A stretch of DNA of 64,000 nucleotides from assembly GCA_000092065.1 (NCBI GenBank), contig CP000599.1, one strand, 5' to 3'. This document shows positions 1-64,000 of the stretch, in pieces. The DNA comes from Ostreococcus lucimarinus. Its lineage: Eukaryota. Made by a program: the position numbers and the translations under genes. Positions within the stretch are counted from its first letter, which is position 1. Each line of letters opens with the position of its first letter. A model generated the notes under the pieces. It had not been told where the DNA came from and searched no databases. It was given only the letters and a program-made list of their open reading frames with translations.

Positions 1-138
1 CCCTAAACCCTAAACCCTAAACCCTAAACCCTAAACCCTAAACCCTAAACCCTAAACCCTAAACCCTAAACCCTAAACCCTAAACCCTAAACCCTAAACC
101 CTAAACCCTAAACCCTAAACCCTAAACCCTAAACCCTA
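1..138. repeat. Telomere: 19 perfect CCCTAAA units (C-strand of TTTAGGG) plus a partial unit, forming the left chromosome terminus
   Basis: Perfect heptamer array from position 1, then an abrupt transition to unique sequence at 139. The C-rich strand reads 5'->3' on the top strand, as expected at a left chromosome end. Confidence 0.97.
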
Positions 139-431
139 GTCCTCCAAACCCTCGTTTACCCCGCCCTCACTAACGTAGTCCTCAACCCAAAACCAGTATC
201 ACACATTTCCAAAAAAACCCAAACCGCGGCCTACACCCGCGTCGACGTAAAGGTCCGGGTCGCCGCCGGCACCCAGAGTGCCGCGAAACGCGCGCGTCCA
301 CAGATGCAAATGCGTGTTCCCGACACATCCGCAAAATTCCAGCGTCGTCGACCGCCAGTGTAGTGGTTTCGGTGACCCCTTTACTCGCGCAACTTTCAGG
401 GCGCCAGAAGCGTCATGTTCCAGAGAAACTG

Positions 432-470
432 CTAACCCTAGTTTCTAACCCTAGTTTCTAACCCTAGTTT
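432..470. repeat. Subtelomeric degenerate telomere-like 13-mer (CTAACCCTAGTTT) x3
   Basis: Three exact tandem copies, each containing the AACCCTA telo-box core. At 779-797 there is also a (GAATT)4 microsatellite. Confidence 0.9.
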
Positions 471-850
471 CAGGGAGGCGCGTGCGGGCGACGCGCGCTG
501 GGAGACGACGCGGGACGACGACGGCGCGGGTTCGTTGCGATATCACGAGAGAGTTTCGACTCTCTCTTCGATTCGTATTTTTTTTAGATTTTTCCGACGC
601 ATTCAATTCGCGCACATTCTCGGTGTACTCGCGCCGTGCGCGCTCGCTTCGCGCGCTCGCGTCTCGAGGCGCGAATCTCTTTAGCAGGCGCGAAAGCCGG
701 CAAAGCGGCGCGCGACGGCGCGCGTCACTTCACTTTCGTCAGCACGACGCGCGCCGTGAATCGTCGTCTTTGAGAAAGAATTGAATTGAATTGAATTGAA
801 TATATTCTGTGACGAGTCGAATTCGCTTCGCGGCGCTCGAACGACGTCGC

Positions 851-2178
851 TCACTTCTTCTTCTTCGGGCTGCCCTTCGGAGGGCTCTTTTTCTTCGGCG
901 ACGCCGCGGTCGGTTTACCGCCTGATATTTGCATCTCTTTCACCATCTCGTTCATCTCGTCGCTATCGAGAAAGCTCAAGCTCAACTGTCGCTCGAGCTG
1001 TTCCGAATCGTTTCGACCGAGCAAGAGATTGCCCACGAACGCTTCGTCGCTCGCGTCGAGCTTCGCGGCGTCCAGTTCGCCTTCGTACGACATGTCCTCG
1101 ACCATTTGACGCAAGCTTTCGTTCGTCGGTGACGTCAAAAACTCGTGCCACGGTAATTGATGCGGCGTCGCCGCCGCGTCCGCGTCGACGTCGACGAGAC
1201 CGTCGTCGATTTCTTCGAGCGAGAGCGGCGACGGCGGTAATCCCATCGGTGAGCTATGATGGGGGCTAGTACTCGCGAGACCATCCACCGCGGGTAAGTA
1301 TCGGGGCGCCGTGCGTCGCTTGCGCGGCCCGCCCACGGCTTCGGCGTCGAATCCGGCGAGTCCAGATTCGCGAAGCGCCGAATTGATGTTTTCCCCGTCG
1401 TGCACGGCTTGCACGAAGTGCCGCATCTGCGTCTGGAAACTTTCGGTCACCGCTAATCTATTCGTCAGCGCGGCGACCTCGTCGCGTTGCGAACTCTGCG
1501 TCTCGCGCAAACGCATCACCTCCTTCAAAAGCAAAAGACGATCGCGTTTGAGCTGTTCGACTTCCGAAGCTAGACCTCCGTACGCACCCAACTCGAGAGC
1601 GCCGCTATTCAACATCAATTGATTTTGCGAGCCACCGCCACCGCGCGCGCTCGCGCCGCCGCCCGTCTTCTTCCCCGTCGCGCCCGCGCCCGTCTTCTTC
1701 GTCCTCGGCGCGTCGTGTCGCTTCAGCGTCGTCAGAAGTTCCGGCTTCCCGCGCTCGAAGCCTTCGACGCCGAACTCGTATCGATCGCTGTGACACTTGC
1801 GAAACCCGTAGTTGTTCAGCTGCCGCACGAAGGACGCAAAGTTGGAGTGCTTAAACGTCTTGGGCAAGTATTCACTCTCGAGCACGTCCGGTTTCCAAAC
1901 CGTAAACGTGCGCCCGTTCTCGTTCCACGCGATCGTGTCGTTGGAGTGTTCATCGCTCACCAAGTTCCACGTTTTCCTGCGCTCGCGTCGCGCCGCGCGC
2001 GATTCGTCGTCAGTCGAGAGCGCGAAGCGAGCATCGATCGACGTCTCGCCGTCCGACTCGCGCTCGCGCGGCGGTTCGTTCGTCCGCTGATTCGTTCGAC
2101 GCACCACAAAAACGGCGAGACGTTCACCGTGGCAAAGGGGAACGCCGCGCTCGTCGACCCTGGCTGCGCCGACGCCAT
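851..2178 (-). CDS. Heat shock transcription factor (HSF-type DNA-binding domain + HR-A/B coiled coil); 2 exons: 2105..2178 and 851..1976, ~399 aa
   Basis: The DBD reads KTWNLVSDEHSNDTIAWNENGRTFTVWKP...FKHSNFASFVRQLNNYGFRKC...YEFGVEGFERG (HSF family signature). The long ORF starts with GTG and has no ATG. A separate-frame ATG at 2178 encodes MASAQPGSTSAAFPFATVNVSPFL, followed by a GTGCGT donor at 2104. The branch motif CGACTGACG and a CGCAG acceptor at 1977/1978 follow. Spliced, the product reads ...SPFLWKTWNLV, matching the HSF consensus PPFLxKTYxMV. Confidence 0.8.
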
Positions 2179-2270
2179 GTCGACGGCGCGACGCGCTGAG
2201 AGTCAGTCGTTCCCTCGCGCGACGTCGCGCGGCGGTGGACCGCGAGCGTCGGCCGCGCGCGCGTCGCGAT

Positions 2271-2286
2271 GTGACGTCGTGACGTC
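2271..2286. promoter_or_regulatory. Tandem CRE-like GTGACGTC GTGACGTC (ACGT-core bZIP-type sites) in the 150-bp bidirectional HSF/SCO1 promoter
   Basis: Two adjacent TGACGTC motifs lie midway between the divergent ATGs at 2178 (-) and 2329 (+). Confidence 0.4.
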
Positions 2287-2328
2287 GCCCTCGGCGGCAC
2301 CCGACGCCGCCACTCGACGACGCGCGCG

Positions 2329-3204
2329 ATGTCGTCGACGATCGCGCGCACCGCGCGGTCGATCACCGCGCGCACCGCGCGATCGTTGCTCACGCCGGCG
2401 CCGTCGACGTCGGCGCCGTTCGAACGCGGCGCCGCGCTCGCGAATCGTCTTCACCGTCACGGCCTCGACCATCAACGACGCTTCGCTTCGTCGTCGCCGC
2501 GCGCACGCGTGGACGCGAACAAAGGACCGGTGGGGTGGACGTCTCTGGCGTTGGTGTCGCTCACGGGCGCGACGTGTTTGTACTTTTACGACCGCGAGAG
2601 GCAGCGACGCGTCGACGGAGTCCGCGCGGCGAAGACGCAGAGCAACGGGTTCCAGACCAACGTCGCCGGCGGTAAGGCGAGCGTGGGAGGCGCGTTTCGA
2701 TTGACGGATTCGCGCACGGGTAAGGCGTTCACCGACAAAGACTTACTCGGGAAGTGGGCGATGCTGTATTTCGGGTTCACGCACTGCCCCGATATTTGTC
2801 CCGACGAACTCGAAAAAGTAGCCGAGGTGACGACGTCCATCAACTCGACGCTCGAGAAGAAACACGACGGGACGGCGGCGCGTTTAGTGCCGGTGTTCAT
2901 ATCGATCGATCCGTCGCGAGACACGGCGAAGCGCGTGAAGGAGTACGTGAAAGAGTTTCACGCCGACATGATTGGGTTGACGGGGAGCGAGAAACAGTGC
3001 GAAGACGCGGCTCGGAAATACCGCGTGTATTATCGTAAAACGGGCGACGAAGCCGCGAAGGATGATTACTTGGTCGATCACTCCATCATCACGTACTTGT
3101 TGAATCCCGAAGGCGAGTTCGTCACCTTTTACGGCAAGAACACGACGGAGAAGGAGGTCATCGCGAGCGTGCGCGGCCACATCGAGGCGTACGAAAATCA
3201 ATAA
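2329..3204 (+). CDS. SCO1: SCO1/SenC copper chaperone for cytochrome c oxidase assembly (mitochondrial presequence + thioredoxin-like fold, CxxxC)
   Basis: Reads ...LLGKWAMLYFGFTHCPDICPDELEKV...VFISIDPSRDT...YRVYY...DHSIITYLLNPEGEF, the canonical SCO1 motifs including CPDICP. The N-terminus is basic and hydroxylated, and the start is an ATG. Confidence 0.9.
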   Translation: MSSTIARTARSITARTARSLLTPAPSTSAPFERGAALANRLHRHGLDHQRRFASSSPRARVDANKGPVGWTSLALVSLTGATCLYFYDRERQRRVDGVRAAKTQSNGFQTNVAGGKASVGGAFRLTDSRTGKAFTDKDLLGKWAMLYFGFTHCPDICPDELEKVAEVTTSINSTLEKKHDGTAARLVPVFISIDPSRDTAKRVKEYVKEFHADMIGLTGSEKQCEDAARKYRVYYRKTGDEAAKDDYLVDHSIITYLLNPEGEFVTFYGKNTTEKEVIASVRGHIEAYENQ

Positions 3205-3380
3205 GACGCCGACGGTGCGGCGAGACTTAGTTTAATGAAAGCGAGCGAACCATCGAAACGAAGCTCGACGACGCGCGCGCGCGTTCGTCTCGCGTCTTCG
3301 ACACCCGCGCTCGCGCGCGCTCACTCACCCAACCGACTCTTCGCCTTCACACGTCGCCTCGCGAGCCGCGCGTCGTCGCC

Positions 3381-4034
3381 ATGCCGAAGATGAGCGTGGG
3401 ACGATTCTTGAAGAATCCTGTGAGCGCGATTTCAAACGCGTTCGAATTGAATGATCATAAAGATAGACTGCGTGCGCTCCAGGAGCAAAGGAATGCGTTG
3501 GAGCGGGACCTTGAATTCTCGGCGAATTTAAGAGACGTACAGGAGAGGCTCGACGCCATGGACGTCGCCGCGAGGGGATGCTACGATTTACTGACGACCG
3601 TTCTTAGTAAGCTTAATAATCTTCCCCGCGACGATGAAAGTTCTGTGGACATGCGCGAAGAGGATGAGAGGTTTTGCGAGCTGCTGAAGGAGGCGTGTGC
3701 GACGGTGGACGAAGATGAGCGTGAAACGGTCGATGAGGACGAGAGTGAAACGATCGATAAAGACGAGCGTGATTCACGCATATGTGCACTTTTGAAGGAT
3801 TATCGTGATTGCGCCTACCGCAACGCGGAAGCGCACGCGCTTGACGCGTCGTTCCGTCATCGGTTGTATCGCGGCGTGGACAGACAACTCTCAGAACTAA
3901 ATAAATTTCGCGACGAACTGAGAAAGCAAACGCAGATTCAGTCTATAAACATGGAAGAGCTCAAAGGAGTCATCCAGCAGATCGGGGTCACTGAAGAAAA
4001 GTTGAGCGCTGTGAGACAAAAGCAGTTTGGTTGA
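3381..4034 (+). CDS. Hypothetical acidic coiled-coil protein (217 aa), low-GC codon usage
   Basis: Clean ATG-to-stop ORF with internal DEDERETVD-type repeats. Codon usage is markedly AT-richer (~52% GC) than the flanks. A TGTAA poly(A) signal lies 43 nt after the stop. No recognisable family. Confidence 0.5.
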   Translation: MPKMSVGRFLKNPVSAISNAFELNDHKDRLRALQEQRNALERDLEFSANLRDVQERLDAMDVAARGCYDLLTTVLSKLNNLPRDDESSVDMREEDERFCELLKEACATVDEDERETVDEDESETIDKDERDSRICALLKDYRDCAYRNAEAHALDASFRHRLYRGVDRQLSELNKFRDELRKQTQIQSINMEELKGVIQQIGVTEEKLSAVRQKQFG

Positions 4035-4166
4035 ATGAGTGTCAATCGAGGCGCGTTCGAGGGCGTTCGTAGTCGTTGTAAGTTCTGAACCCTAAGCTAA
4101 AAGCCCAAAGCCCTCTTCGCGTCGTCGTTCGCGTCGTCACATCGCGCCGGCGTCGCTCGTCGCGCC

Positions 4167-6236
4167 ATGACGCTTCGATTGCGACCCGCGGCGGCGTTGA
4201 TCGACGCCTTCAAGCGCGGTTCGCGCGAGTGCGTCGACGCCGCGACGCCGCAAACGACGAAAAACGACGCCGCATCGAACGATCGCGCGCCGCCCGACGC
4301 GAACGCGAACGTGCGTCGATACACGAAGAGCGAACTCGTGCGCGTGAACGACGCGAGCGGCGAGCACACGAAAGAGTTACCCGTGGAGCTGTCGACGTCG
4401 ACGCTCGAGTGCGTGACGAACGCGATCAACGAAGAGATCGCGGCGCGAGAGGGAAGCGTCTGGGGAAGACACCACGCCAAGAAGGACAAGGCGGACAAGG
4501 AAAAGGACGCGAAGACGGGCGATAAAGACGCGGTCGGTAGAGACGGTGAAGAGGGCGGTGAAAACGCGACGAGCGACGGCGCGGCGACCGAATCGAAGAC
4601 GGCGACCGATGTCGCGGACGCGACGCACAAGAAGCCGACGGCGGCGGCTGGGCCCATGGATGCGGAAAAATCAAAGCGACATTTGAAGAGCGCGTTCAAC
4701 AAACTCTCTCCCTCGGTCGCGGTGGATAAGTTTGTGGAGCAAATCACGGAGTGCGCGCTGCACGAACTCGCCGTGGCGGAGTTTTTGGCGAAGACGACCT
4801 GCGAGCGGGCGTCCGTGGATGAGAAAAACGTCGCCGTCATCGCCGACGCCGCGGCGCGTTTGATTTCGTCGGGCGCGACGCCGAGCGCGTACATCACGCA
4901 GAACGGTGCGAGCTCGACGACGTTCAAAAAGCTTCTCGTTGGCGCTTTGCAGGATGAGTTTGAAGGCGCGCAAGAAGCGCGCGAGGGCTTGCTCGCGCAC
5001 GCCGAGCGCCACGAGCGAGACGCGCAGGCGAAGAAAGTCAAGCAGCGCTTGGTCGGCGTCGCGCGCTTGATCGGCGAGCTCTATGCTCGCGGTGTGGTCT
5101 CCGTCGCCGTGGTGCGCGCGATTACCGATGAACTTTTGGGCGAAGCGCGATCCGTGCCGCGCGAAGACGACGTCGAAGCGCTGTGCGCGCTGCTCGCCGT
5201 CGCCGGCGCCAAGGTGGACGCCGAGGCGAAAAAGGCGATGGACGCCTACATGGCGCGCGTCAACGTACTCGCGGAGAGCGAACACCTCAACGCGCGCACG
5301 CGATTCGCGTGCCGCGACGTCATCGAACTTCGCGGCGCGGGATGGGCGAGTTCGGGGGCGAGCGCGGACTCTAAGAGTTCGCAAGCCGACCTCGCGAGCG
5401 AATCGCGCGTGGTTTCCGACGAACTTCTCTTCCCCGAAGGCCCGAAATCGCGCTCGAGCGGAGGTGGCGGCGCCCTCAAAGGCCCGTACTCGAAGCCAGG
5501 CGCGTTGAACGCGACGATGTTGCCCACAGCGGCGAACCGCGCGCGACTCGAGGCGGAGATGCGCCGCGGGGCGCGCGAACGCGCCGAAGCCAAGGCGGAC
5601 GCCGCCATGGCGGCCGCGTCGGGCGACGCCGGCGCGTCTACGTCGAGCTACACCGCCGAACAAGTGCAGCAAAAGATTGCGTCGCTCATCGACGAGTACT
5701 CCACCGTCGGCGACGTCAACGAGGCGTTGATGTGCGTCGCCGACGTCGTCGCTCGCTCGAGCGACGCCGACGCGGCGCGAGACGCCGTCGCGAAAGCGTT
5801 GGTGAATTTCGTCATCGACACGTCCACGCCGAAAGCCGCGAGCGCCGTCGGCAAACTTCTCGCCGCGCTTCATAACCGCGGCGGTTTCGCCACCGCCGTC
5901 GTCGAACAAGCCGTCGGTGACGTCGTCGCCGCGCTCGACGACGTCGCCATCGACGTGCCGATGGCGCCCAAACTCATGGCCGCCGTCGTCGCCGCCGTCG
6001 TCGCCTCGGGCGCGGTCGCCCTCGACTTCATCACCGCCGCCGGTTCGGGCGTCGAGGACGTGCAATTTCGTCGCGCGTTCGCCGGCGCGTGTTTGAACGC
6101 GCTGCGAGTCGAGCATAAATTCGCCGGCCTCGTCAAGGGCGCGCTCAATTTAGGCGACTTCGCCAAGAGCGAAGACGTCGGCGACGACACCGTCGTCGAG
6201 TGGCTCGCCAAGCTCAGCCTGGACGACCTCGCGTGA
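4167..6236 (+). CDS. eIF4G-family protein (MIF4G + MA3 domains), eIF(iso)4G-like
   Basis: The MIF4G core reads ...RLVGVARLIGELYARGVVSVAVVRAI...ARTRFACRDVIELRGAGW. A C-terminal MA3-like helical block reads (...EALMCVADVV...). An AACCCTAA telo-box lies 72 bp upstream. Confidence 0.65.
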   Translation: MTLRLRPAAALIDAFKRGSRECVDAATPQTTKNDAASNDRAPPDANANVRRYTKSELVRVNDASGEHTKELPVELSTSTLECVTNAINEEIAAREGSVWGRHHAKKDKADKEKDAKTGDKDAVGRDGEEGGENATSDGAATESKTATDVADATHKKPTAAAGPMDAEKSKRHLKSAFNKLSPSVAVDKFVEQITECALHELAVAEFLAKTTCERASVDEKNVAVIADAAARLISSGATPSAYITQNGASSTTFKKLLVGALQDEFEGAQEAREGLLAHAERHERDAQAKKVKQRLVGVARLIGELYARGVVSVAVVRAITDELLGEARSVPREDDVEALCALLAVAGAKVDAEAKKAMDAYMARVNVLAESEHLNARTRFACRDVIELRGAGWASSGASADSKSSQADLASESRVVSDELLFPEGPKSRSSGGGGALKGPYSKPGALNATMLPTAANRARLEAEMRRGARERAEAKADAAMAAASGDAGASTSSYTAEQVQQKIASLIDEYSTVGDVNEALMCVADVVARSSDADAARDAVAKALVNFVIDTSTPKAASAVGKLLAALHNRGGFATAVVEQAVGDVVAALDDVAIDVPMAPKLMAAVVAAVVASGAVALDFITAAGSGVEDVQFRRAFAGACLNALRVEHKFAGLVKGALNLGDFAKSEDVGDDTVVEWLAKLSLDDLA

Positions 6237-6289
6237 GGGAGTCGAGTCAGTCAGTGGACGCTTCACAGTAGCACGATAACACACGATTA

Positions 6290-7702
6290 ATGCGCACGAA
6301 CGAACGAGCGAGCGAACGAGCGCGTCGCCGCGAGCGCCGCGCGCGTCGACGCCGCACTCGTCGACGCGTCATGTCGCGCGACGTCGCGAGCGCGCTCGAC
6401 GTCGACGACGGCGCCGCCGCGACGCGCTGGCGATGCCCCAACCCGGCGTGGACGCCGCACCCGCGCGCGTCCGTCGCGACGTCGCGATTGGGACGACGCG
6501 ACCGCGACCGCGACCGCGACGACGACGACGACGACGCGACGCGTCCACCGCGCGCGAGCGCGCGCGCGAGCGCCCACGACGCGTCCGTCCCTGCGCTCGC
6601 GTCGACGTCGACGCGCGCTGCGCTCGCGAGCGACGCGCGCGGCGACTCGGACGGCGACGACGCGACGACGCGGACGTGGCGAGCGTGCTTCGCGACGAAG
6701 ACGCGCGTCGAGATCGAGGACGACGACGGACGCGCGCGAGAGTTTTGCGTGTACGCGTCCGAGGGCGCGAACGCGGCGTTTAGCGCGTCGGCCGAGGAAT
6801 CGCGGGCGACGCTGTTTCTGTTGCACGGGTGCCCGCACACGGCGTTGACGTGGTCGCTCGTGGCGGAGACGCTGCGATCGCGGCGCGAACGATGCGAGAT
6901 CGTGGACGTCGTCGCGATGGATTTGCGCGGACACGGCGAGAGCCATTCGCACGACGACGCGCTCGGGGAGACGAAGGCGTCGTTCGACGCCGATGTCATG
7001 GCGCGAGACTGCGCGAAGACGTTGCGGCGATTCGTCGACGGCGACGCCAGGCGCGTCGTCGTCGTCGGGCACAGCATGGGAGGCGCGGTCGCGACGCGCG
7101 TGGCGAAGATTTTAGAGACCGAATTCGGTGTGAGCGACTCGGCGTTGACGCTCGCGGGATTGGTTTTGATCGATATCGTCGAGGGGAGCGCGATGAAGGC
7201 GCTCCCGGCGATGGGCGCGCTCGTCGACGCGAGACCGACGACGTTCGCGTCGCTCGCGGATGCGTTTCATTGGTCCGCGACGCGAGGCGGCGGGACGAAA
7301 AATCAGCGTTCGGCGTCGTTATCGCTGCCTTCGCAGTTGCGCGAGACGGACGGCGGCGCGTGGACGTGGCGCGTCGACTTGCGCGAAACCGCGCCGTATT
7401 GGCGATCGTGGTACGAAGGGCTGTCCAAACGCTTTCTCGCCGTAAAGGCGCCGAAGCTGCTTTTGCTCGCCGGAAACGATCGTTTAGACACCGAACTGAT
7501 GATCGCACAGATGCAAGGCAAATTTCAGATGACCCTGTTGCCGAACGCCGGGCACGCGATTCAGGAGGACGACCCCGAATCCGTCGCCAACGCGCTCGAA
7601 AATTTTCTCGCGAGGTACGTGTTTCATCCGCGCCCGACGCCGCCGTCGTTCCTCGGGACCGAGGCGCCGAGAGAGCGGGGTTCGGGAATCGTTCGGGAAT
7701 GA
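6290..7702 (+). CDS. PPME1: Protein phosphatase methylesterase 1 (PPME1/PME-1), alpha/beta hydrolase
   Basis: LFLLHGCPHTALTWS...VVAMDLRGHGES...VVVVGHSMGGAVA...KLLLLAGNDRLDTELMIAQMQGKFQMTLLPNAGHAIQEDDPESVA aligns along the length of animal/plant PME-1. The N-terminal ~80 aa are low complexity (RDRDRDDDDD), so the true start may be the ATG at 6371. Confidence 0.85.
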   Translation: MRTNERASERARRRERRARRRRTRRRVMSRDVASALDVDDGAAATRWRCPNPAWTPHPRASVATSRLGRRDRDRDRDDDDDDATRPPRASARASAHDASVPALASTSTRAALASDARGDSDGDDATTRTWRACFATKTRVEIEDDDGRAREFCVYASEGANAAFSASAEESRATLFLLHGCPHTALTWSLVAETLRSRRERCEIVDVVAMDLRGHGESHSHDDALGETKASFDADVMARDCAKTLRRFVDGDARRVVVVGHSMGGAVATRVAKILETEFGVSDSALTLAGLVLIDIVEGSAMKALPAMGALVDARPTTFASLADAFHWSATRGGGTKNQRSASLSLPSQLRETDGGAWTWRVDLRETAPYWRSWYEGLSKRFLAVKAPKLLLLAGNDRLDTELMIAQMQGKFQMTLLPNAGHAIQEDDPESVANALENFLARYVFHPRPTPPSFLGTEAPRERGSGIVRE

Positions 7703-7761
7703 TGAGTGTCGCCGGCACGACAAAACTTAGTGACGCGTCGTCGTCGTAATAATAGCTATAG

Positions 7762-8808
7762 CTAGCGCGCCGTTTCGCCGCCGCCCAAGTCGTACGTCGC
7801 GCCTTGCCCGCTCGCGACGTCGAACGTGAACAGATTGACGCACGGCGCGCCCTTGCGGCTGATGGATTTCAAAATCTCTTGCGCCAGCACCCCGCCGACG
7901 ATGGCGTTTATCGCGGGAAATTCGCGCTCTCCCGACACCAAAGCGCGCACGTGCTCGGCGTCGACGCAGTCGGCGCTCGCGCCGAATCGCGTCGGCAACT
8001 CGACGCGCAGCGCGTCCAGGGCGTCCCAATCCTCCATCGTCGGCGCGCGCCCGTGCGCGCGCTCGAACTCGGCGACGACGCGCACGGCGAGCGGCATGCG
8101 CGGCGACCGCCGCTTAACGCGCCCGAAATCCGCCTCGGCGGCGTCGAGCGCTCGTCGCAGCGTCGCGCCTCGAGGCGCGATTTTTACTTCGTCTCCCTCC
8201 GCGTACTCGAACGCGTCGCCGAGATCGGCGAAGAACCACGCCGCTGACGCCCCGCTAAACGCGGCGAAAAACGGCTTCCCGTGTCGCCTGCACGCCTCGT
8301 TCACGCGCATCGCGCGCTCCAATCCCATCTCCGCGACGACGACGGCGTCGAACCCCTCGATCCCGTCCAAGGCTTCCGCGTCGTCCGCGAGCGCGCGCCC
8401 GTTCGGCGTCGACGCCTCGAATTCACCGAACGCGTTCATCTCTCGCAGCGTCGTCGCCATCGCCTCGGCGCGCGAGACCGAGACGTCGTCCGCGTCGTCG
8501 TCGCGCGTCGACGCCGCGTTTAAAAAATTCCCATCCTCGCCGCGCGACGCCTCCGCGCGCTCGCCCGCGTCGTCCCTGATCACCGCGCGTCCGACGCCCG
8601 CGAGCGCGACGTTCTTGAGCGTCTCCGCGAGCGCGCCGACGCGCGTCGTCGTCGTCGCGCGCGTCGTCGTCGCCCCCGCGCACGCGAGCACGGACGCGCG
8701 ACCGAGTCGGCGCTGCGTCTCCACGCCCCACACGCGAATCTGCCGGTCGTACACGCGCAGTTCGAGCTCGGTCAGCGCGTCGGCGGCCGACGCGTTCGGC
8801 GCGGGCAT
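7762..8808 (-). CDS. SAE1: SUMO-activating enzyme subunit 1 (AOS1/SAE1), ThiF family
   Basis: N-terminus is MPAPNASAADALTELELRVYDRQIRVWGVETQRRL.., the Aos1 signature. The long ORF extends to 8955 but overlaps the tRNA, so the start is taken at the ATG at 8808. Confidence 0.85.
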   Translation of the reverse strand: MPAPNASAADALTELELRVYDRQIRVWGVETQRRLGRASVLACAGATTTRATTTTRVGALAETLKNVALAGVGRAVIRDDAGERAEASRGEDGNFLNAASTRDDDADDVSVSRAEAMATTLREMNAFGEFEASTPNGRALADDAEALDGIEGFDAVVVAEMGLERAMRVNEACRRHGKPFFAAFSGASAAWFFADLGDAFEYAEGDEVKIAPRGATLRRALDAAEADFGRVKRRSPRMPLAVRVVAEFERAHGRAPTMEDWDALDALRVELPTRFGASADCVDAEHVRALVSGEREFPAINAIVGGVLAQEILKSISRKGAPCVNLFTFDVASGQGATYDLGGGETAR

Positions 8809-8947
8809 CGCGCGTCGACGCGCGACGCGACGCGCGACGCGCGACGCGACGGCGCGCGGGCGATGGTGCGGGCGGATTCGGACACACGGGGCCGACGCGC
8901 CGTGCGGTCGTATAAATAAAAAATTGAAAACAGATGGCCAAAATAAT

Positions 8948-9020
8948 AGGGCCATACGGGGCTCGAACCCGCGACATTCAGATTCGAAGTCTGACGCTCT
9001 TCCAACTGAGCTAATAGCCC
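8948..9020 (-). tRNA. tRNA-Arg (anticodon TCG), 73 nt
   Basis: Hand-folded cloverleaf. Acceptor stem GGGCTAT/ATGGCCC (one G.U), D-arm GCTCAGTTGGAAGAGC, anticodon stem TCAGA/TCTGA with loop CTTCGAA, T-arm GCGGGTTCGAGCCCCGT. Downstream on the same strand are T4, T4 and T6 runs (Pol III terminators) at 8943-8918. Confidence 0.85.
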
Positions 9021-9144
9021 CCGTAGTGTGAACGGCGCGAGCGCCATCAATGACGTTCCCAGACGATTTCGGGTCCCCACGGCGCCCCGCGGGCGTCGTC
9101 GCGCGAGTTACGGGTTGTTTCCCCAGTGCGCGCCCGCCGCCGCG

Positions 9145-9993
9145 ATGGGGAAGACGCGCGGCGACGACGCCGCGCCGACGACGCGCGATGGACTCGGACT
9201 CAAACCGCGCGGTGGCGTGAAAAATAAAGCGCTCCTAGGACGTAAATTCACGGGCGGTGCGCGCGCGTCGCCGTTCATTCGGCAGTGGGCGTGGAAGCGA
9301 GAGATGAAGACGGACGAGGAGCGATTCCGAGACGACTACGTGTACGACAGAGACGACGACGAGGACGACGCGAACCCGAAGGCGACGATCAGGCTGCGAC
9401 AACGAAAGTTTAACGCCGCGTCGAGCGGATTCGCGTCCACGGTGTGGGACAGCGCGATCGTGTTGGCGAAATATTTGGAAAAGCGAAATCGAGCGAGCGG
9501 CGCCGGCGCTCGGTGGCGAGACGCGGTTGAGTTAGGCGCGGGATGCGGGCTGTGCGCGTGCGTGTTGGCGAAACGGTGCGAAAATCTCGTGACGGGGACG
9601 ATTTACGCCACGGACGTCGCGGAGAATATGGATTTGTTGACGGAAAATGTGAAGGCGTGTTCGTCGCGAATCGCGCCGCTCGCGTACGACTGGCGAGACG
9701 CGCCGCCGAAGTCGATCGACGCGTCTCGCGTCGATCTCATCCTCGGGACAGATTTGGTGTACTACGACGACGCCATGCCCGCGCTGGTGAAGACGCTGAA
9801 ATCGTTCGAGAGCGAGGCGTTGGTGGTGTACTTTGCGTTCGGGCGAAATCGACAGGCGCTGCCGCGATTTTTGGAATGCTTCGACGCCGAGGCGCGCGAC
9901 GCGTTCGAAGAACCGAGGTTTTTGGAATCGCACGAGCTCGACGCGTTGTATCAGTGCACGGACGTGAGCGTGATGGAATTGAAGCGAAAGTAG
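9145..9993 (+). CDS. METTL21/FAM86-type protein-lysine N-methyltransferase (Methyltransf_16-like)
   Basis: Reads ...NAASSGFASTVWDSAIVLAKYLE...AVELGAGCGLCACVLAK...ILGTDLVYYDDAMPALVKTLKSF, with motif I GxGxG and the DLVY post-II motif typical of the family. Start taken at ATG 9145. Two TGTAA signals lie after the stop. Confidence 0.7.
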   Translation: MGKTRGDDAAPTTRDGLGLKPRGGVKNKALLGRKFTGGARASPFIRQWAWKREMKTDEERFRDDYVYDRDDDEDDANPKATIRLRQRKFNAASSGFASTVWDSAIVLAKYLEKRNRASGAGARWRDAVELGAGCGLCACVLAKRCENLVTGTIYATDVAENMDLLTENVKACSSRIAPLAYDWRDAPPKSIDASRVDLILGTDLVYYDDAMPALVKTLKSFESEALVVYFAFGRNRQALPRFLECFDAEARDAFEEPRFLESHELDALYQCTDVSVMELKRK

Positions 9994-10048
9994 AAAATTA
10001 TTGTAAAAAAGTGAGTCAAAGTCGCGTGTAAAAAAGTCGTCGCGAATC

Positions 10049-11788
10049 CTACGCCTGCACGCCCTTCATCTCGCGCCAGACGTCGAGCGACACGCGCTTG
10101 GTCATGCTCTTAATTTGCGAGTTCGGACCGAGCTCGAAGAATTTCGTCTTGCCGTCGCCGATCAAGTTTTTCAAAGTCTGCTCCCACATGACGGGCGACA
10201 CCAACTGCGTGGCCAACGACGCGCGCACGCCGTCGGCGTCCTTCGCCGTCATCGGCAAACCCGTGACGTTGGAGTAAATCGCGACGTTGGCGCGCGGGGC
10301 GTTGAAAGTGACTTCGCTCAACGCCTTTTCGAGCGCTTCTTTCGCGGATTCCATTCGTTTGGTGTGAAACGCGCCCGAGACGGCCAAAAACGCGACTTTA
10401 ATCGCCCCCGCGGCTTGCGCTCGGCGCTGCGCGACGTCGAGCGCGACTTTGTCGCCCGACAACACGCGGCCTTGGGGGAACAGAAAGTTTGTGATTTCGA
10501 GCACGCAGTCTGGCGAGGACGCGATGACTTCGTTCTTCGATTCTTCCACGATCGTTTTCAACGCGTCGTCGTCCAAACCCACGACGCTGAGCATGCCGTG
10601 CGAGCCCTCGCGCGCCGCCGCCGCCATGGCTTCGGCGCGCGCTTTGACGACTTTAAACGCGTCCTCGTAGCTCAGCACACCGGCGAAGACGAGCGCGGCG
10701 TACTCTCCCAACGACAATCCCGCGCACGCATCGCACGCGTTGACGACGTCGGGGTCTTGATCCTTAAGCTTTTCCAACGCCGCGAGATTGGCGAGCAAGA
10801 GCGCGGGTTGCGCGTACACGGTGTCGTCGAGCTTTTCCTTCGGACCGTTGACGCAAATCTCGCGAAGGTCGTACCCGAGCACCTCGCGCGCGACTTCGCA
10901 CATTTTCGCCACCGCGGGAAGTTCGAGCAACTTGTCGTCCGCGAGCATGCCGATCGCCTGCGAGCCTTGGCCCGGGAATAAGAAGGCGAATCGCGCCGGT
11001 TGCGGCGCCGTCGCGGAATCCGTCGCGCCGGGCATCATCTCCGTCATCCCGAGATTTTTCGTGAAGTCCGGCGCGCCCTTTTCCCGTCGCTCCGCGATCT
11101 CGGCCTCGATCTCGGCCTCGATCTCGGCTCGTTTCACTCGTCGGCGCTCCTTGAACTGCGCCTTCGCCGCGCGCGCCTTGTCCCGTCGACGATCCTCCGG
11201 AAACGTCTTCTTGAAATCTTTCGCCCACGTGCGCACTTCGTCCAAGCCGTAATCGTACAGCGCCCACCAATCGCTCAGCGCCGGGTGCGGTTCCGCGCGC
11301 TTCTCGACGTGCGCGTACTTTTCGATCAACTCCTCGATTCGCTCGCGCACCTCGACGTCCTTGTCGACCAACCGCGCGGGCGTCTTCCGCCCCGGATTCA
11401 AATACGGATCGTAATCCTCGCACTCGATCGCCGGATCCGCGCCCTCGCTCAGCAAGTACTCAAAAATCTCCAAGTACCCGTCGAACTGCGCGAGATACGC
11501 CGCGCGGTGCAACGGCGTGAACCCCTTCGAGTCGCGCAGATTGACGCACTCCGGCACCTCGCGAATCAACCAGTGAATCATGTCCAACTGCTTGTACGTC
11601 ACCGCGAAGTGAATCGGCGCCCCCGCGCCGTTGTCTTGCGTCAAAAAGTACGGATCCGTGCTCGCGATCAGTTTCAGCTGCTCCAAGTCCCCCAGGCGCA
11701 CCGCCGAGTAAAACGCGAACGGTTGAAACTTCGGCTGCGGCGGGTACCGCCCCGACGCCGTCATGTCTCGATGGCCGAACCGCACCAT
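10049..11788 (-). CDS. FABD: Ankyrin-repeat domain fused to malonyl-CoA:ACP transacylase (FabD/MCAT), single ORF ~580 aa
   Basis: The C-terminal 300 aa are canonical FabD: FLFPGQGSQAIGM...GLSLGEYAALVFAGVLSYEDAF...AFHTKRM. The N-terminus carries ankyrin repeats (GAPIHFAVTYKQLDMIHWLI...KGFTPLHRAAYLAQFDGYLEIFEYLLSEGADP). A charged linker joins them with no stop codon and no splice signals. The track ORF begins with GTG at 12040; the first ATG is at 11788. Confidence 0.75.
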   Translation of the reverse strand: MVRFGHRDMTASGRYPPQPKFQPFAFYSAVRLGDLEQLKLIASTDPYFLTQDNGAGAPIHFAVTYKQLDMIHWLIREVPECVNLRDSKGFTPLHRAAYLAQFDGYLEIFEYLLSEGADPAIECEDYDPYLNPGRKTPARLVDKDVEVRERIEELIEKYAHVEKRAEPHPALSDWWALYDYGLDEVRTWAKDFKKTFPEDRRRDKARAAKAQFKERRRVKRAEIEAEIEAEIAERREKGAPDFTKNLGMTEMMPGATDSATAPQPARFAFLFPGQGSQAIGMLADDKLLELPAVAKMCEVAREVLGYDLREICVNGPKEKLDDTVYAQPALLLANLAALEKLKDQDPDVVNACDACAGLSLGEYAALVFAGVLSYEDAFKVVKARAEAMAAAAREGSHGMLSVVGLDDDALKTIVEESKNEVIASSPDCVLEITNFLFPQGRVLSGDKVALDVAQRRAQAAGAIKVAFLAVSGAFHTKRMESAKEALEKALSEVTFNAPRANVAIYSNVTGLPMTAKDADGVRASLATQLVSPVMWEQTLKNLIGDGKTKFFELGPNSQIKSMTKRVSLDVWREMKGVQA

Positions 11789-12091
11789 CTCGCGCGCGCG
11801 CGCGTCTCCGCCGACCTCGCGTTCGCGCGCGTTCGCGCGTTCGCGTTTTTTTCTTCGCGTCGCGCGCGCGCTCGCGACCGACCTCGCGCGCGCGATCGAC
11901 CGTCGCGCTCGCGAGTGACGCCCATCGCGCGACGCGCCGGGCGTTTCGTCGAGCGTTTCGCGCCGCGCCTCGAGGCGACGGACGCGCGGGCGGGCGCGAC
12001 GACGCGCTGTTACATCATATATGGGTCTAAATACCCCCACAGTACGTTATTTTATACAATACATAAAGCCACAAATCACCAGTCCACACAC

Positions 12092-12112
12092 GATCGATCG
12101 ATCGATCGATCG
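12092..12112. repeat. (GATC)5 microsatellite in the AT-rich divergent FabD/GSA promoter
   Basis: gatcgatcgatcgatcgatcg. Confidence 0.8.
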
Positions 12113-12276
12113 CGTCGCGCGAATCTCCAAAAAATCGCCGTCGCGCGGCTTATCCGGAGCGGTCGGCGCGCGCGCCGCGATCGCGCGTCGCGACGCGCGC
12201 GCGTCGTCACTCCGCGACGCCTCGCGCGTACGCACGGCGCCGCACGACCCCTCGAATCGCGACGCGCGCGATCGCG

Positions 12277-13686
12277 ATGTTCGCCGCGACGACGACGCTC
12301 GGCGCGACGAAATTCGTCGTCGCGAAAACCTCGACGTCGACCTCGTCGCGCGCGCGACGATCGACGCCGCGCGTTCGCGCGCAGAGCGTCCAGGCGCCGG
12401 CGCTGAACACGACGCGATCGAGCGAGATCTTCAAGGCGGCGCAAGACATCCTGCCGGGAGGCGTGAACTCGCCCGTGCGCGCGTTCAAGTCGGTGGGCGG
12501 GAACCCGATCGTGTTCGAGCGCGTCAAGGATGCGTACGCGTTCGACGTGGACGGGAACAAATACGTCGATTACGTCGGATCGTGGGGACCGGCGATCTGC
12601 GGACACGCGAATGATCGGGTGAACGAGAAATTGAAGGCGCAGATCGATAAGGGGACGAGCTTCGGGGCGCCGTGTGAGCTCGAGAACGCGCTCGGCGAGA
12701 TGGTCATCGAGCGCGTGCCGAGCGTGGAGATGGTGCGATTTTGCAACTCTGGGACGGAGGCGTGCTTGTCCGCGCTGCGCGTGATGCGGGCGTACACGGG
12801 GAGAGACATGATCATTAAGTTCGAAGGGTGCTACCACGGACACGCCGACCCGTTCTTGGTCAAGGCTGGTTCGGGCGTCATCACGCTCGGGTTGCCGGAT
12901 TCGCCGGGCGTGCCGGCGGCGGCGACGGCGACGACGCTGTGCGCGACGTACAACAACCTCGATGAAGTCAAGGCTTTGTTCGCGGCGAACCCGGGTAAGA
13001 TTGCGGGGGTGATCCTCGAACCCGTGGTCGGGAACAGCGGTTTCATCGCCCCGGACAAGGAGTTTTTGCAAGGCTTGCGCGAGACGTGCACCAAGGAGGG
13101 CGCGGTGCTGTGCTTTGACGAAGTCATGACTGGGTTCCGCATCGCCAAGGGCTGCGCGCAAGAGTACTGGGGCGTCACCCCGGATTTGACCACCATGGGT
13201 AAGGTGATCGGCGGCGGTATGCCCGTCGGCGCGTACGGGGGTAAGCGCGAAATCATGGACATGGTCGCCCCGGCGGGTCCGATGTACCAAGCCGGTACGC
13301 TCTCCGGGAACCCGCTCGCCATGGTTGCTGGCATCGAAACGTTGAAGATTCTCGGCGAACCGGGTCAGTACGAAAAGTTGGACAAGCTCACCAAGCGCTT
13401 GATCGAGGGCATCTTGAAGGCGGGTAAGGACAACGGCCACGCGGTGTGCGGCGGTCACATCTCGGGCATGTTTGGTTTCTTCTTCACCGAAGGTCCGGTG
13501 AAGAACTTCGCCGACGCGGCGAAGAGCGACACCGAAAAGTTCGGTCGCTGGCACCGTGCCATGCTCGAAGAAGGTGTCTACTTGGCCCCGTCCCAATACG
13601 AAGCCGGTTTCATGTCTTTGGCGCACACCGAAGCGGACATTGACGCCACCATCGCCGCCGCTCAACGCGCGATGGCGCGCATTTAA
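12277..13686 (+). CDS. HEML: Glutamate-1-semialdehyde 2,1-aminomutase (GSA-AT), chloroplast tetrapyrrole pathway
   Basis: Near full-length match to HemL/GSA: [18 protein letters not shown]...[13 protein letters not shown]...FCNSGTEAC...DEVMTGFR...[16 protein letters not shown]-terminal transit-peptide-like extension. Confidence 0.95.
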
Positions 13687-13960
13687 ACGCATATTTTGAC
13701 GATTTCGATGACGCGGTGACGCGTCTTCGTAGTCATCAACATTTACCACGACGACGACGGCGCAGTCAGCGCACGCACGGCGACGATCGACGACGATTAC
13801 TTTGATTAACTTGCTCTCATTGAAATTTAACAACTCTTCAAGCCGATTCGCGTCGACGTCGCGCGCGCGCCACCCTCGGACTCACTTCACGACGCCCAAT
13901 ATCACACGTTTCTCGCCCGCGCGATCGCATCGAAACAGACTGAACCTCAACCTTTCGTTC

Positions 13961-14737
13961 ATGTCCGACGTCGACCGCCCTCGACCGAGCAAGCGGCGAC
14001 CATCGATGACGTGCTACGAGCTCGAGTCGCGCGAGAGACACAAAAAACCAAAAATCTGGAACGGCGACGGCGTCGAGGGTAAGCAGGCAATCGGTCGCGC
14101 GCGGTGCGCCGTCCGCGAGGCCGCGCGAGCCGTTCGCGATGGTTGTCATGGCGATAAGCTGCTTCACATGTGCTGGAACAATAAATCCTGGAACGTGTTG
14201 AACGACGACGTCTTACTCGAAGCCGCGCGATGCGGTAATCGCGAATGCGCGCAAACGATCGCGGAGCATCATCACCACGGCGAAGGATTGACGAAAGAGG
14301 GAGTGATGCGCGCGAGCTTCGCCGCGGCAGAGAGCGGCCATTACGACATCGTCGAGATGTTGAGCGATTCGATCGCCTTCGATCTGTCCTGCTCGCTGTC
14401 GACGGCGCACTACGAAATCGCATTGGCGTCGAAGAACGCGGAGTTTGTGTGGAGATTGATCAGGGCGGAAGCACCGATGGCGTGTTCACAGATGGAAGAT
14501 GTGACGGATTTGGTAGTTTCGCACTACACCGGTGCGATTGCCGACGAGCGTGAAAGATTGCAGATCGAGATGATGATGATGAAGTACGTGGAAAATTGTC
14601 TAGATGACGGATCTGCTGAATGGGACTCTCAAACGCCGACGCCCGAGCTCGATCTCGACTCGGGCGTCGACGCTTATGAAACCGAGGACGCGATCGGAAA
14701 TGATGAGAAGGAGTATACTGCACGCGAATGGAGATGA
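13961..14737 (+). CDS. Hypothetical protein with ankyrin-like repeats (258 aa), moderately low GC
   Basis: ATG at 13961. Ankyrin-like helices (LLEAARCGNRECAQTIAEH.., AAESGHYDIVEMLS). A 19-bp direct repeat x2 lies immediately after the stop (14737-14775). Confidence 0.45.
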   Translation: MSDVDRPRPSKRRPSMTCYELESRERHKKPKIWNGDGVEGKQAIGRARCAVREAARAVRDGCHGDKLLHMCWNNKSWNVLNDDVLLEAARCGNRECAQTIAEHHHHGEGLTKEGVMRASFAAAESGHYDIVEMLSDSIAFDLSCSLSTAHYEIALASKNAEFVWRLIRAEAPMACSQMEDVTDLVVSHYTGAIADERERLQIEMMMMKYVENCLDDGSAEWDSQTPTPELDLDSGVDAYETEDAIGNDEKEYTAREWR

Positions 14738-14826
14738 TGTATCAAATATGCCGATGTATCAAATATGCCGATGATGAAATAGAGAAAAATATATCCAAAA
14801 CGACGTCGCCGACGACTTGTGTATTT

Positions 14827-17113
14827 TCACTCAGCGTCGACGACGACGAGCGAGCTCTCGTCCGTGGTTTTCGCGTCCGCACATGTGAAGCACGTGTTCC
14901 CGGCGCGATCGACGGCGGAGATTTCGAACGTGACTTCGTCGCCCGGGACGTCGCCCGCGGCGCGCGAGATTTCGACGTAGCCATAAAACGCGTCGCCGTG
15001 ATGGCTCGCCAAACTGACGAACGCGTCGCGATCGCGCATTCGCACACGCACATCATCCACAGGCTCGCTAAATGAGACGTACAGCACGGCGATGTCGCCG
15101 ATTCGAACGACGTCGGCGCGAGACGAGACGTCGCGAGCGTACGGGCGAAGGTACGCGTCGACGACGAACGGCGCCGTGGAATCGAACACTACGGTGACGC
15201 CCTCGGTGACGCCTTCGACGAAGAACGTTCGCTCGTTTGGTGTCGTCTCGGGAACGACATCGATGCGAAAGCGCAACGGTCCTTCATCCACGTACACACC
15301 GTCGTCGCCCAAGCGTCGAGTGGCGACGAACGTCGACGCGAAGCGCCAGTCGCCATCCTTGTTCGTCGTCGTTCGAACGCTCGTCGGAGACATGCGCTCA
15401 CGAGGGGTGATGAAATCGGCGAACACGTCAATTGGAACCTTGGTTTCGATGTCTAGCTCGATGGAGACGTAATCGCCGTACGTGGCGTGCGCTTCGTACG
15501 CGTTGCTCGTCGCCATGCGACACGCAAAACTTTCGATTTCGTCGGGAGCGTCGACGTAGATTTCGTCGTTCCCGTCGTCCGGAAACTCGATCACGATATC
15601 GTCGTCGTTAGTATCGTCGTCGTTGAACGTGTCGCCGTCGTCGCGCGCGGGTGGCGGCGCGCACGCGCACTCGGCGCAGCACGCGTCGACTCCTTCGCCG
15701 CGGAAAAACGCCGCCTTGGATTCAATCTCTCGACGCACAATATTCAACGTGCTCGCATCGCTCGGGGCGTCGTACACGGTGAATCCGTCGTAGTCTTCGA
15801 TTTCAGCCGGAGAAAGTAACCAGAACAAAGCCCCCGCGCGTCGGCGATCGTCCTCGCGCAAGAGCTCGAAGGTGCGCGCAAAGTACGCGTCTCGAACCGC
15901 GAGCGGTCGCTTCTTTCCAAACTCTTCGAACACGATGGGCTTATCGTTCGCAGACTTCGCCAAGTGCGCTCGAATCCATCGCTCGAGGAAACGAAGCTTG
16001 GACTCGTCGTCGCTATCCATCCAGTCGTCCGTCCAAACGTGCGCGGCGACAAAGTCGACGGCGTCGCTCTCGCGCAATCGATCGACGTCCACGCCCTGAC
16101 GTTCGGCGCCGGCGAACGGGTTCGCCTCGACGCCTTCGCCACGCATGAAGAAACCTTCGGTACCGACGCTGACGAGATGATTTCCCTCGTCGAGTCTTTT
16201 CACCAAAGCGCCGAAGTACGTCGCCCACTCGTGAAAGACGTCGCCGCGATCGTCTCCGGGCAAGCGCGGTTCGTTTATCAGCTGGTACGCGAAGATCGTC
16301 GGATCATCCTTATACGCGACGTTCGTGAACGTGTTCGTTCGCGTCACGACTTTCGCCACGAACGCCTCGAACGCGTCTCGACACTTTGGCGAGGTGAAAA
16401 AGTCTTCGCGTCGATACGCGCTCGTTTCGCCCTCTTCTCTCGCCCATCGCGCGTATCGCGCGATGCCGCCGTAATCGTCCCAATAATTCGTCAGCGTCAA
16501 GATGACGCGAATCCGTCGCCTCTCGCACTCGTATAAAACTTCATCAAGCCCCACGAACGCGCGCTCGTTAAACTCCCCCCGCCGCGGTTGCGTCGATCGT
16601 CCGTCGTACGAAGATTCGTCGCCGTCCAAAAACGCCCACGTTCGCGCGACGTCCGCGCCGATCTCTCGCATCGCGTCCAGAGTCTCGAACACCCACCGAC
16701 GCTCGGTCTCGTTCCCCAACATCGCGTATCGCAACCAATCTGTCCCTCGCGCGCGTCGACGCGTCCATCGTCAATCCTCGAATTCGCGCTCGATCTCGCG
16801 CTCGATCTCGCGCTCGATCTCGTCTCGTCTCGTCTCGTCTCGTCTCGTCTCGTCTCCCGCGCGTCGTCCACGCACACACGTTCGCCCCGATCGCGCGCAC
16901 CCGCCCCCCATCGCTCGCGTCTCGAAACGCGCGATCGCGCGCGTCCATCACGACGCGTCCGAACGTCCCGCGCGCGTCTCCCGCGCCGTCCTCGTCGCCG
17001 CGCGCGTCTCGCGCGCGCGCGCCGCCCGACGCCGCGACGATCCAAAACAATCCTAAAACGCCCCGCCGCCGTCTCGCGCGCGTCTCGCGACGCGCGCGAC
17101 GCGCGCGCGACAT
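14827..17113 (-). CDS. Secreted glycoside hydrolase family 5 (endo-beta-mannanase-like) with C-terminal beta-rich domain; 2 exons: 16876..17113 and 14827..16739
   Basis: GH5 core: ...VARTWAF..., ...YQLINEPR... (catalytic acid), ...VSVGTEGFF.... Exon 1 encodes a signal peptide (MSRARRARRETRARRRRGVLGLFWIVAASGG) and the barrel start ...RVRAIGANV. A GTGCGT donor sits at 16875, a TTGACG branch follows, and the acceptor ..GGGACAG| is at 16740/16741. Spliced, the product reads GANVYWLRYAML, matching mannanase GFNAYWLMY. The intron contains (CGTCT)7 and (CGCGCTCGATCT)3 microsatellites. Confidence 0.75.
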
Positions 17114-17191
17114 GTCACCGCGATCGTCGCTCTCGCGATCGTCGCCGCCCGTCGTTTCTGCGCGTCGCGATCCGTCGCCGCGTCGCCGCGC

Positions 17192-17363
17192 GCGCGCCGA
17201 GGCCGAGGTCCGACCGACCGATGCGTAGACTGTATTGCCATACATCTCGTATAAAGACAACAGAAACGCCATCGCGCGCGCGCGCCGAGGCCGAGGTCCG
17301 ACCGACCGATGCGCAGACTGTATTGACATACACCTCGTATAAAGACAACAGAAACGCCATCGC
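17192..17363. repeat. Tandem duplication (2 x 86 bp, ~95% identity) in the GH5/EBP1 divergent promoter, each copy carrying a TATAAAG box
   Basis: ...CCGAGGCCGAGGTCCGACCGACCGATGCG(T/C)AGACTGTATTG(CC/A)ATACA(T/C)CTCGTATAAAGACAACAGAAACGCCATCGCG repeated. TATAAAG at 17251 and 17337; the second is 75 bp upstream of the EBP1 ATG. Confidence 0.85.
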
Positions 17364-17411
17364 GGGGCACTAGGGCTTCGCGACGACACACCGCGACGCT
17401 TCGCCGCCGCC

Positions 17412-18693
17412 ATGGCGGACTCCGACAGCGACTACGCGAGCGACGACGAATCGACGATCGACGAGAGCGAGTTCACGTGCGAGAACGTGCGTCGATCGAC
17501 GCGACGCGCGACGCGACGCGGTGACGCGCGACGACGCCGCGACGAGCGAAGAGGACGATCGAACGATCGACGACGACAGGCGCGAGCGACTGACGACGAC
17601 GCCGAGACGACGCGCGCGGACGAAACAGCCGGATGTGGTGACGAAATATAAGATCGCGGCGGACTGCGCGAACGCGGCGATGAAGGAGGTGCGCGCGGCG
17701 ATCGCGGTCGGGGCGAAGGTTGTGGATTTGTGCGCGCTCGGCGACGCGGCGATCGAGCGAGAGACGGCGAAGTATTACAATAAAAAGGATAAGGATGGGA
17801 ATAAGGTGGAGAAAGGGATCGCGTTTCCGACGTGCGTGTCGATCGATAACTGCGTGTGCCATAACTCGCCGGACGCGAGCGATGCGAAGACGATCGAGGA
17901 CGGGGCGAGCGTGAAGATCGATTTGGGGGCGCACGTGGACGGGTACGTGGCGACGACGGCGACGACTGTCGTCGTGGGCGGTAAACCGGTGACGGGGGCG
18001 CAGGCGGACGTGATGAAGGCGGCGGAGTTGGCGAGTGAAATCGTCATTCGTAAGCTCAGGCCGGGGGCGTCGACGGGGGAAATCGGCGGCGTCATCGAGG
18101 GCGTGGCGAAGGATTTCGGCGTCAACGTCGTCGAGGGCGTGATGACGCATAACATGAAGCGTTTTATCATCGACGGTAACAAGGTGATTCTGAACAAGTC
18201 TACGCCGGAGATGAAGGCTGATCCCGAGGAGATTGAGCTCTATGAAGTCTACGCGTTGGACATTGTCATGTCGAGCGGCGAGGGCAAGCCCAAGCAAAGG
18301 GACGAGAGAGAAACCAAGGTTTACAAGCGCGCCATCGAAAAGAACTACCAGTTAAAGATGCAAGGTTCGCGCGCGGTTTTCTCGGAAATCTCAAAGCGAT
18401 TCCCCACCATGCCCTTCACCGCGCGGGCGTTGGAAGAGAAGCGCGTCAACTTTGGCCTCGTCGAATGCTGCAACCACGGGTTGTTGCACGCCTACCCGGT
18501 GCTTTACGAAAAGGATGGTGCCGCCGTCGCGCACGTCAAGAGCACGTTCTTAGTGTTGAAGAAGGGCAACGATCGCATCACGACCTTTGAGCCGCAAGAG
18601 GTGCAATCGGACAAGTCGCTTAGCGACAACGCGTTGGTCGAACTCATCGCGACCGAACTCAAGCCGAAGCCCAAGCCCAAAAAGAAGAAGTGA
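17412..18693 (+). CDS. PA2G4: Proliferation-associated protein 2G4 / ErbB3-binding protein 1 (EBP1; M24-fold non-peptidase); 2 exons: 17412..17486 and 17629..18693
   Basis: Exon 2 aligns with EBP1 (VVTKYKIAADCANAAMK...KGIAFPTCVSIDNCVCHNSP...KIDLGAHVDGYVA...). Exon 1 is MADSDSDYASDDESTIDESEFTCEN, followed by a GTGCGT donor at 17487. The branch motif GCGACTGACG and the acceptor ..AAACAG| at 17628 follow. The junction reads ...ESTIDESEFTCENPDVVTKYK, compared with human EQTIAEDLVVTKYK. The 5' UTR carries CTAGGGCT, a telo-box-like motif on the other strand. Confidence 0.8.
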
Positions 18694-18888
18694 TGCGTCG
18701 AGTGATGCGTTTTTAATATCAGTTTCTCACGTCGTGCGGTTCAATTAGTCGTGCTAAATCGTTCGTTCGTTCGTTCGTTCGTTCGTTCGTTCGTTCGTTC
18801 GTTCGTTCGTGTTACAACTCGCGAATGGCGCGATGAAGGGAAGAATCGAGGCGGCGTTTCGACCGAGGCGGTGCGCTGGTGCGTTCGT

Positions 18889-20460
18889 CTAGCCGACGAA
18901 TTCGGCCGACATCCCATCGCCACCGCGAGACGGTGCGCGGACGCAGAGCAAAACGCGGGCCAACGTATTAATCTTCTTACCGTCACGCTCGGACTGTAAA
19001 ATGTCTTTACCATCCATGACGGAGACGGTTTCCGCGGCGGCGTTGCTTCCAGCCAAGACGAGCGAGGACGTCTTAGCGACGAGATAATACTGGCCGAAGC
19101 GCGGTGAGTTGTCGGATTTATCGGAGATCAATAAACCGGGCTCGGCCTTGTCTTTGACGCCCTCGATGTCCGTCTGCGACGTGTCGTCGATGAACAAAGC
19201 GAAGGGCGCTACGGCTTGGAGCAACAGATCCCACTTCGGCAACGCCACCCAATCGGTGTTGGCCTGCGGCGAGAACACACCAAAGATGTTTCCGGTGTTC
19301 TCGAGAACACCTGCGGTGCGAACCTTTGCGGCGGTGACCTTGTTCAAGTTTCCGATGACTGGCATCGGGATGAATAGGAACTCGGCTTCCTCGAGGCGAA
19401 CGACTTGGAGCTCCGCCTCGCGAGCGCCTTCGTCGGATTCACCGTTGGCGAGCGAGCCGCCTTCGCCCAGTTTTGTGCGCTTAAACAGTTCCACCGCCGT
19501 CGCCATGCGCGCCTTGGCTTTTTCCGTGACGGCGTACAGCATACCGCGTTCGAAAATCTTGAGCGCCTCCTCCTCGCCCTGGTACCGCTGCAACTCGAGA
19601 ATGTCGCGATAGAGCTTGTAAGCCAAAATGTCCCCCGGCGTGTCGTTGAAATCTCTGGCCGCCACCGTGCGAACGTTGGCGGATTTAATTTCGTACGCCT
19701 TGACCAATTCGCGCGTTTGTGTTTCTTCAAATTCGTTGTCGACGACGAACGTCGCCGCCGCCGCGCGCGTCGCCGCGGGCATGTACATAATTTGCGACAA
19801 GTTCGGCGCCCCGCGATATTCATCGTGGAAATACTCGAGCTTTGTGCTGTCGAAATCTAACCCTTCCTTCAAGCTCGCGTAGCACTGCAACCACACCACC
19901 CACGTCGCCTGTTCCTTCGGTTCGATGCCCGTCGCGTCGAAGATGTCCGTCGACGTCATCCCCTTCGCCTGCAACGGTCTGATAAATTTCGCCAGCGTGA
20001 ACCACATCCCCGCGCGCTGTCGCATAAGCATCATCATTCTCTCCGGGTCGTTCTCATCCTCGCTCACTTTCGCCGCTTCGTACGTCTCCGGCGGCTTGAA
20101 CGGCTCGTACGCCCCCTGCAACTCGCCGCCAACCTTTGGAATCACCCCCGCCGGTCCTTTCCGCTCCCCAGCCGTCGTCGCCCCCCCGCTCATCGGGTTC
20201 CTCTGCACCACCACGGCGTCGGCGTCGAATCCATCCATCCCCGGCACGATCAGCCCCCCCCCCGGTGGTTTCGGCGCGCTCGCGCCGCCGCCGCCGAACG
20301 TCGGCAGCGCGCTCGGGTCAAATTGAAAATCATCATTCGTCGCCCGCGTCGCCCGATCCTCGCCCCTCCGCGTCGCCCGTCGCGTCCGCGCGCGTCGCCC
20401 GTCGCGTCCCGCGCGTCCCGCGCTCGCGACGACGCGCGCGCGCGCGCCCGCGACGCGCAT
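18889..20460 (-). CDS. RAF1: Rubisco accumulation factor 1 (RAF1), chloroplast
   Basis: Transit-peptide-like N-terminus, then ...YEPFKPP...RAGMWFTLAKFIRPL...GIEPKEQATWVVWLQ...; domain order and motifs match plant/cyanobacterial Raf1. A TGTAA signal lies downstream on the minus strand. Confidence 0.65.
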   Translation of the reverse strand: MRVAGARARVVASAGRAGRDGRRARTRRATRRGEDRATRATNDDFQFDPSALPTFGGGGASAPKPPGGGLIVPGMDGFDADAVVVQRNPMSGGATTAGERKGPAGVIPKVGGELQGAYEPFKPPETYEAAKVSEDENDPERMMMLMRQRAGMWFTLAKFIRPLQAKGMTSTDIFDATGIEPKEQATWVVWLQCYASLKEGLDFDSTKLEYFHDEYRGAPNLSQIMYMPAATRAAAATFVVDNEFEETQTRELVKAYEIKSANVRTVAARDFNDTPGDILAYKLYRDILELQRYQGEEEALKIFERGMLYAVTEKAKARMATAVELFKRTKLGEGGSLANGESDEGAREAELQVVRLEEAEFLFIPMPVIGNLNKVTAAKVRTAGVLENTGNIFGVFSPQANTDWVALPKWDLLLQAVAPFALFIDDTSQTDIEGVKDKAEPGLLISDKSDNSPRFGQYYLVAKTSSLVLAGSNAAAETVSVMDGKDILQSERDGKKINTLARVLLCVRAPSRGGDGMSAEFVG

Positions 20461-20903
20461 CTTTTCGTTCGCGCGTCGCTTTTTCGCGTATCCGACTCGA
20501 CGACGCTCGAGCCGCGTCGATCGGTCCGCGCGCGCGTCGCGTCGCGCGTCGCGTCGTTCACGACTCGCTCGGCCGTCGATCGATCGAAGTCTCGGGCGTC
20601 GTCGATCGTCGTCGACGCGCGCGCGACGACGTGTGCGCGCGCCTCGGGGGGGCGGCGGCGGTCGATGCCCTAGCGAAACCCTCGTTACGTATTATACGCT
20701 AAATTCGCCGATGTAGCGAAGAATCGCGATCGCGCGCGATCGATCGCACCCGCTTTTCGCGCGATCGACGGCGCGTCGATCGCGATCGACGCGCGATCGA
20801 CGGCGCGTCGATCGACCCGAGACGTCGCCGCCGCGCGACGAACCGAACGCGCGCCGACGATCGCGCCGGTCCGCCTTTACGCCGCGCGCATCGATCGCGC
20901 GTC

Positions 20904-22135
20904 ATGGCGGTCGGAAAGAACAAGCGCATGTCCAAGGGCAAGAAGGGCGGGAAGAAGAAAGCGTGCGTGCGCGACGCGACCCGAACGACCGCGAGGCGAC
21001 GCGCGAGGCGACGGGAAGAGGATCGATCGACGCGACGGGCGAAAGAAGGACGCGGGACGACGACGACGACGGGCGACGCCGGGGGGGGTGACGGACGCGC
21101 GCGAAGCGCGAGGACGCGCGAGAAGGCGCGAGACGGTGGATCAAAATCGCGACCGTCGATGGGGGGCGCGACGGGCGCGCGAGCGCGCGGGAGGAGGACG
21201 CGGGGGAGGGGGACGGCGACGCGATCGATGCGCGTTTAGGGCTTGCGGAATGACGATGGGACGACGACTGACGCCAAGTGTTCGCTCGTCGCGCAGTGTT
21301 GACCCGTTCACGAAGAAGGATTGGTATGATATTAAGGCGCCGAGCATGTTCTCCGTGAGAAACATCGGCAAGACGCTCGTGAGCCGCACGCAAGGGACCA
21401 AGGTAGGGCGCGCGCGAGATGAGGGTTAAAAGCCCTAGCGAACGACGCGACGCGACGCGGCGCGGATTCGAGGAACGGTTGACTGACGATGACGAACGAT
21501 GTTTTGCGCGAAAATAGATTGCCTCCGATGGCTTGAAGGGACGGATCTTTGAAATCTCCCTCGCGGACTTGAACAACGACGAGGACCAGAGCTTCCGCAA
21601 GATGAAGCTCAAGTGCGAAGACGTGCAAGGCAAGAACGTGTTGACGAATTTCGCGGGCATGGATTTCACCACGGATAAGATTCGCTCGTTGGTTCGTAAG
21701 TGGTTCTCTTTGATTGAGTGCTTCGTTGACGTGAAGACGACGGATGGGTACACGCTTCGCGTGTTTTGCATCGGTTTCACCAAGCGACGCATGGATCAAG
21801 CCAAGCGCACGTGCTACGCGCAGAGCGCGCAGATTCGTAAGATTCGCGCCAAGATGGTTGAAATCATCACGCGCGAGTGCACGACGTGCGACTTGAAGGA
21901 ACTCGTCTTGAAGTTCATCCCGGAGGTCATCGGCAAGGAGATTGAAAAGTCTTGCGCCGGTATTTACCCGCTTCAAAACGTGTACATTCGCAAGGTCAAA
22001 ATCTTGAAGGCGCCGAAGTTTGACTTGACCAAGCTCATGGAGGTGCACGGTGATTACAGCGGTGAAGCCGTCGGTGAGGCCGTGGCGCGACCGGTCGAGG
22101 AGAAGGCTGAGGAAACTGCGGAGGCTGCGGAATAA
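20904..22135 (+). CDS. RPS3A: Cytosolic ribosomal protein eS1 (RPS3A); 3 exons: 20904..20962, 21297..21402, 21518..22135
   Basis: Exon 1 is [19 protein letters not shown] + gc, followed by a GTGCGT donor. Intron 1 is 334 nt and ends ..GACGACTGACG..CGCGCAG|. Exon 2 is (A)[35 protein letters not shown], followed by a GTAGGG donor. Intron 2 is 115 nt and ends ..TTGACTGACG..AAAATAG|. Exon 3 is [18 protein letters not shown]...[21 protein letters not shown].... The product is colinear with eukaryotic eS1 throughout. Confidence 0.92.
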
Positions 22136-22452
22136 GTCGATGACTTGATCCAAAGATGTTTCGTCGACGCCGGCGGCGTTTTTTGAAAGACGTCGGCGAC
22201 GCCGGCGAGCGCGACGACGCGCGAGTTGTCTCGCGCGTCATCGTTTACGGGGGTGTTTGAACGAATGAGGAGACATTTTTACTAGACTGAAATTCTCGCC
22301 GATCTCATTTCGAGGGTGACGCGTTTGTAATGAATGAATGCGAGCGCGTTTACAAATTTTGCGAGCTCGTCGTCTGCGATGCGTCCCGACGGCGACTCGA
22401 TCGCGGCGTCGGAACGTTTCGATAAAATAGTATGCTCTTCGTGATTGATTGA

Positions 22453-23952
22453 TTAAAACATCGCCTTAATGTCTTCGTAACGCGGCGCGGCGTGGAGCTC
22501 GCCGGTCATGGCCACCGTGGGCGCGCTCGCGAGCAAGTCGCTCGCGACTTTTTGCACGTCTTGCGCGCTCACCGCGCGCACTTCGGCGATGAAGTCCGCC
22601 GCACTCTTGCGGTACTTGTAAGTCAGCATTTGTCGCCCGATGTCTTCCGCGACGACAGCCTTGGACTCCAAGTTCATCAAGATCGAGCTCACCGTGGCGT
22701 TCTTGGCGCGTTCGAGCTCTTGCGGGCTCACGCCCCCGCTCGCGGCGACGGCTTGAAGCTCGCCCGCCATCACCTTCACCATGTCACCGGTGTGCGCGCT
22801 GTTCGCCATGGCGGAGATCCCGACGATCCCGGTGTCGTTGAAGATGCTGTGGAACGCCGTGCAGTTTTGCGCCCAAGAATATCTGTTCAACACGCGAGTG
22901 TAAAGGCGCGAGTACATGCCTTTCCCCGGCCCCCCGGCGCTAAACGACCCGCCGCCGCCGAGCAACATCGTCAGCACCGTCATCGCGGTCGAGGCCTTGG
23001 TGTCGCGCCAGCCACCCTTGAACTCAAACCCGAGCACGATGGACGTGATCGGGGAATCGCTCTTTTGTCTAAAATCACCCCCCACGTACGTCGTCGGCGT
23101 CTCGGGCGAACCCTCGCCGCTCGGAAGCGTCGCCAACATCGGCTCCGCGATTCGCACGAGCTCGTCGTGTTCGCACCCGCTCGCCGCGAGCACGACGCGC
23201 GGAGCGGTGAAGTTCTCTCGCACGAACTCTCTCAGAGCGTCGCCCGTGATGTGACTCAGATCCCCGCTCGGCGCCACGAGGGCGTGCCCCAAGCCCCCCG
23301 CGTACGCCGTCGCGTGCGTCGCCTCCATCAACAACGCCTGCGGGTTCTCGTTCAACTCCTTCACCTCGGTCTTCAGATTCTCCACCACTCGTTCGATCTC
23401 GTGATTCTCCAACGCCGGATTCAGCGCGCAATCGAGCAACAATTCCACCGTCTCCGCCGCGCGCGTCTTCAGCGCATCCGCCGCGAAGCAAAACTGTTCC
23501 CTGCTCGCGCTCGCGCTCAGATTCGCCCCGATCGTCTCGCACTCTCGCGTCACCCTGAACCCACTTCGATGTTTCGTCGCCCTGAACGCCGCGCGCTCCA
23601 GCGCGTGCGAGAATCCGCGCTTCCACGGCGCGTCCTCGCGCGCGCTCCCGCAGTCCACGTACGCCCCGCACGCCAGCGTCGCTCCCGGCGTGTTCTCGCT
23701 CGCGATCGTCGCCCCGTTCGCGAGCACCGTCACCGACGTCGTCGGCGGCGCCGTCGCGCGCGCCTCCGTCGGCGCGTCGTGCGCGTGCGTCTCGCTCATC
23801 GGCGCGAACGTCGTCGCCTTGCCGCCCGACCCGAAGATCGCGGCGAGCGCGCCGTTCGTCGCCTTCGCGTCCGCGCGCGGTCCACCGAGCGCGGGTTTCG
23901 CCGCCGCCGCGTACGCGCGTCGCAGCGCGCGGTTTTTCGCGCCGCGAAGCAT
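22453..23952 (-). CDS. MPPA: Mitochondrial processing peptidase alpha subunit (M16 family, HxxEH degenerated to HALER, glycine-rich loop)
   Basis: Reads ...GAYVDCGSAREDAPWKRGFSHALERAAFRATKHRS... with a GGGGSFSAGGPGKGMYSRLY glycine-rich loop typical of alpha-MPP. Start taken at ATG 23952 (presequence MLRGAKNRALRRAY...). Confidence 0.8.
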   Translation of the reverse strand: MLRGAKNRALRRAYAAAAKPALGGPRADAKATNGALAAIFGSGGKATTFAPMSETHAHDAPTEARATAPPTTSVTVLANGATIASENTPGATLACGAYVDCGSAREDAPWKRGFSHALERAAFRATKHRSGFRVTRECETIGANLSASASREQFCFAADALKTRAAETVELLLDCALNPALENHEIERVVENLKTEVKELNENPQALLMEATHATAYAGGLGHALVAPSGDLSHITGDALREFVRENFTAPRVVLAASGCEHDELVRIAEPMLATLPSGEGSPETPTTYVGGDFRQKSDSPITSIVLGFEFKGGWRDTKASTAMTVLTMLLGGGGSFSAGGPGKGMYSRLYTRVLNRYSWAQNCTAFHSIFNDTGIVGISAMANSAHTGDMVKVMAGELQAVAASGGVSPQELERAKNATVSSILMNLESKAVVAEDIGRQMLTYKYRKSAADFIAEVRAVSAQDVQKVASDLLASAPTVAMTGELHAAPRYEDIKAMF

Positions 23953-24371
23953 GGTCGACGTCCGCGCGCGTCGCGATCTCGCGCGATCGCGATCGCGATC
24001 GGGCGCGGTTTTCGTCGTATCAGCAAACAGTGAGAGATGGGCGCTCGTTCGGACATTCGGTGTCAGACCGCGTCCACGTCCAGTCACATGGGGTTCGTAT
24101 GCGCAGAGTACGGCGTGCGAGATCGTATTGCGATGGGACTCGACACCATGTATCGACTCGGTCCGTCGACGGAATGTCGGCACGTCGCGACGCGCGTCGA
24201 CGCGTCGTCGAAAACGCGCGCGCGCCTCGAGGTCGCGGCGACGCGACGCGTCGTCCAGGACGCGCGACGGCGCTCGCGCGCGCGACCGCGCCGACGCGCG
24301 CGCCGACGCGCGCGCCGACGAAGATTGCGAATCTGGGATTCGAACGTCGACGGGTCGTGACTCAAGACGCG

Positions 24372-25505
24372 ATGGGGGTCGGGCGCGGCGACGACGACGG
24401 CGCGACGAGCGACGACGAAAGCCTCGCGCGCGCCGCGAGCGAGGCGCGAAGTGCGGCGGACGCGTGCGCGGACGCGTCGGCGCGCGCGATCGAGCGGGCG
24501 CGGGCGACGGTGGAGACGCACGCGAGACGACGCGCGGCGAGCGACGCGCGCGCGGCGACGCTCGAACGCGAGCGAGACGCGCTGCGCGCGGAGTGCGAGC
24601 GCCTGCGCGAGAGACTGGGGAGGGAGATCGTCGCGCGAGGGGCGCTGGAGGATGGTTTGGACGCGCCGACGACGGAGGCGCTGCGAGGGGAGTGCGAGTT
24701 GTATCGCGAGGCGACGCGAAAGTATCGCAAACGCGCGGAGCACTACGAGGCGCTGTACAGAGCGGCGAGAAGGGGGGTCGGCGCGGAGGGAGGGGACGTC
24801 GCGCGCGAGGCGCGAGAAGGGGCGAAGCTGCGCCCGCGCGCGTTCGAGCGCGCGCGAAGCGAAGAGGAACGGGTGAGGAAATTTAAACGCGCGGCGCGCG
24901 ACGACGGCGCGCGAGAGGGCGCGGAGGACGCGCTCTGGGGGGCGGGGACGACGAGGAAACCGTCGACGCGCGGCGCGTTCGTGGACGTCGTTCCGGCGTC
25001 GCCGTCGTCGAGAGACGACGAGGACGCGCGAGGGCGCGCGCGAGCTCGAAAGGGCGCGCCGCCGCTGGATCGAATTTTTCTCGATTCGAAAAACACGCGC
25101 GCGGCGAGACGCGATTCGACGACGTCGAGCGAGAACAAGGTTCGTAAGAACAAGCGCTTGAGCGATAACGCGCCGAAATCGCCCGATGCCGTGTTCGAGG
25201 CCGCCGACGCCGACGCCGCGGCGCGTAAAGAAAAACGCAGCGTCGTCAAGTGCGTGGAAGTCGTGCGCAAGAAGCGCGAGCGCGAGCTCTTGACGTCGTA
25301 CGTGTGCGAAGATTGTCAGACGTTTTACGACGCGATGATGCCGAACAAGGATCGCGCGACGATCAAGTGCACGCACGCGCCTAAAATGAACGGTATCGGT
25401 GGCGACGCGCCGTCGAATTCGCGCCATCGCGCGAAGTGGGCGCCCGAGCCCGCGCCGAAGGGTTTCTGGAATCTCGCGTTTACGCCGCCCGAGCGAGACG
25501 GGTGA
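24372..25505 (+). CDS. COM1: CtIP/COM1/Sae2-family DNA-end resection factor (coiled coil + conserved C-terminal domain)
   Basis: The C-terminus reads ...YVCEDCQTFYDAMMPNKDRATIKCTHAPKMNGIGGDAPSNSRHRAKWAPEPAPKGFWNLAFTPPE. This matches the CtIP C-terminal motif CxxCxxFY...SRHR...PxxFWxxxFP. An upstream coiled coil is present. The first ATG is at 24372. Confidence 0.7.
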   Translation: MGVGRGDDDGATSDDESLARAASEARSAADACADASARAIERARATVETHARRRAASDARAATLERERDALRAECERLRERLGREIVARGALEDGLDAPTTEALRGECELYREATRKYRKRAEHYEALYRAARRGVGAEGGDVAREAREGAKLRPRAFERARSEEERVRKFKRAARDDGAREGAEDALWGAGTTRKPSTRGAFVDVVPASPSSRDDEDARGRARARKGAPPLDRIFLDSKNTRAARRDSTTSSENKVRKNKRLSDNAPKSPDAVFEAADADAAARKEKRSVVKCVEVVRKKRERELLTSYVCEDCQTFYDAMMPNKDRATIKCTHAPKMNGIGGDAPSNSRHRAKWAPEPAPKGFWNLAFTPPERDG

Positions 25506-25630
25506 GCGCGCGCGAGAGAATGTCGCGGTATTCATGATTCATTCGTTCGTATGATTAAAGAAACGAAATTGTAGTGATAAGGTTAGTTCTGTACTCTAAC
25601 GTCCCGCGAGCGTCGTCTCGACTCGCGAAT

Positions 25631-26485
25631 TCACGCCGTCTTCGTCTTTCCCGGCGCCTCCGCCGCGGGCGCCGGCAGCATCGACGCGATGTTCACCGCG
25701 CTCAAAAACATTCCGAGCGCCCCGATTTTCCTCTTCGACATCTTCACCTTCTCCAACAGCGCCAACGCCAGGATCGCCTGCGCGCTGTTCGTGATCAGTC
25801 CCACGAACACCTTTCGCGCCCGCTTTCGCAACGCCTCGACCTCGCGCTCGCGCGCCTCGCGTTCGTCCGCGTCCAAGTCCTCATCCGCGTCCACGAACGG
25901 CGACGTGTTCTCCCCGTCCCGCGTCTTCGGCGCGTTCCCATCTTCTCCGAACCCTTTCTCTCGCATCACGTCCAACAGCGCGTTCAGCTCGTTCGTGTCT
26001 AAAAACAACCCGCTCGCGCTTCCGAAAAACCATCCCCAATAGCTCAGGCGTTGAAACCTCCCTCGCGCGTCCTCCTTCCCCGTCCCGCACGCCCCCGACG
26101 CGCACGCCCACACCAAGTGATCGAACGCAAAGTAACACGTCATCCCGAGCGCTCGAATCGTCTCCGCCGCGCTCGTCGGCGCGTCGCTCGCTCGTTTTCT
26201 CGCCGCCGTCGCCGCGCTCTCCAGCGGCTTCACGATTCGAAACGGTTTCCGGCTCATCCCGATCGACGCCGACGCGCTCGTCAGCTTTCCCGGCGCCCCG
26301 TTCGACGCGCACAGCGTCGCGTACTGCGCGAACGCCAGCGTCTTATCGCGCGCGTCGTACGAGCTCAGGAACGATTTCGCGAGCGCCAGCGCGCGCAGCG
26401 CGCGATCGAGCGCATCCTCGCGCGTCGTCGCCCGCGTCGTCGCCCGCGTCGCGCCGGGCGCGGGCGCCTTGCGTCCCGTCGTCAT
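25631..26485 (-). CDS. PEX11: Peroxin 11 (PEX11) peroxisomal membrane protein
   Basis: ...ETIRALGMTCYFAFDHLVWACASGA...RFQRLSYWGWFFGSASGL... aligns with PEX11B ...YFACDNVLWAGKSGL...RSFRYYLFSL.... C-terminal TM segment. Start taken at ATG 26485. Confidence 0.65.
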   Translation of the reverse strand: MTTGRKAPAPGATRATTRATTREDALDRALRALALAKSFLSSYDARDKTLAFAQYATLCASNGAPGKLTSASASIGMSRKPFRIVKPLESAATAARKRASDAPTSAAETIRALGMTCYFAFDHLVWACASGACGTGKEDARGRFQRLSYWGWFFGSASGLFLDTNELNALLDVMREKGFGEDGNAPKTRDGENTSPFVDADEDLDADEREAREREVEALRKRARKVFVGLITNSAQAILALALLEKVKMSKRKIGALGMFLSAVNIASMLPAPAAEAPGKTKTA

Positions 26486-26793
26486 CGCCGCGCGCGCGTC
26501 CGAATCTCGCGCGCGTCGTCGCGGCGCGCGCGCGCGCGACGATCGTCGCGCCATCCGAAATCCAAAACCCAAAACCCAACGCATGGGCATTCGCACGCAC
26601 AAAGTACGCAATTCAAACTCGTATTGCATCACTCGAAATCCCCATCCGTGTGCGCGCGCGTCGACGCGTCGTCGACCGCGACGCCGCGACGCTCGCGCTC
26701 GATAAAATTAATATACGCATTCTAGATGCGTACTCTACGCACCGAAACCCCCGTCTCGGCGCGTCCCGCGCCCCCCTCACACCGACGCGCGCC

Positions 26794-27816
26794 ATGTCGC
26801 GCGCGCTCCTGACGCGCGCGACGCGCGCGATCGCGCGATCGCGCGCGCGGACGTGCCACGACCAAATCGCGCTCGACGTGCCGCCGTCGAGCGTCGTGAC
26901 GGCGAGCGATAAGTTTTGGTTCGACACGAACGGGTTTTTGATTTTACGAAACGCGTTCGATAAATCGGCGATACGCGCGATGAACGCCGCGATCGACGCG
27001 CGAATCGACGATCCGACGATCGAGCGCAAGGGGAACCTTCGGCTGACGAAGCGAGGCGGACCGCTGAGCGGCGACGGGACGACGGGGCGGAAAGACGTGG
27101 CGGGATTTTTGGGGTGGCCGAGGGGCGAGCGCGAGGCGTTTCGAGACGTGCTGACGCACGAGAGGCTGGTGCCGTACCTGCACGAGTTTTGCGGGCGAGG
27201 GTACAGGTTGGATCATAATCCGCTGTGCATCGCGCAGGATCCCGGGGCGGAGGGATTCGAGTTTCACGGAGGGAGCGCGACGGAGGACGGACGGTGGAAC
27301 TGGCCGCTGGCGTACGCGGTGGAGCAGGGGCAGATTCGGTGTAATCTACTGGCGGTGGCGGTGCCGCTGACGGACGTCAAGGAGGGCGAGGGGGGGTTCG
27401 TCATCGTGCGCGGGTCGCACAAGAGTCGGTTTCCGGCGCCGGCGGCGGTGAAGCGGTACGAGGACGGGCCGGAGCACGGGTACGCGCCGGCGCTCAACGC
27501 GGGCGACGCGGTGCTGTTTAGCGAAGCGACAACGCACGGGACGCTGGCGTGGAAGGGGAAGTCCCAGAGAAGGACGCTGATTTATCGCTTCTCGCCCGCG
27601 ACGAACGCGTACGGACGCGGGTACTCGCCCGAGTGGCCGGAAAACTGGACGGATGGGATGACGCCGGCGCAACTGGCGACGCTGCAGCCGCCGTATCATC
27701 CGCGATTGGATCGCGACGCAGTGGCGGACGATGGGATCAACGTCATCAAACCCGCGGCGCGCGAGACGTTCAAGGTGGAATTCGACGAGAAAATTTTCAA
27801 GTCAAAGTATTTTTAG
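26794..27816 (+). CDS. Phytanoyl-CoA dioxygenase (PhyH) family Fe(II)/2-oxoglutarate oxygenase
   Basis: Reads ...FWFDTNGFLILRNAF...HNPLCIAQDPG...GGFVIVRGSHKSRF...GDAVLFSEATTHGTLAWKG (HxD...H facial triad context). Start at ATG 26794. Confidence 0.7.
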   Translation: MSRALLTRATRAIARSRARTCHDQIALDVPPSSVVTASDKFWFDTNGFLILRNAFDKSAIRAMNAAIDARIDDPTIERKGNLRLTKRGGPLSGDGTTGRKDVAGFLGWPRGEREAFRDVLTHERLVPYLHEFCGRGYRLDHNPLCIAQDPGAEGFEFHGGSATEDGRWNWPLAYAVEQGQIRCNLLAVAVPLTDVKEGEGGFVIVRGSHKSRFPAPAAVKRYEDGPEHGYAPALNAGDAVLFSEATTHGTLAWKGKSQRRTLIYRFSPATNAYGRGYSPEWPENWTDGMTPAQLATLQPPYHPRLDRDAVADDGINVIKPAARETFKVEFDEKIFKSKYF

Positions 27817-27931
27817 AGGGCGAAAGTCTTCGCGAGCCGCGTCGCTCGAAGCGGCGAAATTGTTTATTTTAATCGCACCAGCGCATCATTCTTTCTTTCT
27901 TTCATTTTATTACAATCGCGCGGTCTTCAAG

Positions 27932-29968
27932 TCACATCGTCGTCGCCGGCGGGAGAAAGCACACCTCGCTCGCGCCCGACCGCCAACTGTGATCCTCGAC
28001 GTCGTCGTCGTCAGCGACGTCTCTCCACGCGTCTTTCCACAACAAAGCCTCCGTGGCGCTCGGACGTCTTTTTGCGTCGTACGCCAAGCACGCGGCTATG
28101 AGCTCGGCGAACGGTTTGGGTTGCGATCGCGATAAGGCTTCGACGACGCGGCGCTCGAGCGTCGTCGTCGCCGTCGCGACGGGGATCCCGGCGTCGCCGT
28201 ACATCTCGACGAACCTCCTCGCGTGATTCGCGGGCATTTTCATGTCGGCGTAGCTCAACATGGACGATAAAATCAACGCATCGCTCGCGTCTTCCTCGCT
28301 CGCGTCGTCGTCTCCGCCTCGATCGCCGTCCCGGCGCCAAAACGCCATCGCGACGCGCTTCACCTTGGCCTCCGCCTCGGGTTTGTTCGGCGCGTTCTCG
28401 TCCGCGGACCCGCCGAAAAGCTCTTTCCCGGTGCACAAAAAGAACGCCGTGACTCCGAATGCGAACATATCCACCTTGGCGTACTCGTCCATGTCGACTT
28501 TGCCCGACATGTCCCCGAGCAACATCTCCGGCGCTTGGTACCCCGGCGTCCCGTACATCGAGCAGTGCGACTGGTCCGCCAGAATCGCCTGCTTGGCGAC
28601 GCCGAAATCGATCAAAGTCGCGCGATATTTCGTTTTCACTCGCGCGTTCGCGGGAGTCGGACTCAACAGCACGTTGCCGGCTTTGATGTCGCGATGTACG
28701 ACGCCGTGCGAGTGGCAGTGGCGCACGCCGTGCAAGACGCGCCGAAGCGCCGAACGAACGTCGCGCGGGGTCAATTCACCGTTTTCTCGCATCGTGTGCG
28801 CGTCCTTCCCCGCGGCGCTGAGCAACAAATAGCTCTCATTTCTCGACTTTTCCAAAAACGCGGCGTAGATTCGCACGATGGCTGGGTGCGTCGGCACGCT
28901 CGCGAGCGTCGTCGCCTCGACTTTGCCCATTCTGTATCCATCGCCGACGGCGCCCCCGTTGACGACCCCCGGGAACGGATTCGAGCACTTCAAAACCGCG
29001 TCGCCGGCGCCAAAACGTTGTGCCGCTACTTTTGAGCTCTGATGGGTCAGGAACACGTCGCTGAACGCGCCGTCTCCGGCCAGGGCGTCGAGGTAGCGTT
29101 CGCGCCAGAGCGATTTGGCCGCGTACCCGAACACGGCGGCGTCGAACGGCGACCCACTCGCGGTGTCGAAAAGCCACTCCATCGGTTCGGGAGAGGCGAT
29201 TTTACGTTCAAATTCCGCAATCACCCGCTCGCGCTCGTCGCGCGACTTCCCGTGCTGCCGCGAACCGACGAGATTAAAATACTTGGCGCGTTGCTCCTTG
29301 CGTCGAGCTCGCCGAAGCTCGTTTCGCTCCGTCGTCGCCGACGTCGCCTTCGACCTTTTCGACGTGCTCACGGCGGGGTAGAGATCGTCGTAATTCCGTG
29401 GATAATAATCTTCCCGCACGCGCGGCGGCGGCACCGGTCGAGGCGCCGGTCGAGGCGCCGGTCGAGGCGCCGACGCCTGTCGAGGCGACGAATCGACGAC
29501 GCGCGCCGCACCCACCGGACCCACCGCCGCCGAACCCACCGTCGCCGAATCCACCACCCCCCCCCCTCCCGCCCGCTCTCGCGCGAACCTCGCGCGCATC
29601 TCCCGCCTTTTCTCCTCCACCGCCGCTCGTCTCGCGTCTCGCCTCGCGCGCGCCTTCGCCGCCTTCGCCGCCCCCGACACCACCCCCATCGACGCCAGCG
29701 CCAGCGCCAACCCCGCGCCGCTCCACCACTCCGTCGTCACCGTCCCTCGATGCCCCCTCGGCGTCGTCGCTTCGTTCGCTCGCGTCCCGACGACGCCTCG
29801 AGTTCGCGTCGTCTCGCGCGTCGCCTCCCGTCTCGCGTCATCCATCGTTCGCGCCCCGCACGCCGTCGCGATGCCGCACCGCCGACGCCGTCGCGGTGGT
29901 TCCCGCCGTCGCGCGTCGTCACGACGCGTCTTCGCGCATCGCTCGAATCGCGCGACGCTCGCGCGCAT
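27932..29968 (-). CDS. Membrane-anchored Ser/Thr protein kinase (N-terminal TM + Pro-rich region + kinase domain)
   Basis: Kinase subdomains: ...HCHSHGVVHRDIKAGNVLLS..., ...LIDFGVAKQ..., ...YGTPGYQAPEML.... N-terminal TM segment (WWSGAGLALALASMGVVSGAA) and (APRP)n. Confidence 0.75.
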   Translation of the reverse strand: MRASVARFERCAKTRRDDARRREPPRRRRRCGIATACGARTMDDARREATRETTRTRGVVGTRANEATTPRGHRGTVTTEWWSGAGLALALASMGVVSGAAKAAKARARRDARRAAVEEKRREMRARFARERAGGGGVVDSATVGSAAVGPVGAARVVDSSPRQASAPRPAPRPAPRPVPPPRVREDYYPRNYDDLYPAVSTSKRSKATSATTERNELRRARRKEQRAKYFNLVGSRQHGKSRDERERVIAEFERKIASPEPMEWLFDTASGSPFDAAVFGYAAKSLWRERYLDALAGDGAFSDVFLTHQSSKVAAQRFGAGDAVLKCSNPFPGVVNGGAVGDGYRMGKVEATTLASVPTHPAIVRIYAAFLEKSRNESYLLLSAAGKDAHTMRENGELTPRDVRSALRRVLHGVRHCHSHGVVHRDIKAGNVLLSPTPANARVKTKYRATLIDFGVAKQAILADQSHCSMYGTPGYQAPEMLLGDMSGKVDMDEYAKVDMFAFGVTAFFLCTGKELFGGSADENAPNKPEAEAKVKRVAMAFWRRDGDRGGDDDASEEDASDALILSSMLSYADMKMPANHARRFVEMYGDAGIPVATATTTLERRVVEALSRSQPKPFAELIAACLAYDAKRRPSATEALLWKDAWRDVADDDDVEDHSWRSGASEVCFLPPATTM

Positions 29969-30193
29969 CGAATCGATCGTCGACCGTTAGTTTTGGATAG
30001 ATACGCTCGCGCGTCGTCGATTCGACTTTTTGACGTCTTCGCGAGATTCGGGAGGTCGACGCGCGCGTCGTGGGAGCGTCGACGCGAATCTCGCGCGCGC
30101 GTCACCGCGCTCGAGGTCGGGCGTCGGGCGCGCGCGCGACGCGGCGCGCGATGGCGAACGATGCGCGCGCGCGCGAGTGCGTGAACGCGCGAG

Positions 30194-30420
30194 GCGCGGG
30201 CTGGACACGGGCGACGCGAGAGGTTTGTACTCATCGGGATAAATCGTGTTCAATACGCAGAAAACTATTCGAGTTTTCATGTCACGCATATCGAGCCCCA
30301 CGCAGGCGCGGGCTGGACACGGGCGACGCGAGAGTTTTGTATTCATGGGGATACATCGTGTTCAATACACAGAAAACTATTCGAGTTTTCCCATCCCGCA
30401 TATCGGGACGAGCCAGCCCC
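30194..30420. repeat. Tandem duplication, 2 x ~113 bp (~90% identity), in the AT-richer divergent promoter between the kinase and the 30783 gene
   Basis: GCGCGGGCTGGACACGGGCGACGCGAGAG(G)TTTGTA(C/T)TCAT(C/G)GGGATA(A/C)ATCGTGTTCAATAC(G/A)CAGAAAACTATTCGAGTTTTC... repeated head-to-tail. No TIRs or TSDs. Confidence 0.85.
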
Positions 30421-30782
30421 ACGCCCTCCGCCGGCGTCGTAACCACACAGACAGACATTTATCGATCTCGTATACGTACGAATGACTCGTATACTACACA
30501 CAGATACCAGTAATATCGCCACCATCCCGCGCGTCGACCGGCGCGCCAACACCTTCCTCACAGCCGCACTTGGAAGCGCGTCGCCCGAGACGCCGCGCGA
30601 CGCGCGCGTCGACGCGACCGCGCGTCGCGACCCGCGAACGTCGCGCGCGTCGCACCGGTGGGTCGTCGGCGCGCGTCCTCGACGACGCGGGTCGTAGAGC
30701 GCGCGTAACACCCAGGCTGATTTGGATTTGATTTGATTCACTTCAAAGCCGACGTCGAGGGCGGATCGAGGACGGACGCGCG

Positions 30783-33700
30783 ATGTTCGCGCGCGCGCAG
30801 TCGCACCCGAAATCGCATCGCGCGCCCGCGGCGCGAGACGCGGAGAAGCGCGAGACGACGCGCGCGGAGGGTGCGACGAGGGACGTCGAGGCGAGCGCGC
30901 GCGCGGCGCGAGACGATCGCGGACGACGGAGACGCGACGACGCGATGGGCGAAAGACGCGCGACGACGTCGTACGGCGCGTGGGGAGGTGATGTCGAGGA
31001 CGTCGGGGCGCGAGATTCGAGACGCGGCGGAGGGTGGCGGGAGACGAGGACGCGCGCGAGCGAGGGCGGCGGGCGAGACCAATTTTTGACTTCGGCGATG
31101 TTGTGCGTCGGGGCGGTGTCGGTGTGCATCGTGAGCGTGATGATCGCCGGTGGGTTGGCGTTCGTTGGGTTGTCGGAGAATCACGCGGAGCGCGGGATGG
31201 ATTTCGTGCGGAATGGGAACGACGCGTGGACGACGAGCGGGGGGTACGGCGCGGGGGGCGACGGCGGGTCGACGCTGTACGCGTCGCGGGGGGGGGCGAA
31301 CGCGCGAGGGAGGTTCGATTATTTCGCGCAACCGGATAGGATCGATCAAGACAGACTCGTGGATGAGCTCGATAGGCGTTACGGCGCGCGGTTACAGGCG
31401 ATGATGCGCGAATTGAGAGGCGAAACGACGGACGGATTCTCGACGCTCACGATGACGCGCGGGGAAGATCCGAGTTATCTTCCGCCGGCGCCGATGACGG
31501 AGCAGGAGCGCGAGATGAACGAAGCCGCGGAACAACTACGAAGGCTACCGAACGAGCGGTTGCCGAGCGTGGACGACGACGGTGACGCCGACACGACGAC
31601 GACGACGGGGCAAAGTCATCACCTTCACAAACACCATCACCATCACCGATCCAGCGTTTTAGCGACCGAGGAAGCGGAGTATGAGAAGCTCAAACTTCCC
31701 GCTCACGTCGTCGTTAAGGCGCGCGAGAGGTTTGAGCAGTTTGAAAACACGCAAGAGTGGCACGCGAAGATTCGTCAAGACGCCGACAAGTACGTCGAAC
31801 GTTTGGAAGAAATCTACGGCTTGATCAAAAAGTCCAAGCATCACGGCGCGAAAAGCGAGATCAAGCTCGGTGTCGAGGCCGTGCGGCAGTGGCACGCGAC
31901 GATCGCGCGCGATTTGAAGACGAAACTCGCAGTCATGGAGGTTGGCTTGGAGAAGATCGCCGACGCCAAGTCGCGAGATCCCGAGACGCACGTGAGCGCT
32001 CTTTCGGAAGACATCAACGATGAGTTACAGGCGTTGACGACGACGATGGATCGCGTGGATAACTTGCGGGACGTTCTTGGTAAACTTCTCCGAGTCTTGA
32101 CCGAGGAAGACGAAGACGTCGCCGGCGCCGGGACGGCTGAAGACTTGGCTTCGGCGGAGCCGTCGTACGATTTAGCCGCCACGGCTCCGAGTCACGAAGA
32201 GGTGATGAAAAAGTGGAACAACGTCGCCAAAGAGTGGGTGAAACCGAACGGGGAGTTGAACACGGGCCGTGACAGCGGCGTGGCGCACGTTAGCGCGAGA
32301 AATCGTAGCGGCGACGAAAAGTTTGACGATGCGCTGGACGAATCAGACGACGCGGCGCAAGTCCCAGATTGGGTGAGCAAGACGCGAGCGAACGTTGAGA
32401 AAGTTACCACGGGCGCAATCAGCGATGCGGTGAGCGCGAAAGACGCGCCGGGTGGGGACGCGCCGTGGGTGCACTCGCGGGCGCGACTCGGATCGTCCAT
32501 GGAATTTTCGGCGCCGGCACACTTGGGCGTAAACGTCCTTCCGAGCGATACCTTGGCAGACGTGCTCACACAAATCGTTGATCTCGTCCTGAACGTCACC
32601 GAAGCTTTGGACGGCACGCGCTTTGATTTCAACGGCACGCGCTTGAACATCACCGTCGACGTGAACGAAACCGCCGCCGAAACAGCCCTCGGCCCGGACG
32701 CCGCGGCGCTCGGAGAGATGCTCCAATCTGAAGTCGCCGACGCCGTGACGGCGCAACTCCGCGATAAGCGTCTCGCGTACGAGGCTTCGCTCGGGGAAAA
32801 ACCAACGACGACGAAGACACCGACGCGATTCGCCGCGCTCGGTTCGAGCTGGGGATCAAACGAATGGACGGGCACCGACGCCGCCGACGCGTCTTGGGAT
32901 CCGATTCGTGGCGAAGACGACGGCGTGTACGTCGACGATGCGAGCACGCGGCTCGATTGGACGATTCCTCCGGGAGGAGATTCGCGCCTGTCCTCGTCCC
33001 AACCGAACGGTGACGGGGAAGACGAAGAGCTCGCGCCAACGCCGACGCCCGCGGATGAGCACTTCCAATCCAAGAGCAAGAAGAAGATTGTCGAAGAGTT
33101 TGCCAAGGCGGAGCACAAATCCGCCGAGGCGTGGCGACAAGAAGCACTCAAGGCGCAACAAAAGCTCGAGGAAGTGGCGGCAAAGGGTATGGAAAACGAC
33201 GCGGATTTGCAAAAGAGCGCCGGCGCCGTGGAAAAGCTCAAAGGTTTAGTCAAGGAATTCAAAAAGGCTTTGCTGAAGGAGTCCACGGCGCGCGCTAAGG
33301 CCGAGCGATTACTCGAAGAAGAGACCACACGCGCGGCAGAGGAGCAAGAGGACACGGAAAAACGCGTCGTCGAGCAAGCGAAGTTGCAAATTTTAGCCGC
33401 GCGCACCGAGGCGCGCGACGCCTCCTTGGCTCGCATCAAAGCCGAGGAGGAGGCAGAGAAGGCCATTAAAGAGAAAATCGCTCTCGCCAAAGCCGCGGCC
33501 AAGGTGCAACGAAGCGCCGACGAGGCTTTGCGCAGTGTTTTGGCGGATAAGGAAGACGCTGTGGCGCAGAAAAAGTCAAAGATTGAAGAAACCGCGCCGC
33601 GGCCCGACGGGACCGTCGACGCGGTTTCCGACGACGTCCTCGACGCCGCAACTGAAGCGGCGCACGTCGATACCGACGCGACGATCACGCCGCCTGCGAA

Positions 33701-34220
33701 ACGTAAGCCCAAAGTCACGACTTGGGACTCGGCGTTGAAGGACATCGCGCGCGACGCGTCGGACGACGAAGACGAAGACGACGAAGAAGCGTCCGCCGGA
33801 GCGCCGAAATCGAAACCGAGCGCGCGTTCAGCCAAGAACGACGACGACGACGACGACGCGAAATCGTCGTCATCATCATCCGCGACGAAACCCGTCTTTA
33901 CCGCCACCATCGCCGTCAAATCCTACGACGTCTCCAAAAAAGACATGAAACTCCTCCGCGGAGCCTTTCTCAGCCTCTTGCGCGCCAAGGCGCCCGGCGC
34001 GTGCGACGACGCCGAACTCACCCTCACCAAACGCGTCGTCTACGACGGCTCCGTAAAAGTCGACGTTCGGTGCGCCAACGTACCGTCCGTCGACCACCTC
34101 ACCGAGGCCAACGACGCGATGAATTGGGCCTTCGTCGCCAGTCGTAAATTCCCCGACAACTTGGTCAAAATCGGTTTTCGCTCCGCGAGCGCCGACGACG
34201 TCACGTTGGATAGTCACTGA
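30783..34220 (+). CDS. Large hypothetical protein (1145 aa): N-terminal TM anchor, His-run, long coiled-coil regions, conserved-looking C-terminal domain
   Basis: ATG start; TM segment FLTSAMLCVGAVSVCIVSVMIAGGLAFVGL; HHLHKHHHHH; K/E/A-rich coiled coils. The central ~1 kb has lower GC. The antisense S/A-rich ORF 32192..33919 was rejected. Confidence 0.5.
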   Translation: MFARAQSHPKSHRAPAARDAEKRETTRAEGATRDVEASARAARDDRGRRRRDDAMGERRATTSYGAWGGDVEDVGARDSRRGGGWRETRTRASEGGGRDQFLTSAMLCVGAVSVCIVSVMIAGGLAFVGLSENHAERGMDFVRNGNDAWTTSGGYGAGGDGGSTLYASRGGANARGRFDYFAQPDRIDQDRLVDELDRRYGARLQAMMRELRGETTDGFSTLTMTRGEDPSYLPPAPMTEQEREMNEAAEQLRRLPNERLPSVDDDGDADTTTTTGQSHHLHKHHHHHRSSVLATEEAEYEKLKLPAHVVVKARERFEQFENTQEWHAKIRQDADKYVERLEEIYGLIKKSKHHGAKSEIKLGVEAVRQWHATIARDLKTKLAVMEVGLEKIADAKSRDPETHVSALSEDINDELQALTTTMDRVDNLRDVLGKLLRVLTEEDEDVAGAGTAEDLASAEPSYDLAATAPSHEEVMKKWNNVAKEWVKPNGELNTGRDSGVAHVSARNRSGDEKFDDALDESDDAAQVPDWVSKTRANVEKVTTGAISDAVSAKDAPGGDAPWVHSRARLGSSMEFSAPAHLGVNVLPSDTLADVLTQIVDLVLNVTEALDGTRFDFNGTRLNITVDVNETAAETALGPDAAALGEMLQSEVADAVTAQLRDKRLAYEASLGEKPTTTKTPTRFAALGSSWGSNEWTGTDAADASWDPIRGEDDGVYVDDASTRLDWTIPPGGDSRLSSSQPNGDGEDEELAPTPTPADEHFQSKSKKKIVEEFAKAEHKSAEAWRQEALKAQQKLEEVAAKGMENDADLQKSAGAVEKLKGLVKEFKKALLKESTARAKAERLLEEETTRAAEEQEDTEKRVVEQAKLQILAARTEARDASLARIKAEEEAEKAIKEKIALAKAAAKVQRSADEALRSVLADKEDAVAQKKSKIEETAPRPDGTVDAVSDDVLDAATEAAHVDTDATITPPAKRKPKVTTWDSALKDIARDASDDEDEDDEEASAGAPKSKPSARSAKNDDDDDDAKSSSSSSATKPVFTATIAVKSYDVSKKDMKLLRGAFLSLLRAKAPGACDDAELTLTKRVVYDGSVKVDVRCANVPSVDHLTEANDAMNWAFVASRKFPDNLVKIGFRSASADDVTLDSH

Positions 34221-34657
34221 AGGATCATCACCGAATGCATGGGATGATCGCCGAGTGTGAAACACGTTAGTCGTTTGTTAGATAGAGACAAACCACATCA
34301 CGCGAAACCGCGTCGCGCGCGACCGACGCGCGAGCCTCGAGTCGAATTCAAATTCCTTCGGTCCCCTCGTCAGCTCGTGACTTGAAACGACCGTTGTCGA
34401 CCGCGAGTCAACGCGCGTGAATGTAAACACGCAAACAGTCTCACATACACATACACAAGGTGCCGACCCGTATCACAGACTAAAAACCCACACAGTATGT
34501 GTATTTATACGTATAATAAAAATTAGATGGCATTTGCCAGCGCATCGCCAGCGCATCACGCCGAATGTCCGAACCTTCCATTTTATCGCGCCACACTGGT
34601 TATCTGGTAACAGGTTATAATTTCTTTGAATACGAGGCGTGTCGACCCGGTCGACGC

Positions 34658-34700
34658 AGACACGTCGTTTCGCGACACGTCGTTTCGCATGACGTGTCGC
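34658..34700. promoter_or_regulatory. Three ACGT-core elements (GACACGTCGTTTCGC x2 direct + inverted GACGTGTC) in the AMT promoter
   Basis: 15-bp direct repeat at 34658-34672 and 34673-34687, then ATGACGTGTCGCG. Sits 110-150 bp upstream of ATG 34807. A TATATAA lies at 34791. Confidence 0.4.
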
Positions 34701-34806
34701 GCGCGCACCCGGAGACGCGCCGCATTCCTCGACGCCGAGCTCGTCGGTTTCGCGCGCGCACGCTCGAACCGCGACCGCGAAACGAAAGAATATATAATCT
34801 CTCATC

Positions 34807-36471
34807 ATGGGTGCGTGCGCGATGCGCGATAGCGACGTCGTCGGTGCCGCGAACGAGGCGACGATCAGAGACGATTCGACGACGCATTCGAATGCGCGCG
34901 AAGCGACGCGGCGCGAAGCGACGCGGCGCGCGGTCGCGCGCGACGATCGGCGACGGCGAGTGATGGTTGGAAAAGTTTTACATCGTTTGTGGCGCGCGCG
35001 GGGGGCGTCGCGTCGTCGCGGGCGCGGAGAGGACGGACGCGGTCGAGGGGGACGACGCGACCCGCAATTCGACGAGCTGGGGCGGGTCGGTTGATTGAGG
35101 GTTGAAGTGGGATTACACTGTTTACGCATACGCGCTCGGGTGACTGACGAAGACGCGAATCGCGCGCGCGCAGCTGTTGGTGATGACGTCGATATCAACT
35201 TTATGCTGACGAACACCTTCTTGGTGTTCTTCATGCAAGCCGGCTTCGCGATGTTGTGCGCCGGATCCGTGCGAAGCAAGAACACGAAGAACATTTTGAT
35301 TAAAAACGTGCTCGACGCGTGCGTCGGCGCCATCGCGTGGTTCTTGTTTGGCTACGGTTTCGCGTTCGGGGCGACGACCGGAAAGAAGGAAAACGCGTTC
35401 ATCGGTTCCGGTAACTTCGCGATGAAGGACGTCACCACTGCGAGCGAATTGGCGATGTACTTGTTCCAGTGGTCGTTCTCCGCTGCGGCGACGACGATCG
35501 TGTCTGGCTCTGTCGCCGAACGCACCAAGTTCGAGGCGTACCTCGGCTACTCTTTCTTCCTCACCGCCTTCGTGTACCCGGTCGTCGTGCACTGGACCTG
35601 GAGTGGTGGCGCGGGCTGGTTGGGCACTGGCTACACTTTGGGCGACAAGGTCGCTGACGTTGGCATGCACGACTTCGCCGGCTCTGGCGTCGTCCACATG
35701 GTTGGTGGTTTCGCTGGTTTGATGGGCGCCATGATCGTCGGTCCGCGCACCGGTCGCTTTGCTTCCGATGGTCGCGTGAACCCGATGCCGGGCCACTCCG
35801 CCCCGCTCGTCGTTCTCGGCACCTTCGTCCTCTGGCTCGGCTGGTACGGCTTCAACCCGGGCTCCGCGGGCGGCGTCGTCGACAACGCTGAAACTGTGGC
35901 CCGCTGTGCCATCACCACGACGCTCTCCGCCGCCGCTGGTGGTGTGACAGCCATGCTCTTGAACTACAAGTTGTACCACGTCTGGGACTTGATCGCCGTG
36001 TGCAACGGTGTTCTCGCGGGTCTCGTCTCCATCACCGCCGGTTGCGCCGTCACGGAACCGTGGGCCGCCCTCGTCTGCGGTTCGCTCGGCGCCCTCGTCA
36101 TTCACTTCTCCTCCAAGCTCTTGCTCAAGTTCCAAATCGACGATCCGCTCGAAGCGGCGCCGATGCACGGCTTCTGCGGCGCCTTCGGCGTTCTCTGGGT
36201 CGGTTTCATGGCCAAGAAGGAATACGCCGAGGCTCAGGGTGCCAGAGCTGGTGCGTTTTACGAAGGTGGCGGCAAGCAACTCGGCGCGCAAATCGTCGGT
36301 ATCCTCGTCATCATCGCGTGGACGTGCGGCACCATTGGTCCCTTCTTCATGTTGATGAAGAAGTTCAACTTGCTCCGCACCACCGTCGAAGAAGAGACGC
36401 TCGGCTTGGACGAATCCAAGCACGGCGGCAAGGCGTACGCGCTGGAACTCGTCGCTCCGGAACCAGCGTAA
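34807..36471 (+). CDS. AMT1: Ammonium transporter, AMT1 family; main exon 35174..36471, with a 5' intron (acceptor CGCGCAG| at 35172/35173)
   Basis: ...VDINFMLTNTFLVFFMQAGFAMLCAGSVRSKNTKNILIKNVLDACVGAIAWFLFGYGFAFG... is a full-length AMT1 match. The branch motif GGTGACTGACG lies 25 nt before the acceptor. The candidate exon 1 is just ATGG at 34807-34810, followed by a GTGCGT donor at 34811. This gives MAVGDDVDINF..., but the donor choice is uncertain. The track ORF 35095 start is not an authentic initiator. Confidence 0.8.
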
Positions 36472-36670
36472 ACGTGCGCTCCACGGGTTGAACGAACGTA
36501 TCGTCGGTCAGAAATTTTCTGAGCACGTACATCCCGCTCGTTTCTGCGAAGAAGGCGCTCGTACGCACGCGTTCGCGCGTCTCTTTTTCACTCTTAACCA
36601 TCACAAAACAGATTCACCTTCCTCTTTTGTAAAACCGATGATTACTATACCTATTATTATTACACCTCGA

Positions 36671-37798
36671 TCACCACGCGAAACGTTCGATCACGTGCGT
36701 CGGCGTCGCATCGGGATGCTCTCGCAGAACGTCCTCGAGCGCTCGAAGCTTCAACTCCGCGGCGTGAACGCCCACTCCTCGCACGAACACCGTGTCCACG
36801 CCCGCGCGCGCGCCGCCGGCGACGTCGTGCGCCAACGAGTCTCCGACGGCGACGACGCGCGATTTATCCAAATCGCCGCCGGCGGCTTTGATTTCCCACA
36901 GCAACTCTTCGTAAATGATGGACGACGGCTTCCCCATCAAACACACGTACGCCTCGCCGTCCTCGCCCGCGTGCGTGGCGTTGAATTTATCGACGTAATA
37001 TCTCGCGAGCGTCCCCGGCATGGCGACGAGCGTCTCGCCCGAAACCGTCACGAAATCCGGATTCGCGACGCACAGAGGCACCTTGGCCGCCGCCGCCCGT
37101 TCGACGAGCGCCCGCATCGTCTCCTCGTCCACGGTCTCGCACGGCTTCCCATCGCCGCGCCCGATCGCCTCCGTCCCGTGCGCCAACACGAAATCCACGC
37201 GTTCGATCGCGTTCGCGTCGCCAGCGTCGTCGGCCGACGAAACGTCCACGATTTCGATTCGCGCGTTCGTCTCCTCGCCCAGCGTAATCGCGCCGCGAGC
37301 GCTCCACGTCAAATGCGCCGCTCTCGCTCTCCTCCCCTCCGATCTCGCCCCATCGATCGCGCGTCGCAAGCGACGAAAATTATCTCCCATCGCCGTCGTC
37401 TTTTCCGTTCTCCAATCGTCCGCGTCGCGCGTCGCGAACCGCCGCGCGACTTCGCCGCTCGTCATCGCGCCGCGAAACGCCGTCGCCGAGAACCCCATCG
37501 ACGCCAACCGCGCGATCGTGCCCTCTCGACCGCGCGAGGAGTTCGACACGATGTATATCCGCTTCCCCATCGCGGCGAGCGCGTCGACGCACTCGACGGC
37601 GCCGTCGTACGGCGTCGAACCGTCGTGCAGTAGACCAAACTGGTCCAGCAGCCAAACGTCGTAGTCGTCCGCGAATCGCGACACGCGCGTCGCGCGCGTC
37701 GACGTCATCGCCGCGGAATCGCGCGAGCGACGCCGTCGCGAGCGCGCGGACGACGCGCGCGCGGTGGCGACGCGAGAGAGATTCGACGCCGTCGCCAT
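36671..37798 (-). CDS. HAD-superfamily subfamily IIA hydrolase (PGP/CECR5-like phosphatase)
   Basis: DVWLLDQFGLLHDG (motif I DxD context)...IYIVSNSSR...VAVGDSLAHDVAGGARAGVDTVFV (motif III). Organelle-presequence-like N-terminus. Confidence 0.65.
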   Translation of the reverse strand: MATASNLSRVATARASSARSRRRRSRDSAAMTSTRATRVSRFADDYDVWLLDQFGLLHDGSTPYDGAVECVDALAAMGKRIYIVSNSSRGREGTIARLASMGFSATAFRGAMTSGEVARRFATRDADDWRTEKTTAMGDNFRRLRRAIDGARSEGRRARAAHLTWSARGAITLGEETNARIEIVDVSSADDAGDANAIERVDFVLAHGTEAIGRGDGKPCETVDEETMRALVERAAAAKVPLCVANPDFVTVSGETLVAMPGTLARYYVDKFNATHAGEDGEAYVCLMGKPSSIIYEELLWEIKAAGGDLDKSRVVAVGDSLAHDVAGGARAGVDTVFVRGVGVHAAELKLRALEDVLREHPDATPTHVIERFAW

Positions 37799-38031
37799 GC
37801 GCGACGAAGAGTGACGCGGCGCGACGCGCGCTCGCGGATCGCGGACGCGCGCATCACGGTATTACAGCGCGCCTAACGTGAGATTTAAACGATTTTCGCG
37901 TCGCGCGGCGCGCGGCGCGCGCGACGACCGATCGACCGATCGACGCCGCGCTCGACGCCTCGGTCGACTCGACGACTCGACGACTCGACGTCCCGACGTC
38001 CCGACCGCCGAACGCCCTTTCGCGCGCGCGC

Positions 38032-38487
38032 CTAATCCCTCAACAACTCGTCGTTTTCAGCGTCCACGATGCACGCCTCGACCTCGTCGACGTCGCCTCG
38101 CATCACCGCCGTCATGCAGTCCTCGAAGACGCGCTCGGCGCTCAGCTCCTTGAGCTTCGCCGTCCAAAACGCGTCGCCCTTCACCTCCGGTCGTCGTCGC
38201 AGCGTCTCGATCGTCGCCGTCGCGCTGACGCCGTGTTCATCGAAACCGTCCTCGCACTCGAGCAGGCACCGCTCGAGCTCGGCTTCGTCGCCGGACGCCA
38301 CCGCGTCGAGGCACGAGCGCAGCACGCGCTCGCTCGCGCGCGCCTCGGTCTCCGTCTCCGCGTCGCGATTCGCGGCGTCCGACGACGCGGCGCGGCGCGA
38401 CGCGCGGTCGCGCGTGTCGCGTTTCGCCCGCGCGGCGCGCGCGCGAATCGACGGCGCGAGCGCGACGCGAGCGCTTCGGGACATCAT
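38032..38487 (-). CDS. Small hypothetical protein (151 aa) with presequence-like N-terminus
   Basis: ATG MMSRSARVALAPSIRARAARAKR..., then an acidic Cys-containing domain. No family recognised. Confidence 0.35.
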   Translation of the reverse strand: MMSRSARVALAPSIRARAARAKRDTRDRASRRAASSDAANRDAETETEARASERVLRSCLDAVASGDEAELERCLLECEDGFDEHGVSATATIETLRRRPEVKGDAFWTAKLKELSAERVFEDCMTAVMRGDVDEVEACIVDAENDELLRD

Positions 38488-38726
38488 CGCGATCGCCGCG
38501 CGGTCGCGCGATCGGCGGGTTTCGCGGCGTCGATTCCGCGCGCGGCGTCGCGATGCGGGACGTCGCGCGCGCGGCGTGCGTCGATGCGTTTAAACCGCGA
38601 GCGGACGCGCGCGAGCGGGGCGAATCGGCGCGAGGCGAAGAGTGCGGCGAAGAGAGACGAAGGGAGACGCGATCGGGGCGCATCGTGCTGAGTCATCCAA
38701 CTGTCGATTAAATTATTCGCGGCGAG

Positions 38727-41700
38727 CTACCGCGCGCGTAATTCGTTAATTTTAAGCGTGAGATAGGCGGTGACGTCGTCGGAGGCCGGTGGCATGGACT
38801 CGGCGATGTAGACCAAGGTGGCGATCTCGCGCGCGGTGGCGCCGGCGCCGTCTAAGACGGCGTCGAAGACGCGCTCGGCGGCGGCCAAGGATACGGCGCC
38901 GGATTTCTTCACCGAGGCGTCCGCGATCGAGAGAGCCTTGTCGTCGTATTTCGCGCCGTCGATGACGCGGTATTGCTTTGAGGCGGATTTTGTGAGACCT
39001 GATTCGATCTCTTCGCGTCTGGCGTCGATTCGCGGTTGTAAATACGTCGCCGCGGCGTCGCTGAGGACGTAGGCGTATCGACCGCCGCCGCCGGCGAGCA
39101 CCAGCGCCAAAGTCTCGAGCTCGATCTTCGTGATTCCGGCGCCGTCGAAGACGCTTTCGTAAATTTTTTCCGCGCCGGCGCGATCGATTTCGCCTCTTTC
39201 CGCCATGAAAGTGTCCGCGAGGCACAGAGCGGCGTTGTCGTACCTGACGCCGCCGACGGTGCGATAGAATCCTTGAGGCGCTTTACGCTTTTGCGCGCGC
39301 TGTTGCTGCGTCAAAGCGTTCTTTTCCGTCAAACGTGCGTCGCGCAGTCGGGAACGGAGCTCCGCAGCGAGACCCGTGGCGTCGAGACCGCGCGCTGCGC
39401 ACTCGGCGATGAGTTCGTCGCGCTTCATTTTGCTCAACGCGGTGAGCGAGGACGGTTCGAAGACGATCGCCGGGCGTTCCTCACTCGCGGCGTCAACACC
39501 CGGCGAGGAGGTTTCAGTGCTGACGATTACGGGCGTCGGCGTCGATGGTGCCGGCACCTGCGCTCCGCTCGCGCGTTCAGCCGCGGTTTCGGCTTTCGCC
39601 GCGCGTTTGGCCAGAGCCTCCGTCTTGGCTTCGGCTTCCTTGATCGCAAGCGTCGCCGATGAAAGCTTGGCTTCGAGCTCTTCCAACTGCGTCGCGAATC
39701 GAGACTCGGCTTCCGCTAAATCGCTCGCCGCACGCTCAGCGATCGTCTGCGCCTCGACCGCAAATTCTTCTTGGGCTCGCTCGCGCGCAACATCGGCGTC
39801 GTCCTCGGCAGCGGCGAGCCGCGCCTCCATGCGTGCCAAATCTGCTCGCAATTCTCGCTCGACGTCGTCATTCAACGCGCTACTCGATGCCTCAACCTTT
39901 GCTCGCGCTTCCGTTAAGTTGCGCGTCAACTCGTCGCGCTCGGCGGCGATTGCCGCGAGCGCCGCCGCAGCCGCTTCCTGTTCGCTTCTGAGCTCGCGCG
40001 CCAGTTCGCTCGCGCGATCGTCTGCTTCGGCTAGCTTTCGCTCCAACTCATCGCTCATCGAACGCAGGCGCGTCGCCTCGGAAGCTTCAGCCCTGGTGCG
40101 CTCGATTTCATCTCTCAACTCCTCCTGCTCGAGTTCAGCGATTCGAAGTTTCTCTCGCCATGCGTTTTCTGCGCGTCGCGCGTCGTCGCGCGCGGCTTCG
40201 AGTTCAGAAGCCTCGACGAGACTCGCCGTCTTCGCTTTGAGGGCTTCAAAGCGCGCGTTGGCTTCGCTCGCACGGCGCTCGGCGTCGGTGAGTTGACCTT
40301 TTAAGCTCTCGAATGCCTCCGCCGCAGACGCGGCGGAGAGTTCGCGCGCTGATCCTTCTTCGACGAGGCGCTCTATGTCGCTCACAAGGCCGTCAGATTT
40401 GCTCGTTTCCTCGACCAATCGCGCGTCGACTCGGGACTTTTCTGCACGTAAGCGCTTGATTTCGACTTCTAGTGCGGTGAAGCGCTCCTCCACTTGCGCG
40501 ACGGCTGTTCTCGCCGCCGCTACGTTTTGTTCGCTCTGCGACATGGCGTCGTCGATGGATTTCTTGGACTCGGCGTACGCACGATCGACCTCGGACTTTT
40601 CGGCAACTAATTCATCGTACTTTGCTCGAATTTCGGCAATTCGCGCTTCAGATGAATCCACCGCCGTCGCAAGCTTTGCTTCGCTCACGCGTAAAGCCTC
40701 CGCAATGCGCTCGCGTTCTTTTTCAGACGCAACGGCGTTTTCTGCCGCCTTTGCTTCCAATTCGGCGAGAGCATTACGCACGTCATTTCGCTCTTCAACC
40801 AGGCGGTCGATCTCACCTTGTCGACGCAATGCTTCGTTTGCCGCGGCGGCGTTGATAGCGTCCTTTTCAGCGCTAGAAGCCGATTTCAAACTCGAGATTT
40901 CACTCGCATACGTGCGTGCACTCTCGGAAGCGGCTTTCTCCGCCTTGTTGAGCTCGTCGGTTTTAGCTTGCAATTGCCCGCGCAAAGTTTCGCACTCGGC
41001 TCGCGATGCATCCAGCGCCGTAGAATCTACCGCATTTGCGAGTTCACGCTCAAACGCACTCTTTTCCTCAGTCAATCTCGCGACGGTTTCTTGTAACTTT
41101 GCCATATCGCTTAACCGCGCGTTTTGCTCGCCGTCGAGTCGCGACTGTGCCGCCGCCTTTTCTTCTTGAACTCGCGCGAGCGCTTGACGCAATTCGAGCG
41201 CTTGCGATTCCGCGCGAGCTTCGGCACTCTTGAGCGTCTCCAGCGCAGATTCCTTCTCTGCGCGAAGTCGCTCAATCTCGCTCTTCATTTGCTCCTTCTC
41301 CGCTCGGCTCGACTCGTTGAGCGAACGCTCCATCTGAGCAACGGAGTCTCGCATCTCTTGCAGTTGTGCTTGCGCTTGTTTAGTTTCCGCGGAAGCGGCG
41401 TCAAGGGCTCGCGACATTTTGAGCGTCGCGTACGATTGCTCGTTCGCGCTTCTCGTTTCGAGTTTCGCCTCCACCTTGGCGAGTGCCGCGCGCGCGGTCG
41501 CGGCGTCTTCCATCGCTACTTCGGCTTCGCGCTTGGCGTCGTAGAGCTCTCGCGCAGTTTTGTCTTCATCGAGCAAAGTCGCAAATTGCTTCTCCAATCT
41601 TGCTGAATTTTCAATAGCCTTCTTCGCGTCAGCTTCGAGATTCTTGATCCGCCGCTCTTCGTTGGCGTATTGATGCTCGAGTTCGCGACGACGTTGATCC

Positions 41701-44276
41701 GCGGCGAGGGTCACTTTCCTCAATTCGAACGCGGCGTCCCGCTCCACGATTTCGGCGGCGCGTTCAGCCTCGCGAAGCATGCGCGTCAAGTCGGAAACTT
41801 GCGTCTTCAATTCGGCGTTTTCCGTCATCAACGCCTTGACACGCCCTTCGAGTGCGCCGGCACGCATATCATCGCGCTCAAGCGCCTTGTTGGCCGTGCG
41901 AAGTTCGCTGACTGCGCGCTCGAGTTCGCTGACCTTCGCTTTGAGTTGCTTTACGCGCGCGATGGCTTCGTCCTTGGCGATTTCTTCCGAGCGAACGCGG
42001 TCTTTGAGTTTTGCCACCTCATCGACAGTCATCCCAGATACACCTTCGAGCTCGGAGACGCGCGCATCCGTCTTGCGTTCGACTTGAGTGCGTTGGTACG
42101 TGTACTCCAACTGCACTTTTTCCAGACGCGAAGTCACCTCGCGGCACTCTTCGCTCAATTCATCGTTCCTCGCGTTGGACGCCTTCAGTTCGTCTTCCAA
42201 ATTACGCACGCGTTCGCCCAAGTTGCGCGCTTTTTCGTCGCTCTGCGAAGCAGACGTCATGGATTTTGCGACAAGCACTTGCAACTCTTCTTCCATTTCC
42301 TTTACCTTGAGCTGCTCCGCTTCGAGTTTTTGCGTGAGAGAGAACTCAACTGCCATTTGCTTCCCGAGCTCTGCTTTGGCGGTTTCCAAGCTCTGAAGCG
42401 CTTCGTCGACATCTGTTTCACTGGTGGTGCGCTTGCTCATGAAAACGTTGATATTTTCGATCCAAGCGGCGACGGGCATGCCGACTGAGGTTTCAATAGA
42501 CGGAATTTCCGGCGATGACTCCGGCTGCGTTGGCTCTTCCTTCGTCTCCGTCGCTTGAGCTTCGATCTTGGCTTGTTCGCGCTCGCGTTCTTCCTGCGCC
42601 GCCTTGGCCTTAGCCTCGCGTTCCTCCTGCGCCGCCTTGGCCTTAGCCGCGCGTTCCTCCTGCGCCGCCTTGGCCTTAGCCGCGCGTTCCTCCTGCGCCG
42701 CCTTGGCCTTAGCCGCGCGTTCCTCCTGCGCCGCCTTGGCCTTAGCCGCGCGTTCCTCCTGCGCCGCCTTAGCCTTGGCCTTGGCCTCGCGTTGTTGGCG
42801 CTCGCGTTCTTCCTGCGCCGCCTTGGCTTTGGCTTCGCGCTCTCTTTGAGACGCTTGGGCTTTCAAATCGCGCTCGCGCTGTTCGCGTTCACGTTTCTCT
42901 ACGAGTGCCTTTGCTTTGGCTTCGCGCTCGCGCTGCTGACGCTCGCGCGTCTCCTCTTGCTCGCGTTTGCGCTTCAAGCGGTCGAGCTCCGCCGCCTTGG
43001 CTTTCGCCTCGCGCGCTTGCACGGCGCGAATCTCCTCCTGCTCGCGCAAGAAGACGGCATTCTTCATCGCTGCCTTTTCAGTGTCTCGGGCTTTATAATA
43101 GACGTCGATCGCCGCGAGCACAGACGCCGGAATCTTGTTGCGAGGCGTCTGTTCTTCCATATCGGCGATAGTCTTGCAAACGGCGGCGTCAAGCTCGTCG
43201 CTCGAAGCCGCGAGCTTAGCCGCGAGCTCTGGCGCGCCCGAGATTTGCGAAAAAGCCTCCGCGAAGTCCAAACGAAGCGCTTGTCGACCTTCGGTCGTGG
43301 TGAGCAAACGCCTGTACACGGTGCCGTAATACGCCGTGACGACGAAACCGACGAGCTGTTCGAGCGCCGCGAGCGGCGGGTTGGATTCTAAACTCGACAA
43401 AACGGCGTCAATGGAAACCGTGGACAACACCGCCGTGACCGCGATCCCGGTCACGGCGCTGTACGCCACGCCCTGACGCAACGCGCGCTCGCGCGTGCGC
43501 TCGTACTCTTCCCAACTCGAATTCGCCTCGGCGTCGAATTCGCCATCCTTGTACTTTTTCAAATCCTCCAACAAGCTCGTCGTCTCTTTCGCCGTCTTCG
43601 CCGTCAGCGCCTTCACCGTCGCCTCCGCCTCGCTCTCATCTTTCGCCGCGAGCAAACTCGCGATCTTAGAGCTTATAAACGCCGCCTTCTTCGCCGCGTC
43701 CGCGAGCTCCGCCGGAATCGCTTCGTCTTCGTTCGCCCGCGCCTCCCGCGTCGATCGATCCAGCACTCGCCTTCCCGCGTCTCGCGCCCTCGACACCACC
43801 GCCGACGACGTCTCCGACTCTTCCTCTTCGTTTCCCGTCTCTCCCGTCGCTTTCACGATCGCGATTCGCTTCGATTCGCGTCGTCGTCGCGCCTTCGCCG
43901 CGCCTCGCGCGCCTCGTCGCGCCCCGCCGTCGATCCTTCCCGCCACCGTCGCCGCGATCGCCATCGCGACGCCCCCGGACGACGCGAGCGGTCGCGTCGC
44001 GTCGACGCGCGCGCGCGCGGTCGCGCTCGGTGCGCGCGCGCGACGAGCGCCGCGCGCGGGATCGGCAGACGGCGCTGCGATTTCAAACTTCGCGCGTCGA
44101 TTTCGTCGCGAAACCGCGTCCGCGGCGCGCGAGATTCGCGCGAGGCGCTCGCGTTCGCGCGCGCTCGCGTTCGGCGCGCGCTCGCGTCGCGCGTCGCGCG
44201 CGCGTGTGCGGTCGGCGAGGCGCGCGTTCGACGACGGTCGACCGCGCGGGTGGGTAAACAGTGCGGTACATTTCAT
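38727..44276 (-). CDS. Giant (1849 aa) TM + coiled-coil + C-terminal SAP-domain protein (MFP1-like architecture)
   Basis: N-terminal TM helices (GVAYSAVTGIAVTAVLSTV..., LVGFVVTAYYGTVY). ~1300 aa of E/K/A/R-rich coiled coil including (AAKAKAAQEER)n. C-terminus has a SAP motif (LSKMKRDELIAECAARGLDATGLAAELRSRL) and two related ~90-aa modules (GVRYDNAALCLAD.../DGAKYDDKALSIAD...). Confidence 0.7.
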   Translation of the reverse strand: MKCTALFTHPRGRPSSNARLADRTRARDARRERAPNASARERERLARISRAADAVSRRNRRAKFEIAAPSADPARGARRARAPSATARARVDATRPLASSGGVAMAIAATVAGRIDGGARRGARGAAKARRRRESKRIAIVKATGETGNEEEESETSSAVVSRARDAGRRVLDRSTREARANEDEAIPAELADAAKKAAFISSKIASLLAAKDESEAEATVKALTAKTAKETTSLLEDLKKYKDGEFDAEANSSWEEYERTRERALRQGVAYSAVTGIAVTAVLSTVSIDAVLSSLESNPPLAALEQLVGFVVTAYYGTVYRRLLTTTEGRQALRLDFAEAFSQISGAPELAAKLAASSDELDAAVCKTIADMEEQTPRNKIPASVLAAIDVYYKARDTEKAAMKNAVFLREQEEIRAVQAREAKAKAAELDRLKRKREQEETRERQQREREAKAKALVEKREREQRERDLKAQASQREREAKAKAAQEERERQQREAKAKAKAAQEERAAKAKAAQEERAAKAKAAQEERAAKAKAAQEERAAKAKAAQEEREAKAKAAQEEREREQAKIEAQATETKEEPTQPESSPEIPSIETSVGMPVAAWIENINVFMSKRTTSETDVDEALQSLETAKAELGKQMAVEFSLTQKLEAEQLKVKEMEEELQVLVAKSMTSASQSDEKARNLGERVRNLEDELKASNARNDELSEECREVTSRLEKVQLEYTYQRTQVERKTDARVSELEGVSGMTVDEVAKLKDRVRSEEIAKDEAIARVKQLKAKVSELERAVSELRTANKALERDDMRAGALEGRVKALMTENAELKTQVSDLTRMLREAERAAEIVERDAAFELRKVTLAADQRRRELEHQYANEERRIKNLEADAKKAIENSARLEKQFATLLDEDKTARELYDAKREAEVAMEDAATARAALAKVEAKLETRSANEQSYATLKMSRALDAASAETKQAQAQLQEMRDSVAQMERSLNESSRAEKEQMKSEIERLRAEKESALETLKSAEARAESQALELRQALARVQEEKAAAQSRLDGEQNARLSDMAKLQETVARLTEEKSAFERELANAVDSTALDASRAECETLRGQLQAKTDELNKAEKAASESARTYASEISSLKSASSAEKDAINAAAANEALRRQGEIDRLVEERNDVRNALAELEAKAAENAVASEKERERIAEALRVSEAKLATAVDSSEARIAEIRAKYDELVAEKSEVDRAYAESKKSIDDAMSQSEQNVAAARTAVAQVEERFTALEVEIKRLRAEKSRVDARLVEETSKSDGLVSDIERLVEEGSARELSAASAAEAFESLKGQLTDAERRASEANARFEALKAKTASLVEASELEAARDDARRAENAWREKLRIAELEQEELRDEIERTRAEASEATRLRSMSDELERKLAEADDRASELARELRSEQEAAAAALAAIAAERDELTRNLTEARAKVEASSSALNDDVERELRADLARMEARLAAAEDDADVARERAQEEFAVEAQTIAERAASDLAEAESRFATQLEELEAKLSSATLAIKEAEAKTEALAKRAAKAETAAERASGAQVPAPSTPTPVIVSTETSSPGVDAASEERPAIVFEPSSLTALSKMKRDELIAECAARGLDATGLAAELRSRLRDARLTEKNALTQQQRAQKRKAPQGFYRTVGGVRYDNAALCLADTFMAERGEIDRAGAEKIYESVFDGAGITKIELETLALVLAGGGGRYAYVLSDAAATYLQPRIDARREEIESGLTKSASKQYRVIDGAKYDDKALSIADASVKKSGAVSLAAAERVFDAVLDGAGATAREIATLVYIAESMPPASDDVTAYLTLKINELRAR
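42585..42782. repeat. 33-bp coding tandem repeat x6 (near-perfect; degenerate copies extend to ~42900) inside the giant coiled-coil gene
   Basis: GCGTTCCTCCTGCGCCGCCTTGGCCTTAGCCGC repeated; encodes AAKAKAAQEER on the minus strand. Confidence 0.9.
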
Positions 44277-44315
44277 CGGTCGGTCGGACGCTCGACGGCA
44301 TCGATCGAGTCGCGC

Positions 44316-44901
44316 TCACGCGGCGGGCGCGCTCGATCGCGTCGGACGCGAGCCTCGTAAGCGCGGCTGTCGGACGCGCTCGAAGAATTCTTGCCAAAAC
44401 GGGAGCTCGTACGCGCGACCGACCTCGCGAGCGATGTCCCACGCCGAGACGAGGCCGACGAAGACGCCGTCTCGGTCGGTGACGGCGACGTGGTGCACGC
44501 GATTGCGCATCAGCACGGCGCTCACCTCATCGCGCGTCATCCACGGACTCGCCTGAATCACCGCCTTGTTCGCCACCGCGCCGCACGCGCAGTCCATGGG
44601 AAGCTTTTCGAGCCACCACTCCAGCGCGTCCGCCTTGGTGACGACGCCGACCGGTTTCCCGGCGTCGAGCACGCACACGCACCCGACGCCGTCGTAGGCC
44701 AGCGCGTGTACGACGCTCTCGATCGTATCGTCCGTCGTCGCCGTGATGCACCTGCGCGAGCGAAACGCGCGCGCGCGGTTCAGTCGAACGTCCTCGCGCG
44801 CGCCGTCGCCTCGTCGTCTCGCGCGTCGCCGCGTCGCGCGTCGTCGCCTCGCGCACGCACGCGCGCGCGGGGGTCATGAAATCTCGGCACGTCGGCACCA
44901 T
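44316..44901 (-). CDS. CBS-domain protein (158 aa); 2 exons: 44861..44901 and 44316..44751
   Basis: Exon 1 is MVPTCRDFMTPARA + gc, followed by a GTGCGT donor at 44860. The acceptor ..TCGCGCAG| is at 44752/44753. Spliced, the product reads DFMTPARACITATTDDTIESVVHALAYDGVGCVCVLDAGKPVGVVTKADAL (classic CBS). The downstream ORF in the track starts on GTG. Confidence 0.7.
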
Positions 44902-45308
44902 CGTCGGCGAGTCGCGCGTTCGGTCGGTCGGTCGGTCCGTCGGTCGCGCGTTCGTTCGTTCGGTCGCGCGTCGAGCTTTGCGAACTCCCCCCCCCGTCGG
45001 TTCGAGGCGCTTTGATGCGTCGTCTAAATATCTAATTATATGGCCCTATACCATTCTTAGTACGGTCTCGTACTCGTATTTAAGTATACATACCATCTGT
45101 ATACATAGGAGAGCCGTTGCGACGCCCGCGCGGCACACGTCCACGCGCGCCCGCGTCCTCGCGCGGCGCCGGCGCGCGCGCGCGCGGCGCGACCCGATCG
45201 TGTTCGCCCCCGCGCGCGCCCGCATGCGCGCTCGCGCGCTCGAACGCGCCGCGGACGAAGGATTCGACGAATAATCTTTAGAATTTCACATTCGCACTCG
45301 CGCGCGCG

Positions 45309-47375
45309 ATGTCGCGCGACGCGCTCGGAGAACGCTCGACGCGGACGTTGACGGCGTACGGACGTCCGTCGACGTCGCCGCTGGCGGAGAGCGCGAGAGA
45401 ACTGGCGAGGACGACGATGGCGGGACGACTTCGGGACGCGGCGACGACGACGCGACGAGGACGGCGAGACGACGAGGGCGAGGACGAGTACGAGAGCGCG
45501 ACGACGACGAGCGAGACGACGAGCGCGACGGCGAGTTTGATTGGGTCGTCGGTGATCGAATTCGGGCGCGAGCGGGAGGGCGCGAGGAGACTGCGGGGGA
45601 GGGATCGGTTCGGAACGGCGGCGCGGCGCGAACGATTCGAAGAGTCGAAGCGAACGGCGAAGACGCGAGGGACGTTTGACGTGGCGGAGAACGCGAGATT
45701 GGCGCTCGAGGCGAAGGAGGCGCAGTTGCAGAAGATGGCGGCGCGATTGCGAGCGTTGGAGCGCGAGCGGGAGCGGGAGCGCGGGCGTGAGATGGACGAG
45801 GAGCGGGAGACGTTTGCCGACGCGGCGAACGATTTAGAGGGGGAGATGGCGGCGGCGATGGCGAGGTTACGAGGCGACGCTGGCGGCGCGACGACGTCGC
45901 GTCAGCAGACGACGAAGTCGTCGCGCGCGCGCGAGGACGCGGGCACGTTTGCGTTCGCCCCGGATGCTTTCGCGAGTCGCGACGGCGACGACCCCGCGAC
46001 GCCCGAGCTGCCGCGCGGGCGAGGCAAAGCGGAGGAACACGGCGATGACGTCGAGATGACGAAGACGCCGGAGATAAAGCCGATGCACCCACCGCGCGCG
46101 CCACCGTCAGAGCGCTCGGACGCCGAGATTTCGGAGTCGAAGACGCCTGAACCGATCAAACCAGGCGTACGCGTGGACGGCGGATACCTCACGCCGAGCG
46201 GTCGAGTCGTCGGGAGCGCGTTGAAATCGGGTTCGTCGAAGCCGAAGACGCCGAACGAATCCAAGTCCGTCGTATTCACACCCGGAGAGATCGCGCAGTA
46301 CTCGGACGCGGGAACGCCGTTCGACGCGGCCGATGTAGAAGAGTTGCGCGCCGAGCTCCGCGAAGTCAGGGCGGCGCTCAAGAGCGCGTTCAGCGTGAGT
46401 GAAAAACTCGTCGCGCAGTGCGAAAAGAAGAATAGGGAGATCAAGGAAAAGAATACGAGCGTCATGCTCGCGCGCGAGGAGCTGGAGAACGCGCGCGCAG
46501 CGCTCGAGCGAGCGCAAAAAGAAGCGCTAGAGGCGAAGAAGTCCGTCGCCGGCGTCCCGGCGGGCGATCTCGCCGAGGCGTACGAAAAGAGCAAACGTTT
46601 GAATAGCGAACTCTTGCGCGTGATGCGCGCGTCGATCGGGGTGAATGTCGAATTAAGTCCGGACGTTGTGTTCGCAATTCTACCCACGCTCGCGAGCTTA
46701 GCCGTGCGGGGAGACGTCGCCGAGGCCATGGCGCAGGGCGGCGCCTTGGACGCCCTCGCGGGAGCGTTGGATTTGTTCGCGCACGACCCCGCGGTTTGTC
46801 GCAAAGCCATCGCCGCGATCGAATCTATTTGTCGCGCCGGATCTCCCGACGCTAGCGGGGCGACTCAAGACGAAGAGATCATCGCCATTCGCTCGAGATT
46901 GACGAACGAAGCCGTGGACGCGTGCGGCGCCGCCGTGGCGCGATGCGCGTACGATCACGTCGCCGACGCGCGATTGAGCGAAGCCATTTGCGCGCTCGCG
47001 CACGCGTTCGCCGAGATCGGCGATTATGATCGCGTTCAGTTCTTGATTGGACGTGAATGCGCGCTGGTGCAAGCGATTTGCAAGATCTCTAAGACGCACG
47101 AGCACGACGAGCGAACGCAGCGCGCGTCTTCGTTGGCGCTCGCCGCGTTCGCCGCGTGCGACGAGAACACCAAGCGCGTCGTCGAAAGTCTCGGTGGCAT
47201 CGCGCTCATCAAGCGGTGCGTGCAGGAACTCGGAATAGATGACGCGCAGCGCGCGTTTCCGCACGTCAAGCGATGGATTTCCGGGAAGAAGACGCGCGAG
47301 GACAGAGAACGCGGCGCCCGCGGTTTCGACTCGGACGACGGCGAAGCCGACGTCGACGTCACGGGAAATCTATGA
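45309..47375 (+). CDS. Hypothetical protein: acidic/coiled-coil N-half and armadillo-like helical-repeat C-half (688 aa)
   Basis: ATG start. ERERERG coiled coil. The C-terminal ~250 aa are ARM/HEAT-like repeats (...GGALDALAGALDLFAHDPAVCRKAIAAIESICRAG...). Confidence 0.5.
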   Translation: MSRDALGERSTRTLTAYGRPSTSPLAESARELARTTMAGRLRDAATTTRRGRRDDEGEDEYESATTTSETTSATASLIGSSVIEFGREREGARRLRGRDRFGTAARRERFEESKRTAKTRGTFDVAENARLALEAKEAQLQKMAARLRALERERERERGREMDEERETFADAANDLEGEMAAAMARLRGDAGGATTSRQQTTKSSRAREDAGTFAFAPDAFASRDGDDPATPELPRGRGKAEEHGDDVEMTKTPEIKPMHPPRAPPSERSDAEISESKTPEPIKPGVRVDGGYLTPSGRVVGSALKSGSSKPKTPNESKSVVFTPGEIAQYSDAGTPFDAADVEELRAELREVRAALKSAFSVSEKLVAQCEKKNREIKEKNTSVMLAREELENARAALERAQKEALEAKKSVAGVPAGDLAEAYEKSKRLNSELLRVMRASIGVNVELSPDVVFAILPTLASLAVRGDVAEAMAQGGALDALAGALDLFAHDPAVCRKAIAAIESICRAGSPDASGATQDEEIIAIRSRLTNEAVDACGAAVARCAYDHVADARLSEAICALAHAFAEIGDYDRVQFLIGRECALVQAICKISKTHEHDERTQRASSLALAAFAACDENTKRVVESLGGIALIKRCVQELGIDDAQRAFPHVKRWISGKKTREDRERGARGFDSDDGEADVDVTGNL

Positions 47376-47459
47376 TGAATCTTAGTGTTGGCTATTTATA
47401 ATCTAATTTCTACTAGCAGCGATCGAACGAGCGTTTCGCCCGACTCGGCCGCGCCCGCG

Positions 47460-48602
47460 CTAACTCGACGCGTCGTCCGAACGTTTCTCTCGCGCGCCGA
47501 TGAACGCCGACATTTCCACCGCCGCCGTTCGAGTCGGCGACGCGTACGCGTCGTCGTCGTCGTCGTCGTCGTCGTCCATCGTCGCGCGCGTGAGCACGAC
47601 GAACCCATCGCCCGCGGCTCGAGCCCCGCCCTCGTCGTCGCCCTCGTCGTCGTCGCTCGCGAAATCGACGTCGTCCGCGAGATCTCCCAACCCCGTCTGC
47701 GCGTCCTCCGCGCCGACCCCCCGCGCTCGCGCCGAGAGCCGCGCGCACCCGAACGCCGTCGCCAACTCCACCGCCATCTCCCCTCGCGCCGGGTGCGCCA
47801 ACACGAACACGATCGCGTGCACCGCCCCCTGCGACGTCTTACACGCGACGTGCGCGCACGCGAGCCACAGCGCCGGCTTCGCTCGCCCCGCCAGCGTCGA
47901 CGCCCGCAGCGCCGTCCCCGGCACGTTCGTCACCACCTGCGCGATCGGGTACCACGCCAACCGTCGCACGTACGTCCGCAATCGCGCGTGCGCTCGCCGC
48001 GCCGTCGCGTCGTCGCGCCCCAACGTCGCCTCGAGCGCCGCCGCGCTCGCCATCCCGCGACGAATCGCGCGCCAGCAGCGCGCGTTGTAACAAAACGCCG
48101 CCCAAATCGGGACGTAATAAAAAACCAACCGGATTGTCGCCGCGCGCCTCCCCTCCGATTTCACGTGACACCGCCCCAGCCTCGAATCGCCGTACGCGTT
48201 CGCGAGCATCGGCGCGAGCGCCGACGCCGCGCACGCCGTCCACGCGAATCCGTCCTCGCGTCGCGCGTCGCCCCTCGCGCGTCCCGCGCGCAGGCTCTCC
48301 ATCAGCGCCCGCGACACGAGCGCCGCCCACACCGCGCCGGCGACGCCGAACGTCTGTATCAACGCGCCCTGCAAAGCGCAGATCGCGCCGCCGCGCGCGC
48401 CGCGATCGCCGAGCGCGCACGCCGTCGAAAACATCAAATCGCTCAGCGCCAATCGTTTCACGTACGCGTACGTCCTGCCGCGCGTACTGCGCGTCGCGAT
48501 CGCGCCCGCGAGGAGCACGAACGACGCGCCGGCGATCGACGCCGCTGAAGCGACGCGGTTCGTCGCGCGCACGATCGCGCGTTCGTCGGGCGTCCACGAC
48601 AT
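47460..48602 (-). CDS. Seven-transmembrane receptor-like protein (possible GPCR, cAMP-receptor/GCR1-like), 381 aa, acidic C-tail
   Basis: Start ATG 48602 (MSWTPDERAIV...). 6-7 hydrophobic helices. The long poly-D C-terminal tail is cytosolic-like. The rest of the track ORF up to 49727 is antisense of the USP gene and was rejected. Confidence 0.4.
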   Translation of the reverse strand: MSWTPDERAIVRATNRVASAASIAGASFVLLAGAIATRSTRGRTYAYVKRLALSDLMFSTACALGDRGARGGAICALQGALIQTFGVAGAVWAALVSRALMESLRAGRARGDARREDGFAWTACAASALAPMLANAYGDSRLGRCHVKSEGRRAATIRLVFYYVPIWAAFCYNARCWRAIRRGMASAAALEATLGRDDATARRAHARLRTYVRRLAWYPIAQVVTNVPGTALRASTLAGRAKPALWLACAHVACKTSQGAVHAIVFVLAHPARGEMAVELATAFGCARLSARARGVGAEDAQTGLGDLADDVDFASDDDEGDDEGGARAAGDGFVVLTRATMDDDDDDDDDAYASPTRTAAVEMSAFIGAREKRSDDASS

Positions 48603-48825
48603 TGTGGATTGAAAATTCGCGATCCGATGATTCGCGTCGCGATCGCGCGGCGTTCGGTTCGACGCGCGTCTCGATCGTCTCGGAACGTGTTCGCGATCGT
48701 TTACGACGCGTCGACGCGTCGACGCGCGGCGCGCGCGCGGCGCGATCGCGCGATTCGACGCGGGGGCGATCGATCGACGGCGGTGATTCGCGGACGCGAA
48801 CGCGAACCGTCGCGATCGGACACTC

Positions 48826-48905
48826 GGGTATAGGTATTGTGTTTCATATGATAAATATAATGTATAGAACGTGATAGTAATAAAAGGTAGTCGTATATAT
48901 AGGAT
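48826..48905. promoter_or_regulatory. AT-rich island with TATA boxes (GATAAATATAATG; CGTATATATAGG) ~55 bp upstream of the USP ATG
   Basis: The only strongly AT-rich stretch in the 355-bp divergent 7TM/USP promoter. TATATATA at ~48893. Confidence 0.5.
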
Positions 48906-48956
48906 GCACGTCGTGCGCGACGGCCGGCCGCGACGGTTCGCGCGACACGACGACGC

Positions 48957-49767
48957 ATGGCGAACGCGACGGACGCGTCGGCGATCGTCGACGACCGCGC
49001 GACGACGGCCGACGACGACGACGACGTGACGAGCTCGATGCGCGCGCTGCGCGTCGGCGACGACGGCGAGGACGAGGACGCGCCTCGACGCGCGCGAACG
49101 ATACTGTGCCCGGTGACGGAGCGCGACGACGACGCGAACGCGGTGAAGTGGGCGCGCGATAATCTCGTCGACGCGAAGCGCGGCGATTGCGTGCACTTGC
49201 TTCACATTCTGCCGCGGCGAACGGAGGCGGTGGCGGGGTACGCGTACCCGATGATGGGGGCGCCGACGCGGCGAGGTGGGCGCGTCTCGTCTCGCGCGCG
49301 CGCTCTCGTCTCGCGCGCGCGCTCTCGTCCCGGCGGCGGCGGCGAAGGCGCGAGACGACTGACGGTTCGGTTCGCGAACGCGAGCGCGCGCAGCGTGCGA
49401 AGAGCTCGAAGACGCCGAGCGCGAGCGCAAGCGATTGGATCGCGTCAGGGCGAAACACTGGATCAACGCAAAGTTTGGACGAATGTTGCGCGAGAGCGAG
49501 ACGCCGTACCTCGTCGATTTGACGTGCGGATCGCAGGGGAACGTGGCCGTCGGCGAACTCATCACGGCCGTCGCGGAGGCGATCGACGCGGACGTGATCG
49601 TGATGGCGACGCACAATCGAGGCGCGCTCGCTCGATTCTTCGTCGGATCGGTGGCGAATTTTTGTTTGCGAAACGCCACGATGCCCGTCGTGCTGTTACG
49701 TCCGGGCGAGTACGCGCTCGATCGCAAGCGCAGTCATCACCGCGTGTTGATCGACAGACACGATTAG
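48957..49767 (+). CDS. Universal stress protein (UspA family); 2 exons: 48957..49275 and 49394..49767
   Basis: Exon 1 is ...RTILCPVTERDDDANAVKWARDNLVDAKRGDCVHLLHILP... Exon 2 is ...GNVAVGELITAVAEAIDADVIVMATHNRGALARFFVGSVANFCLRNATMPVVLLRP (USP C-terminal ATP-binding motif). The frames differ. A GTGGGC donor at 49276, the branch motif CGACTGACGG and the acceptor CGCGCAG| at 49392/49393 join them. The 118-nt intron contains a 24-bp tandem duplicate. Exon 2 in the track starts on TTG. Confidence 0.65.
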
Positions 49768-49833
49768 ACGAGTCGCGCGCGCGGGCGCGAATCGATGAAA
49801 ACGACGATCGATTTCTTTACAAACACCGTCAAA

Positions 49834-50920
49834 TCACGTGAGATCGTCCTCCTCGGCTTCCACGGCGGCGACGATGCGCTTCTTAGCCTTTAATAGCATC
49901 GTCGTCTTCCAACCGTCGAGCCTGGACATGGAGTCGAATTCCGCCACCGCGCTCGAAAACGCGTCTTGATCGCCCGCCTCGAACGCCTTGGCGCAATTCA
50001 CCAACAAATCGCGCTCGCGCGACGACGCGAACGCCGGGTCGCTCTCCTCGTATCGCTCGCACGCGTTCAGCACCCCGACGGCGTCGTTCCAGCACAATCG
50101 ACAGATCCCCGCCTGTAAAAAGTACCCCTTCACCGAGAACCGCAGTAAATTGTTATTCAACGACGCGCGTCCGACGTCCTCAAAAATCTCCGTCGCCTCT
50201 TCGAATCGATCGAGCTTGCTCGCCAGCAGCGTCGCCGCCTTCAGTTTACAATTATTCCCCGTCGTCCGTCCCGAGTCGCCCTCGCCGTCGTACAGATCCG
50301 CCGCGCTCGAGAACGCCTCCACCGCGCGTTCATCCCCCTCCGCCGTCCCCAGGCTCTCGTACGTCTCGCCGATCTCCTTCAAATGTTTCGCCGCCTGCGC
50401 CAGTCGTCCCAATCGCGCGTACGCGTTCGACGCTTCCCTGTAGTGTCCGATCGCCTCCTCGTTCGCCCCGCACTTCTTCAGCATCTGCGCGCAGTCCACG
50501 TGCGCCGACGCCGCGTCGTGCGTCTCCTTCGTCGTCGCTCTGCACGTCGCCAGCGCCTCGTACGCGTCCGCCGCTCTTCGCCAGCTCTTCGCCAGCTTAA
50601 ACGACGTCGCCGCGCGCTCGTACAGCTCCGCCGCCTCCTCGTGCCTGTTCGCGCCCGTGATCGCGCTGAAGAATCCAACGCTCTGTCGTCGTCGTTCAGT
50701 CGGTCGCGCCGTCGTCAGTCGTCCTTCGTTCCTTCGTTCGTTCGTTCGTTCGTTCGCATTCATTCATTCATTCATTCGCGTCGATCGTTCGCGTCGAGCG
50801 CGCGCGTTCGCGCCGCTCGAGCGCGTCCGATCGCGCGCTCGCGCGCGCGCGTCGCACCCTGAGTTTCTTGGCCGCCGCGGCGCAGAGCGCGTCGCCGCGC
50901 GCGAGATCGTCGTCGCCCAT
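49834..50920 (-). CDS. NAPA: Alpha-soluble NSF attachment protein (alpha-SNAP); 2 exons: 50858..50920 and 49834..50682
   Basis: Exon 2 aligns with alpha-SNAP from ...SVGFFSAITGANRHEEAAELYERAATSFKLAKSW... onward. Exon 1 is MGDDDLARGDALCAAAAKKLR, followed by a GTGCGA donor at 50857. Metazoan alpha-SNAP has MADNMSKAEDLMKKAEKKLSGWGLFG at this position. The 175-nt intron contains (CATT)5(CGTT)4 and the branch motif GACTGACG. The acceptor ..CGACAG| is at 50683/50684. Confidence 0.8.
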
Positions 50921-50985
50921 CGATCGATCGATGCGTCGCGCAGTGCCGCACACGACGACGCGACGCGCCGACGCGTCGACGTCGA

Positions 50986-51771
50986 ATGCGCGCCGCGACG
51001 CGCGTCGCGACGTCGCGCCCCGTCCCTCGCGCGTCGCGCTCGAGCGCGTCGCGCGTCGCGGCGACGCGAAGATTCGACGCGCGACCGAGCGACGACGTCG
51101 ATTCGGCGCAAAGATTCGACGCGCGTATGGCGCTCGTGGCGCTCGCGACGGTCGCGGCGACGCGATGCGAACTTCTAAAGCCGCCGGCGTGCGAGGCGGC
51201 GTTCATGGAGGCGGTCGAGGGGTCGGCGTCGGTGGTGACGCCGGCGGCGCCGTCGAGGCTGAAGCCGCGCGCGCGCGACGTCGTGCTGGAATCGAAATCC
51301 GAACACGCGGGCGAGGATCTGCGGCGAGAGGACCTGCGAGGGGCGATCTACGCCGAGGCGGATTTGCGACGGAGCGATCTGCGGGAGAGCGACGCGCGAG
51401 GGGCGGTGTTCAGTCGAGCGGTGATGCCGGGGGTGGACGCGCGAGACGCCGATTTTTCAGACGCGATGTTCGATTACGCGCTGCTGCGAGGGAGCGATTT
51501 CACGAATAGCGTGTTCGTGGGGGCGAATTTCGTGCGGGCGGATCTGGGGGAGGTGGTGGCGACGAACGCGGACTTCACGGAGGCGGTGATCGATCGGTAT
51601 CAGACGCTGTCGCTGTGCGAACGGGCGTCGGGGACGAATCCGTACACGGGGGCGAACACGCGGGATTCGTTGCTGTGCGACTTGGTGAAGCCGTACGCGG
51701 GCTCGGGCGAGGGAGGGAAGGTGGTGGCGACGAAGACGTCGGGGACGTGGGGTGGGGGGGGGCGCGAGTGA
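50986..51771 (+). CDS. Pentapeptide-repeat protein with bipartite chloroplast/thylakoid-lumen targeting sequence (TL15/TL17-like)
   Basis: N-terminus has an S/R-rich transit peptide followed by a hydrophobic MALVALATVAATR lumenal signal. Tandem pentapeptide repeats follow (EDLRREDLRGAIYAEADLRRSDLRESDARGAVFSRAV...). Its ATG is only 65 bp from the divergent alpha-SNAP ATG. Confidence 0.75.
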   Translation: MRAATRVATSRPVPRASRSSASRVAATRRFDARPSDDVDSAQRFDARMALVALATVAATRCELLKPPACEAAFMEAVEGSASVVTPAAPSRLKPRARDVVLESKSEHAGEDLRREDLRGAIYAEADLRRSDLRESDARGAVFSRAVMPGVDARDADFSDAMFDYALLRGSDFTNSVFVGANFVRADLGEVVATNADFTEAVIDRYQTLSLCERASGTNPYTGANTRDSLLCDLVKPYAGSGEGGKVVATKTSGTWGGGGRE

Positions 51772-51851
51772 GCGCGGCGCGTGTAATTACCTACGTAGCT
51801 ATCCACTAAATCGACGCTAAGCGTCCTAATAAGACTACGTCGCGTCGCCGT

Positions 51852-54800
51852 CTACAGCGTCACGTGCGCGACGCGCTGCGGGAAGCGATACACCGTTCCG
51901 TCGCCGCTCAGACAGCTCGCCAAGTACGCCCCCAAAGACGCCGAACTCGACATCATGGTGTCTAAACTCAACGCGTCGTCCATGGCGACGCCGTGCAAGT
52001 AAGGCTCCAAGTTTTCGACGGCGACGGCGGTGACGTGAGACTTCACCTCGACGTTGTACGACGCGCCGAGCGCGCTCAGCGCGTCGCAAATTTGTTCGGC
52101 GCACGTCAAGAAGACGTCGTCGGCGGGCGCGGTGTCGTGGGACCGTCGTTCACCGCGGCGTTTCTTCTCGGCGTGGTACATGGCGAAAAATTTGGCGTCG
52201 TGACTTTGTTCCGTCGCCGCGGCGATGAACCCCAAACCGCCGGGTCGAAGCGACTTGCGGAAATTTCGCAGCGCGGAGTGTAATTTCCCGCGAGGCGTCG
52301 TCGCGAATCCGTGCGCGGTGTACACGATGTCGTAGCCGATCGAAGGGTCAGCGGCACCGCCGCCGTCGCGAGTGTCGTCCTGCGTCAGCGCGTCCGCGTA
52401 ATCCTGCGGAGGCACGAACGTCGTCGTCGATCCGCGATGGAGCGTGCCGACTCTAAACGGCGGCACGAGCGACGTCGCCGCCGTGTGCAACGCCACCGCG
52501 GAGACATCCAGTAGATCGACGCTGACGTATAAGCGTTCCATCGCGGGATCGATCAACGGTGACATCATCGCCTCGCGCGTGGCGTCCGCGATATGGCGGC
52601 ACAACGCCGCAGAAAACGTGCCGACGCCGCACGCCATTTCGAGCGCCGTGAGCGCGTCGGATGGGATCGACTGACGCACCGTCGTGTTGGCGTACACTGA
52701 AGACGTCACGGATGCCACGTCGCTCGCGTCGACGTCACTTTCGCCGCGCGCCCAAGCTTTCTCAATATCGCCGTCCTCCCCGTCGTCGACGTGTTCGCGG
52801 ATGCGTTCGCGCTGAAGCGACGCGAACGTCTTCCACCAGTCGTGCGATTCAGTGATGGATTGCACGTCTGAAAACGTCGCCATGCAATACCCGGGCGTAC
52901 GACGAAGTCGCTCGTGTTTTGCGGTGTCGTGCTCTTGCTCCAACATTTCGGCGATGCGTTCGGGCGCGTTCGACCCGTCGTCCACGGACGTCGCCGTGGT
53001 GGCGGTGACGTCGCCGCCGTAGTCGCTGTAAAATTCGTCGTCGACGATGGATTGAATGTCGGATTCATCGTCGTTTTCGAACCCGTCGTCTTCGGAATCC
53101 GATAATAACGGACGTCGCTCGATTATCGTCTCTTCTTCGTCGTACGCTTTTGCACGAAGGGGTGTCGGTGTCGCGCGCGCGCCGCTCGAAACGTTCGGAG
53201 ACGTAGACGTCTTCGGAGCCGCGCGATCCACCGCACGAGATATCCGAGCGCACTCCCCAGCGCTCACGACGCCCACGTTTTCCATCCAACCGGCGCGCAA
53301 CAACGCGCGATACGTCAATGTTTTCACAAAGTCTTGCAGCGCGAACGAGCACAAGGCGAAGACAAACACAAACGCGATGCGCGCCCACGAAATCGACGCC
53401 AACGCCATGAAGGGCCAATTCGCGCTCAACAAGCAACTCATCGTCAATGACGTGGCGAACGCAGCCAAAACTAGCCCCCCTGGGCGTCGCTCGAGGAACG
53501 ACTTGTGCGCACGAGCGCTGAAAACCGTCATCGCGTCCGTGAGCGTGAGCTTGAGAAACACACAGGTTTGCACCTCGCCGTACGGTAATCGAGCGCTCAG
53601 CGCCACGCGCAGTAACGCCAGAGTCGTGAAACACGCCGTGAAGCCGCTCGCCGCGCTGACGAAGACGTGCGGAAGTAAATTCCAACGCTCTGGTAAACGG
53701 CTCGGTGAGGTGTGGTCGTACGCGGTGCCGATGACGACAACGTCATTGAGCGCGGCGTTGACGCACAACGCGATGACTGGGAGCGTAAACGTATCCGGCG
53801 CGGAGACGTCGAAAGATTTTGGACTCACCACGAGGGCGCCAAATACAAAAAATCCCAAGACGTGCGCCGTGCACGTCGCACGAAATACAATGTATTCACG
53901 CACGCGCGCGAACATCACTCGGGCAGAGAGAACCGCGTGCGCCAAGGCTGCGAGCGACGGCGCGGCTAATATGATGTCGGACGCGCATCGCGCGGCGTCG
54001 CTAGCGTTATTCATCGACACTCCCACATGTGCGAGCTGAAGCGCCGCGCTATCGCTCGCGCCATCACTCACTAAACCGACGATGTCACCCTTAGCGCGAT
54101 GGGCCTTCACCAGCGCGTGCTTGTCCTCGGGTAGCATTTCGGCGTAAGCCTTCATGCGATCGAGCTTGTCGCAGTGCGCCGGGCTCAGCACGCTCGCGCG
54201 AAGAGGCACGTACGGTACATCGCTCGGAGTGTGGATGATTCCGTCAGAATTCTCGCTCAGATCGAAACCAATCTTATCGCACGCCACGCGCGCGACCCGA
54301 GCGACATCACTAGTGACGATTTTTACGTCGACGCCGAGCGATTGCATCGCGTGCAGCATCTCGTGCGCGTCCTTGCGACGCACGTCGTCGTACATAATCA
54401 AACCCAGACCGACGTACGAATCGTCGTGGGTTTTCGAACAAGCCACCAAGAGTGCGCGAGAAATCACTCCCGCCGCCGCGCGAGATTGCAACTGCTCGAG
54501 CGCGTCGTCGACGATGGCTTGCGCGCTCTCGCGGTTGACACACTTTTCTAGCGCGACGTCGATCGGGCCCTTCATCACGCGAAACGTCGATCCGTCGTTC
54601 GCTCGACGGATGATGCTTTCACTGAATTTTCTCTTTGCCGAGACATCGAAAGGTCGATGCTCTACGAGTTCGAACTTCCCTTCCAAGTGTCGCGCGACGT
54701 CAAAGGCGTCTAAAATCATCGCGTCCACGGCGTTTGTCGGCGGCTCCTTCCATCGCGTTCCCATCGCCGCCGCCGTCATGACGTCGTTTTCGCTGACACC

Positions 54801-56228
54801 CTCGAGTAAAGGCACCGTGGGAACGATCGAGCTCAGTTTTGCGGCATCTTTAGTCAACGTTCCGGTTTTATCGACGCACAAGACGTTCATGAGAGCCAAA
54901 TCTTCGATGACGCGCGCGCGCGCGACGATGCACGATTTTTTCGCCAACGCGCGAACGCCCAAAGAGGTCGTCGTGTGCACGATCGTTCGAATCGCCAAAG
55001 GTGTGCTGATGATCAAAAGAATGACCGCAAACGATAGCGAGCGGAAGAAGTCCTTCCCCCCCACGATGAGGTACAAGAATACGCTCAGCGAGGACGCGCA
55101 TCCGACCACCGCGAACGAGCGCGTGACGATGGACACGTTCGCGTCGAACGCGGACATTTCCTTGCGAGATGAATCTCTGGCTCGCATCACGCGCGCCGCG
55201 CGCCCAGCGAATGTGTGTTTTCCGGTGCGCACCACCATCGCTCTCGCGGAGCCGCGCTTGACGACGCCTCGCGTGAACAACGGTTCGCCCTTCGCGACGT
55301 CGACGGTGTGCCTGTCGCCCGTGATCAAAGAATTATCCAAAACCAACGTCTGCGGTCCGCACGACACGCAATCCGCGGGCACCGCACACCCGGGCGTGAG
55401 CGTGACGATGTCTCCCGGCACGAGAAAACGCGCGTCGACGACGCGCGACGTCCCCGATCTCGTCACCGTCGCTCGAGCGTCCACGAGCTCCGCCAACTCC
55501 CGACTCGCCCGCACCGCGTCCTCCCTCTCGACGTGCGACACCCACGCGTTACCGAAAACCAACCCCAACAAAATCATCGCGTTGAACGTCGGATCGTCGT
55601 GCACGCGCGCGTTAAAACTCTGCGCCAATTCCAACGCCGCCCCCGTCGCCAACACCCGCGCCGTCGGATTCCTAATCTCCGCGCGCAGAAACCGCGCGAA
55701 CCGCGCGCGCGCGCGTCCCGCGTCCCCCCCCCCCGCGCTCGCCTTCCGCGCCCGCGCGCCGTCGTCCCCATCCTCGCCCGTCGCCCAATCGTTCGCGCCG
55801 TACTTTTCCAACCGCCGCGCCGCCTCGCGTTCTCGCAAGCCGCCGTCGACGTCCGCGTCCAAATCCTCCTCGTCCACCGCCGTCTCCTGCACCCCGTGGT
55901 CTCGCGCGCGCGACATCTCGTCCATCATTTTCCGCGCGTCCATCGCCGCCGCCGTCGTCGCGCTCGAGTCGTTCGCGCGCGCGCGTCGTCCGTCGTCGCC
56001 GTCGTCGCCCGCGGCGCCGTCGTCGCCCGCGGCGCCGAGCGCGCGCACCCATCGTTCAATCTTTTTCGTCACCGGCGCCTCGTCGCGCGCCGTCGCGCGT
56101 CCCAGATCATCGCTCAGCATGCGTTCGTAATCGTCGCCGATCGGTGACGTCGGGTCGTCGTCGCGCGCGTCGCGCGTCGTCGAATTCGTCGCCGCGTCGT
56201 CGCAATCATCGCGTTCGCGTCGTCGCAT
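51852..56228 (-). CDS. Divergent P-type ATPase (type III/PMA-like core with DKTGTLT) fused to a C-terminal class-I SAM-dependent methyltransferase domain; single ORF ~1458 aa
   Basis: ATPase: ...GLREREAARRLEKYGAN..., ...LITGDRHTV (TGES-like), ...ISTPLAIRTIV... (TM4), NVLCVDKTGTLTKD (phosphorylation site), ...VSDGASDSAAL (degenerate GDGxND), ~10 TM helices. The ~150-aa protein-like linker has no stop. MTase: motif I LEMACGVGTFSAAL, post-I VSVDLLD, motif II YDIVYTAHGF, motif III LRPGGLGFI. The track ORF starts on GTG at 56498; the first ATG is at 56228. Confidence 0.7.
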   Translation of the reverse strand: MRRRERDDCDDAATNSTTRDARDDDPTSPIGDDYERMLSDDLGRATARDEAPVTKKIERWVRALGAAGDDGAAGDDGDDGRRARANDSSATTAAAMDARKMMDEMSRARDHGVQETAVDEEDLDADVDGGLREREAARRLEKYGANDWATGEDGDDGARARKASAGGGDAGRARARFARFLRAEIRNPTARVLATGAALELAQSFNARVHDDPTFNAMILLGLVFGNAWVSHVEREDAVRASRELAELVDARATVTRSGTSRVVDARFLVPGDIVTLTPGCAVPADCVSCGPQTLVLDNSLITGDRHTVDVAKGEPLFTRGVVKRGSARAMVVRTGKHTFAGRAARVMRARDSSRKEMSAFDANVSIVTRSFAVVGCASSLSVFLYLIVGGKDFFRSLSFAVILLIISTPLAIRTIVHTTTSLGVRALAKKSCIVARARVIEDLALMNVLCVDKTGTLTKDAAKLSSIVPTVPLLEGVSENDVMTAAAMGTRWKEPPTNAVDAMILDAFDVARHLEGKFELVEHRPFDVSAKRKFSESIIRRANDGSTFRVMKGPIDVALEKCVNRESAQAIVDDALEQLQSRAAAGVISRALLVACSKTHDDSYVGLGLIMYDDVRRKDAHEMLHAMQSLGVDVKIVTSDVARVARVACDKIGFDLSENSDGIIHTPSDVPYVPLRASVLSPAHCDKLDRMKAYAEMLPEDKHALVKAHRAKGDIVGLVSDGASDSAALQLAHVGVSMNNASDAARCASDIILAAPSLAALAHAVLSARVMFARVREYIVFRATCTAHVLGFFVFGALVVSPKSFDVSAPDTFTLPVIALCVNAALNDVVVIGTAYDHTSPSRLPERWNLLPHVFVSAASGFTACFTTLALLRVALSARLPYGEVQTCVFLKLTLTDAMTVFSARAHKSFLERRPGGLVLAAFATSLTMSCLLSANWPFMALASISWARIAFVFVFALCSFALQDFVKTLTYRALLRAGWMENVGVVSAGECARISRAVDRAAPKTSTSPNVSSGARATPTPLRAKAYDEEETIIERRPLLSDSEDDGFENDDESDIQSIVDDEFYSDYGGDVTATTATSVDDGSNAPERIAEMLEQEHDTAKHERLRRTPGYCMATFSDVQSITESHDWWKTFASLQRERIREHVDDGEDGDIEKAWARGESDVDASDVASVTSSVYANTTVRQSIPSDALTALEMACGVGTFSAALCRHIADATREAMMSPLIDPAMERLYVSVDLLDVSAVALHTAATSLVPPFRVGTLHRGSTTTFVPPQDYADALTQDDTRDGGGAADPSIGYDIVYTAHGFATTPRGKLHSALRNFRKSLRPGGLGFIAAATEQSHDAKFFAMYHAEKKRRGERRSHDTAPADDVFLTCAEQICDALSALGASYNVEVKSHVTAVAVENLEPYLHGVAMDDALSLDTMMSSSASLGAYLASCLSGDGTVYRFPQRVAHVTL

Positions 56229-56404
56229 TTCGTCGTCTCGCGTCGTCGCGACGCGGTTCGAGACGCCCGCGCGCGAGTATTTTTCGCGTGCGATCGCGTT
56301 CGACGCGATTCGCGATCGCGATTCGCGATCGCGCAAAGCGCGGCGTCGCGAGCCGTCGCGCTCTGACGCGAATCGCGTCGCGTCGGGCCGTCGTGATGTA
56401 TCAT

Positions 56405-56412
56405 AAACCCTA
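56405..56412. promoter_or_regulatory. Exact telo-box AAACCCTA 116 bp upstream of the uL3 ATG
   Basis: tcatAAACCCTAtattt sits in the only AT-rich patch of the ATPase/uL3 divergent promoter. Confidence 0.5.
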
Positions 56413-56527
56413 TATTTACGTATTGTACACTTTTTAGTACTATGTAGATGTAGATTTTGGGTAAAACGAGCGCCCCGATCGCGCGCGCGCGTCCGCACAC
56501 GACGCCGAGACGCGCGCGCGCGCCGTC

Positions 56528-57610
56528 ATGCTTCGTCGCGCCTGCGCGCGCGCGGCGACGCGCGTCGCCGCGCTCGTCGCGCCGAGCCGCGCGATCGGCG
56601 CGCCGCTCGCGTCGCCGCGCGCGCGATTTCCGTCGCCGCCGCAACTCGTCGCGTCGGCGAATCATCGCCTCGCGAGCGCGCGCGCGGCGGCGCCTCGACC
56701 GTCGAGCGCGGGAATCGCGCGCGATCGACGCTCGGCGCGATCGAACGCGGTCGAGCGCGCGACGTACGCGACGTCGGCGCGCGCGGTGGACGCGGCGCAC
56801 CGAAGGGCGAACGCGACGCGCGCGGCGACGCGAGAGGCGCGCCGAAGGACCGGCGCGGTGGCGATCAAGACCGGGATGACGTGCGATTGGGACGCGCGAG
56901 GGACGAGGATCCCGCTCACGGTGCTGTGGATCGACGATTGCGAGGTGGTGGCGGCGAAGACGTCGAGCGGGGCGGACGGGTACGACGCGGTGCAGGTGGG
57001 ATACGGAAGCCGAAAGCCGAAGCAGGTGACCAAGGCGGAGCTGGGGTACTTTGTGCGAAGGAAAACGAACATTAAGAGAGCGCTGTGCGAGTTTCGGACG
57101 AGCGCGGACGGGGTGCTGGCGCCGGGGACGGCGATCACGGCGGCGCACTTCGCGGCGGGGCAGTACGTGGACGTGCAGGGCGTGACCAAGGGGAAAGGGT
57201 TTCAGGGACCGATGAAGCGGTGGGGGTTCTCGGGACAGCCCGCGAGTCACGGGAACACGAAGAAGCATCGCGCGCACGGGAGCATCGGGCAGTGCCAGGA
57301 CCCGGGGCGAGTTTTTAAGGGGAAGAAGATGGCGGGTCGGATGGGCGGCAGGACGCGCACGGTGCAGAGCGCGTACGTGTACAAGGTGGACACGGAGAAG
57401 AATTTGGTGTACGTCAAGGGACAAGTCCCGGGGAACGCCGGAATGGCGGTGAAGATCAGAGACAGCCTGCGGAAACCGCCGGCGCTGGACGGGAGCGAGG
57501 TGCCGTTTCCGACGGCGGTGGCTGGCGAGCACCCGACGGGGGTCTTCGTCGCGCCGCCGCAGGGCGCGGATCCGTTCGGTAACCCCGAACCGGTGAAGCA
57601 GCGCGCGTGA
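56528..57610 (+). CDS. RPL3: Organellar (bacterial-type) ribosomal protein uL3, nucleus-encoded with N-terminal targeting peptide
   Basis: ...GMTCDWDARGTRIPLTVLWIDDCEVVAAK...VQVGYG...GQYVDVQGVTKGKGFQGPMKRWGFSGQPASHGNTKKHRAHGSIGQCQDPGRVFKGKKMAGRMG... matches bacterial/mitochondrial/plastid uL3. Confidence 0.85.
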   Translation: MLRRACARAATRVAALVAPSRAIGAPLASPRARFPSPPQLVASANHRLASARAAAPRPSSAGIARDRRSARSNAVERATYATSARAVDAAHRRANATRAATREARRRTGAVAIKTGMTCDWDARGTRIPLTVLWIDDCEVVAAKTSSGADGYDAVQVGYGSRKPKQVTKAELGYFVRRKTNIKRALCEFRTSADGVLAPGTAITAAHFAAGQYVDVQGVTKGKGFQGPMKRWGFSGQPASHGNTKKHRAHGSIGQCQDPGRVFKGKKMAGRMGGRTRTVQSAYVYKVDTEKNLVYVKGQVPGNAGMAVKIRDSLRKPPALDGSEVPFPTAVAGEHPTGVFVAPPQGADPFGNPEPVKQRA

Positions 57611-57890
57611 GCGCGAGCGCGAGACGCGGACTATCTAGCTACTTAGACGACGGCGAGACGTTCGTTCGGTGTGATTGAATAGAAGTCGTAGTAACGACGG
57701 AACCCCGTGCGAATGAATATTAAATGAAACGCGCGCGCGCGCGTTCGCCTATTGATACCGACTAGAATGCATGCATGCACGCGCGAACGAACGAACGATC
57801 GATCGAACGAGCGAGCGAACGAACCCCCGTTCGCCCGCCCGCGAGCGCGCCTCGCGCTCGCGCGACCGCGTCCGCTCGCGCGCGCCCCCC

Positions 57891-58553
57891 TCACCGCTCT
57901 CGCGGCGCCTCCAACAACAACGGCTTGAGTATGTCCCAAGTCTTCGCCAACACCGCCGTCTTATAGCACAAAAACCCACAAAACGTCGCCCCGTACGAGA
58001 AATCAAACGGCAAATCCAACCGATTCCAGCACGCCGTGAACACGACGAGCGCCGTCGGCACCAACAGTCGTCTCTGCAGCAGCGCCCTCGAGTACACGCC
58101 GCCGACTTTGCCGAACGCGCCGCTCAGCATCGCGCCCACGTCCGTCACCGGTTCGTACACCAAATTTCGCGTGTAATCCGCCTCGCTGACGTTCCCATTT
58201 TCTAAGCTCTCGCTGACGCCGTCGACGTAGTCTTGGAGCAATCTGAGGTAGCCGAGCGCGCCCGCCGAGCCGAGCGCCGCGCTCAGCCCCGGCGCGACGC
58301 CGTACCCCAGCAGGCAGTACGCCGACAGCGCCGCGCCGTGCGCGAGCGTCGTCGAGCTCAGCTCCCGCTTCAACGCGACGTACTCCTCGTCGCTCATTCG
58401 CTTCTCATCGAGCGCGTCCGCGGGCGTCGCGCGACGCGGCGTCGCGATGTTTCCGCGCCGAGGGTTTCGTCGATTCGCATTCGGCGCCCGCGCGGCGCGT
58501 CCGAGCGCGCGCGCGTCCGTGCGCGTCGATCGCGACGTCGACGACGATCGCAT
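57891..58553 (-). CDS. Hypothetical organelle-targeted membrane protein (2-3 TM; 220 aa)
   Basis: S/T/R-rich presequence MRSSSTSRSTRTDARALG..., then hydrophobic helices (AYCLLGYGVAPGLSAALGSAGALGYL; LLVPTALVVFTACW). The track ORF N-terminus up to 58844 overlaps the PIS gene on the other strand and was rejected. Alternative start at ATG 58397. Confidence 0.4.
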   Translation of the reverse strand: MRSSSTSRSTRTDARALGRAARAPNANRRNPRRGNIATPRRATPADALDEKRMSDEEYVALKRELSSTTLAHGAALSAYCLLGYGVAPGLSAALGSAGALGYLRLLQDYVDGVSESLENGNVSEADYTRNLVYEPVTDVGAMLSGAFGKVGGVYSRALLQRRLLVPTALVVFTACWNRLDLPFDFSYGATFCGFLCYKTAVLAKTWDILKPLLLEAPRER

Positions 58554-58694
58554 CTCCGCCGCGACCGCGCTCGGGCGCGTCCAGACGGCGTCCAGCGCGC
58601 GCGACAGTGCGGATTGCGAAATTGCACTTTTTGGGGACGCGCCGAACGCGCGCGCGTTCGCACTCCTCGACGCGCCCCGGACGCGCCGCGCGTC

Positions 58695-59474
58695 ATGCCT
58701 CCGCGCAAAAAAGCATCTTCGACCGACGCGCGCGGCTCGCGCGCGCGCGCGCCGGCGAAATCGGCGTCCAAGGGCGACGACGCGACGCGAACGCGACCGC
58801 GCGGTCGAATCGACGCGCCGCGCGCATCCTTCTTCTCGCGCCACGCCAACGTGTACGCGTACGCGCCGAATCTCGTCGGGTACGCCCGCATCGCGCTCGC
58901 GATCTGCGCCCTGAGGACCGCGTTCGCGGACGTGCGGACGTGTCTGCTGTGTTACTTCGCGTCGTTCGCGTGCGACGAGCTCGACGGCCGCCTCGCGCGG
59001 CGATACGATCAGTGCTCCGAGTTCGGTCGAGCGCTGGACATGATCACCGATAGGCTGGCGACGTCGGGATTATTGGTCGTGCTCGCGATGGAGCATCGAG
59101 AGTGGTACGCGACGTGCGTGGGATTGCTGGCGCTGGACGTGGCGTCGCACTGGACGCACGCGTACGTCCAGCTCATGATCGGCGCCGACGGTCACAAATC
59201 CATCGGCGACGAGTCCTTCTTTCTGTTGCGGTGGTACTACGGGAATCGGATATTTATGGGCGCGTGCTGCGTCAGCGTGGAGGTGCTGTATCTGTGTTTG
59301 CACGCGATGCGCGCGGATCCCGCGTTCGTCGGTTTTCGCGCGCTCGGGCCGCTGACGTTTTCGGCGCTCGCGCGTCTCGCGATTCCCGGGTTCGTCGTCA
59401 AGCAGATGGCCAACTGCGCGCAGTTGTTCGAGGCGTGCGAAACGTTGGTGAGGATCGATCGCATGGCGATTTAG
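58695..59474 (+). CDS. PIS1: CDP-diacylglycerol--inositol 3-phosphatidyltransferase (phosphatidylinositol synthase), CDP-alcohol phosphatidyltransferase family
   Basis: ...NVYAYAPNLVGYARIALAICALR...FASFACDELDGRLARRYDQCSEFGRALDMITDRLAT... carries the D(x)2DG(x)2AR...G(x)3D(x)3D signature and aligns with PIS1. Start taken at ATG 58695; the upstream 154 codons are R-rich junk. Confidence 0.8.
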   Translation: MPPRKKASSTDARGSRARAPAKSASKGDDATRTRPRGRIDAPRASFFSRHANVYAYAPNLVGYARIALAICALRTAFADVRTCLLCYFASFACDELDGRLARRYDQCSEFGRALDMITDRLATSGLLVVLAMEHREWYATCVGLLALDVASHWTHAYVQLMIGADGHKSIGDESFFLLRWYYGNRIFMGACCVSVEVLYLCLHAMRADPAFVGFRALGPLTFSALARLAIPGFVVKQMANCAQLFEACETLVRIDRMAI

Positions 59475-59648
59475 CGCGGCCGCGACGCGTCCGGATGTAA
59501 AACGAATGAAATCCGTCTTCGACGCGCGTCGCTTCGCGTCGTCCCGCGGCGCGCTGGGTGTTACCCCGCACACCGTCGCGCGGACGCGCGCGTCGCGCGA
59601 TATTTCGACGCCGAGTCGACGAACGCGTCGTCGACAAAGCTCGGCGTC

Positions 59649-61019
59649 ATGCAGAGCGCCGAAAAACGCCCGCGGTACGCCCTGATCGACTGCGAAGACG
59701 ACGCGAGGTGGCACGGCTTGGCCCAGTGCATCGTCAAACTTTTCGGCCGCGACGACGAAATCTGGCACCACTACCGCGCGTGCGACGGCGAGTTGCCGTC
59801 GAAAGAGATGTTCGCGACGTACGACGGCGTGGTGGTGTCGGGGAGCTCGCACAAGGCGGAGTGGGACACGAACGGGACGCCGCGGTGGACGCGAGCGCTG
59901 GGCGAGTGGCTGCGACGCGCGACGGACGATCGACATCCCGAGTACACGCGCGACGCCGACGGAGGAAAGAAAAAGGTGAAAATATTAGCGATGACGTTCG
60001 CGGGGTACCTGTGCGCGATGGCGAACGGGGGGGCGGTGGGGATGATTCCGAACGGCGGACACGTCGTCGGGGCGACGGCGATGAAGACGACGGAGGCGTG
60101 GCGACGATCGAAAGCGTTCGTCAAGGCGCGGGAGACGTACGGTGAACCGATGGATGGTAAGGGAGAGACGCTGGTGGTGCATCAAAATCGCGCGCAGAGG
60201 ATTGAGCGATTGCCCGAGGGCGCGACGGCGACGACGACGAGCGGAGACGGGGAGATTGAAATGTGGACGACGCGCGATGGACGCTGTTTAGCGTGGCAGC
60301 ACTCGTTCAGCGATGGCGTCGCGAGCGTGTTGTCGCACAAAGTCGAGAGCGGGCTCGAGGCGAGGCGGTCCGAGAAGAGCGCGGCGGCGGCGGGGGACGT
60401 AAAGCCGGATGATTTGCCAAACAACGACGCCGGGTTTCTCATCGGCGTCGCGCGCGCGTTTTTGCGCGACGGCGCGCTCGCGAGCGACGAAGACGAAGAA
60501 TATTTACGCACTCGCCGCCGCGAGGCGCGCGAGACTTTGTCGTGGGCGGCGCGACGGAGAGAGGAAATCATGGCGGCGCGCGCGGCGCGCGGCGCGCGGC
60601 CCGGCGCGGCCAACGCCAAACGCGACGCCGCGAACGATGGTTCGACCGCGCCAGCGATCGTCGAGCGAGAAGAATCCGCGCGCACGCAAGCCATGGCCGC
60701 GCGCGCGTTCACCAAAATCGCCGACACCGTCAACGCCGAGCTCTCGCTCGCCGCGAGCGAGGTTCGATTTCTCCAAAACGCCAACGAAACCGCCGCTCGC
60801 GAGTACGACGCCGTCGGCGAATCCATCGCCGACTTGCACGTCTTCATCGGCGCATTAAAAGCCAAGGACGAGGCGATGAAACCAAAGTTAGACGCGATCT
60901 TAGCCATCGAAGGCGAGGTGGACGCGTTGGAGACGCTCGCGCGCGCCGTCGACAAGCGCGTCTCCGCGCTCGAGCTTCGTCTCAAATCCATCAAGTCCAA
61001 GCGCGCGAGCGCGACGTGA
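59649..61019 (+). CDS. Class-I glutamine amidotransferase-like domain protein with C-terminal coiled coil (456 aa)
   Basis: N-terminal ~230 aa are GATase1-like (...YDGVVVSGSSHKAEWDTNGTPRW...KVKILAMTFAGYLCAMANGG...). The C-terminus is a K/E/A coiled coil. ATG start. Confidence 0.45.
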   Translation: MQSAEKRPRYALIDCEDDARWHGLAQCIVKLFGRDDEIWHHYRACDGELPSKEMFATYDGVVVSGSSHKAEWDTNGTPRWTRALGEWLRRATDDRHPEYTRDADGGKKKVKILAMTFAGYLCAMANGGAVGMIPNGGHVVGATAMKTTEAWRRSKAFVKARETYGEPMDGKGETLVVHQNRAQRIERLPEGATATTTSGDGEIEMWTTRDGRCLAWQHSFSDGVASVLSHKVESGLEARRSEKSAAAAGDVKPDDLPNNDAGFLIGVARAFLRDGALASDEDEEYLRTRRREARETLSWAARRREEIMAARAARGARPGAANAKRDAANDGSTAPAIVEREESARTQAMAARAFTKIADTVNAELSLAASEVRFLQNANETAAREYDAVGESIADLHVFIGALKAKDEAMKPKLDAILAIEGEVDALETLARAVDKRVSALELRLKSIKSKRASAT

Positions 61020-61160
61020 GCGCCGCGCCCGCGCGCGTGCCATTGTAAATTATTATTTTAAACCAGCGCTCGCTCGCGCGTTAGACGCGTTCCAATCGCC
61101 GCTCGCCTCGTCGAACGCTCGCCTCGCGTCCGCACACCGCGACGCCGCCCATCCCTCGCG

Positions 61161-61526
61161 ATGTCCGATCGCGTCCCCGACGCCCTCGACGCCGTCACGA
61201 ACGAAGATCGTTTCACCGTCGAGCTCGAGTTCGTGCAATCGCTCGCCAATCCGCGCTACGTCCACTTCTTAGCCTCAAAGGGCGTCCTCAGGGATGACAG
61301 ATTCATCGCGTATCTCCGCTATCTGCGCTACTGGGAGCGCCCGGAGTACGCGAAATTCATCCTCTACCCCCACTGCCTGCGGTTTCGAAGGCTCCTGCTC
61401 GACGACGCCTTCCGCGTCGCGATGGAGAACCCGCGAAACGCCGAGCGCGCGTTCAAGGCGCAGTTTGAACGCTGGAGCGCGCGCGGCGCGGCGCCGAGCC
61501 GCGCCGACGCGGACGCGAACGCGTGA
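61161..61526 (+). CDS. MED31: Mediator complex subunit 31 (MED31/SOH1)
   Basis: RFTVELEFVQSLANPRYVHFLASKGVLRDDRFIAYLRYLRYWERPEYAKFILYPHCLRF matches the MED31 consensus (FxxELEFVQCLANPxYxxFLA...YLKYLxYWxxPEYAKxxxYPxCL). Confidence 0.88.
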   Translation: MSDRVPDALDAVTNEDRFTVELEFVQSLANPRYVHFLASKGVLRDDRFIAYLRYLRYWERPEYAKFILYPHCLRFRRLLLDDAFRVAMENPRNAERAFKAQFERWSARGAAPSRADADANA

Positions 61527-61649
61527 CGGTTCGCGCGATGCGAGCGCGAAAAAGAGGGATTCGCGTCGCCGCGCGTCGACGACGACCCTCGCGCGTCGGC
61601 GCCGCTCGGCGCCGCGTCGCGCGTTGAAATTACACCGCGCGCGGCGCTG

Positions 61650-61672
61650 ATTTAGGGTTTAGGGTTTAGGGT
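61650..61672. repeat. Interstitial telomeric repeat (TTTAGGG)3, G-strand orientation, 40 bp upstream of the 61711 ATG
   Basis: gatTTTAGGGTTTAGGGTTTAGGGTTcg; three perfect units 61.6 kb from the telomere. Confidence 0.9.
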
Positions 61673-61710
61673 TCGCCGCGCGTCGACGCCGCACACGCCG
61701 ACGCGGCGCC

Positions 61711-62430
61711 ATGGCGTCCGCGGACGACCCCTCGCGCGCGCGCTTCGGCGCCGCCATGCTCGACGGCTTCGCCGTCGACGTCTCGCACCAGGAGATCGAG
61801 CGCGTCGTCGTCGAGCTCGAGGAACTGTACCGAAGCCAACCGGGCGAGTGGCTGCCGATCGCCGGCATCGGCGACTACCTCGCGCGCGAGCTCGGATACG
61901 AGGACCTGGACGAGTTCGAGGACGCGCTGAAGAGCGATTTCGCCGCCTTCGTCGGGAAACTGCCGCACGTGGTGATCTCGCGCGTGGAGAGCGAACTGAC
62001 GCCGGGGACGTTTCGGGACGTCTTCAAGGTGACGACGCCGGCGGCGACGGGAAAAGCGGCGAAACCGCGCGTCATGCGATTGCGGGTGCGAAACAGAGAG
62101 GATCTGTGGCGAGTGTTCATGAAATCGCCGAACACGGCGCTGGAGATTCCGGAGATTGATTTTTACGTCGGCGGCGACGCGAAGCGCGCGGTGGACTCGG
62201 TGTACAACCACGTCGCGGCGTGCGTGTTCAATCTCGAGACGCACGTCGCGCACATGGCGACGAGCGCGGAAACCGAGGATGAGCGTCGAGGGATCTTGGA
62301 GACGTGCGAGGCGCTGCGAGGGATGTTGGATTTAGAGCGGGAGTTTACGCTCGTCGCGCGAGACGCCGACGGCGCGTGCGCGTTCAAACCGGACGACGGC
62401 GTCGAGATCGAGTACGTCGACGACGCGTGA
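61711..62430 (+). CDS. Hypothetical acidic protein (239 aa), no family recognised
   Basis: Clean ATG-to-TGA ORF with protein-like composition. Telomere-repeat cluster in its proximal promoter. Confidence 0.45.
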   Translation: MASADDPSRARFGAAMLDGFAVDVSHQEIERVVVELEELYRSQPGEWLPIAGIGDYLARELGYEDLDEFEDALKSDFAAFVGKLPHVVISRVESELTPGTFRDVFKVTTPAATGKAAKPRVMRLRVRNREDLWRVFMKSPNTALEIPEIDFYVGGDAKRAVDSVYNHVAACVFNLETHVAHMATSAETEDERRGILETCEALRGMLDLEREFTLVARDADGACAFKPDDGVEIEYVDDA

Positions 62431-62672
62431 TCGAGCGCCGTCCATCGTAAAAAATGTATTAGCGCGCTTGTAACGCCGGCGCACGCTAGCTCGAACCGCG
62501 CGCTTCGATCGCGCGTCCCGTCCCGCGTCCCGAGCGCGTCCCGAGCGCGTCCCCGTCCCGCACACCTCGACGTCTCGCGACGCCGCCGCGACGCGTCGCG
62601 CCGCGACGACGCCGACGTCGACGACGCGCGCGCCGAGCGTCGCGAGACGCGCGAACCGCGCGATCGCGCGCG

Positions 62673-63646
62673 ATGCGTCCGAGCGGTCGACTTTTGCGCG
62701 CCTTCAAGGGGTGGTTGGACACGCGCGCCGTCGTGCGCGTCGCCGGCGCGGACGCCGCGGCGTTTCTGCAGGTGCGCTCGATGTTTACGTATCGCCATCG
62801 TTTCAAAACTGACGCGACGACCAGGGCGCGGTGACGAACGACGTGCGCGCGCTGCGCGAGGGCGGCGACGCGGCGTACTGCGCGACGCTCACGCCGAAGG
62901 GAAAAATCTTCGCCGACGCGTTCGTTCGACTCGCCGGGAGCGAATCGGATGAATTTTTATTGGACGTCGATCGAGAAAAGTCGAGCGAATTTTTGCGCGC
63001 GCTCAGGATGCTGAGCCTGAGGAAACGGGTGACGATCGAGGACGCGAACGAGCATCGCGTCGTCGTCGCGAGCGCGGACGCGGACGTCGGGGATTCGAGC
63101 GCGCGCGCGGTGCGGAGGGACGAGCGATTGGAACAATTAGGGTTTAGGGGTATAGTGCCCGCGTCCGACGCGGCGTGGCGCGACGCGGTGGCGGACGCGC
63201 ACGCGCGAACGCGAATCGCGCTCGGCGTCGCCGAGGGCGCGAGCGAGCTCGCGAACGCGTTACCGCTCGAGTGCAATTTCGACGCTTTGAACGGCGTGAG
63301 TTTCACCAAAGGGTGCTACGTCGGGCAAGAGAACACGGCGAGGCAGCGGTTTCGAGGGGTCGTGCGCAAGCGCATCGCGCCTTTCGTTGCGATCGAACCC
63401 GGCGCGCGCGCGCCGAGCGTCGGGGGAAAAATCGTAAACGAACGCGGCGACGTCGTGGGTGATGTCATCGCGGCGATCGAAGACGAGGACGCGGTCTTGG
63501 GTTTGGTGCGCGCGCGCATGAGTTTCATTCGCGCGCACGTTGCGGGCGAACCAGGGTCGGCGTTTCGAATCGCCGACGGCGCGCGCGTCGGCGTCGAGCC
63601 CCCGAGTTGGTGGCCGACCGAGTGGCTCGACGCCGCCGAGGAGTGA
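62673..63646 (+). CDS. IBA57: IBA57/CAF17 (YgfZ family, GcvT-like folate-binding Fe-S assembly factor); 2 exons: 62673..62771 and 62825..63646
   Basis: Exon 2 carries the KGCYxGQE signature (SFTKGCYVGQENTARQRFRG). Exon 1 is MRPSGRLLRAFKGWLDTRAVVRVAGADAAAFLQ, followed by a GTGCGC donor. The 53-nt intron has the branch motif AAACTGACG and the acceptor ACGACCAG|. The junction reads GADAAAFLQ|GAVTNDV, matching E. coli YgfZ GADSEKYMQGQVTADV. Confidence 0.8.
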
Positions 63647-63728
63647 AGCGCCGAGGAGGAAAGAGTAGCTGCGTTTATAGAATCGTGCGTGCGCACGAGC
63701 TTTAGGTTTTATCACAAATCATTCGTTC

Positions 63729-64000
63729 TCATTCGTCCTCCTCGTCGTCCACGACCAACGCGCGTTTCTTTCGCTCCTTGGGCGCGCCGACGGCTTCGTC
63801 TTCGTCTTCGTCCAACGAGCCCGCGGCGACGTCCTGTTCCATCGCGCCCGCACCATCGCTACCGGCCGCACCATCGTTCTCCTCGGCCTCTAAGAAATCG
63901 GCGTCCATCCGCGCCGCGCCCCCTTCCGCGTCGACGTCGCCGCCGGCGTCGTCGCGTCGTTCGTAATACGACTCCGTGTACCCGCGATCGTTTCTCCCCC
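63729..64000 (-). CDS. 3' end of a gene running off the window (acidic C-terminal tail ...KERKKRALVVDDEEDE*)
   Basis: Open minus-strand frame from the window edge to TGA at 63729-63731 with protein-like composition. No identification possible. Confidence 0.3.
   Translation of the reverse strand, partial: GRNDRGYTESYYERRDDAGGDVDAEGGAARMDADFLEAEENDGAAGSDGAGAMEQDVAAGSLDEDEDEAVGAPKERKKRALVVDDEEDE

Follow-up and report, generated by a model that had tools for sequence, protein, structure and literature searches.

Are the short telomere-like motifs found at the 5' ends of translation genes in a green alga a regulatory element of the kind known as the telo-box in plants? The question is raised by a single 64-kb stretch of DNA, here called the window, which represents a chromosome end of Ostreococcus lucimarinus CCE9901. 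A sequence-only reading had listed seven motif sites, had linked them to genes of the translation apparatus, and had suggested that the association is conserved in a prasinophyte-grade alga, a description with which the host agrees. All seven sites exist, albeit with three coordinates displaced by 1–2 bases, and the gene identities assigned (eIF4G-like, EBP1-like, eS1, and organellar uL3) hold. The motif observation is real, and its support is better than the earlier reader could know.

Motif frequency and position in the window

The window opens with the true telomere, a (CCCTAAA)n run at positions 1–138 of the plus strand, which had previously been missed. It comprises 19 tandem matches to AAACCCTA and is perfect over positions 1–133. 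This run defines the host's own telomere unit, which is copied by the promoter motifs. The motif AA(A/G)CCCTA can be read as one such unit, or as a unit carrying a single A-to-G change.

Outside the telomere, exact AAACCCTA occurs four times at three places in the whole window, compared to 0.23 matches expected. Non-coding DNA outside the telomere contains six clusters of ARCCCTA versus 0.24 expected under a non-coding-specific Markov null, and none of 1000 simulations reaches six. The frequency in the window thus exceeds chance. Coding DNA of the window shows no excess of ARCCCTA (one cluster versus 1.0 expected), and the loosest pattern, RCCCTA, is not enriched over the window minus the telomere (13 versus about 9). 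In an unbiased k-mer screen of the non-coding DNA, AACCCTA ranks fifth among 7-mers and AAGCCCTA eighth among 8-mers. TGTAA-type words, presumably the green-algal polyadenylation signal, are also near the top.

All six non-coding clusters lie within -122 to +527 of the ATG of five genes, namely the eIF4G-like gene, the EBP1-like gene, eS1 (introns 1 and 2), organellar uL3, and the gene at 61711, and the motif is found in both orientations relative to the gene. About 30 other promoters in the window are devoid of it. ARCCCTA is present in the promoter or an early intron of 4/4 translation-related genes versus 1/32 others (Fisher p=8.5e-5, with gene classes drawn up after the data had been seen). 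The sample is small: besides this one window, it covers four orthologous regions and a single additional ribosomal-protein (RP) family.

Orthologous sites at the eIF4G-like, EBP1, and eS1 genes

The eIF4G-like gene (4167–6236, plus strand; XP_001422360.1) encodes MIF4G and MA3 domains and a YxxxxL-hydrophobic motif of the eIF4E-binding type (RRYTKSELV). The best PDB matches of the protein are eIF4G1/2, with an E value of about 1e-18. Its promoter contains AACCCTAAGCTAAAAGCCCAAAGCCCT at 4088–4114 (plus strand), 53–79 bp upstream of the ATG at 4167, comprising one telo-box unit and two AAGCCC (SBX-like) words. The unit AACCCTAA at 4088–4095 lies 72 bp before the ATG, as previously listed. Orthologous promoters contain three units in lineage L015 and four in L017, where a palindromic pair, AACCCTAGTTAGGGTT, is also found; in L115 all copies are degenerate (ACCCTAG, AAACCTAG). 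Apart from AACCCTAA, every 8-mer shared between these promoters is CG-rich, and the motif keeps company with the gene despite a changed upstream neighbour.

The EBP1/PA2G4-like gene (Peptidase_M24; 17412–18693, plus strand) has its first exon at 17412–17486, followed by an intron at 17487–17628. Its motif CTAGGGCTT, also listed as CTAGGGCT(T), occupies 17370–17378 on the plus strand, starting one base later than originally given (17369) and ending 34 bp before the ATG at 17412. It is a G-variant, which reads AAGCCCTAG on the opposite strand. Orthologous promoters contain CTAGGGCTT in L017 (-235), TTTAGGGTTTAGGGC in L015 (-147), and AAGCCCTAA in L115. The L017 site is located upstream of an AT-rich, TATA-like block. 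Orientation differs between orthologues, with TAGGGCTT in the window versus AAGCCCTAA in L115.

In eS1 (RPS3A; 20904–22135, plus strand; exon 1 20904–20962, exon 2 21297–21403), the conserved sites are intronic. Intron 1 (20963–21296) carries TTTAGGGCTT, also listed as TTTAGGGC(TT), at 21235–21244 (plus strand); its counterparts are TAGGGCTT in L015 and L017 and TAGGGTTTT in L115. Among the 8-mers shared by this intron, only AAGCCCTA is not CG-rich, and no Rfam or snoRNA match was found for the intron 1 element. Intron 2 (21404 to about 21518) harbours AGGGTTAAAAGCCCTAG, an inverted pair of half-sites at 21422–21438 (plus strand), of which AAAGCCCTAG is kept in L017. The orientation is thus mixed within one gene, being G-strand in intron 1 and C-strand in intron 2. 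The eS1 upstream region contains no conserved telo-box. The site proposed there, AAACCCTC, is present as a 7/8 match at 20676–20683 (plus strand), not at 20674, 221 bp upstream of the ATG; it is unconserved in other lineages and doubtful as an element. GCCCTAG at 20667 is likewise unconserved.

L015, L017, and L115 are three independent Ostreococcus-like lineages, represented by about 20 kb each, in which the flanking non-coding DNA cannot be aligned with the window and the gene order is different. All ARCCCTA matches in these loci (5/5, 7/7, and 2/2, respectively) fall either in the promoters of the eIF4G-like and EBP1 genes or in the introns of eS1. Shared-word footprinting showed that, CG-rich words aside, only AACCCTAA or AAGCCCTA is conserved, and no such word was conserved in five control regions. 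The A and G forms of the motif substitute for each other at orthologous sites, with the T/C interchange occurring at one and the same site in the EBP1 promoter and in eS1 intron 1. The sites have persisted while copy number, orientation, distance, and adjoining genes have all changed. The other genes in L015, L017, L115, and L101-106, roughly 10 per locus, have no motif; one further copy is intronic, in an unannotated gene of L107.

Sites at uL3, the 61711 gene, and uL14

The exact telo-box reported upstream of organellar uL3 was recovered as AAACCCTA at 56405–56412, 116 bp before the ATG. It belongs to a stretch reading TAAACCCTA then TTTACGTATTGTAC (56404–56428, plus strand; 116–124 bp upstream of the ATG at 56528) within the region common to uL3 and a divergent P-type ATPase gene. 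This site is kept only in the near-identical sister lineage L007, which is about 90% identical even in coding DNA, and is absent from L009 and L010. The three TTTAGGG units reported 40 bp upstream of the 61711 gene are also in place, as (TTTAGGG)3TT at 61651–61673 (plus strand), 38–60 bp upstream of the ATG with the third unit ending 40 bp before it. The gene product has a ZPR1 jelly-roll domain. There are three units in the window, two to three in the sister, and two in a same-species contig (L004), so the copy number of the array is polymorphic. More distant lineages (L009, L010, and L012) lack the array. As the site is common only to the sister, the case for the predicted co-regulation of the 61711 gene with translation genes is weak.

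An independent RP gene, uL14, was examined with plant-like uL14 loci as the positive control. In high-GC Mamiellophyceae relatives, TTTTAGGGTTT is located beside or within the first intron of uL14. It is the sole ARCCCTA match in the 6.4-kb uL14 loci of one high-GC lineage, while uL14 of another has three additional C-strand units. Among the uL14-positive lineages, group 1 has a non-Ostreococcus codon usage. A survey of 46 eukaryotic uL14 loci gave a 5.4-fold higher motif density at the 5' end (p=1.3e-5). Bathycoccus-like loci contain the motif in 0/13 cases at uL14, and Bathycoccus-like uL3 promoters are also devoid of it. The proposed link between motif and translation genes stands for the window and for the orthologous eIF4G-like, EBP1, and eS1 sites, and recurs at uL14. 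It is not supported by the unconserved words upstream of eS1, by the sister-only sites at uL3 and 61711, or by the Bathycoccus-like promoters.

Comparison with known systems and alternative explanations

Judged from its sequence and distribution, AA(A/G)CCCTA is probably a selected, functional cis-element of translation genes of the telo-box type, similar to the plant TBX and SBX, to which it may be homologous. A distant green alga seems to use a gene switch familiar from land plants. The plant telo-box (TBX, AAACCCTA[A]) occurs at RP and translation-factor genes of Arabidopsis, rice, and moss and is bound by TRB Myb proteins (PMC3022908, PMC2576244, PMC12616469). Common to both systems are a sequence equal to the organism's own TTTAGGG-type telomere unit, one to four copies in either orientation near the gene start (including the 5'UTR and first intron), and over-representation at RP and translation genes. 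Unlike in plants, the host is a chlorophyte (Mamiellophyceae), the G form AAGCCCTA is swapped freely with the A form, and no synergy with site II/TCP or tef boxes is seen, except for one adjoining AGCCCA at 4103.

Together with PBX, the TBX (AAACCCT) and SBX (AAGCCC) words of plants make up a 'midnight module' described by Michael et al. 2008 (PMC2222925). The two words share a CCC core and are linked to protein-synthesis genes phased to late night; the algal A and G forms match them. In Ostreococcus tauri, expression of 80S ribosome-biogenesis genes is highest 3 h before dawn, and that of eIF4G at dawn itself (PMC2850359). In contrast to the plant module, the G form extends to AAGCCCTA(G), a one-base telo-box variant rather than bare AAGCCC, and no PBX (ATGGGCC) was noted. 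The fungal Tbf1 regulon offers a further parallel, in which a telomere-type Myb protein reads TTAGGG-type sites at RP genes and controls a ribosomal regulon; in Candida albicans the site is a palindrome, TTAGGGN6CCCTAA (PMC2834713). The algal pairs AACCCTAGTTAGGGTT (L017 eIF4G promoter) and AGGGTTAAAAGCCCT (eS1 intron 2) resemble it. However, fungi form another kingdom, palindromic pairs are the exception in the alga, and in many fungi the Tbf1-type motif differs from the organism's own telomere repeat.

The algal motif would act as an orientation-independent DNA element at 5' ends, i.e., in proximal promoters, probable 5'UTRs, or first introns, and its targets in Ostreococcus would be genes of the cytosolic translation apparatus. 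The most likely binder is a telobox-type Myb protein. Such proteins are encoded by O. lucimarinus (PMC4700174), whereas the TRB family proper reportedly arose within the streptophytes (PMC12616469). Binding would help to give translation genes a common transcriptional programme, possibly the wave of ribosome-biogenesis and translation genes that runs from late night to dawn in O. tauri.

Chance matches due to base composition, or to the relaxed composition of non-coding DNA, are effectively refuted. They would suffice for the near-expected RCCCTA count and the unconserved words upstream of eS1, but not for the excess of non-coding clusters, the high k-mer ranks, or orthologous sites kept in three further lineages amid unalignable flanks, with control regions lacking the motif. 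It is quite improbable that the motifs are neutral scars, i.e., telomere repeats added by telomerase or double-strand-break repair and tolerated without function. The perfect tandem array at 61651, with its microsatellite-like copy-number variation, does resemble interstitial telomeric sequences of chromosome fusion or telomerase repair in placing telomere units away from a chromosome end; the window lies at such an end, an in-frame telomere-like 14-mer occurs in a poorly conserved part of IBA57, and plant telo-boxes have been suggested to arise by insertion (PMC3022908). Such an origin is, however, compatible with later regulatory use. The algal copies comprise one to four units instead of long degenerate arrays and are tied to gene 5' ends and one functional class. 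Scars would not be expected to recur at orthologous sites of three genes in four lineages with differing copy number, orientation, and position, to include the non-telomeric G form AAGCCCTA, or to be confined to translation genes.

An element acting at the RNA level, such as a splicing enhancer or an animal TOP-like translational control, is highly improbable. The eS1 sites in introns 1 and 2 and the uL14 site in intron 1 are transcribed, and sites 34–79 bp before the ATG may fall in 5'UTRs, but both orientations occur, even inside eS1 and at the orthologous EBP1 site, the L017 EBP1 site precedes the TATA-like block, and no Rfam family matches. Rather unlikely is a protein-bound DNA element of a general chromatin or boundary type (a nucleosome-excluding general regulatory factor site, an insulator, or a Polycomb/TRB-type recruitment site) instead of a translation-specific activator. 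Yeast Tbf1 and plant TRBs hold such general roles, the latter recruiting PRC2 and JMJ14 via teloboxes (PMC11287191). There are also copies outside the translation class (61711 and the L107 intron), and boundary elements would be useful because Ostreococcus intergenic regions are very short. A general element would nevertheless be expected to spread more widely than to spare the other promoters of the window and the other genes of L015, L017, L115, and L101-106.

Two further features had escaped the sequence-only reading. TTAGGGTTTAGGGG in exon 2 of IBA57/CAF17 (63137–63150, plus strand) codes for L-G-F-R-G with rare codons; it probably lies outside the promoter module. Near the telomere, the 13-bp subtelomeric repeat CTAACCCTAGTTT is present three times at 432–470.

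Telomere-type words in the window

The window has a GC content of 64% and opens with (CCCTAAA)n, and thus represents a chromosome end; the telomere covers positions 1-138 and is perfect over 1-133. Its unit, AAACCCTA/TTTAGGGT, recurs in exact form at 4088, 56405, 61651, and 63137, and a G variant that is one base off the telomere unit, AAGCCCTA, occupies 17370, 21235, and 21431. Outside the telomere, exact AAACCCTA is matched four times at three places, compared with 0.23 matches expected in the whole window. All sites listed in an earlier sequence-only reading exist, three of them with coordinates one or two bases off; that reading was silent on the telomere, on a repeat at 432-470, and on TTAGGGTTTAGGGG at 63137-63150. 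The repeat, three tandem 13-bp CTAACCCTAGTTT units, is subtelomeric and of a degenerate telomere-like type; it lies in the interval from the telomere to the first gene's 3' end.

A map of about 36 genes was built from codon-position GC and Pfam, and includes four translation-apparatus genes. The eIF4G-like gene (MIF4G/MA3, 4167-6236) is an exact protein match to XP_001422360.1 of O. lucimarinus CCE9901. Its top PDB matches are the MIF4G domains of eIF4G1/2 (E ~1e-18), and RRYTKSELV is a motif of the eIF4E-binding type. The other three are the gene of an EBP1/PA2G4-like M24 protein (17412-18693, one intron, ATG placed at 17412), eS1 (20904-22135, two introns), and organellar uL3 (56528-57610). 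The plus-strand gene with its ATG at 61711 encodes 239 residues, and the sole similarity of its product is a weak one to the ZPR1 jelly-roll domain (Pfam E=2.5e-4, under the family's gathering threshold; PDB 2qkd, E=5.5e-5).

The null model treated the non-coding DNA of the window (11.1 kb) and its coding DNA (52.4 kb) apart, with a separate first-order Markov chain simulated for every segment. Base composition alone was the explanation that the sequence-only reading had set against its own claim; run for ARCCCTA, the null model predicts 0.24 clusters in the non-coding DNA, where six are present, and six were reached in 0 of 1000 simulations. The coding DNA contains one cluster versus 1.0 expected. 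The very loose word RCCCTA shows no enrichment in the whole window, and the signal therefore resides in a 7-8-mer core in non-coding DNA. In an unbiased k-mer screen of the non-coding DNA, AACCCTA ranks fifth among the 7-mers and AAGCCCTA eighth among the 8-mers. TTGTAA, TGTAAA, and TTGTAAA also stand near the top of the over-represented words in the non-coding DNA of the window; such TGTAA-type words, presumably the green-algal polyadenylation signal, were taken as a positive control.

Measured from the ATG, the clusters are located at -79 (eIF4G-like), -41 (EBP1-like), +333 and +527 (eS1, introns 1 and 2), -122 (organellar uL3), and -58 to -44 (61711 gene). The sites fall at -122 to -41 or within introns 1-2, and elsewhere in uL14 intron 1. 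The association with translation genes that had been proposed from the sequence alone is borne out here, with the motif in 4/4 translation genes versus 1/32 others (Fisher p=8.5e-5) for classes set post hoc in a local sample. Both strands are used, with one to four copies, and by occurrence the orientation flips between orthologous sites. The presence of both orientations favours a DNA-level element. Words of the plant telo-box (TBX, AAACCCT) and starch box (SBX, AAGCCC) type are both found, together at 4088-4114. The EBP1-like promoter (~17200-17365) contains a tandem duplication of ~88 bp with a TATAAAG box in each copy (17250 and 17338), the second copy ending right before CTAGGGCTT.

Orthologous loci in related lineages

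Orthologous loci were reached via single-exon neighbour genes. Matches to eS1 homologues were mostly transcript-sized (~1 kb) and too short for a promoter, and the neighbouring GSA aminomutase gene (12277-13686; exact protein match XP_001422363.1) was used as an anchor. In three more distant Ostreococcus-like lineages, represented by the metagenome loci L015/16, L017/18, and L115/116, this enzyme is 89-92% identical to that of the window, and the non-coding DNA is unalignable with the window. Codon usage correlates with that of the window at r=0.95-0.96 (L015, L017). Over ~20 kb each, 5/5 (L015), 7/7 (L017), and 2/2 (L115) ARCCCTA matches are located at the eIF4G-like or EBP1-like promoter or in the eS1 introns, and none was found at the other ~10 genes per locus.

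The eIF4G-like promoter carries one, three, and four units in the window, L015, and L017, respectively. Its upstream neighbour differs: L015 and L017 have a divergent ThiF gene there, and the window an unknown gene. In L115, the eIF4G-like gene is inverted and its promoter retains degenerate copies only. At the EBP1 promoter, CTAGGGCTT is present at -41 in the window, TTTAGGGTTTAGGGC at -147 in L015, CTAGGGCTT at -235 in L017, and AAGCCCTAA in L115. Of the four lineages, three have TAGGGCTT in intron 1 of eS1 and one has TAGGGTTTT, and intron 2 contains AAAGCCCTAG in 2/2 lineages where it is available. As the A and G forms swap at the same sites in EBP1 and eS1, a single element, AA(A/G)CCCTA, is the best reading.

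Shared words were compared as 8-mers, with generic CG-rich words set aside. The three eIF4G-like promoters agree in a single 8-mer, AACCCTAA, as do the eS1 introns 1 in AAGCCCTA, and eS1 intron 2 has only AAAGCCCTAG and the branch point in common. No ARCCCTA word is common to five control regions of these loci. An intronic snoRNA or structured RNA in eS1 was considered and rejected, as an Rfam search of 20400-22200 (E<=1) gave no RNA match, snoRNAs included, within the introns, and the lineages have nothing in common there beyond the 8-10 nt motif and the branch point. Two sub-threshold microRNA matches (20775-20879) are located upstream of eS1, outside the introns.

Other sites are conserved little or not at all. 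The motif that the sequence-only reading had placed upstream of eS1 does not hold across lineages: AAACCCTC and GCCCTAG are missing in the others, whose eS1 promoters have AT-rich ACGTAT-type blocks in common instead. Retention of the uL3, 61711, and IBA57 sites in the near-identical sister lineage (L007/L008) looked like support and was discarded, since even coding DNA is ~90% identical there and such retention says little. The uL3 and 61711 sites are absent in the further relatives L009 (Ostreococcus-like codon usage, 59% GC), L010 (Bathycoccus-like, 48% GC), and L012. With these sites absent there, the deeply conserved ones are those of cytosolic translation genes. A young age is possible for the sites of organellar uL3 and of the 61711 gene, and the predicted co-regulation of the 61711 gene with the translation apparatus is weakened because its site is not conserved. 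The (TTTAGGG)3 array in front of this gene varies in copy number within the species, with two units in contig L004.

In L009, which is without ARCCCTA over 20 kb, the promoters of uL3 and of the 61711 orthologue carry CCCATA-type words (TAGCCCATAGCCGTACCCATAGCG; CATATGGGTGAC) at 3850-4560 and 9740-10000, which may represent a lineage-specific replacement motif. Runs of N are present in same-species and related contigs (L001 ~9930, L002 ~9880-9975, L004 ~4815-4950, L011 ~4520-4590). Those in L001, L002, and L004 lie on or beside telomere-like sites, hiding the motif in these loci, and probably reflect gaps that the repeats caused in assembly or scaffolding.

The 63137-63150 copy of TTAGGGTTTAGGGG is located inside exon 2 of the IBA57/CAF17 gene, in frame, coding L-G-F-R-G. 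Either an in-frame insertion of telomere repeats or an embedded element is conceivable. The surrounding IBA57 segment is not conserved in the L009 orthologue. The codons used are rare (TTA 6% of Leu, AGG 6% of Arg), as is the next codon, ATA (4% of Ile). A further arrangement is found in the promoters of eS1 (20676-20716) and uL3 (56404-56453), the only two ribosomal-protein (RP) genes in the window, where AAACCCT is followed after 2-3 bases by TTACGTATTRTAC and 13-19 bp on by GATGTAG; TTACGTA occurs only three times in 64 kb. The corresponding composite, AAACCCT-N-TTACGTATT, was rejected, being non-significant as a pattern and not conserved in other eS1 promoters. Other Ostreococcus eS1 promoters retain ACGTAT-type AT-rich blocks and not AAACCCT.

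The uL14 gene as an independent case

A cytosolic-RP alignment scan of the metagenome collection covered one extra RP family, because the three-protein query effectively used only two uL14 peptides, and yielded 80 uL14 loci from many eukaryotes. The Mamiellophyceae-type genes form three sets. Group 1 (high-GC) comprises a species present as population variants (L056/L058 with L101-106) and the species of L052/L107-114, and carries CGCGTTTTTAGGGTTTCG in intron 1, ~50 bp from the intron start. In the 6.4-kb loci of this group (~7 genes), CGCGTTTTTAGGGTTTCG is the sole ARCCCTA match. The 10-kb loci of the L052-type species contain one more, in an intron of an unannotated gene; as evidence, this second AACCCTA (in L107) was dismissed as uninformative either way. 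Group 2 (high-GC; L057/L064/L066) carries TTTTAGGGTTTT and GAACCCTAAACCCTAAAAACCCTAACC directly before exon 2. In the Bathycoccus-like set (46-48% GC), the motif was found in 0/13 uL14 loci. The tetranucleotide signature gave no genus assignment for the uL14-positive lineages. On codon usage (Leu TTG 6% versus 35%), group 1 is probably another high-GC genus rather than Ostreococcus, and group 2 is intermediate.

Plant-like uL14 loci contain the expected telo-boxes. Across 46 distinct eukaryotic uL14 loci, ARCCCTA clusters reach a density of 0.70/kb in -300..+100 versus 0.13/kb elsewhere (5.4x, p=1.3e-5), hinting at an association that may be very broad or recurrent. Fungal-like and low-GC unidentified eukaryotic uL14 genes (L032, L047/L051, L059) have AGCCCTA or AACCCTA 79-127 bp upstream.

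Interpretation and relation to known systems

Chance occurrence of the word is excluded, as it is contradicted by both the non-coding null and the conservation. Neutral scars of telomerase or repair may be the origin of individual copies, above all of the array at 61651 and of the 63137 site in the exon, but they leave the recurrence at the same genes and the non-telomeric G form unexplained. These two sites could also individually fit interstitial telomeric sequences; relic arrays of that kind are long or degenerate, have no tie to gene function, and are not conserved between orthologous sites, whereas here one to four units are located at gene 5' ends and are conserved in three to four lineages. 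A role at the RNA level is unlikely, since opposite orientations are seen within a single gene and also at a single orthologous site. A general role in chromatin or as a boundary is possible, but the motif is missing from ~30 other promoters of the window and from all neighbouring genes elsewhere, which speaks against it. The element is short, orientation-free, copy-variable, 5'-proximal, class-specific, and kept through turnover, and therefore resembles a transcription-factor binding site.

The alga is a chlorophyte; its genome measures 13 Mb and encodes very few transcription factors. The telo-box is a textbook plant promoter element, and the telomere of Chlamydomonas is TTTTAGGG. As in plants, the word equals the organism's own telomere unit, here (CCCTAAA)n, is found in either orientation and variable copy number (here by occurrence), and is over-represented at RP and translation-factor genes, here in a local sample made up of the window, four orthologous regions, and uL14 as the extra RP family. 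Plant telo-boxes are bound by TRB/TRFL Myb proteins or Pur-alpha and act on transcription jointly with site II or tef boxes; in the window, one site II-like AGCCCA adjoins the 4088 site. In Arabidopsis and rice, the box is placed at ~-60 to +180 relative to the TSS (PMC2576244); the positions in the window, counted from the ATG, would be consistent with such a location. In plants, TBX and SBX constitute a 'midnight module' tied to protein-synthesis genes, with targets peaking late at night (PMC2222925). The two words co-occur here as well, and the A and G forms swap at EBP1 and eS1. Expression in O. tauri peaks 3 h before dawn for 80S ribosome-biogenesis genes, at dawn for translation regulators including eIF4G, and 3 h after dawn for organellar RP genes (PMC2850359). 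Because of the plant module and these peaks, it is plausible that AA(A/G)CCCTA would help to time the cytosolic translation regulon, with binding, direction of effect, and timing all presumed. Telobox Myb proteins are reported in O. lucimarinus (PMC4700174), and TRB proteins sensu stricto are reported to have arisen within streptophytes (PMC12616469); a telobox-type Myb protein would be the best candidate reader. TTAGGG-type sites are also found at RP genes in the fungal Tbf1 regulon (PMC2834713).

As judged from its sequence and its bias towards translation genes, AA(A/G)CCCTA would extend the plant promoter module to a chlorophyte. The conserved word and its G variant at chlorophyte translation genes point to a likely origin of the module before the chlorophyte-streptophyte split; the alternative would be a striking convergence, as with fungal Tbf1. 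A far-reaching version, which we consider rather doubtful, would make AA(A/G)CCCTA an ancestral green-lineage, possibly older, control word of ribosomes and translation that predates TRB and is read by a Myb protein, so that a telomere-capping protein would set the pre-dawn ribosome wave and TBX/SBX and Tbf1 would descend from one ancient circuit. Full-text searching gave no report of the telo-box in Ostreococcus, Micromonas, or Chlamydomonas promoters; the 2009 Ostreococcus footprinting by Piganeau et al. (J Mol Evol 69:249) may already include the motif. O. tauri is transformable and has tiny promoters, and is thus a tractable system for the search for the reader and for a link between telomere-binding protein, diel timing, and ribosome production. 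In algal expression cassettes, the motif could serve as a compact part.

Two further features of the window were recorded. A tRNA-Arg(TCG) gene (8947-9021, minus strand; ARAGORN and Rfam, 67.9 bits) is flanked by ThiF-like and Methyltransf_16 genes and is strongly conserved in L015 and L017. It overlaps the ATG of the ThiF ORF used, the start of which is therefore probably further downstream. Rfam gave no confirmation for tRNA-Phe (48575-48672) and tRNA-Pro (62489-62570) predicted by ARAGORN. Another promoter word, CCGCACAC, is located on the coding strand 22-40 bp (in one case 83 bp) before the ATG of five plus-strand genes (50946, 56493, 59566, 61130, 61689). It has six non-coding occurrences versus 0.25 expected and could be an initiator or a motif of the 5'UTR.

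What the first reader, a model, noticed from the sequence alone, without database searches (positions are those of the whole stretch)
51852..56228. P-type ATPase fused in one ORF to a C-terminal SAM-dependent methyltransferase domain
A complete but divergent PMA-like P-type ATPase (DKTGTLT, TGDR for TGES, SDGASD for GDGVND, ~10 TMs) runs without a stop codon through a ~150-aa linker of ordinary protein-like composition. It ends in a domain with all class-I methyltransferase motifs (I LEMACGVGTFS, post-I VSVDLLD, II YDIVYTAHGF, III LRPGGLGFI). Plasma-membrane H+-ATPases normally end in an autoinhibitory R-domain, and a pump-methyltransferase fusion is not an architecture I know of. It could couple transport to methylation of a transported substrate or lipid. 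Alternatively the degenerate ATPase motifs could mean a non-pumping sensor.
Basis: partly seen in the sequence, partly recalled or inferred. Interest (0 to 1): 0.7.

Follow-up and report, generated by a model that had tools for sequence, protein, structure and literature searches.

The report
Proton-pump-like ATPase fused to methyltransferase
A tiny marine green alga (Ostreococcus lucimarinus) makes one long membrane protein that joins a proton-pump-like ATPase to a small-molecule methyltransferase. The fusion is real, old and conserved, the pump half has lost its catalytic residues in several relatives, and the architecture has apparently never been described as such.

Summary
On the minus strand, 51852-56228 is one 1,458-codon ORF with three parts: a divergent P3A-type P-type ATPase (residues ~181-980), a fast-evolving acidic linker, and a complete class I SAM methyltransferase module (1095-1458).

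- **Organism:** the window is Ostreococcus lucimarinus CCE9901. NCBI's model there is a 723-aa partial that hides the fusion. The O. tauri orthologue is OtAHA1, flagged in 2012 as a "possible chimera".
- **Conservation:** the fusion is kept in frame in all Ostreococcus clades found and in at least four more divergent lineages. The ATPase halves form one clade, which implies a single origin.
- **Selection:** both halves are under purifying selection, but the linkers are not.
- **Methyltransferase:** it belongs to an uncharacterised bacterial family always found next to a PhyH dioxygenase, a second methyltransferase and a transporter. Its predicted fold is closest to histamine N-methyltransferase.
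- **Pump:** catalytic motifs range from fully canonical, through altered (here DKTGT intact, TGES→TGDR, GDGxND→SDGASD), to dead (ETTGT or lost).

Most likely this is a membrane-held small-molecule methyltransferase on a constrained pump-derived chassis. Substrate, pump activity and transcript structure remain untested.

The parts
51852..56228 (-). Complete CDS of the fusion protein (1,458 aa plus stop). It is the O. lucimarinus orthologue of O. tauri OtAHA1.
   Evidence: ORF list. The exact product is called as one gene on two independent Logan contigs. Residues 218-940 are 100% identical to XP_001422424.1. It aligns end to end at 56% identity with O. tauri XP_022840610.1.
55689..56228 (-). 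N-terminal region (residues 1-180). It is poorly conserved, charged and low in complexity, and ends in a Cation_ATPase_N-like helix (GLREREAARRLEKYGAN).
   Evidence: 26-34% identity to other clades. dN/dS is 0.43 against the 92%-identical orthologue. Weak PF00690 hit at 121-147.
53289..55688 (-). P3A-type P-type ATPase body (residues 181-980) with 10 TM helices and A, P and N domains.
   Evidence: PF00122 E=6e-42. TIGR01647 430 bits, TIGR01494 153 bits against a cut-off of 62. AHA2, Pma1 and Neurospora PMA are the best PDB matches, E=1e-74 to 1e-69. dN/dS 0.11.
55311..55322 (-). A-domain dephosphorylation loop, TGDR in place of TGES.
   Evidence: All other Ostreococcus clades have TGER, and the basal fusion lineage P0441/P0270 has TGES.
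54858..54872 (-). Phosphorylation motif DKTGT, intact here (D453).
   Evidence: The motif is DTTGT in P0004/P0006/P0016 and ETTGT in the P0019 cluster (9 cluster sequences read: P0019 and 8 of its 200 members, all ETTGT).
54051..54068 (-). P-domain Mg2+ site, SDGASD in place of GDGxND. Both Asp residues are kept here.
   Evidence: The first Asp is lost in P0006 (SGAASD) and P0019 (SAAASD).
54120..54122 (-). Motif-III lysine K703 (PEDK, equivalent to AHA2 PEHK), kept here.
   Evidence: It is Thr in the P0004/P0006/P0016/P0019 clade.
55548..55550 (-). N227 in M2, equivalent to AHA2 Asn106 (gate-keeper of the proton site).
   Evidence: Mapped through the 5KSD alignment. Invariant in the 16-sequence family alignment.
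53862..53864 (-). H789 in M5, at the position of AHA2 Arg655.
   Evidence: Invariant His in the Ostreococcus family. Pedersen 2012 noted that both O. tauri P3A pumps lack this Arg.
53742..53744 (-). D829 in M6, equivalent to AHA2 Asp684 (proton acceptor/donor).
   Evidence: Invariant in the family.
52947..53288 (-). Flexible linker after M10 (residues 981-1094), 23% Asp+Glu, fast-evolving but always in frame.
   Evidence: 25-40% identity between clades. dN/dS 0.32. Composition. Its length varies between clades without any frame break.
52794..52946 (-). N-terminal cap helices of the methyltransferase module (residues 1095-1145, ...RLRRTPGYCMATFSDVQSITESHDWW...).
   Evidence: dN/dS 0.05, the most constrained segment. 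Homologous to the N-terminus of the stand-alone bacterial enzymes (FYxxAxxDYxxLAxxxDW). Helical in the model.
52665..52793 (-). Acidic insert between the cap helices and strand beta-1 (residues 1146-1188).
   Evidence: 11-26% identity between clades. dN/dS 1.09. Absent from the bacterial homologues. pLDDT is 51-66 across this stretch, and below 50 for residues 90-97 of the model.
51855..52664 (-). Rossmann core plus C-terminal substrate-side subdomain of the class I SAM methyltransferase (residues 1189-1458). Includes motif I 52611-52643, post-I 52506-52526, motif II 52305-52334 and motif III 52224-52250.

Best explanation
**What it is.** One gene encodes one membrane protein. The body is a 10-helix ATPase derived from a plasma-membrane-type (P3A) proton pump. 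Its cytosolic C-terminus, where ordinary pumps carry an autoinhibitory tail, continues through a floppy acidic tether into a complete SAM-dependent methyltransferase of the small-molecule, histamine-N-methyltransferase-like kind.

**Shown.**
- The fusion arose once, is kept in frame in every lineage found, and both halves are under purifying selection.
- The methyltransferase motifs are kept in every fusion lineage examined.
- The pump's catalytic signatures range from canonical to destroyed between lineages.

**Inferred.**
- The methyltransferase is the constant enzymatic output. It works at the cytosolic face of the membrane on a small, probably amine-like or otherwise nucleophilic, metabolite.
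- The pump-derived body is more than a passive anchor, because its A, N and P domains stay constrained even where the phosphorylated Asp is replaced.
- Its conserved role is therefore structural or regulatory: positioning, oligomeric platform, or nucleotide/proton sensing. Bulk ATP-driven proton pumping is not the conserved role.
- In the O. lucimarinus protein, D453, K454, K703 and both Mg-site Asp residues remain. A slow or modified phosphorylation cycle is still possible. The TGES→TGDR, GDGxND→SDGASD and TGD→TSD changes argue against a normal high-turnover pump.
For: **One in-frame product.**
- establish a single uninterrupted ORF.
- 22 clusters of full-length relatives (1,413-1,581 aa, 54-99% identity, 92-100% coverage), standing for several hundred sequences, all have an uninterrupted frame.
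- The locus is syntenic (L3 - fusion - pentapeptide - SNAP) in other Ostreococcus clades.

**Selection.**
- dN/dS is 0.11 for the ATPase, 0.05 for the cap, 0.23 for the methyltransferase, and 0.32 and 1.09 for the linkers.
- Between clades the ATPase is 63-67% identical, the methyltransferase 64-70%, and the linkers 11-40%.

**Wider distribution and single origin.**
- More divergent fusions exist: P0270/P0441, P0459, P0260 and P0417.
- The ATPase domains of all full-length fusions included (P0417 omitted) form one clade (NJ bootstrap 92/100). The canonical-motif lineage is basal on a short branch, and a non-fused PMA is the sister.
- The methyltransferase tree has the same shape.

**Motif erosion.**
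- P0441: TGES, DKTGT, PEHK, GDGAND.
- Window: TGDR, DKTGT, PEDK, SDGASD.
- P0004 clade: DTTGT, PEDT.
- P0019 cluster (P0019 and 8 of its 200 members read): ETTGT, PEDT, SAAASD.
- P0459: DKAGT, GRGVAD. P0260 and P0417: signatures gone, and P0417 lacks the A domain and M1-4.
- P0019 nevertheless has 0 private changes at otherwise invariant positions in its A, N and P2 domains.

**Methyltransferase identity.**
- It aligns end to end with stand-alone bacterial 270-300-aa enzymes.
- Model pLDDT is 87.8. Best folds are HNMT, 4-vinylphenol MT, JHAMT, TmtA and SAMT, all small-molecule enzymes.
- In 4/4 bacterial loci the homologue sits in a block of transporter, PhyH dioxygenase, this methyltransferase and a second methyltransferase. 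That is a small-molecule context that includes a transporter.

**Precedent.** Alveolate guanylate-cyclase/P4-ATPase fusions show the same gradient from conserved to degenerate ATPase signatures (PMC6592433).
Against: - No transcript or protein evidence was obtained for the single product. The Logan contigs inspected are genomic.
- One MMETSP-derived 367-aa ORF labelled 'complete' starts inside the cap region. That could mean a separate 3' transcript or just a fragmentary assembly.
- In the window protein itself no catalytic residue is unambiguously knocked out, and dN/dS of the ATPase is as low as for a working enzyme. It may simply be an active, unusual pump.
- The substrate is unknown. Identity to HNMT is only 11-12%, and the bacterial homologues are only ~28% identical and themselves uncharacterised.
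- The long branches of the degenerate fusions could inflate their grouping in a distance tree.
- The taxonomy of the non-Ostreococcus fusion lineages was not established.
Confidence: 0.5

Rival explanations
1. It is a working proton pump, and the methyltransferase domain replaces the usual autoinhibitory R-domain. It would act as a SAM/SAH-sensing or docking regulator that tunes pumping to methylation or sulphur status.
For: - The C-terminus is where P3A pumps carry their regulatory domain. Chlorophyte pumps lack the plant-type one (PMC3355532).
- DKTGT, K703, D722/D726, N227 and D829 are intact here.
- ATPase dN/dS is 0.11.
- The basal fusion lineage has a fully canonical pump.
Against: - Lineages with an impossible phosphorylation site (ETTGT) or no signatures at all keep an intact, conserved methyltransferase. 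The methyltransferase cannot exist only to regulate pumping.
- Family-wide conserved residues beyond the SAM site are shared with bacterial enzymes that sit in metabolic gene blocks: H1306, H1343, E1408, D1417 and aromatics. That points to retained catalysis.
Confidence: 0.2
2. Transport and methylation are coupled. The membrane body moves, or hands over, a small molecule that the tethered enzyme methylates on the cytosolic side. The molecule could also be a lipid head group.
For: - The bacterial homologues are always next to a transporter gene (MFS or amino-acid permease). This is a Rosetta-stone-type link between this methyltransferase family and membrane transport.
- The fusion is obligate in all algal lineages found.
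Against: - The membrane residues kept are those of the P3A proton site (N106, D684 equivalents). There is no sign of an enlarged substrate path as in P4 or P5 pumps.
- Lineages without a phosphorylation site could not drive transport.
Confidence: 0.1
3. The tethered enzyme is a protein methyltransferase that modifies the pump body itself or a neighbouring membrane protein.
For: - The best sequence-profile hit among solved structures is the N-terminal protein methyltransferase NTMT1 (E=1e-8).
- Tethering favours action in cis.
Against: - The NTMT1 match covers only motifs II-III (profile positions 92-172).
- Whole-domain fold matches are small-molecule enzymes.
- The bacterial homologues sit with a dioxygenase, a second methyltransferase and a transporter, not with a protein partner.
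Confidence: 0.1
4. It is not one protein. Two adjacent genes are read through by ORF finders, or an internal start gives an independent methyltransferase, so the 'fusion' is an annotation artefact.
For: - The O. tauri RCC1115 annotation splits the locus into OUS44909 (1,107 aa) and OUS44908 (215 aa).
- An MMETSP ORF of 367 aa is labelled 'complete'.
- NCBI's O. lucimarinus model stops at residue 940.
Against: - No stop codon ends the ATPase in any of the several hundred sequences behind 22 clusters, nor in four further lineages, despite linkers evolving almost neutrally and varying in length.
- P(no stop) in the 208 linker codons is 0.0015 for one genome alone.
- The RCC1115 split falls inside the methyltransferase module and leaves the 215-aa model without motif I.
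- The Met at the MMETSP start is not conserved: it is Thr or Ile in other clades.
Confidence: 0.05

Closest known systems
Ostreococcus tauri OtAHA1 (Ot20g00330; old model Q00RY3, 1,043 aa; current model XP_022840610.1 / CEG00832.1 / A0A096PA68, 1,494 aa)
   Same: Direct orthologue. It is 56% identical end to end, with the same ATPase - linker - methyltransferase order. It was described as the most divergent P3A ATPase analysed, lacking the M5 Arg (PMC3355532).
   Different: The 2012 catalogue saw only a truncated model and called it 'a possible chimera', so the methyltransferase was not recognised. O. tauri has TGER and TAD where the window has TGDR and TSD.
P3A plasma-membrane H+-ATPases (Arabidopsis AHA2, 5KSD; yeast Pma1, 7VH5; Neurospora PMA, 1MHS)
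   Same: Best solved relatives (E=1e-74 to 1e-69). The alignment covers all 10 TM helices. DKTGT and the proton-site residues Asn106 and Asp684 are conserved.
   Different: - Below the TIGR01647 cut-off (430 against 615 bits).
- TGES→TGDR, GDGxND→SDGASD, TGD→TSD, DPPR→DDVR, and Arg655→His.
- No R-domain. Instead there is a ~480-aa C-terminal extension ending in an enzyme.
Histamine N-methyltransferase and other capped small-molecule class I methyltransferases (HNMT 1JQD, 4VPMT2 8ZSA, JHAMT 7EC0, TmtA 5EGP, SAMT 1M6E)
   Different: - Only 10-16% identity, so no family-level sequence membership.
- Carries acidic inserts absent from all of them.
- Tethered to a membrane protein.
- Substrate unknown.
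Uncharacterised bacterial stand-alone methyltransferases (e.g. Mycobacterium yunnanensis P0396; Planctomycetota, Pseudomonadota and Pseudonocardiaceae MAGs)
   Same: True homologues over the whole module (25-33% identity, profile E down to 1e-111), including the N-terminal 'DW' helices and the C-terminal LExYLxxxxxDD...FPQ subdomain.
   Different: Soluble 270-300-aa proteins encoded in a block of transporter, PhyH dioxygenase, this methyltransferase and a second methyltransferase. They are never fused to an ATPase. One Myxococcales variant is fused to an EgtD-like histidine methyltransferase instead.
Alveolate guanylate cyclase / P4-ATPase fusions (TgATPaseP-GC, PfGCα, PfGCβ)
   Same: A P-type ATPase body fused to a C-terminal cytosolic enzyme. 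The ATPase signatures run from conserved (Toxoplasma) to degenerate (PfGCβ), and the ATPase part is thought to regulate the enzyme (PMC6592433).
   Different: Different pump subfamily (P4 lipid flippase against P3A), different enzyme (cyclase with its own TM helices against a soluble methyltransferase), and a different eukaryotic group. There is no homology between the fused enzymes.

Membership tests
P-type ATPase superfamily (HAD-IC) | Phosphorylated Asp in DKTGT | tested here: met
   DKTGT at residues 453-457, nt 54858-54872.
P-type ATPase superfamily (HAD-IC) | Curated profile scores above cut-off | tested here: met
   PF00122 scores 143.7 against 28.1. TIGR01494 scores 153.3 against 62.3. 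PF00702 is marginally below, 24.3 against 26.4.
P-type ATPase superfamily (HAD-IC) | A-domain TGES dephosphorylation loop | tested here: not met
   TGDR here, so Glu→Asp and Ser→Arg. Other Ostreococcus clades have TGER.
P-type ATPase superfamily (HAD-IC) | GDGxND, TGD and motif-III Lys in the P domain | tested here: inconclusive
   SDGASD keeps both Asp but has lost the Gly and the Asn. TSD replaces TGD. K703 is present. The effect on catalysis cannot be judged from sequence.
P3A plasma-membrane H+-ATPase | Equivalog-level profile score (TIGR01647) | tested here: not met
   429.7 bits against a cut-off of 615.5. It is still by far the best-scoring subfamily; the next scores 180.
P3A plasma-membrane H+-ATPase | Proton-site residues Asn106 (M2) and Asp684 (M6) | tested here: met
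   N227 and D829 by alignment to 5KSD. Both are invariant in the family.
P3A plasma-membrane H+-ATPase | Arg655 (M5) back-flow guard | tested here: not met
   His789, invariant in the family. The Arg is also absent from other chlorophyte P3A pumps (PMC3355532).
P3A plasma-membrane H+-ATPase | Ten transmembrane helices in the P3A arrangement | tested here: met
   The alignment to AHA2 covers residues 47-825. A hydropathy scan finds M3-M7, M9 and M10 above threshold, while M1, M2 and M8 are less hydrophobic.
P3A plasma-membrane H+-ATPase | C-terminal autoinhibitory R-domain | tested here: not met
   The C-terminal ~480 residues are a linker plus a methyltransferase.
P3A plasma-membrane H+-ATPase | ATP-driven H+ transport | not testable with these tools
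   Needs biochemistry or yeast pma1 complementation.
Class I (Rossmann-fold) SAM-dependent methyltransferase | Motifs I, post-I, II and III in order | tested here: met
   LEMACGVGTFS, VSVDLLD, YDIVYTAHGF and LRPGGLGFI. C1200, G1201, G1203 and F1205 are invariant, and D1241 is in 25/28, across algal and bacterial homologues.
Class I (Rossmann-fold) SAM-dependent methyltransferase | Pfam gathering score | tested here: inconclusive
   The window module is below cut-off (Methyltransf_12 21.6 against 30; Methyltransf_25 19.8 against 27). 8/8 relatives match these families at E<=1 (best E 9e-9), and P0270 passes the cut-off (36.3 against 27). The shortfall here is probably due to the acidic insert between strands.
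Class I (Rossmann-fold) SAM-dependent methyltransferase | Fold | tested here: met
Class I (Rossmann-fold) SAM-dependent methyltransferase | SAM binding and methyl transfer | not testable with these tools
   Needs recombinant protein.
Histamine N-methyltransferase family | Sequence-level membership and histamine-binding residues | tested here: not met
   11-12% identity in structural alignments. The profile-to-sequence E-value is only 0.002. This is a resemblance of fold and enzyme class, not membership.

The most novel reading that the evidence does not exclude
The family is a set of 'pseudo-pumps'. A proton-pump scaffold has been re-purposed, like the flippase half of alveolate guanylate cyclases, as a conformational or sensing platform. 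It would respond to nucleotide, proton or membrane potential and would gate or position a methyltransferase at the membrane. That enzyme would make a so far unidentified methylated small metabolite in some of the ocean's most abundant picoalgae. The lineages caught at different stages of catalytic loss (canonical → TGDR/SDGASD → DTTGT → ETTGT → no signatures or truncated) would then be a natural series showing how a primary transporter turns into an enzyme regulator.
Probability: 0.25. Interest if true: 0.8.

Novelty: new variant of a known kind. Interest (0 to 1): 0.62.

Why it matters
- **A new architecture for a well-studied family.** P-type ATPases are among the best-understood transporters, and enzyme-fused members are very rare. 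The alveolate guanylate-cyclase/flippase is the textbook case. This would be a second, independent example: a proton-pump type joined to a methyltransferase.
- **A natural gradient of catalytic decay.** Both halves stay under selection while the pump's catalytic signatures erode to different degrees between lineages. That makes it directly testable what a P-type ATPase body can do when it no longer pumps.
- **An unknown metabolic step in abundant algae.** Ostreococcus and its relatives are abundant marine primary producers, and the ETTGT form comes from Tara Oceans metagenomes. The methyltransferase belongs to an uncharacterised family whose bacterial members sit in a conserved dioxygenase / methyltransferase / transporter block, so an unknown methylated metabolite may be involved.
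- **Annotation errors that hide the protein.** The O. lucimarinus RefSeq model is a 723-aa fragment, and one O. tauri annotation splits the gene inside the methyltransferase.

Tried and rejected
- **Shallow-alignment structure.** A prediction of the C-terminal module from only the 8 Ostreococcus sequences gave a useless model (pLDDT 44). It was replaced by a 28-sequence alignment that includes bacterial homologues.
- **AlphaFold-database fold search.** The library was unavailable, so UniProt fusions in named organisms could not be listed that way.
- **C-terminus alone in the word-indexed protein search.** It found a single fragment. Full-length and profile searches were needed.
- **Sequence search of the shallow module profile against PDB.** Not significant.
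- **NCBIfam scan of the bacterial homologues.** It gave no named family.
- **Transcript evidence.**
  - The Logan contigs of ~5-6 kb that might have been transcripts carry neighbouring genes or have no poly(A), so they are genomic.
  - The MMETSP 'complete' 367-aa ORF cannot be interpreted without its nucleotide sequence.
- **Literature.** Searches for the fusion, for accession numbers and for locus tags found only Pedersen et al. 2012.
- **One bacterial context look-up (P0407).** It returned nothing.
- **First tree attempt.** It timed out and was redone with faster settings.
- **Gene-decay reading, considered and rejected.** The degenerate motifs do not reflect a decaying pseudogene: ATPase dN/dS is 0.11 and the dead-site clade shows no excess of private changes.
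- **Antisense ORFs, considered and rejected.** The long ORFs overlapping the gene (e.g. 54154-56130 +, 658 aa) are not genes. They are by-products of the high G+C content and have Arg/Ser/Ala-rich translations.

Full report
**1. The observation**

The feature lies on the minus strand. The stop-to-stop ORF spans 51852-56498. The first ATG is at 56228 and gives a 1,458-aa product that ends at the stop 51852-51854.

The ORF is not a by-product of G+C richness.
- From the local base composition, a stop is expected every ~33 codons.
- The probability of 1,458 open codons is about 2e-20.
- The probability for the 208 codons between the last membrane helix and the Rossmann core is about 0.0015.
- Third-position G+C is elevated in this frame in every segment, at 0.63-0.84.

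Two independent public assemblies call exactly this product as one gene.

**2. Organism and existing annotation**

Residues 218-940 are 100% identical to XP_001422424.1, 'P-ATPase family transporter: proton, partial' of Ostreococcus lucimarinus CCE9901. The neighbouring alpha-SNAP gene clusters with XP_001422423.1. The window is therefore O. lucimarinus, and its RefSeq model is a 723-aa fragment that hides both ends of the protein.

The O. tauri orthologue is annotated full-length (XP_022840610.1 / A0A096PA68, 1,494 aa, 'Cation-transporting P-type ATPase') and aligns end to end at 56% identity. Its older 1,043-aa model is OtAHA1 (Ot20g00330). Pedersen et al. [quoted passage not shown] Another O. 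tauri annotation splits the locus into 1,107-aa and 215-aa models. The cut falls inside the methyltransferase module, and the 215-aa piece lacks motif I, so the split is an artefact.

No paper in the searchable library describes the fusion.

**3. The ATPase half**

Pfam E1-E2_ATPase matches at E=6e-42. The P3A proton-pump model TIGR01647 is by far the best NCBIfam model (430 bits; the next scores 180) but falls below its 615-bit cut-off. The best solved relatives are AHA2, yeast Pma1 and Neurospora PMA (E=1e-74 to 1e-69), and the AHA2 alignment runs through M10.

Mapping through that alignment gives the following:

| Feature | State in the window protein |
|---|---|
| Proton site Asn106 / Asp684 | N227 / D829, invariant in the family |
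| Arg655 | invariant His789 |
| Phosphorylation motif | DKTGT intact |
| Motif-III Lys | K703 intact |
| Mg-site Asp residues | both intact |
| TGES | TGDR |
| GDGxND | SDGASD |
| TGD | TSD |
| DPPR | DDVR |
| KGAPE | KGPID |

Sequence alone cannot say whether this is a slow pump or no pump.

**4. The methyltransferase half**

On this sequence alone the Pfam methyltransferase hits are sub-threshold. The family-level evidence is clear:
- All 8 family members hit Methyltransf_25, _12 and _23, with best E=9e-9.
- An exhaustive profile search of 1.84 billion representatives found only 84 relatives.
- Among them are stand-alone ~270-300-aa proteins. These align with residues 1095-1458 from end to end, including the N-terminal helices (…DW…) and a C-terminal subdomain (LExYLxxxxxDD … FPQ).

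Residues conserved across algal and bacterial members beyond the SAM site include two His (H1306, H1343), acids (D1121, E1408, D1417) and aromatics (W1131, Y1410, Y1435, F1449). That pattern would suit a cationic or amine substrate, but this is inference only.

**5. What the bacterial relatives say**

The stand-alone homologues are bacterial: Mycobacterium yunnanensis, and Planctomycetota, Pseudomonadota and Pseudonocardiaceae MAGs. No NCBIfam family names them.

In four of four loci examined the gene sits in the same block: a transporter (MFS or amino-acid permease), a PhyH-family Fe/2OG dioxygenase, this methyltransferase, and a second class I methyltransferase. Further details:
- The dioxygenase is closest to MysH among solved structures (E=1.5e-10).
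- The second methyltransferase is closest to HNMT by sequence (E=1.6e-7).
- One locus has a bona fide EgtD 3 kb away (388 bits against a cut-off of 291).
- A Myxococcales protein fuses an EgtD-like domain to a member of this family.

This places the family in small-molecule metabolism linked to a transporter, possibly of histidine- or amine-type compounds. At ~28% identity the algal substrate cannot be transferred from this context.

**6. The fusion is conserved, under selection, and arose once**

A search with the whole protein returned 22 clusters of full-length relatives. They are 1,413-1,581 aa long, 54-99% identical and cover 92-100% of the query. Together they stand for several hundred sequences from ENA, JGI and Logan. 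The next best hit is a non-fused pump at 30% identity.

The locus is syntenic in other clades, with ribosomal protein L3, the fusion, a pentapeptide protein and SNAP in order.

| Segment | Identity between clades | dN/dS vs a 92%-identical orthologue |
|---|---|---|
| ATPase | 63-67% | 0.11 |
| Methyltransferase cap | 51-71% | 0.05 |
| Methyltransferase core | 64-70% | 0.23 |
| Linker after M10 | 25-40% | 0.32 |
| Acidic insert | 11-26% | 1.09 |

The linkers evolve almost freely and change length, yet never acquire a stop or frameshift. That argues that translation as one chain is itself selected.

Beyond Ostreococcus there are further fusion lineages below 50% identity: P0270/P0441 (1,211-1,346 aa), P0459 (1,792 aa), P0260 (1,561 aa) and P0257/P0417 (1,214-1,346 aa). 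Their taxonomy was not established.

In a distance tree of the ATPase domain, all the full-length fusions included (P0417 was left out) form one clade with bootstrap 92/100. P0441 is basal on a short branch, and a non-fused pump is the sister. The tree of the methyltransferase modules has the same shape, although support for a single eukaryotic split is only 49/100.

**7. The pump signatures erode**

The motif table shows a series:

| Lineage | State of the ATPase signatures |
|---|---|
| P0441/P0270 | all canonical: TGES, DKTGT, TGD, PEHK, GDGAND |
| Window and its sister | TGDR, DKTGT, PEDK, SDGASD |
| Most Ostreococcus clades | TGER, DKTGT |
| P0004/P0006/P0016 | DTTGT and PEDT (motif-III Lys lost) |
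| P0019 cluster (200 members; P0019 and 8 members read; representative contig from a Tara Oceans metagenome) | ETTGT, PEDT, SAAASD |
| P0459 | DKAGT, GRGVAD |
| P0260 | essentially no signature |
| P0417 | lacks M1-M4 and the A domain |

A Glu at the phosphorylation site is not expected to support the catalytic cycle. This rests on established knowledge of P-type ATPases, not on a test here.

The P0019 protein is nevertheless not decaying. It has no private substitutions at positions invariant in the other clades in its A, N and second P-domain segments, and its methyltransferase is intact.

**8. Interpretation**

The constant element is a methyltransferase held at the cytosolic face of a membrane by the C-terminal helices of a pump-derived body. 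The variable element is the pump's chemistry. I therefore read the methyltransferase as the conserved output, and the ATPase body as a constrained chassis whose conserved role is not bulk proton pumping.

That body remains under strong constraint even where the catalytic site is dead. A merely passive anchor is therefore unlikely, and a structural, oligomeric or sensing/regulatory role fits better.

For the O. lucimarinus protein specifically, a residual slow cycle cannot be excluded. The closest functional analogy is the alveolate guanylate-cyclase/P4-ATPase family, where ATPase signatures likewise range from conserved to degenerate (PMC6592433).

The rival readings are weighed in their own sections: a working pump with a regulatory methyltransferase, coupled transport and methylation, a protein methyltransferase, and two separate products.

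**9. Limits**

- No transcript, protein, localisation or activity data were available. The contigs examined are genomic.
- One MMETSP-derived 367-aa ORF labelled 'complete' begins inside the cap region. It may be an assembly fragment, and its Met is not conserved.
- The AlphaFold-database library was unavailable.
- The trees are simple distance trees.

**10. Verdict**

The finding is real and more interesting than a one-off. It is an old, conserved architecture that has apparently not been described as such, joining a P3A-type ATPase to a methyltransferase, and it comes with a natural series of pump inactivation. It is a new variant of a known kind (enzyme-fused P-type ATPases), and the gene itself is already in databases. 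The function of either half remains untested.

Noticed in passing
window 53409-55577 (-), within the CDS: The RefSeq model for this gene in O. lucimarinus CCE9901 (XP_001422424.1, 'partial', 723 aa) covers only residues 218-940. It omits the N-terminus, M10, the linker and the whole methyltransferase.
   Followed up: yes
O. tauri orthologue (P0223 / P0226 = OUS44909.1 / OUS44908.1): One O. tauri strain annotation splits the orthologue into a 1,107-aa 'E1-E2 ATPase' and a 215-aa 'methyltransferase domain' protein. The cut lies inside the methyltransferase module, after the cap helices and before motif I, and both models have non-homologous ends. It looks like a prediction artefact.
   Followed up: yes
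L005:1601-6346 (P0019; representative contig from a Tara Oceans metagenome) and 8 members of its 200-member cluster: This syntenic Ostreococcus-type orthologue has Glu in place of the phosphorylated Asp (ETTGT). It also has Thr for the motif-III Lys and SAAASD for GDGxND, yet shows no extra substitutions elsewhere in the A, N and P domains.
   Followed up: partly
L006:5041-9223, L007:3610-7915, L008:3497-7979, L009:3539-7981: There is a conserved bacterial gene block: a transporter (MFS or amino-acid permease), a PhyH-type Fe/2OG dioxygenase (closest solved relative MysH), this uncharacterised methyltransferase family, and a second HNMT-like methyltransferase. L007 also has a true EgtD at 2225-3244. 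The product of the block is unknown.
   Followed up: partly
P0292 (MCB9570126.1, Myxococcales MAG, 620 aa): This protein fuses an EgtD-like histidine N-alpha-methyltransferase domain (Methyltransf_33, E=2e-63) to a C-terminal domain related to the methyltransferase family studied here.
   Followed up: no
P0211 (MMETSP Transcript_6389, 367 aa): A transcriptome-derived ORF labelled 'complete' starts at a Met inside the cap region of an Ostreococcus-type orthologue. It is either a fragmentary assembly or a hint of a separate 3' transcript. The Met is not conserved between clades.
   Followed up: partly
window 50986-51771 (+), 56528-57610 (+), 49834-50763 (-): The immediate neighbours are a pentapeptide-repeat protein (convergent, only ~80 nt from the stop), a ribosomal protein L3 (divergent, ~300 nt from the ATG) and alpha-SNAP. 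This order is kept in other Ostreococcus clades (L003, L005, L010, L011).
   Followed up: yes
window 10049-12040 (-): A 663-aa ORF combines ankyrin repeats (113-205) with an acyl-transferase domain of the malonyl-CoA:ACP transacylase type (353-647). This is an unusual pairing.
   Followed up: no
window 38727-44276 (-), 30783-34220 (+), 45309-47375 (+), 47460-49727 (-): There are several very long ORFs (1,849, 1,145, 688 and 755 aa) with no Pfam domain, or only a SAP domain, at E<=1e-5.
   Followed up: no
window 54154-56130 (+), 53056-54039 (+), 56114-57532 (-): Long ORFs run antisense to or overlap the fusion gene and L3. They have Arg/Ser/Ala-rich translations typical of non-coding frames in G+C-rich DNA and are not genes.
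   Followed up: partly
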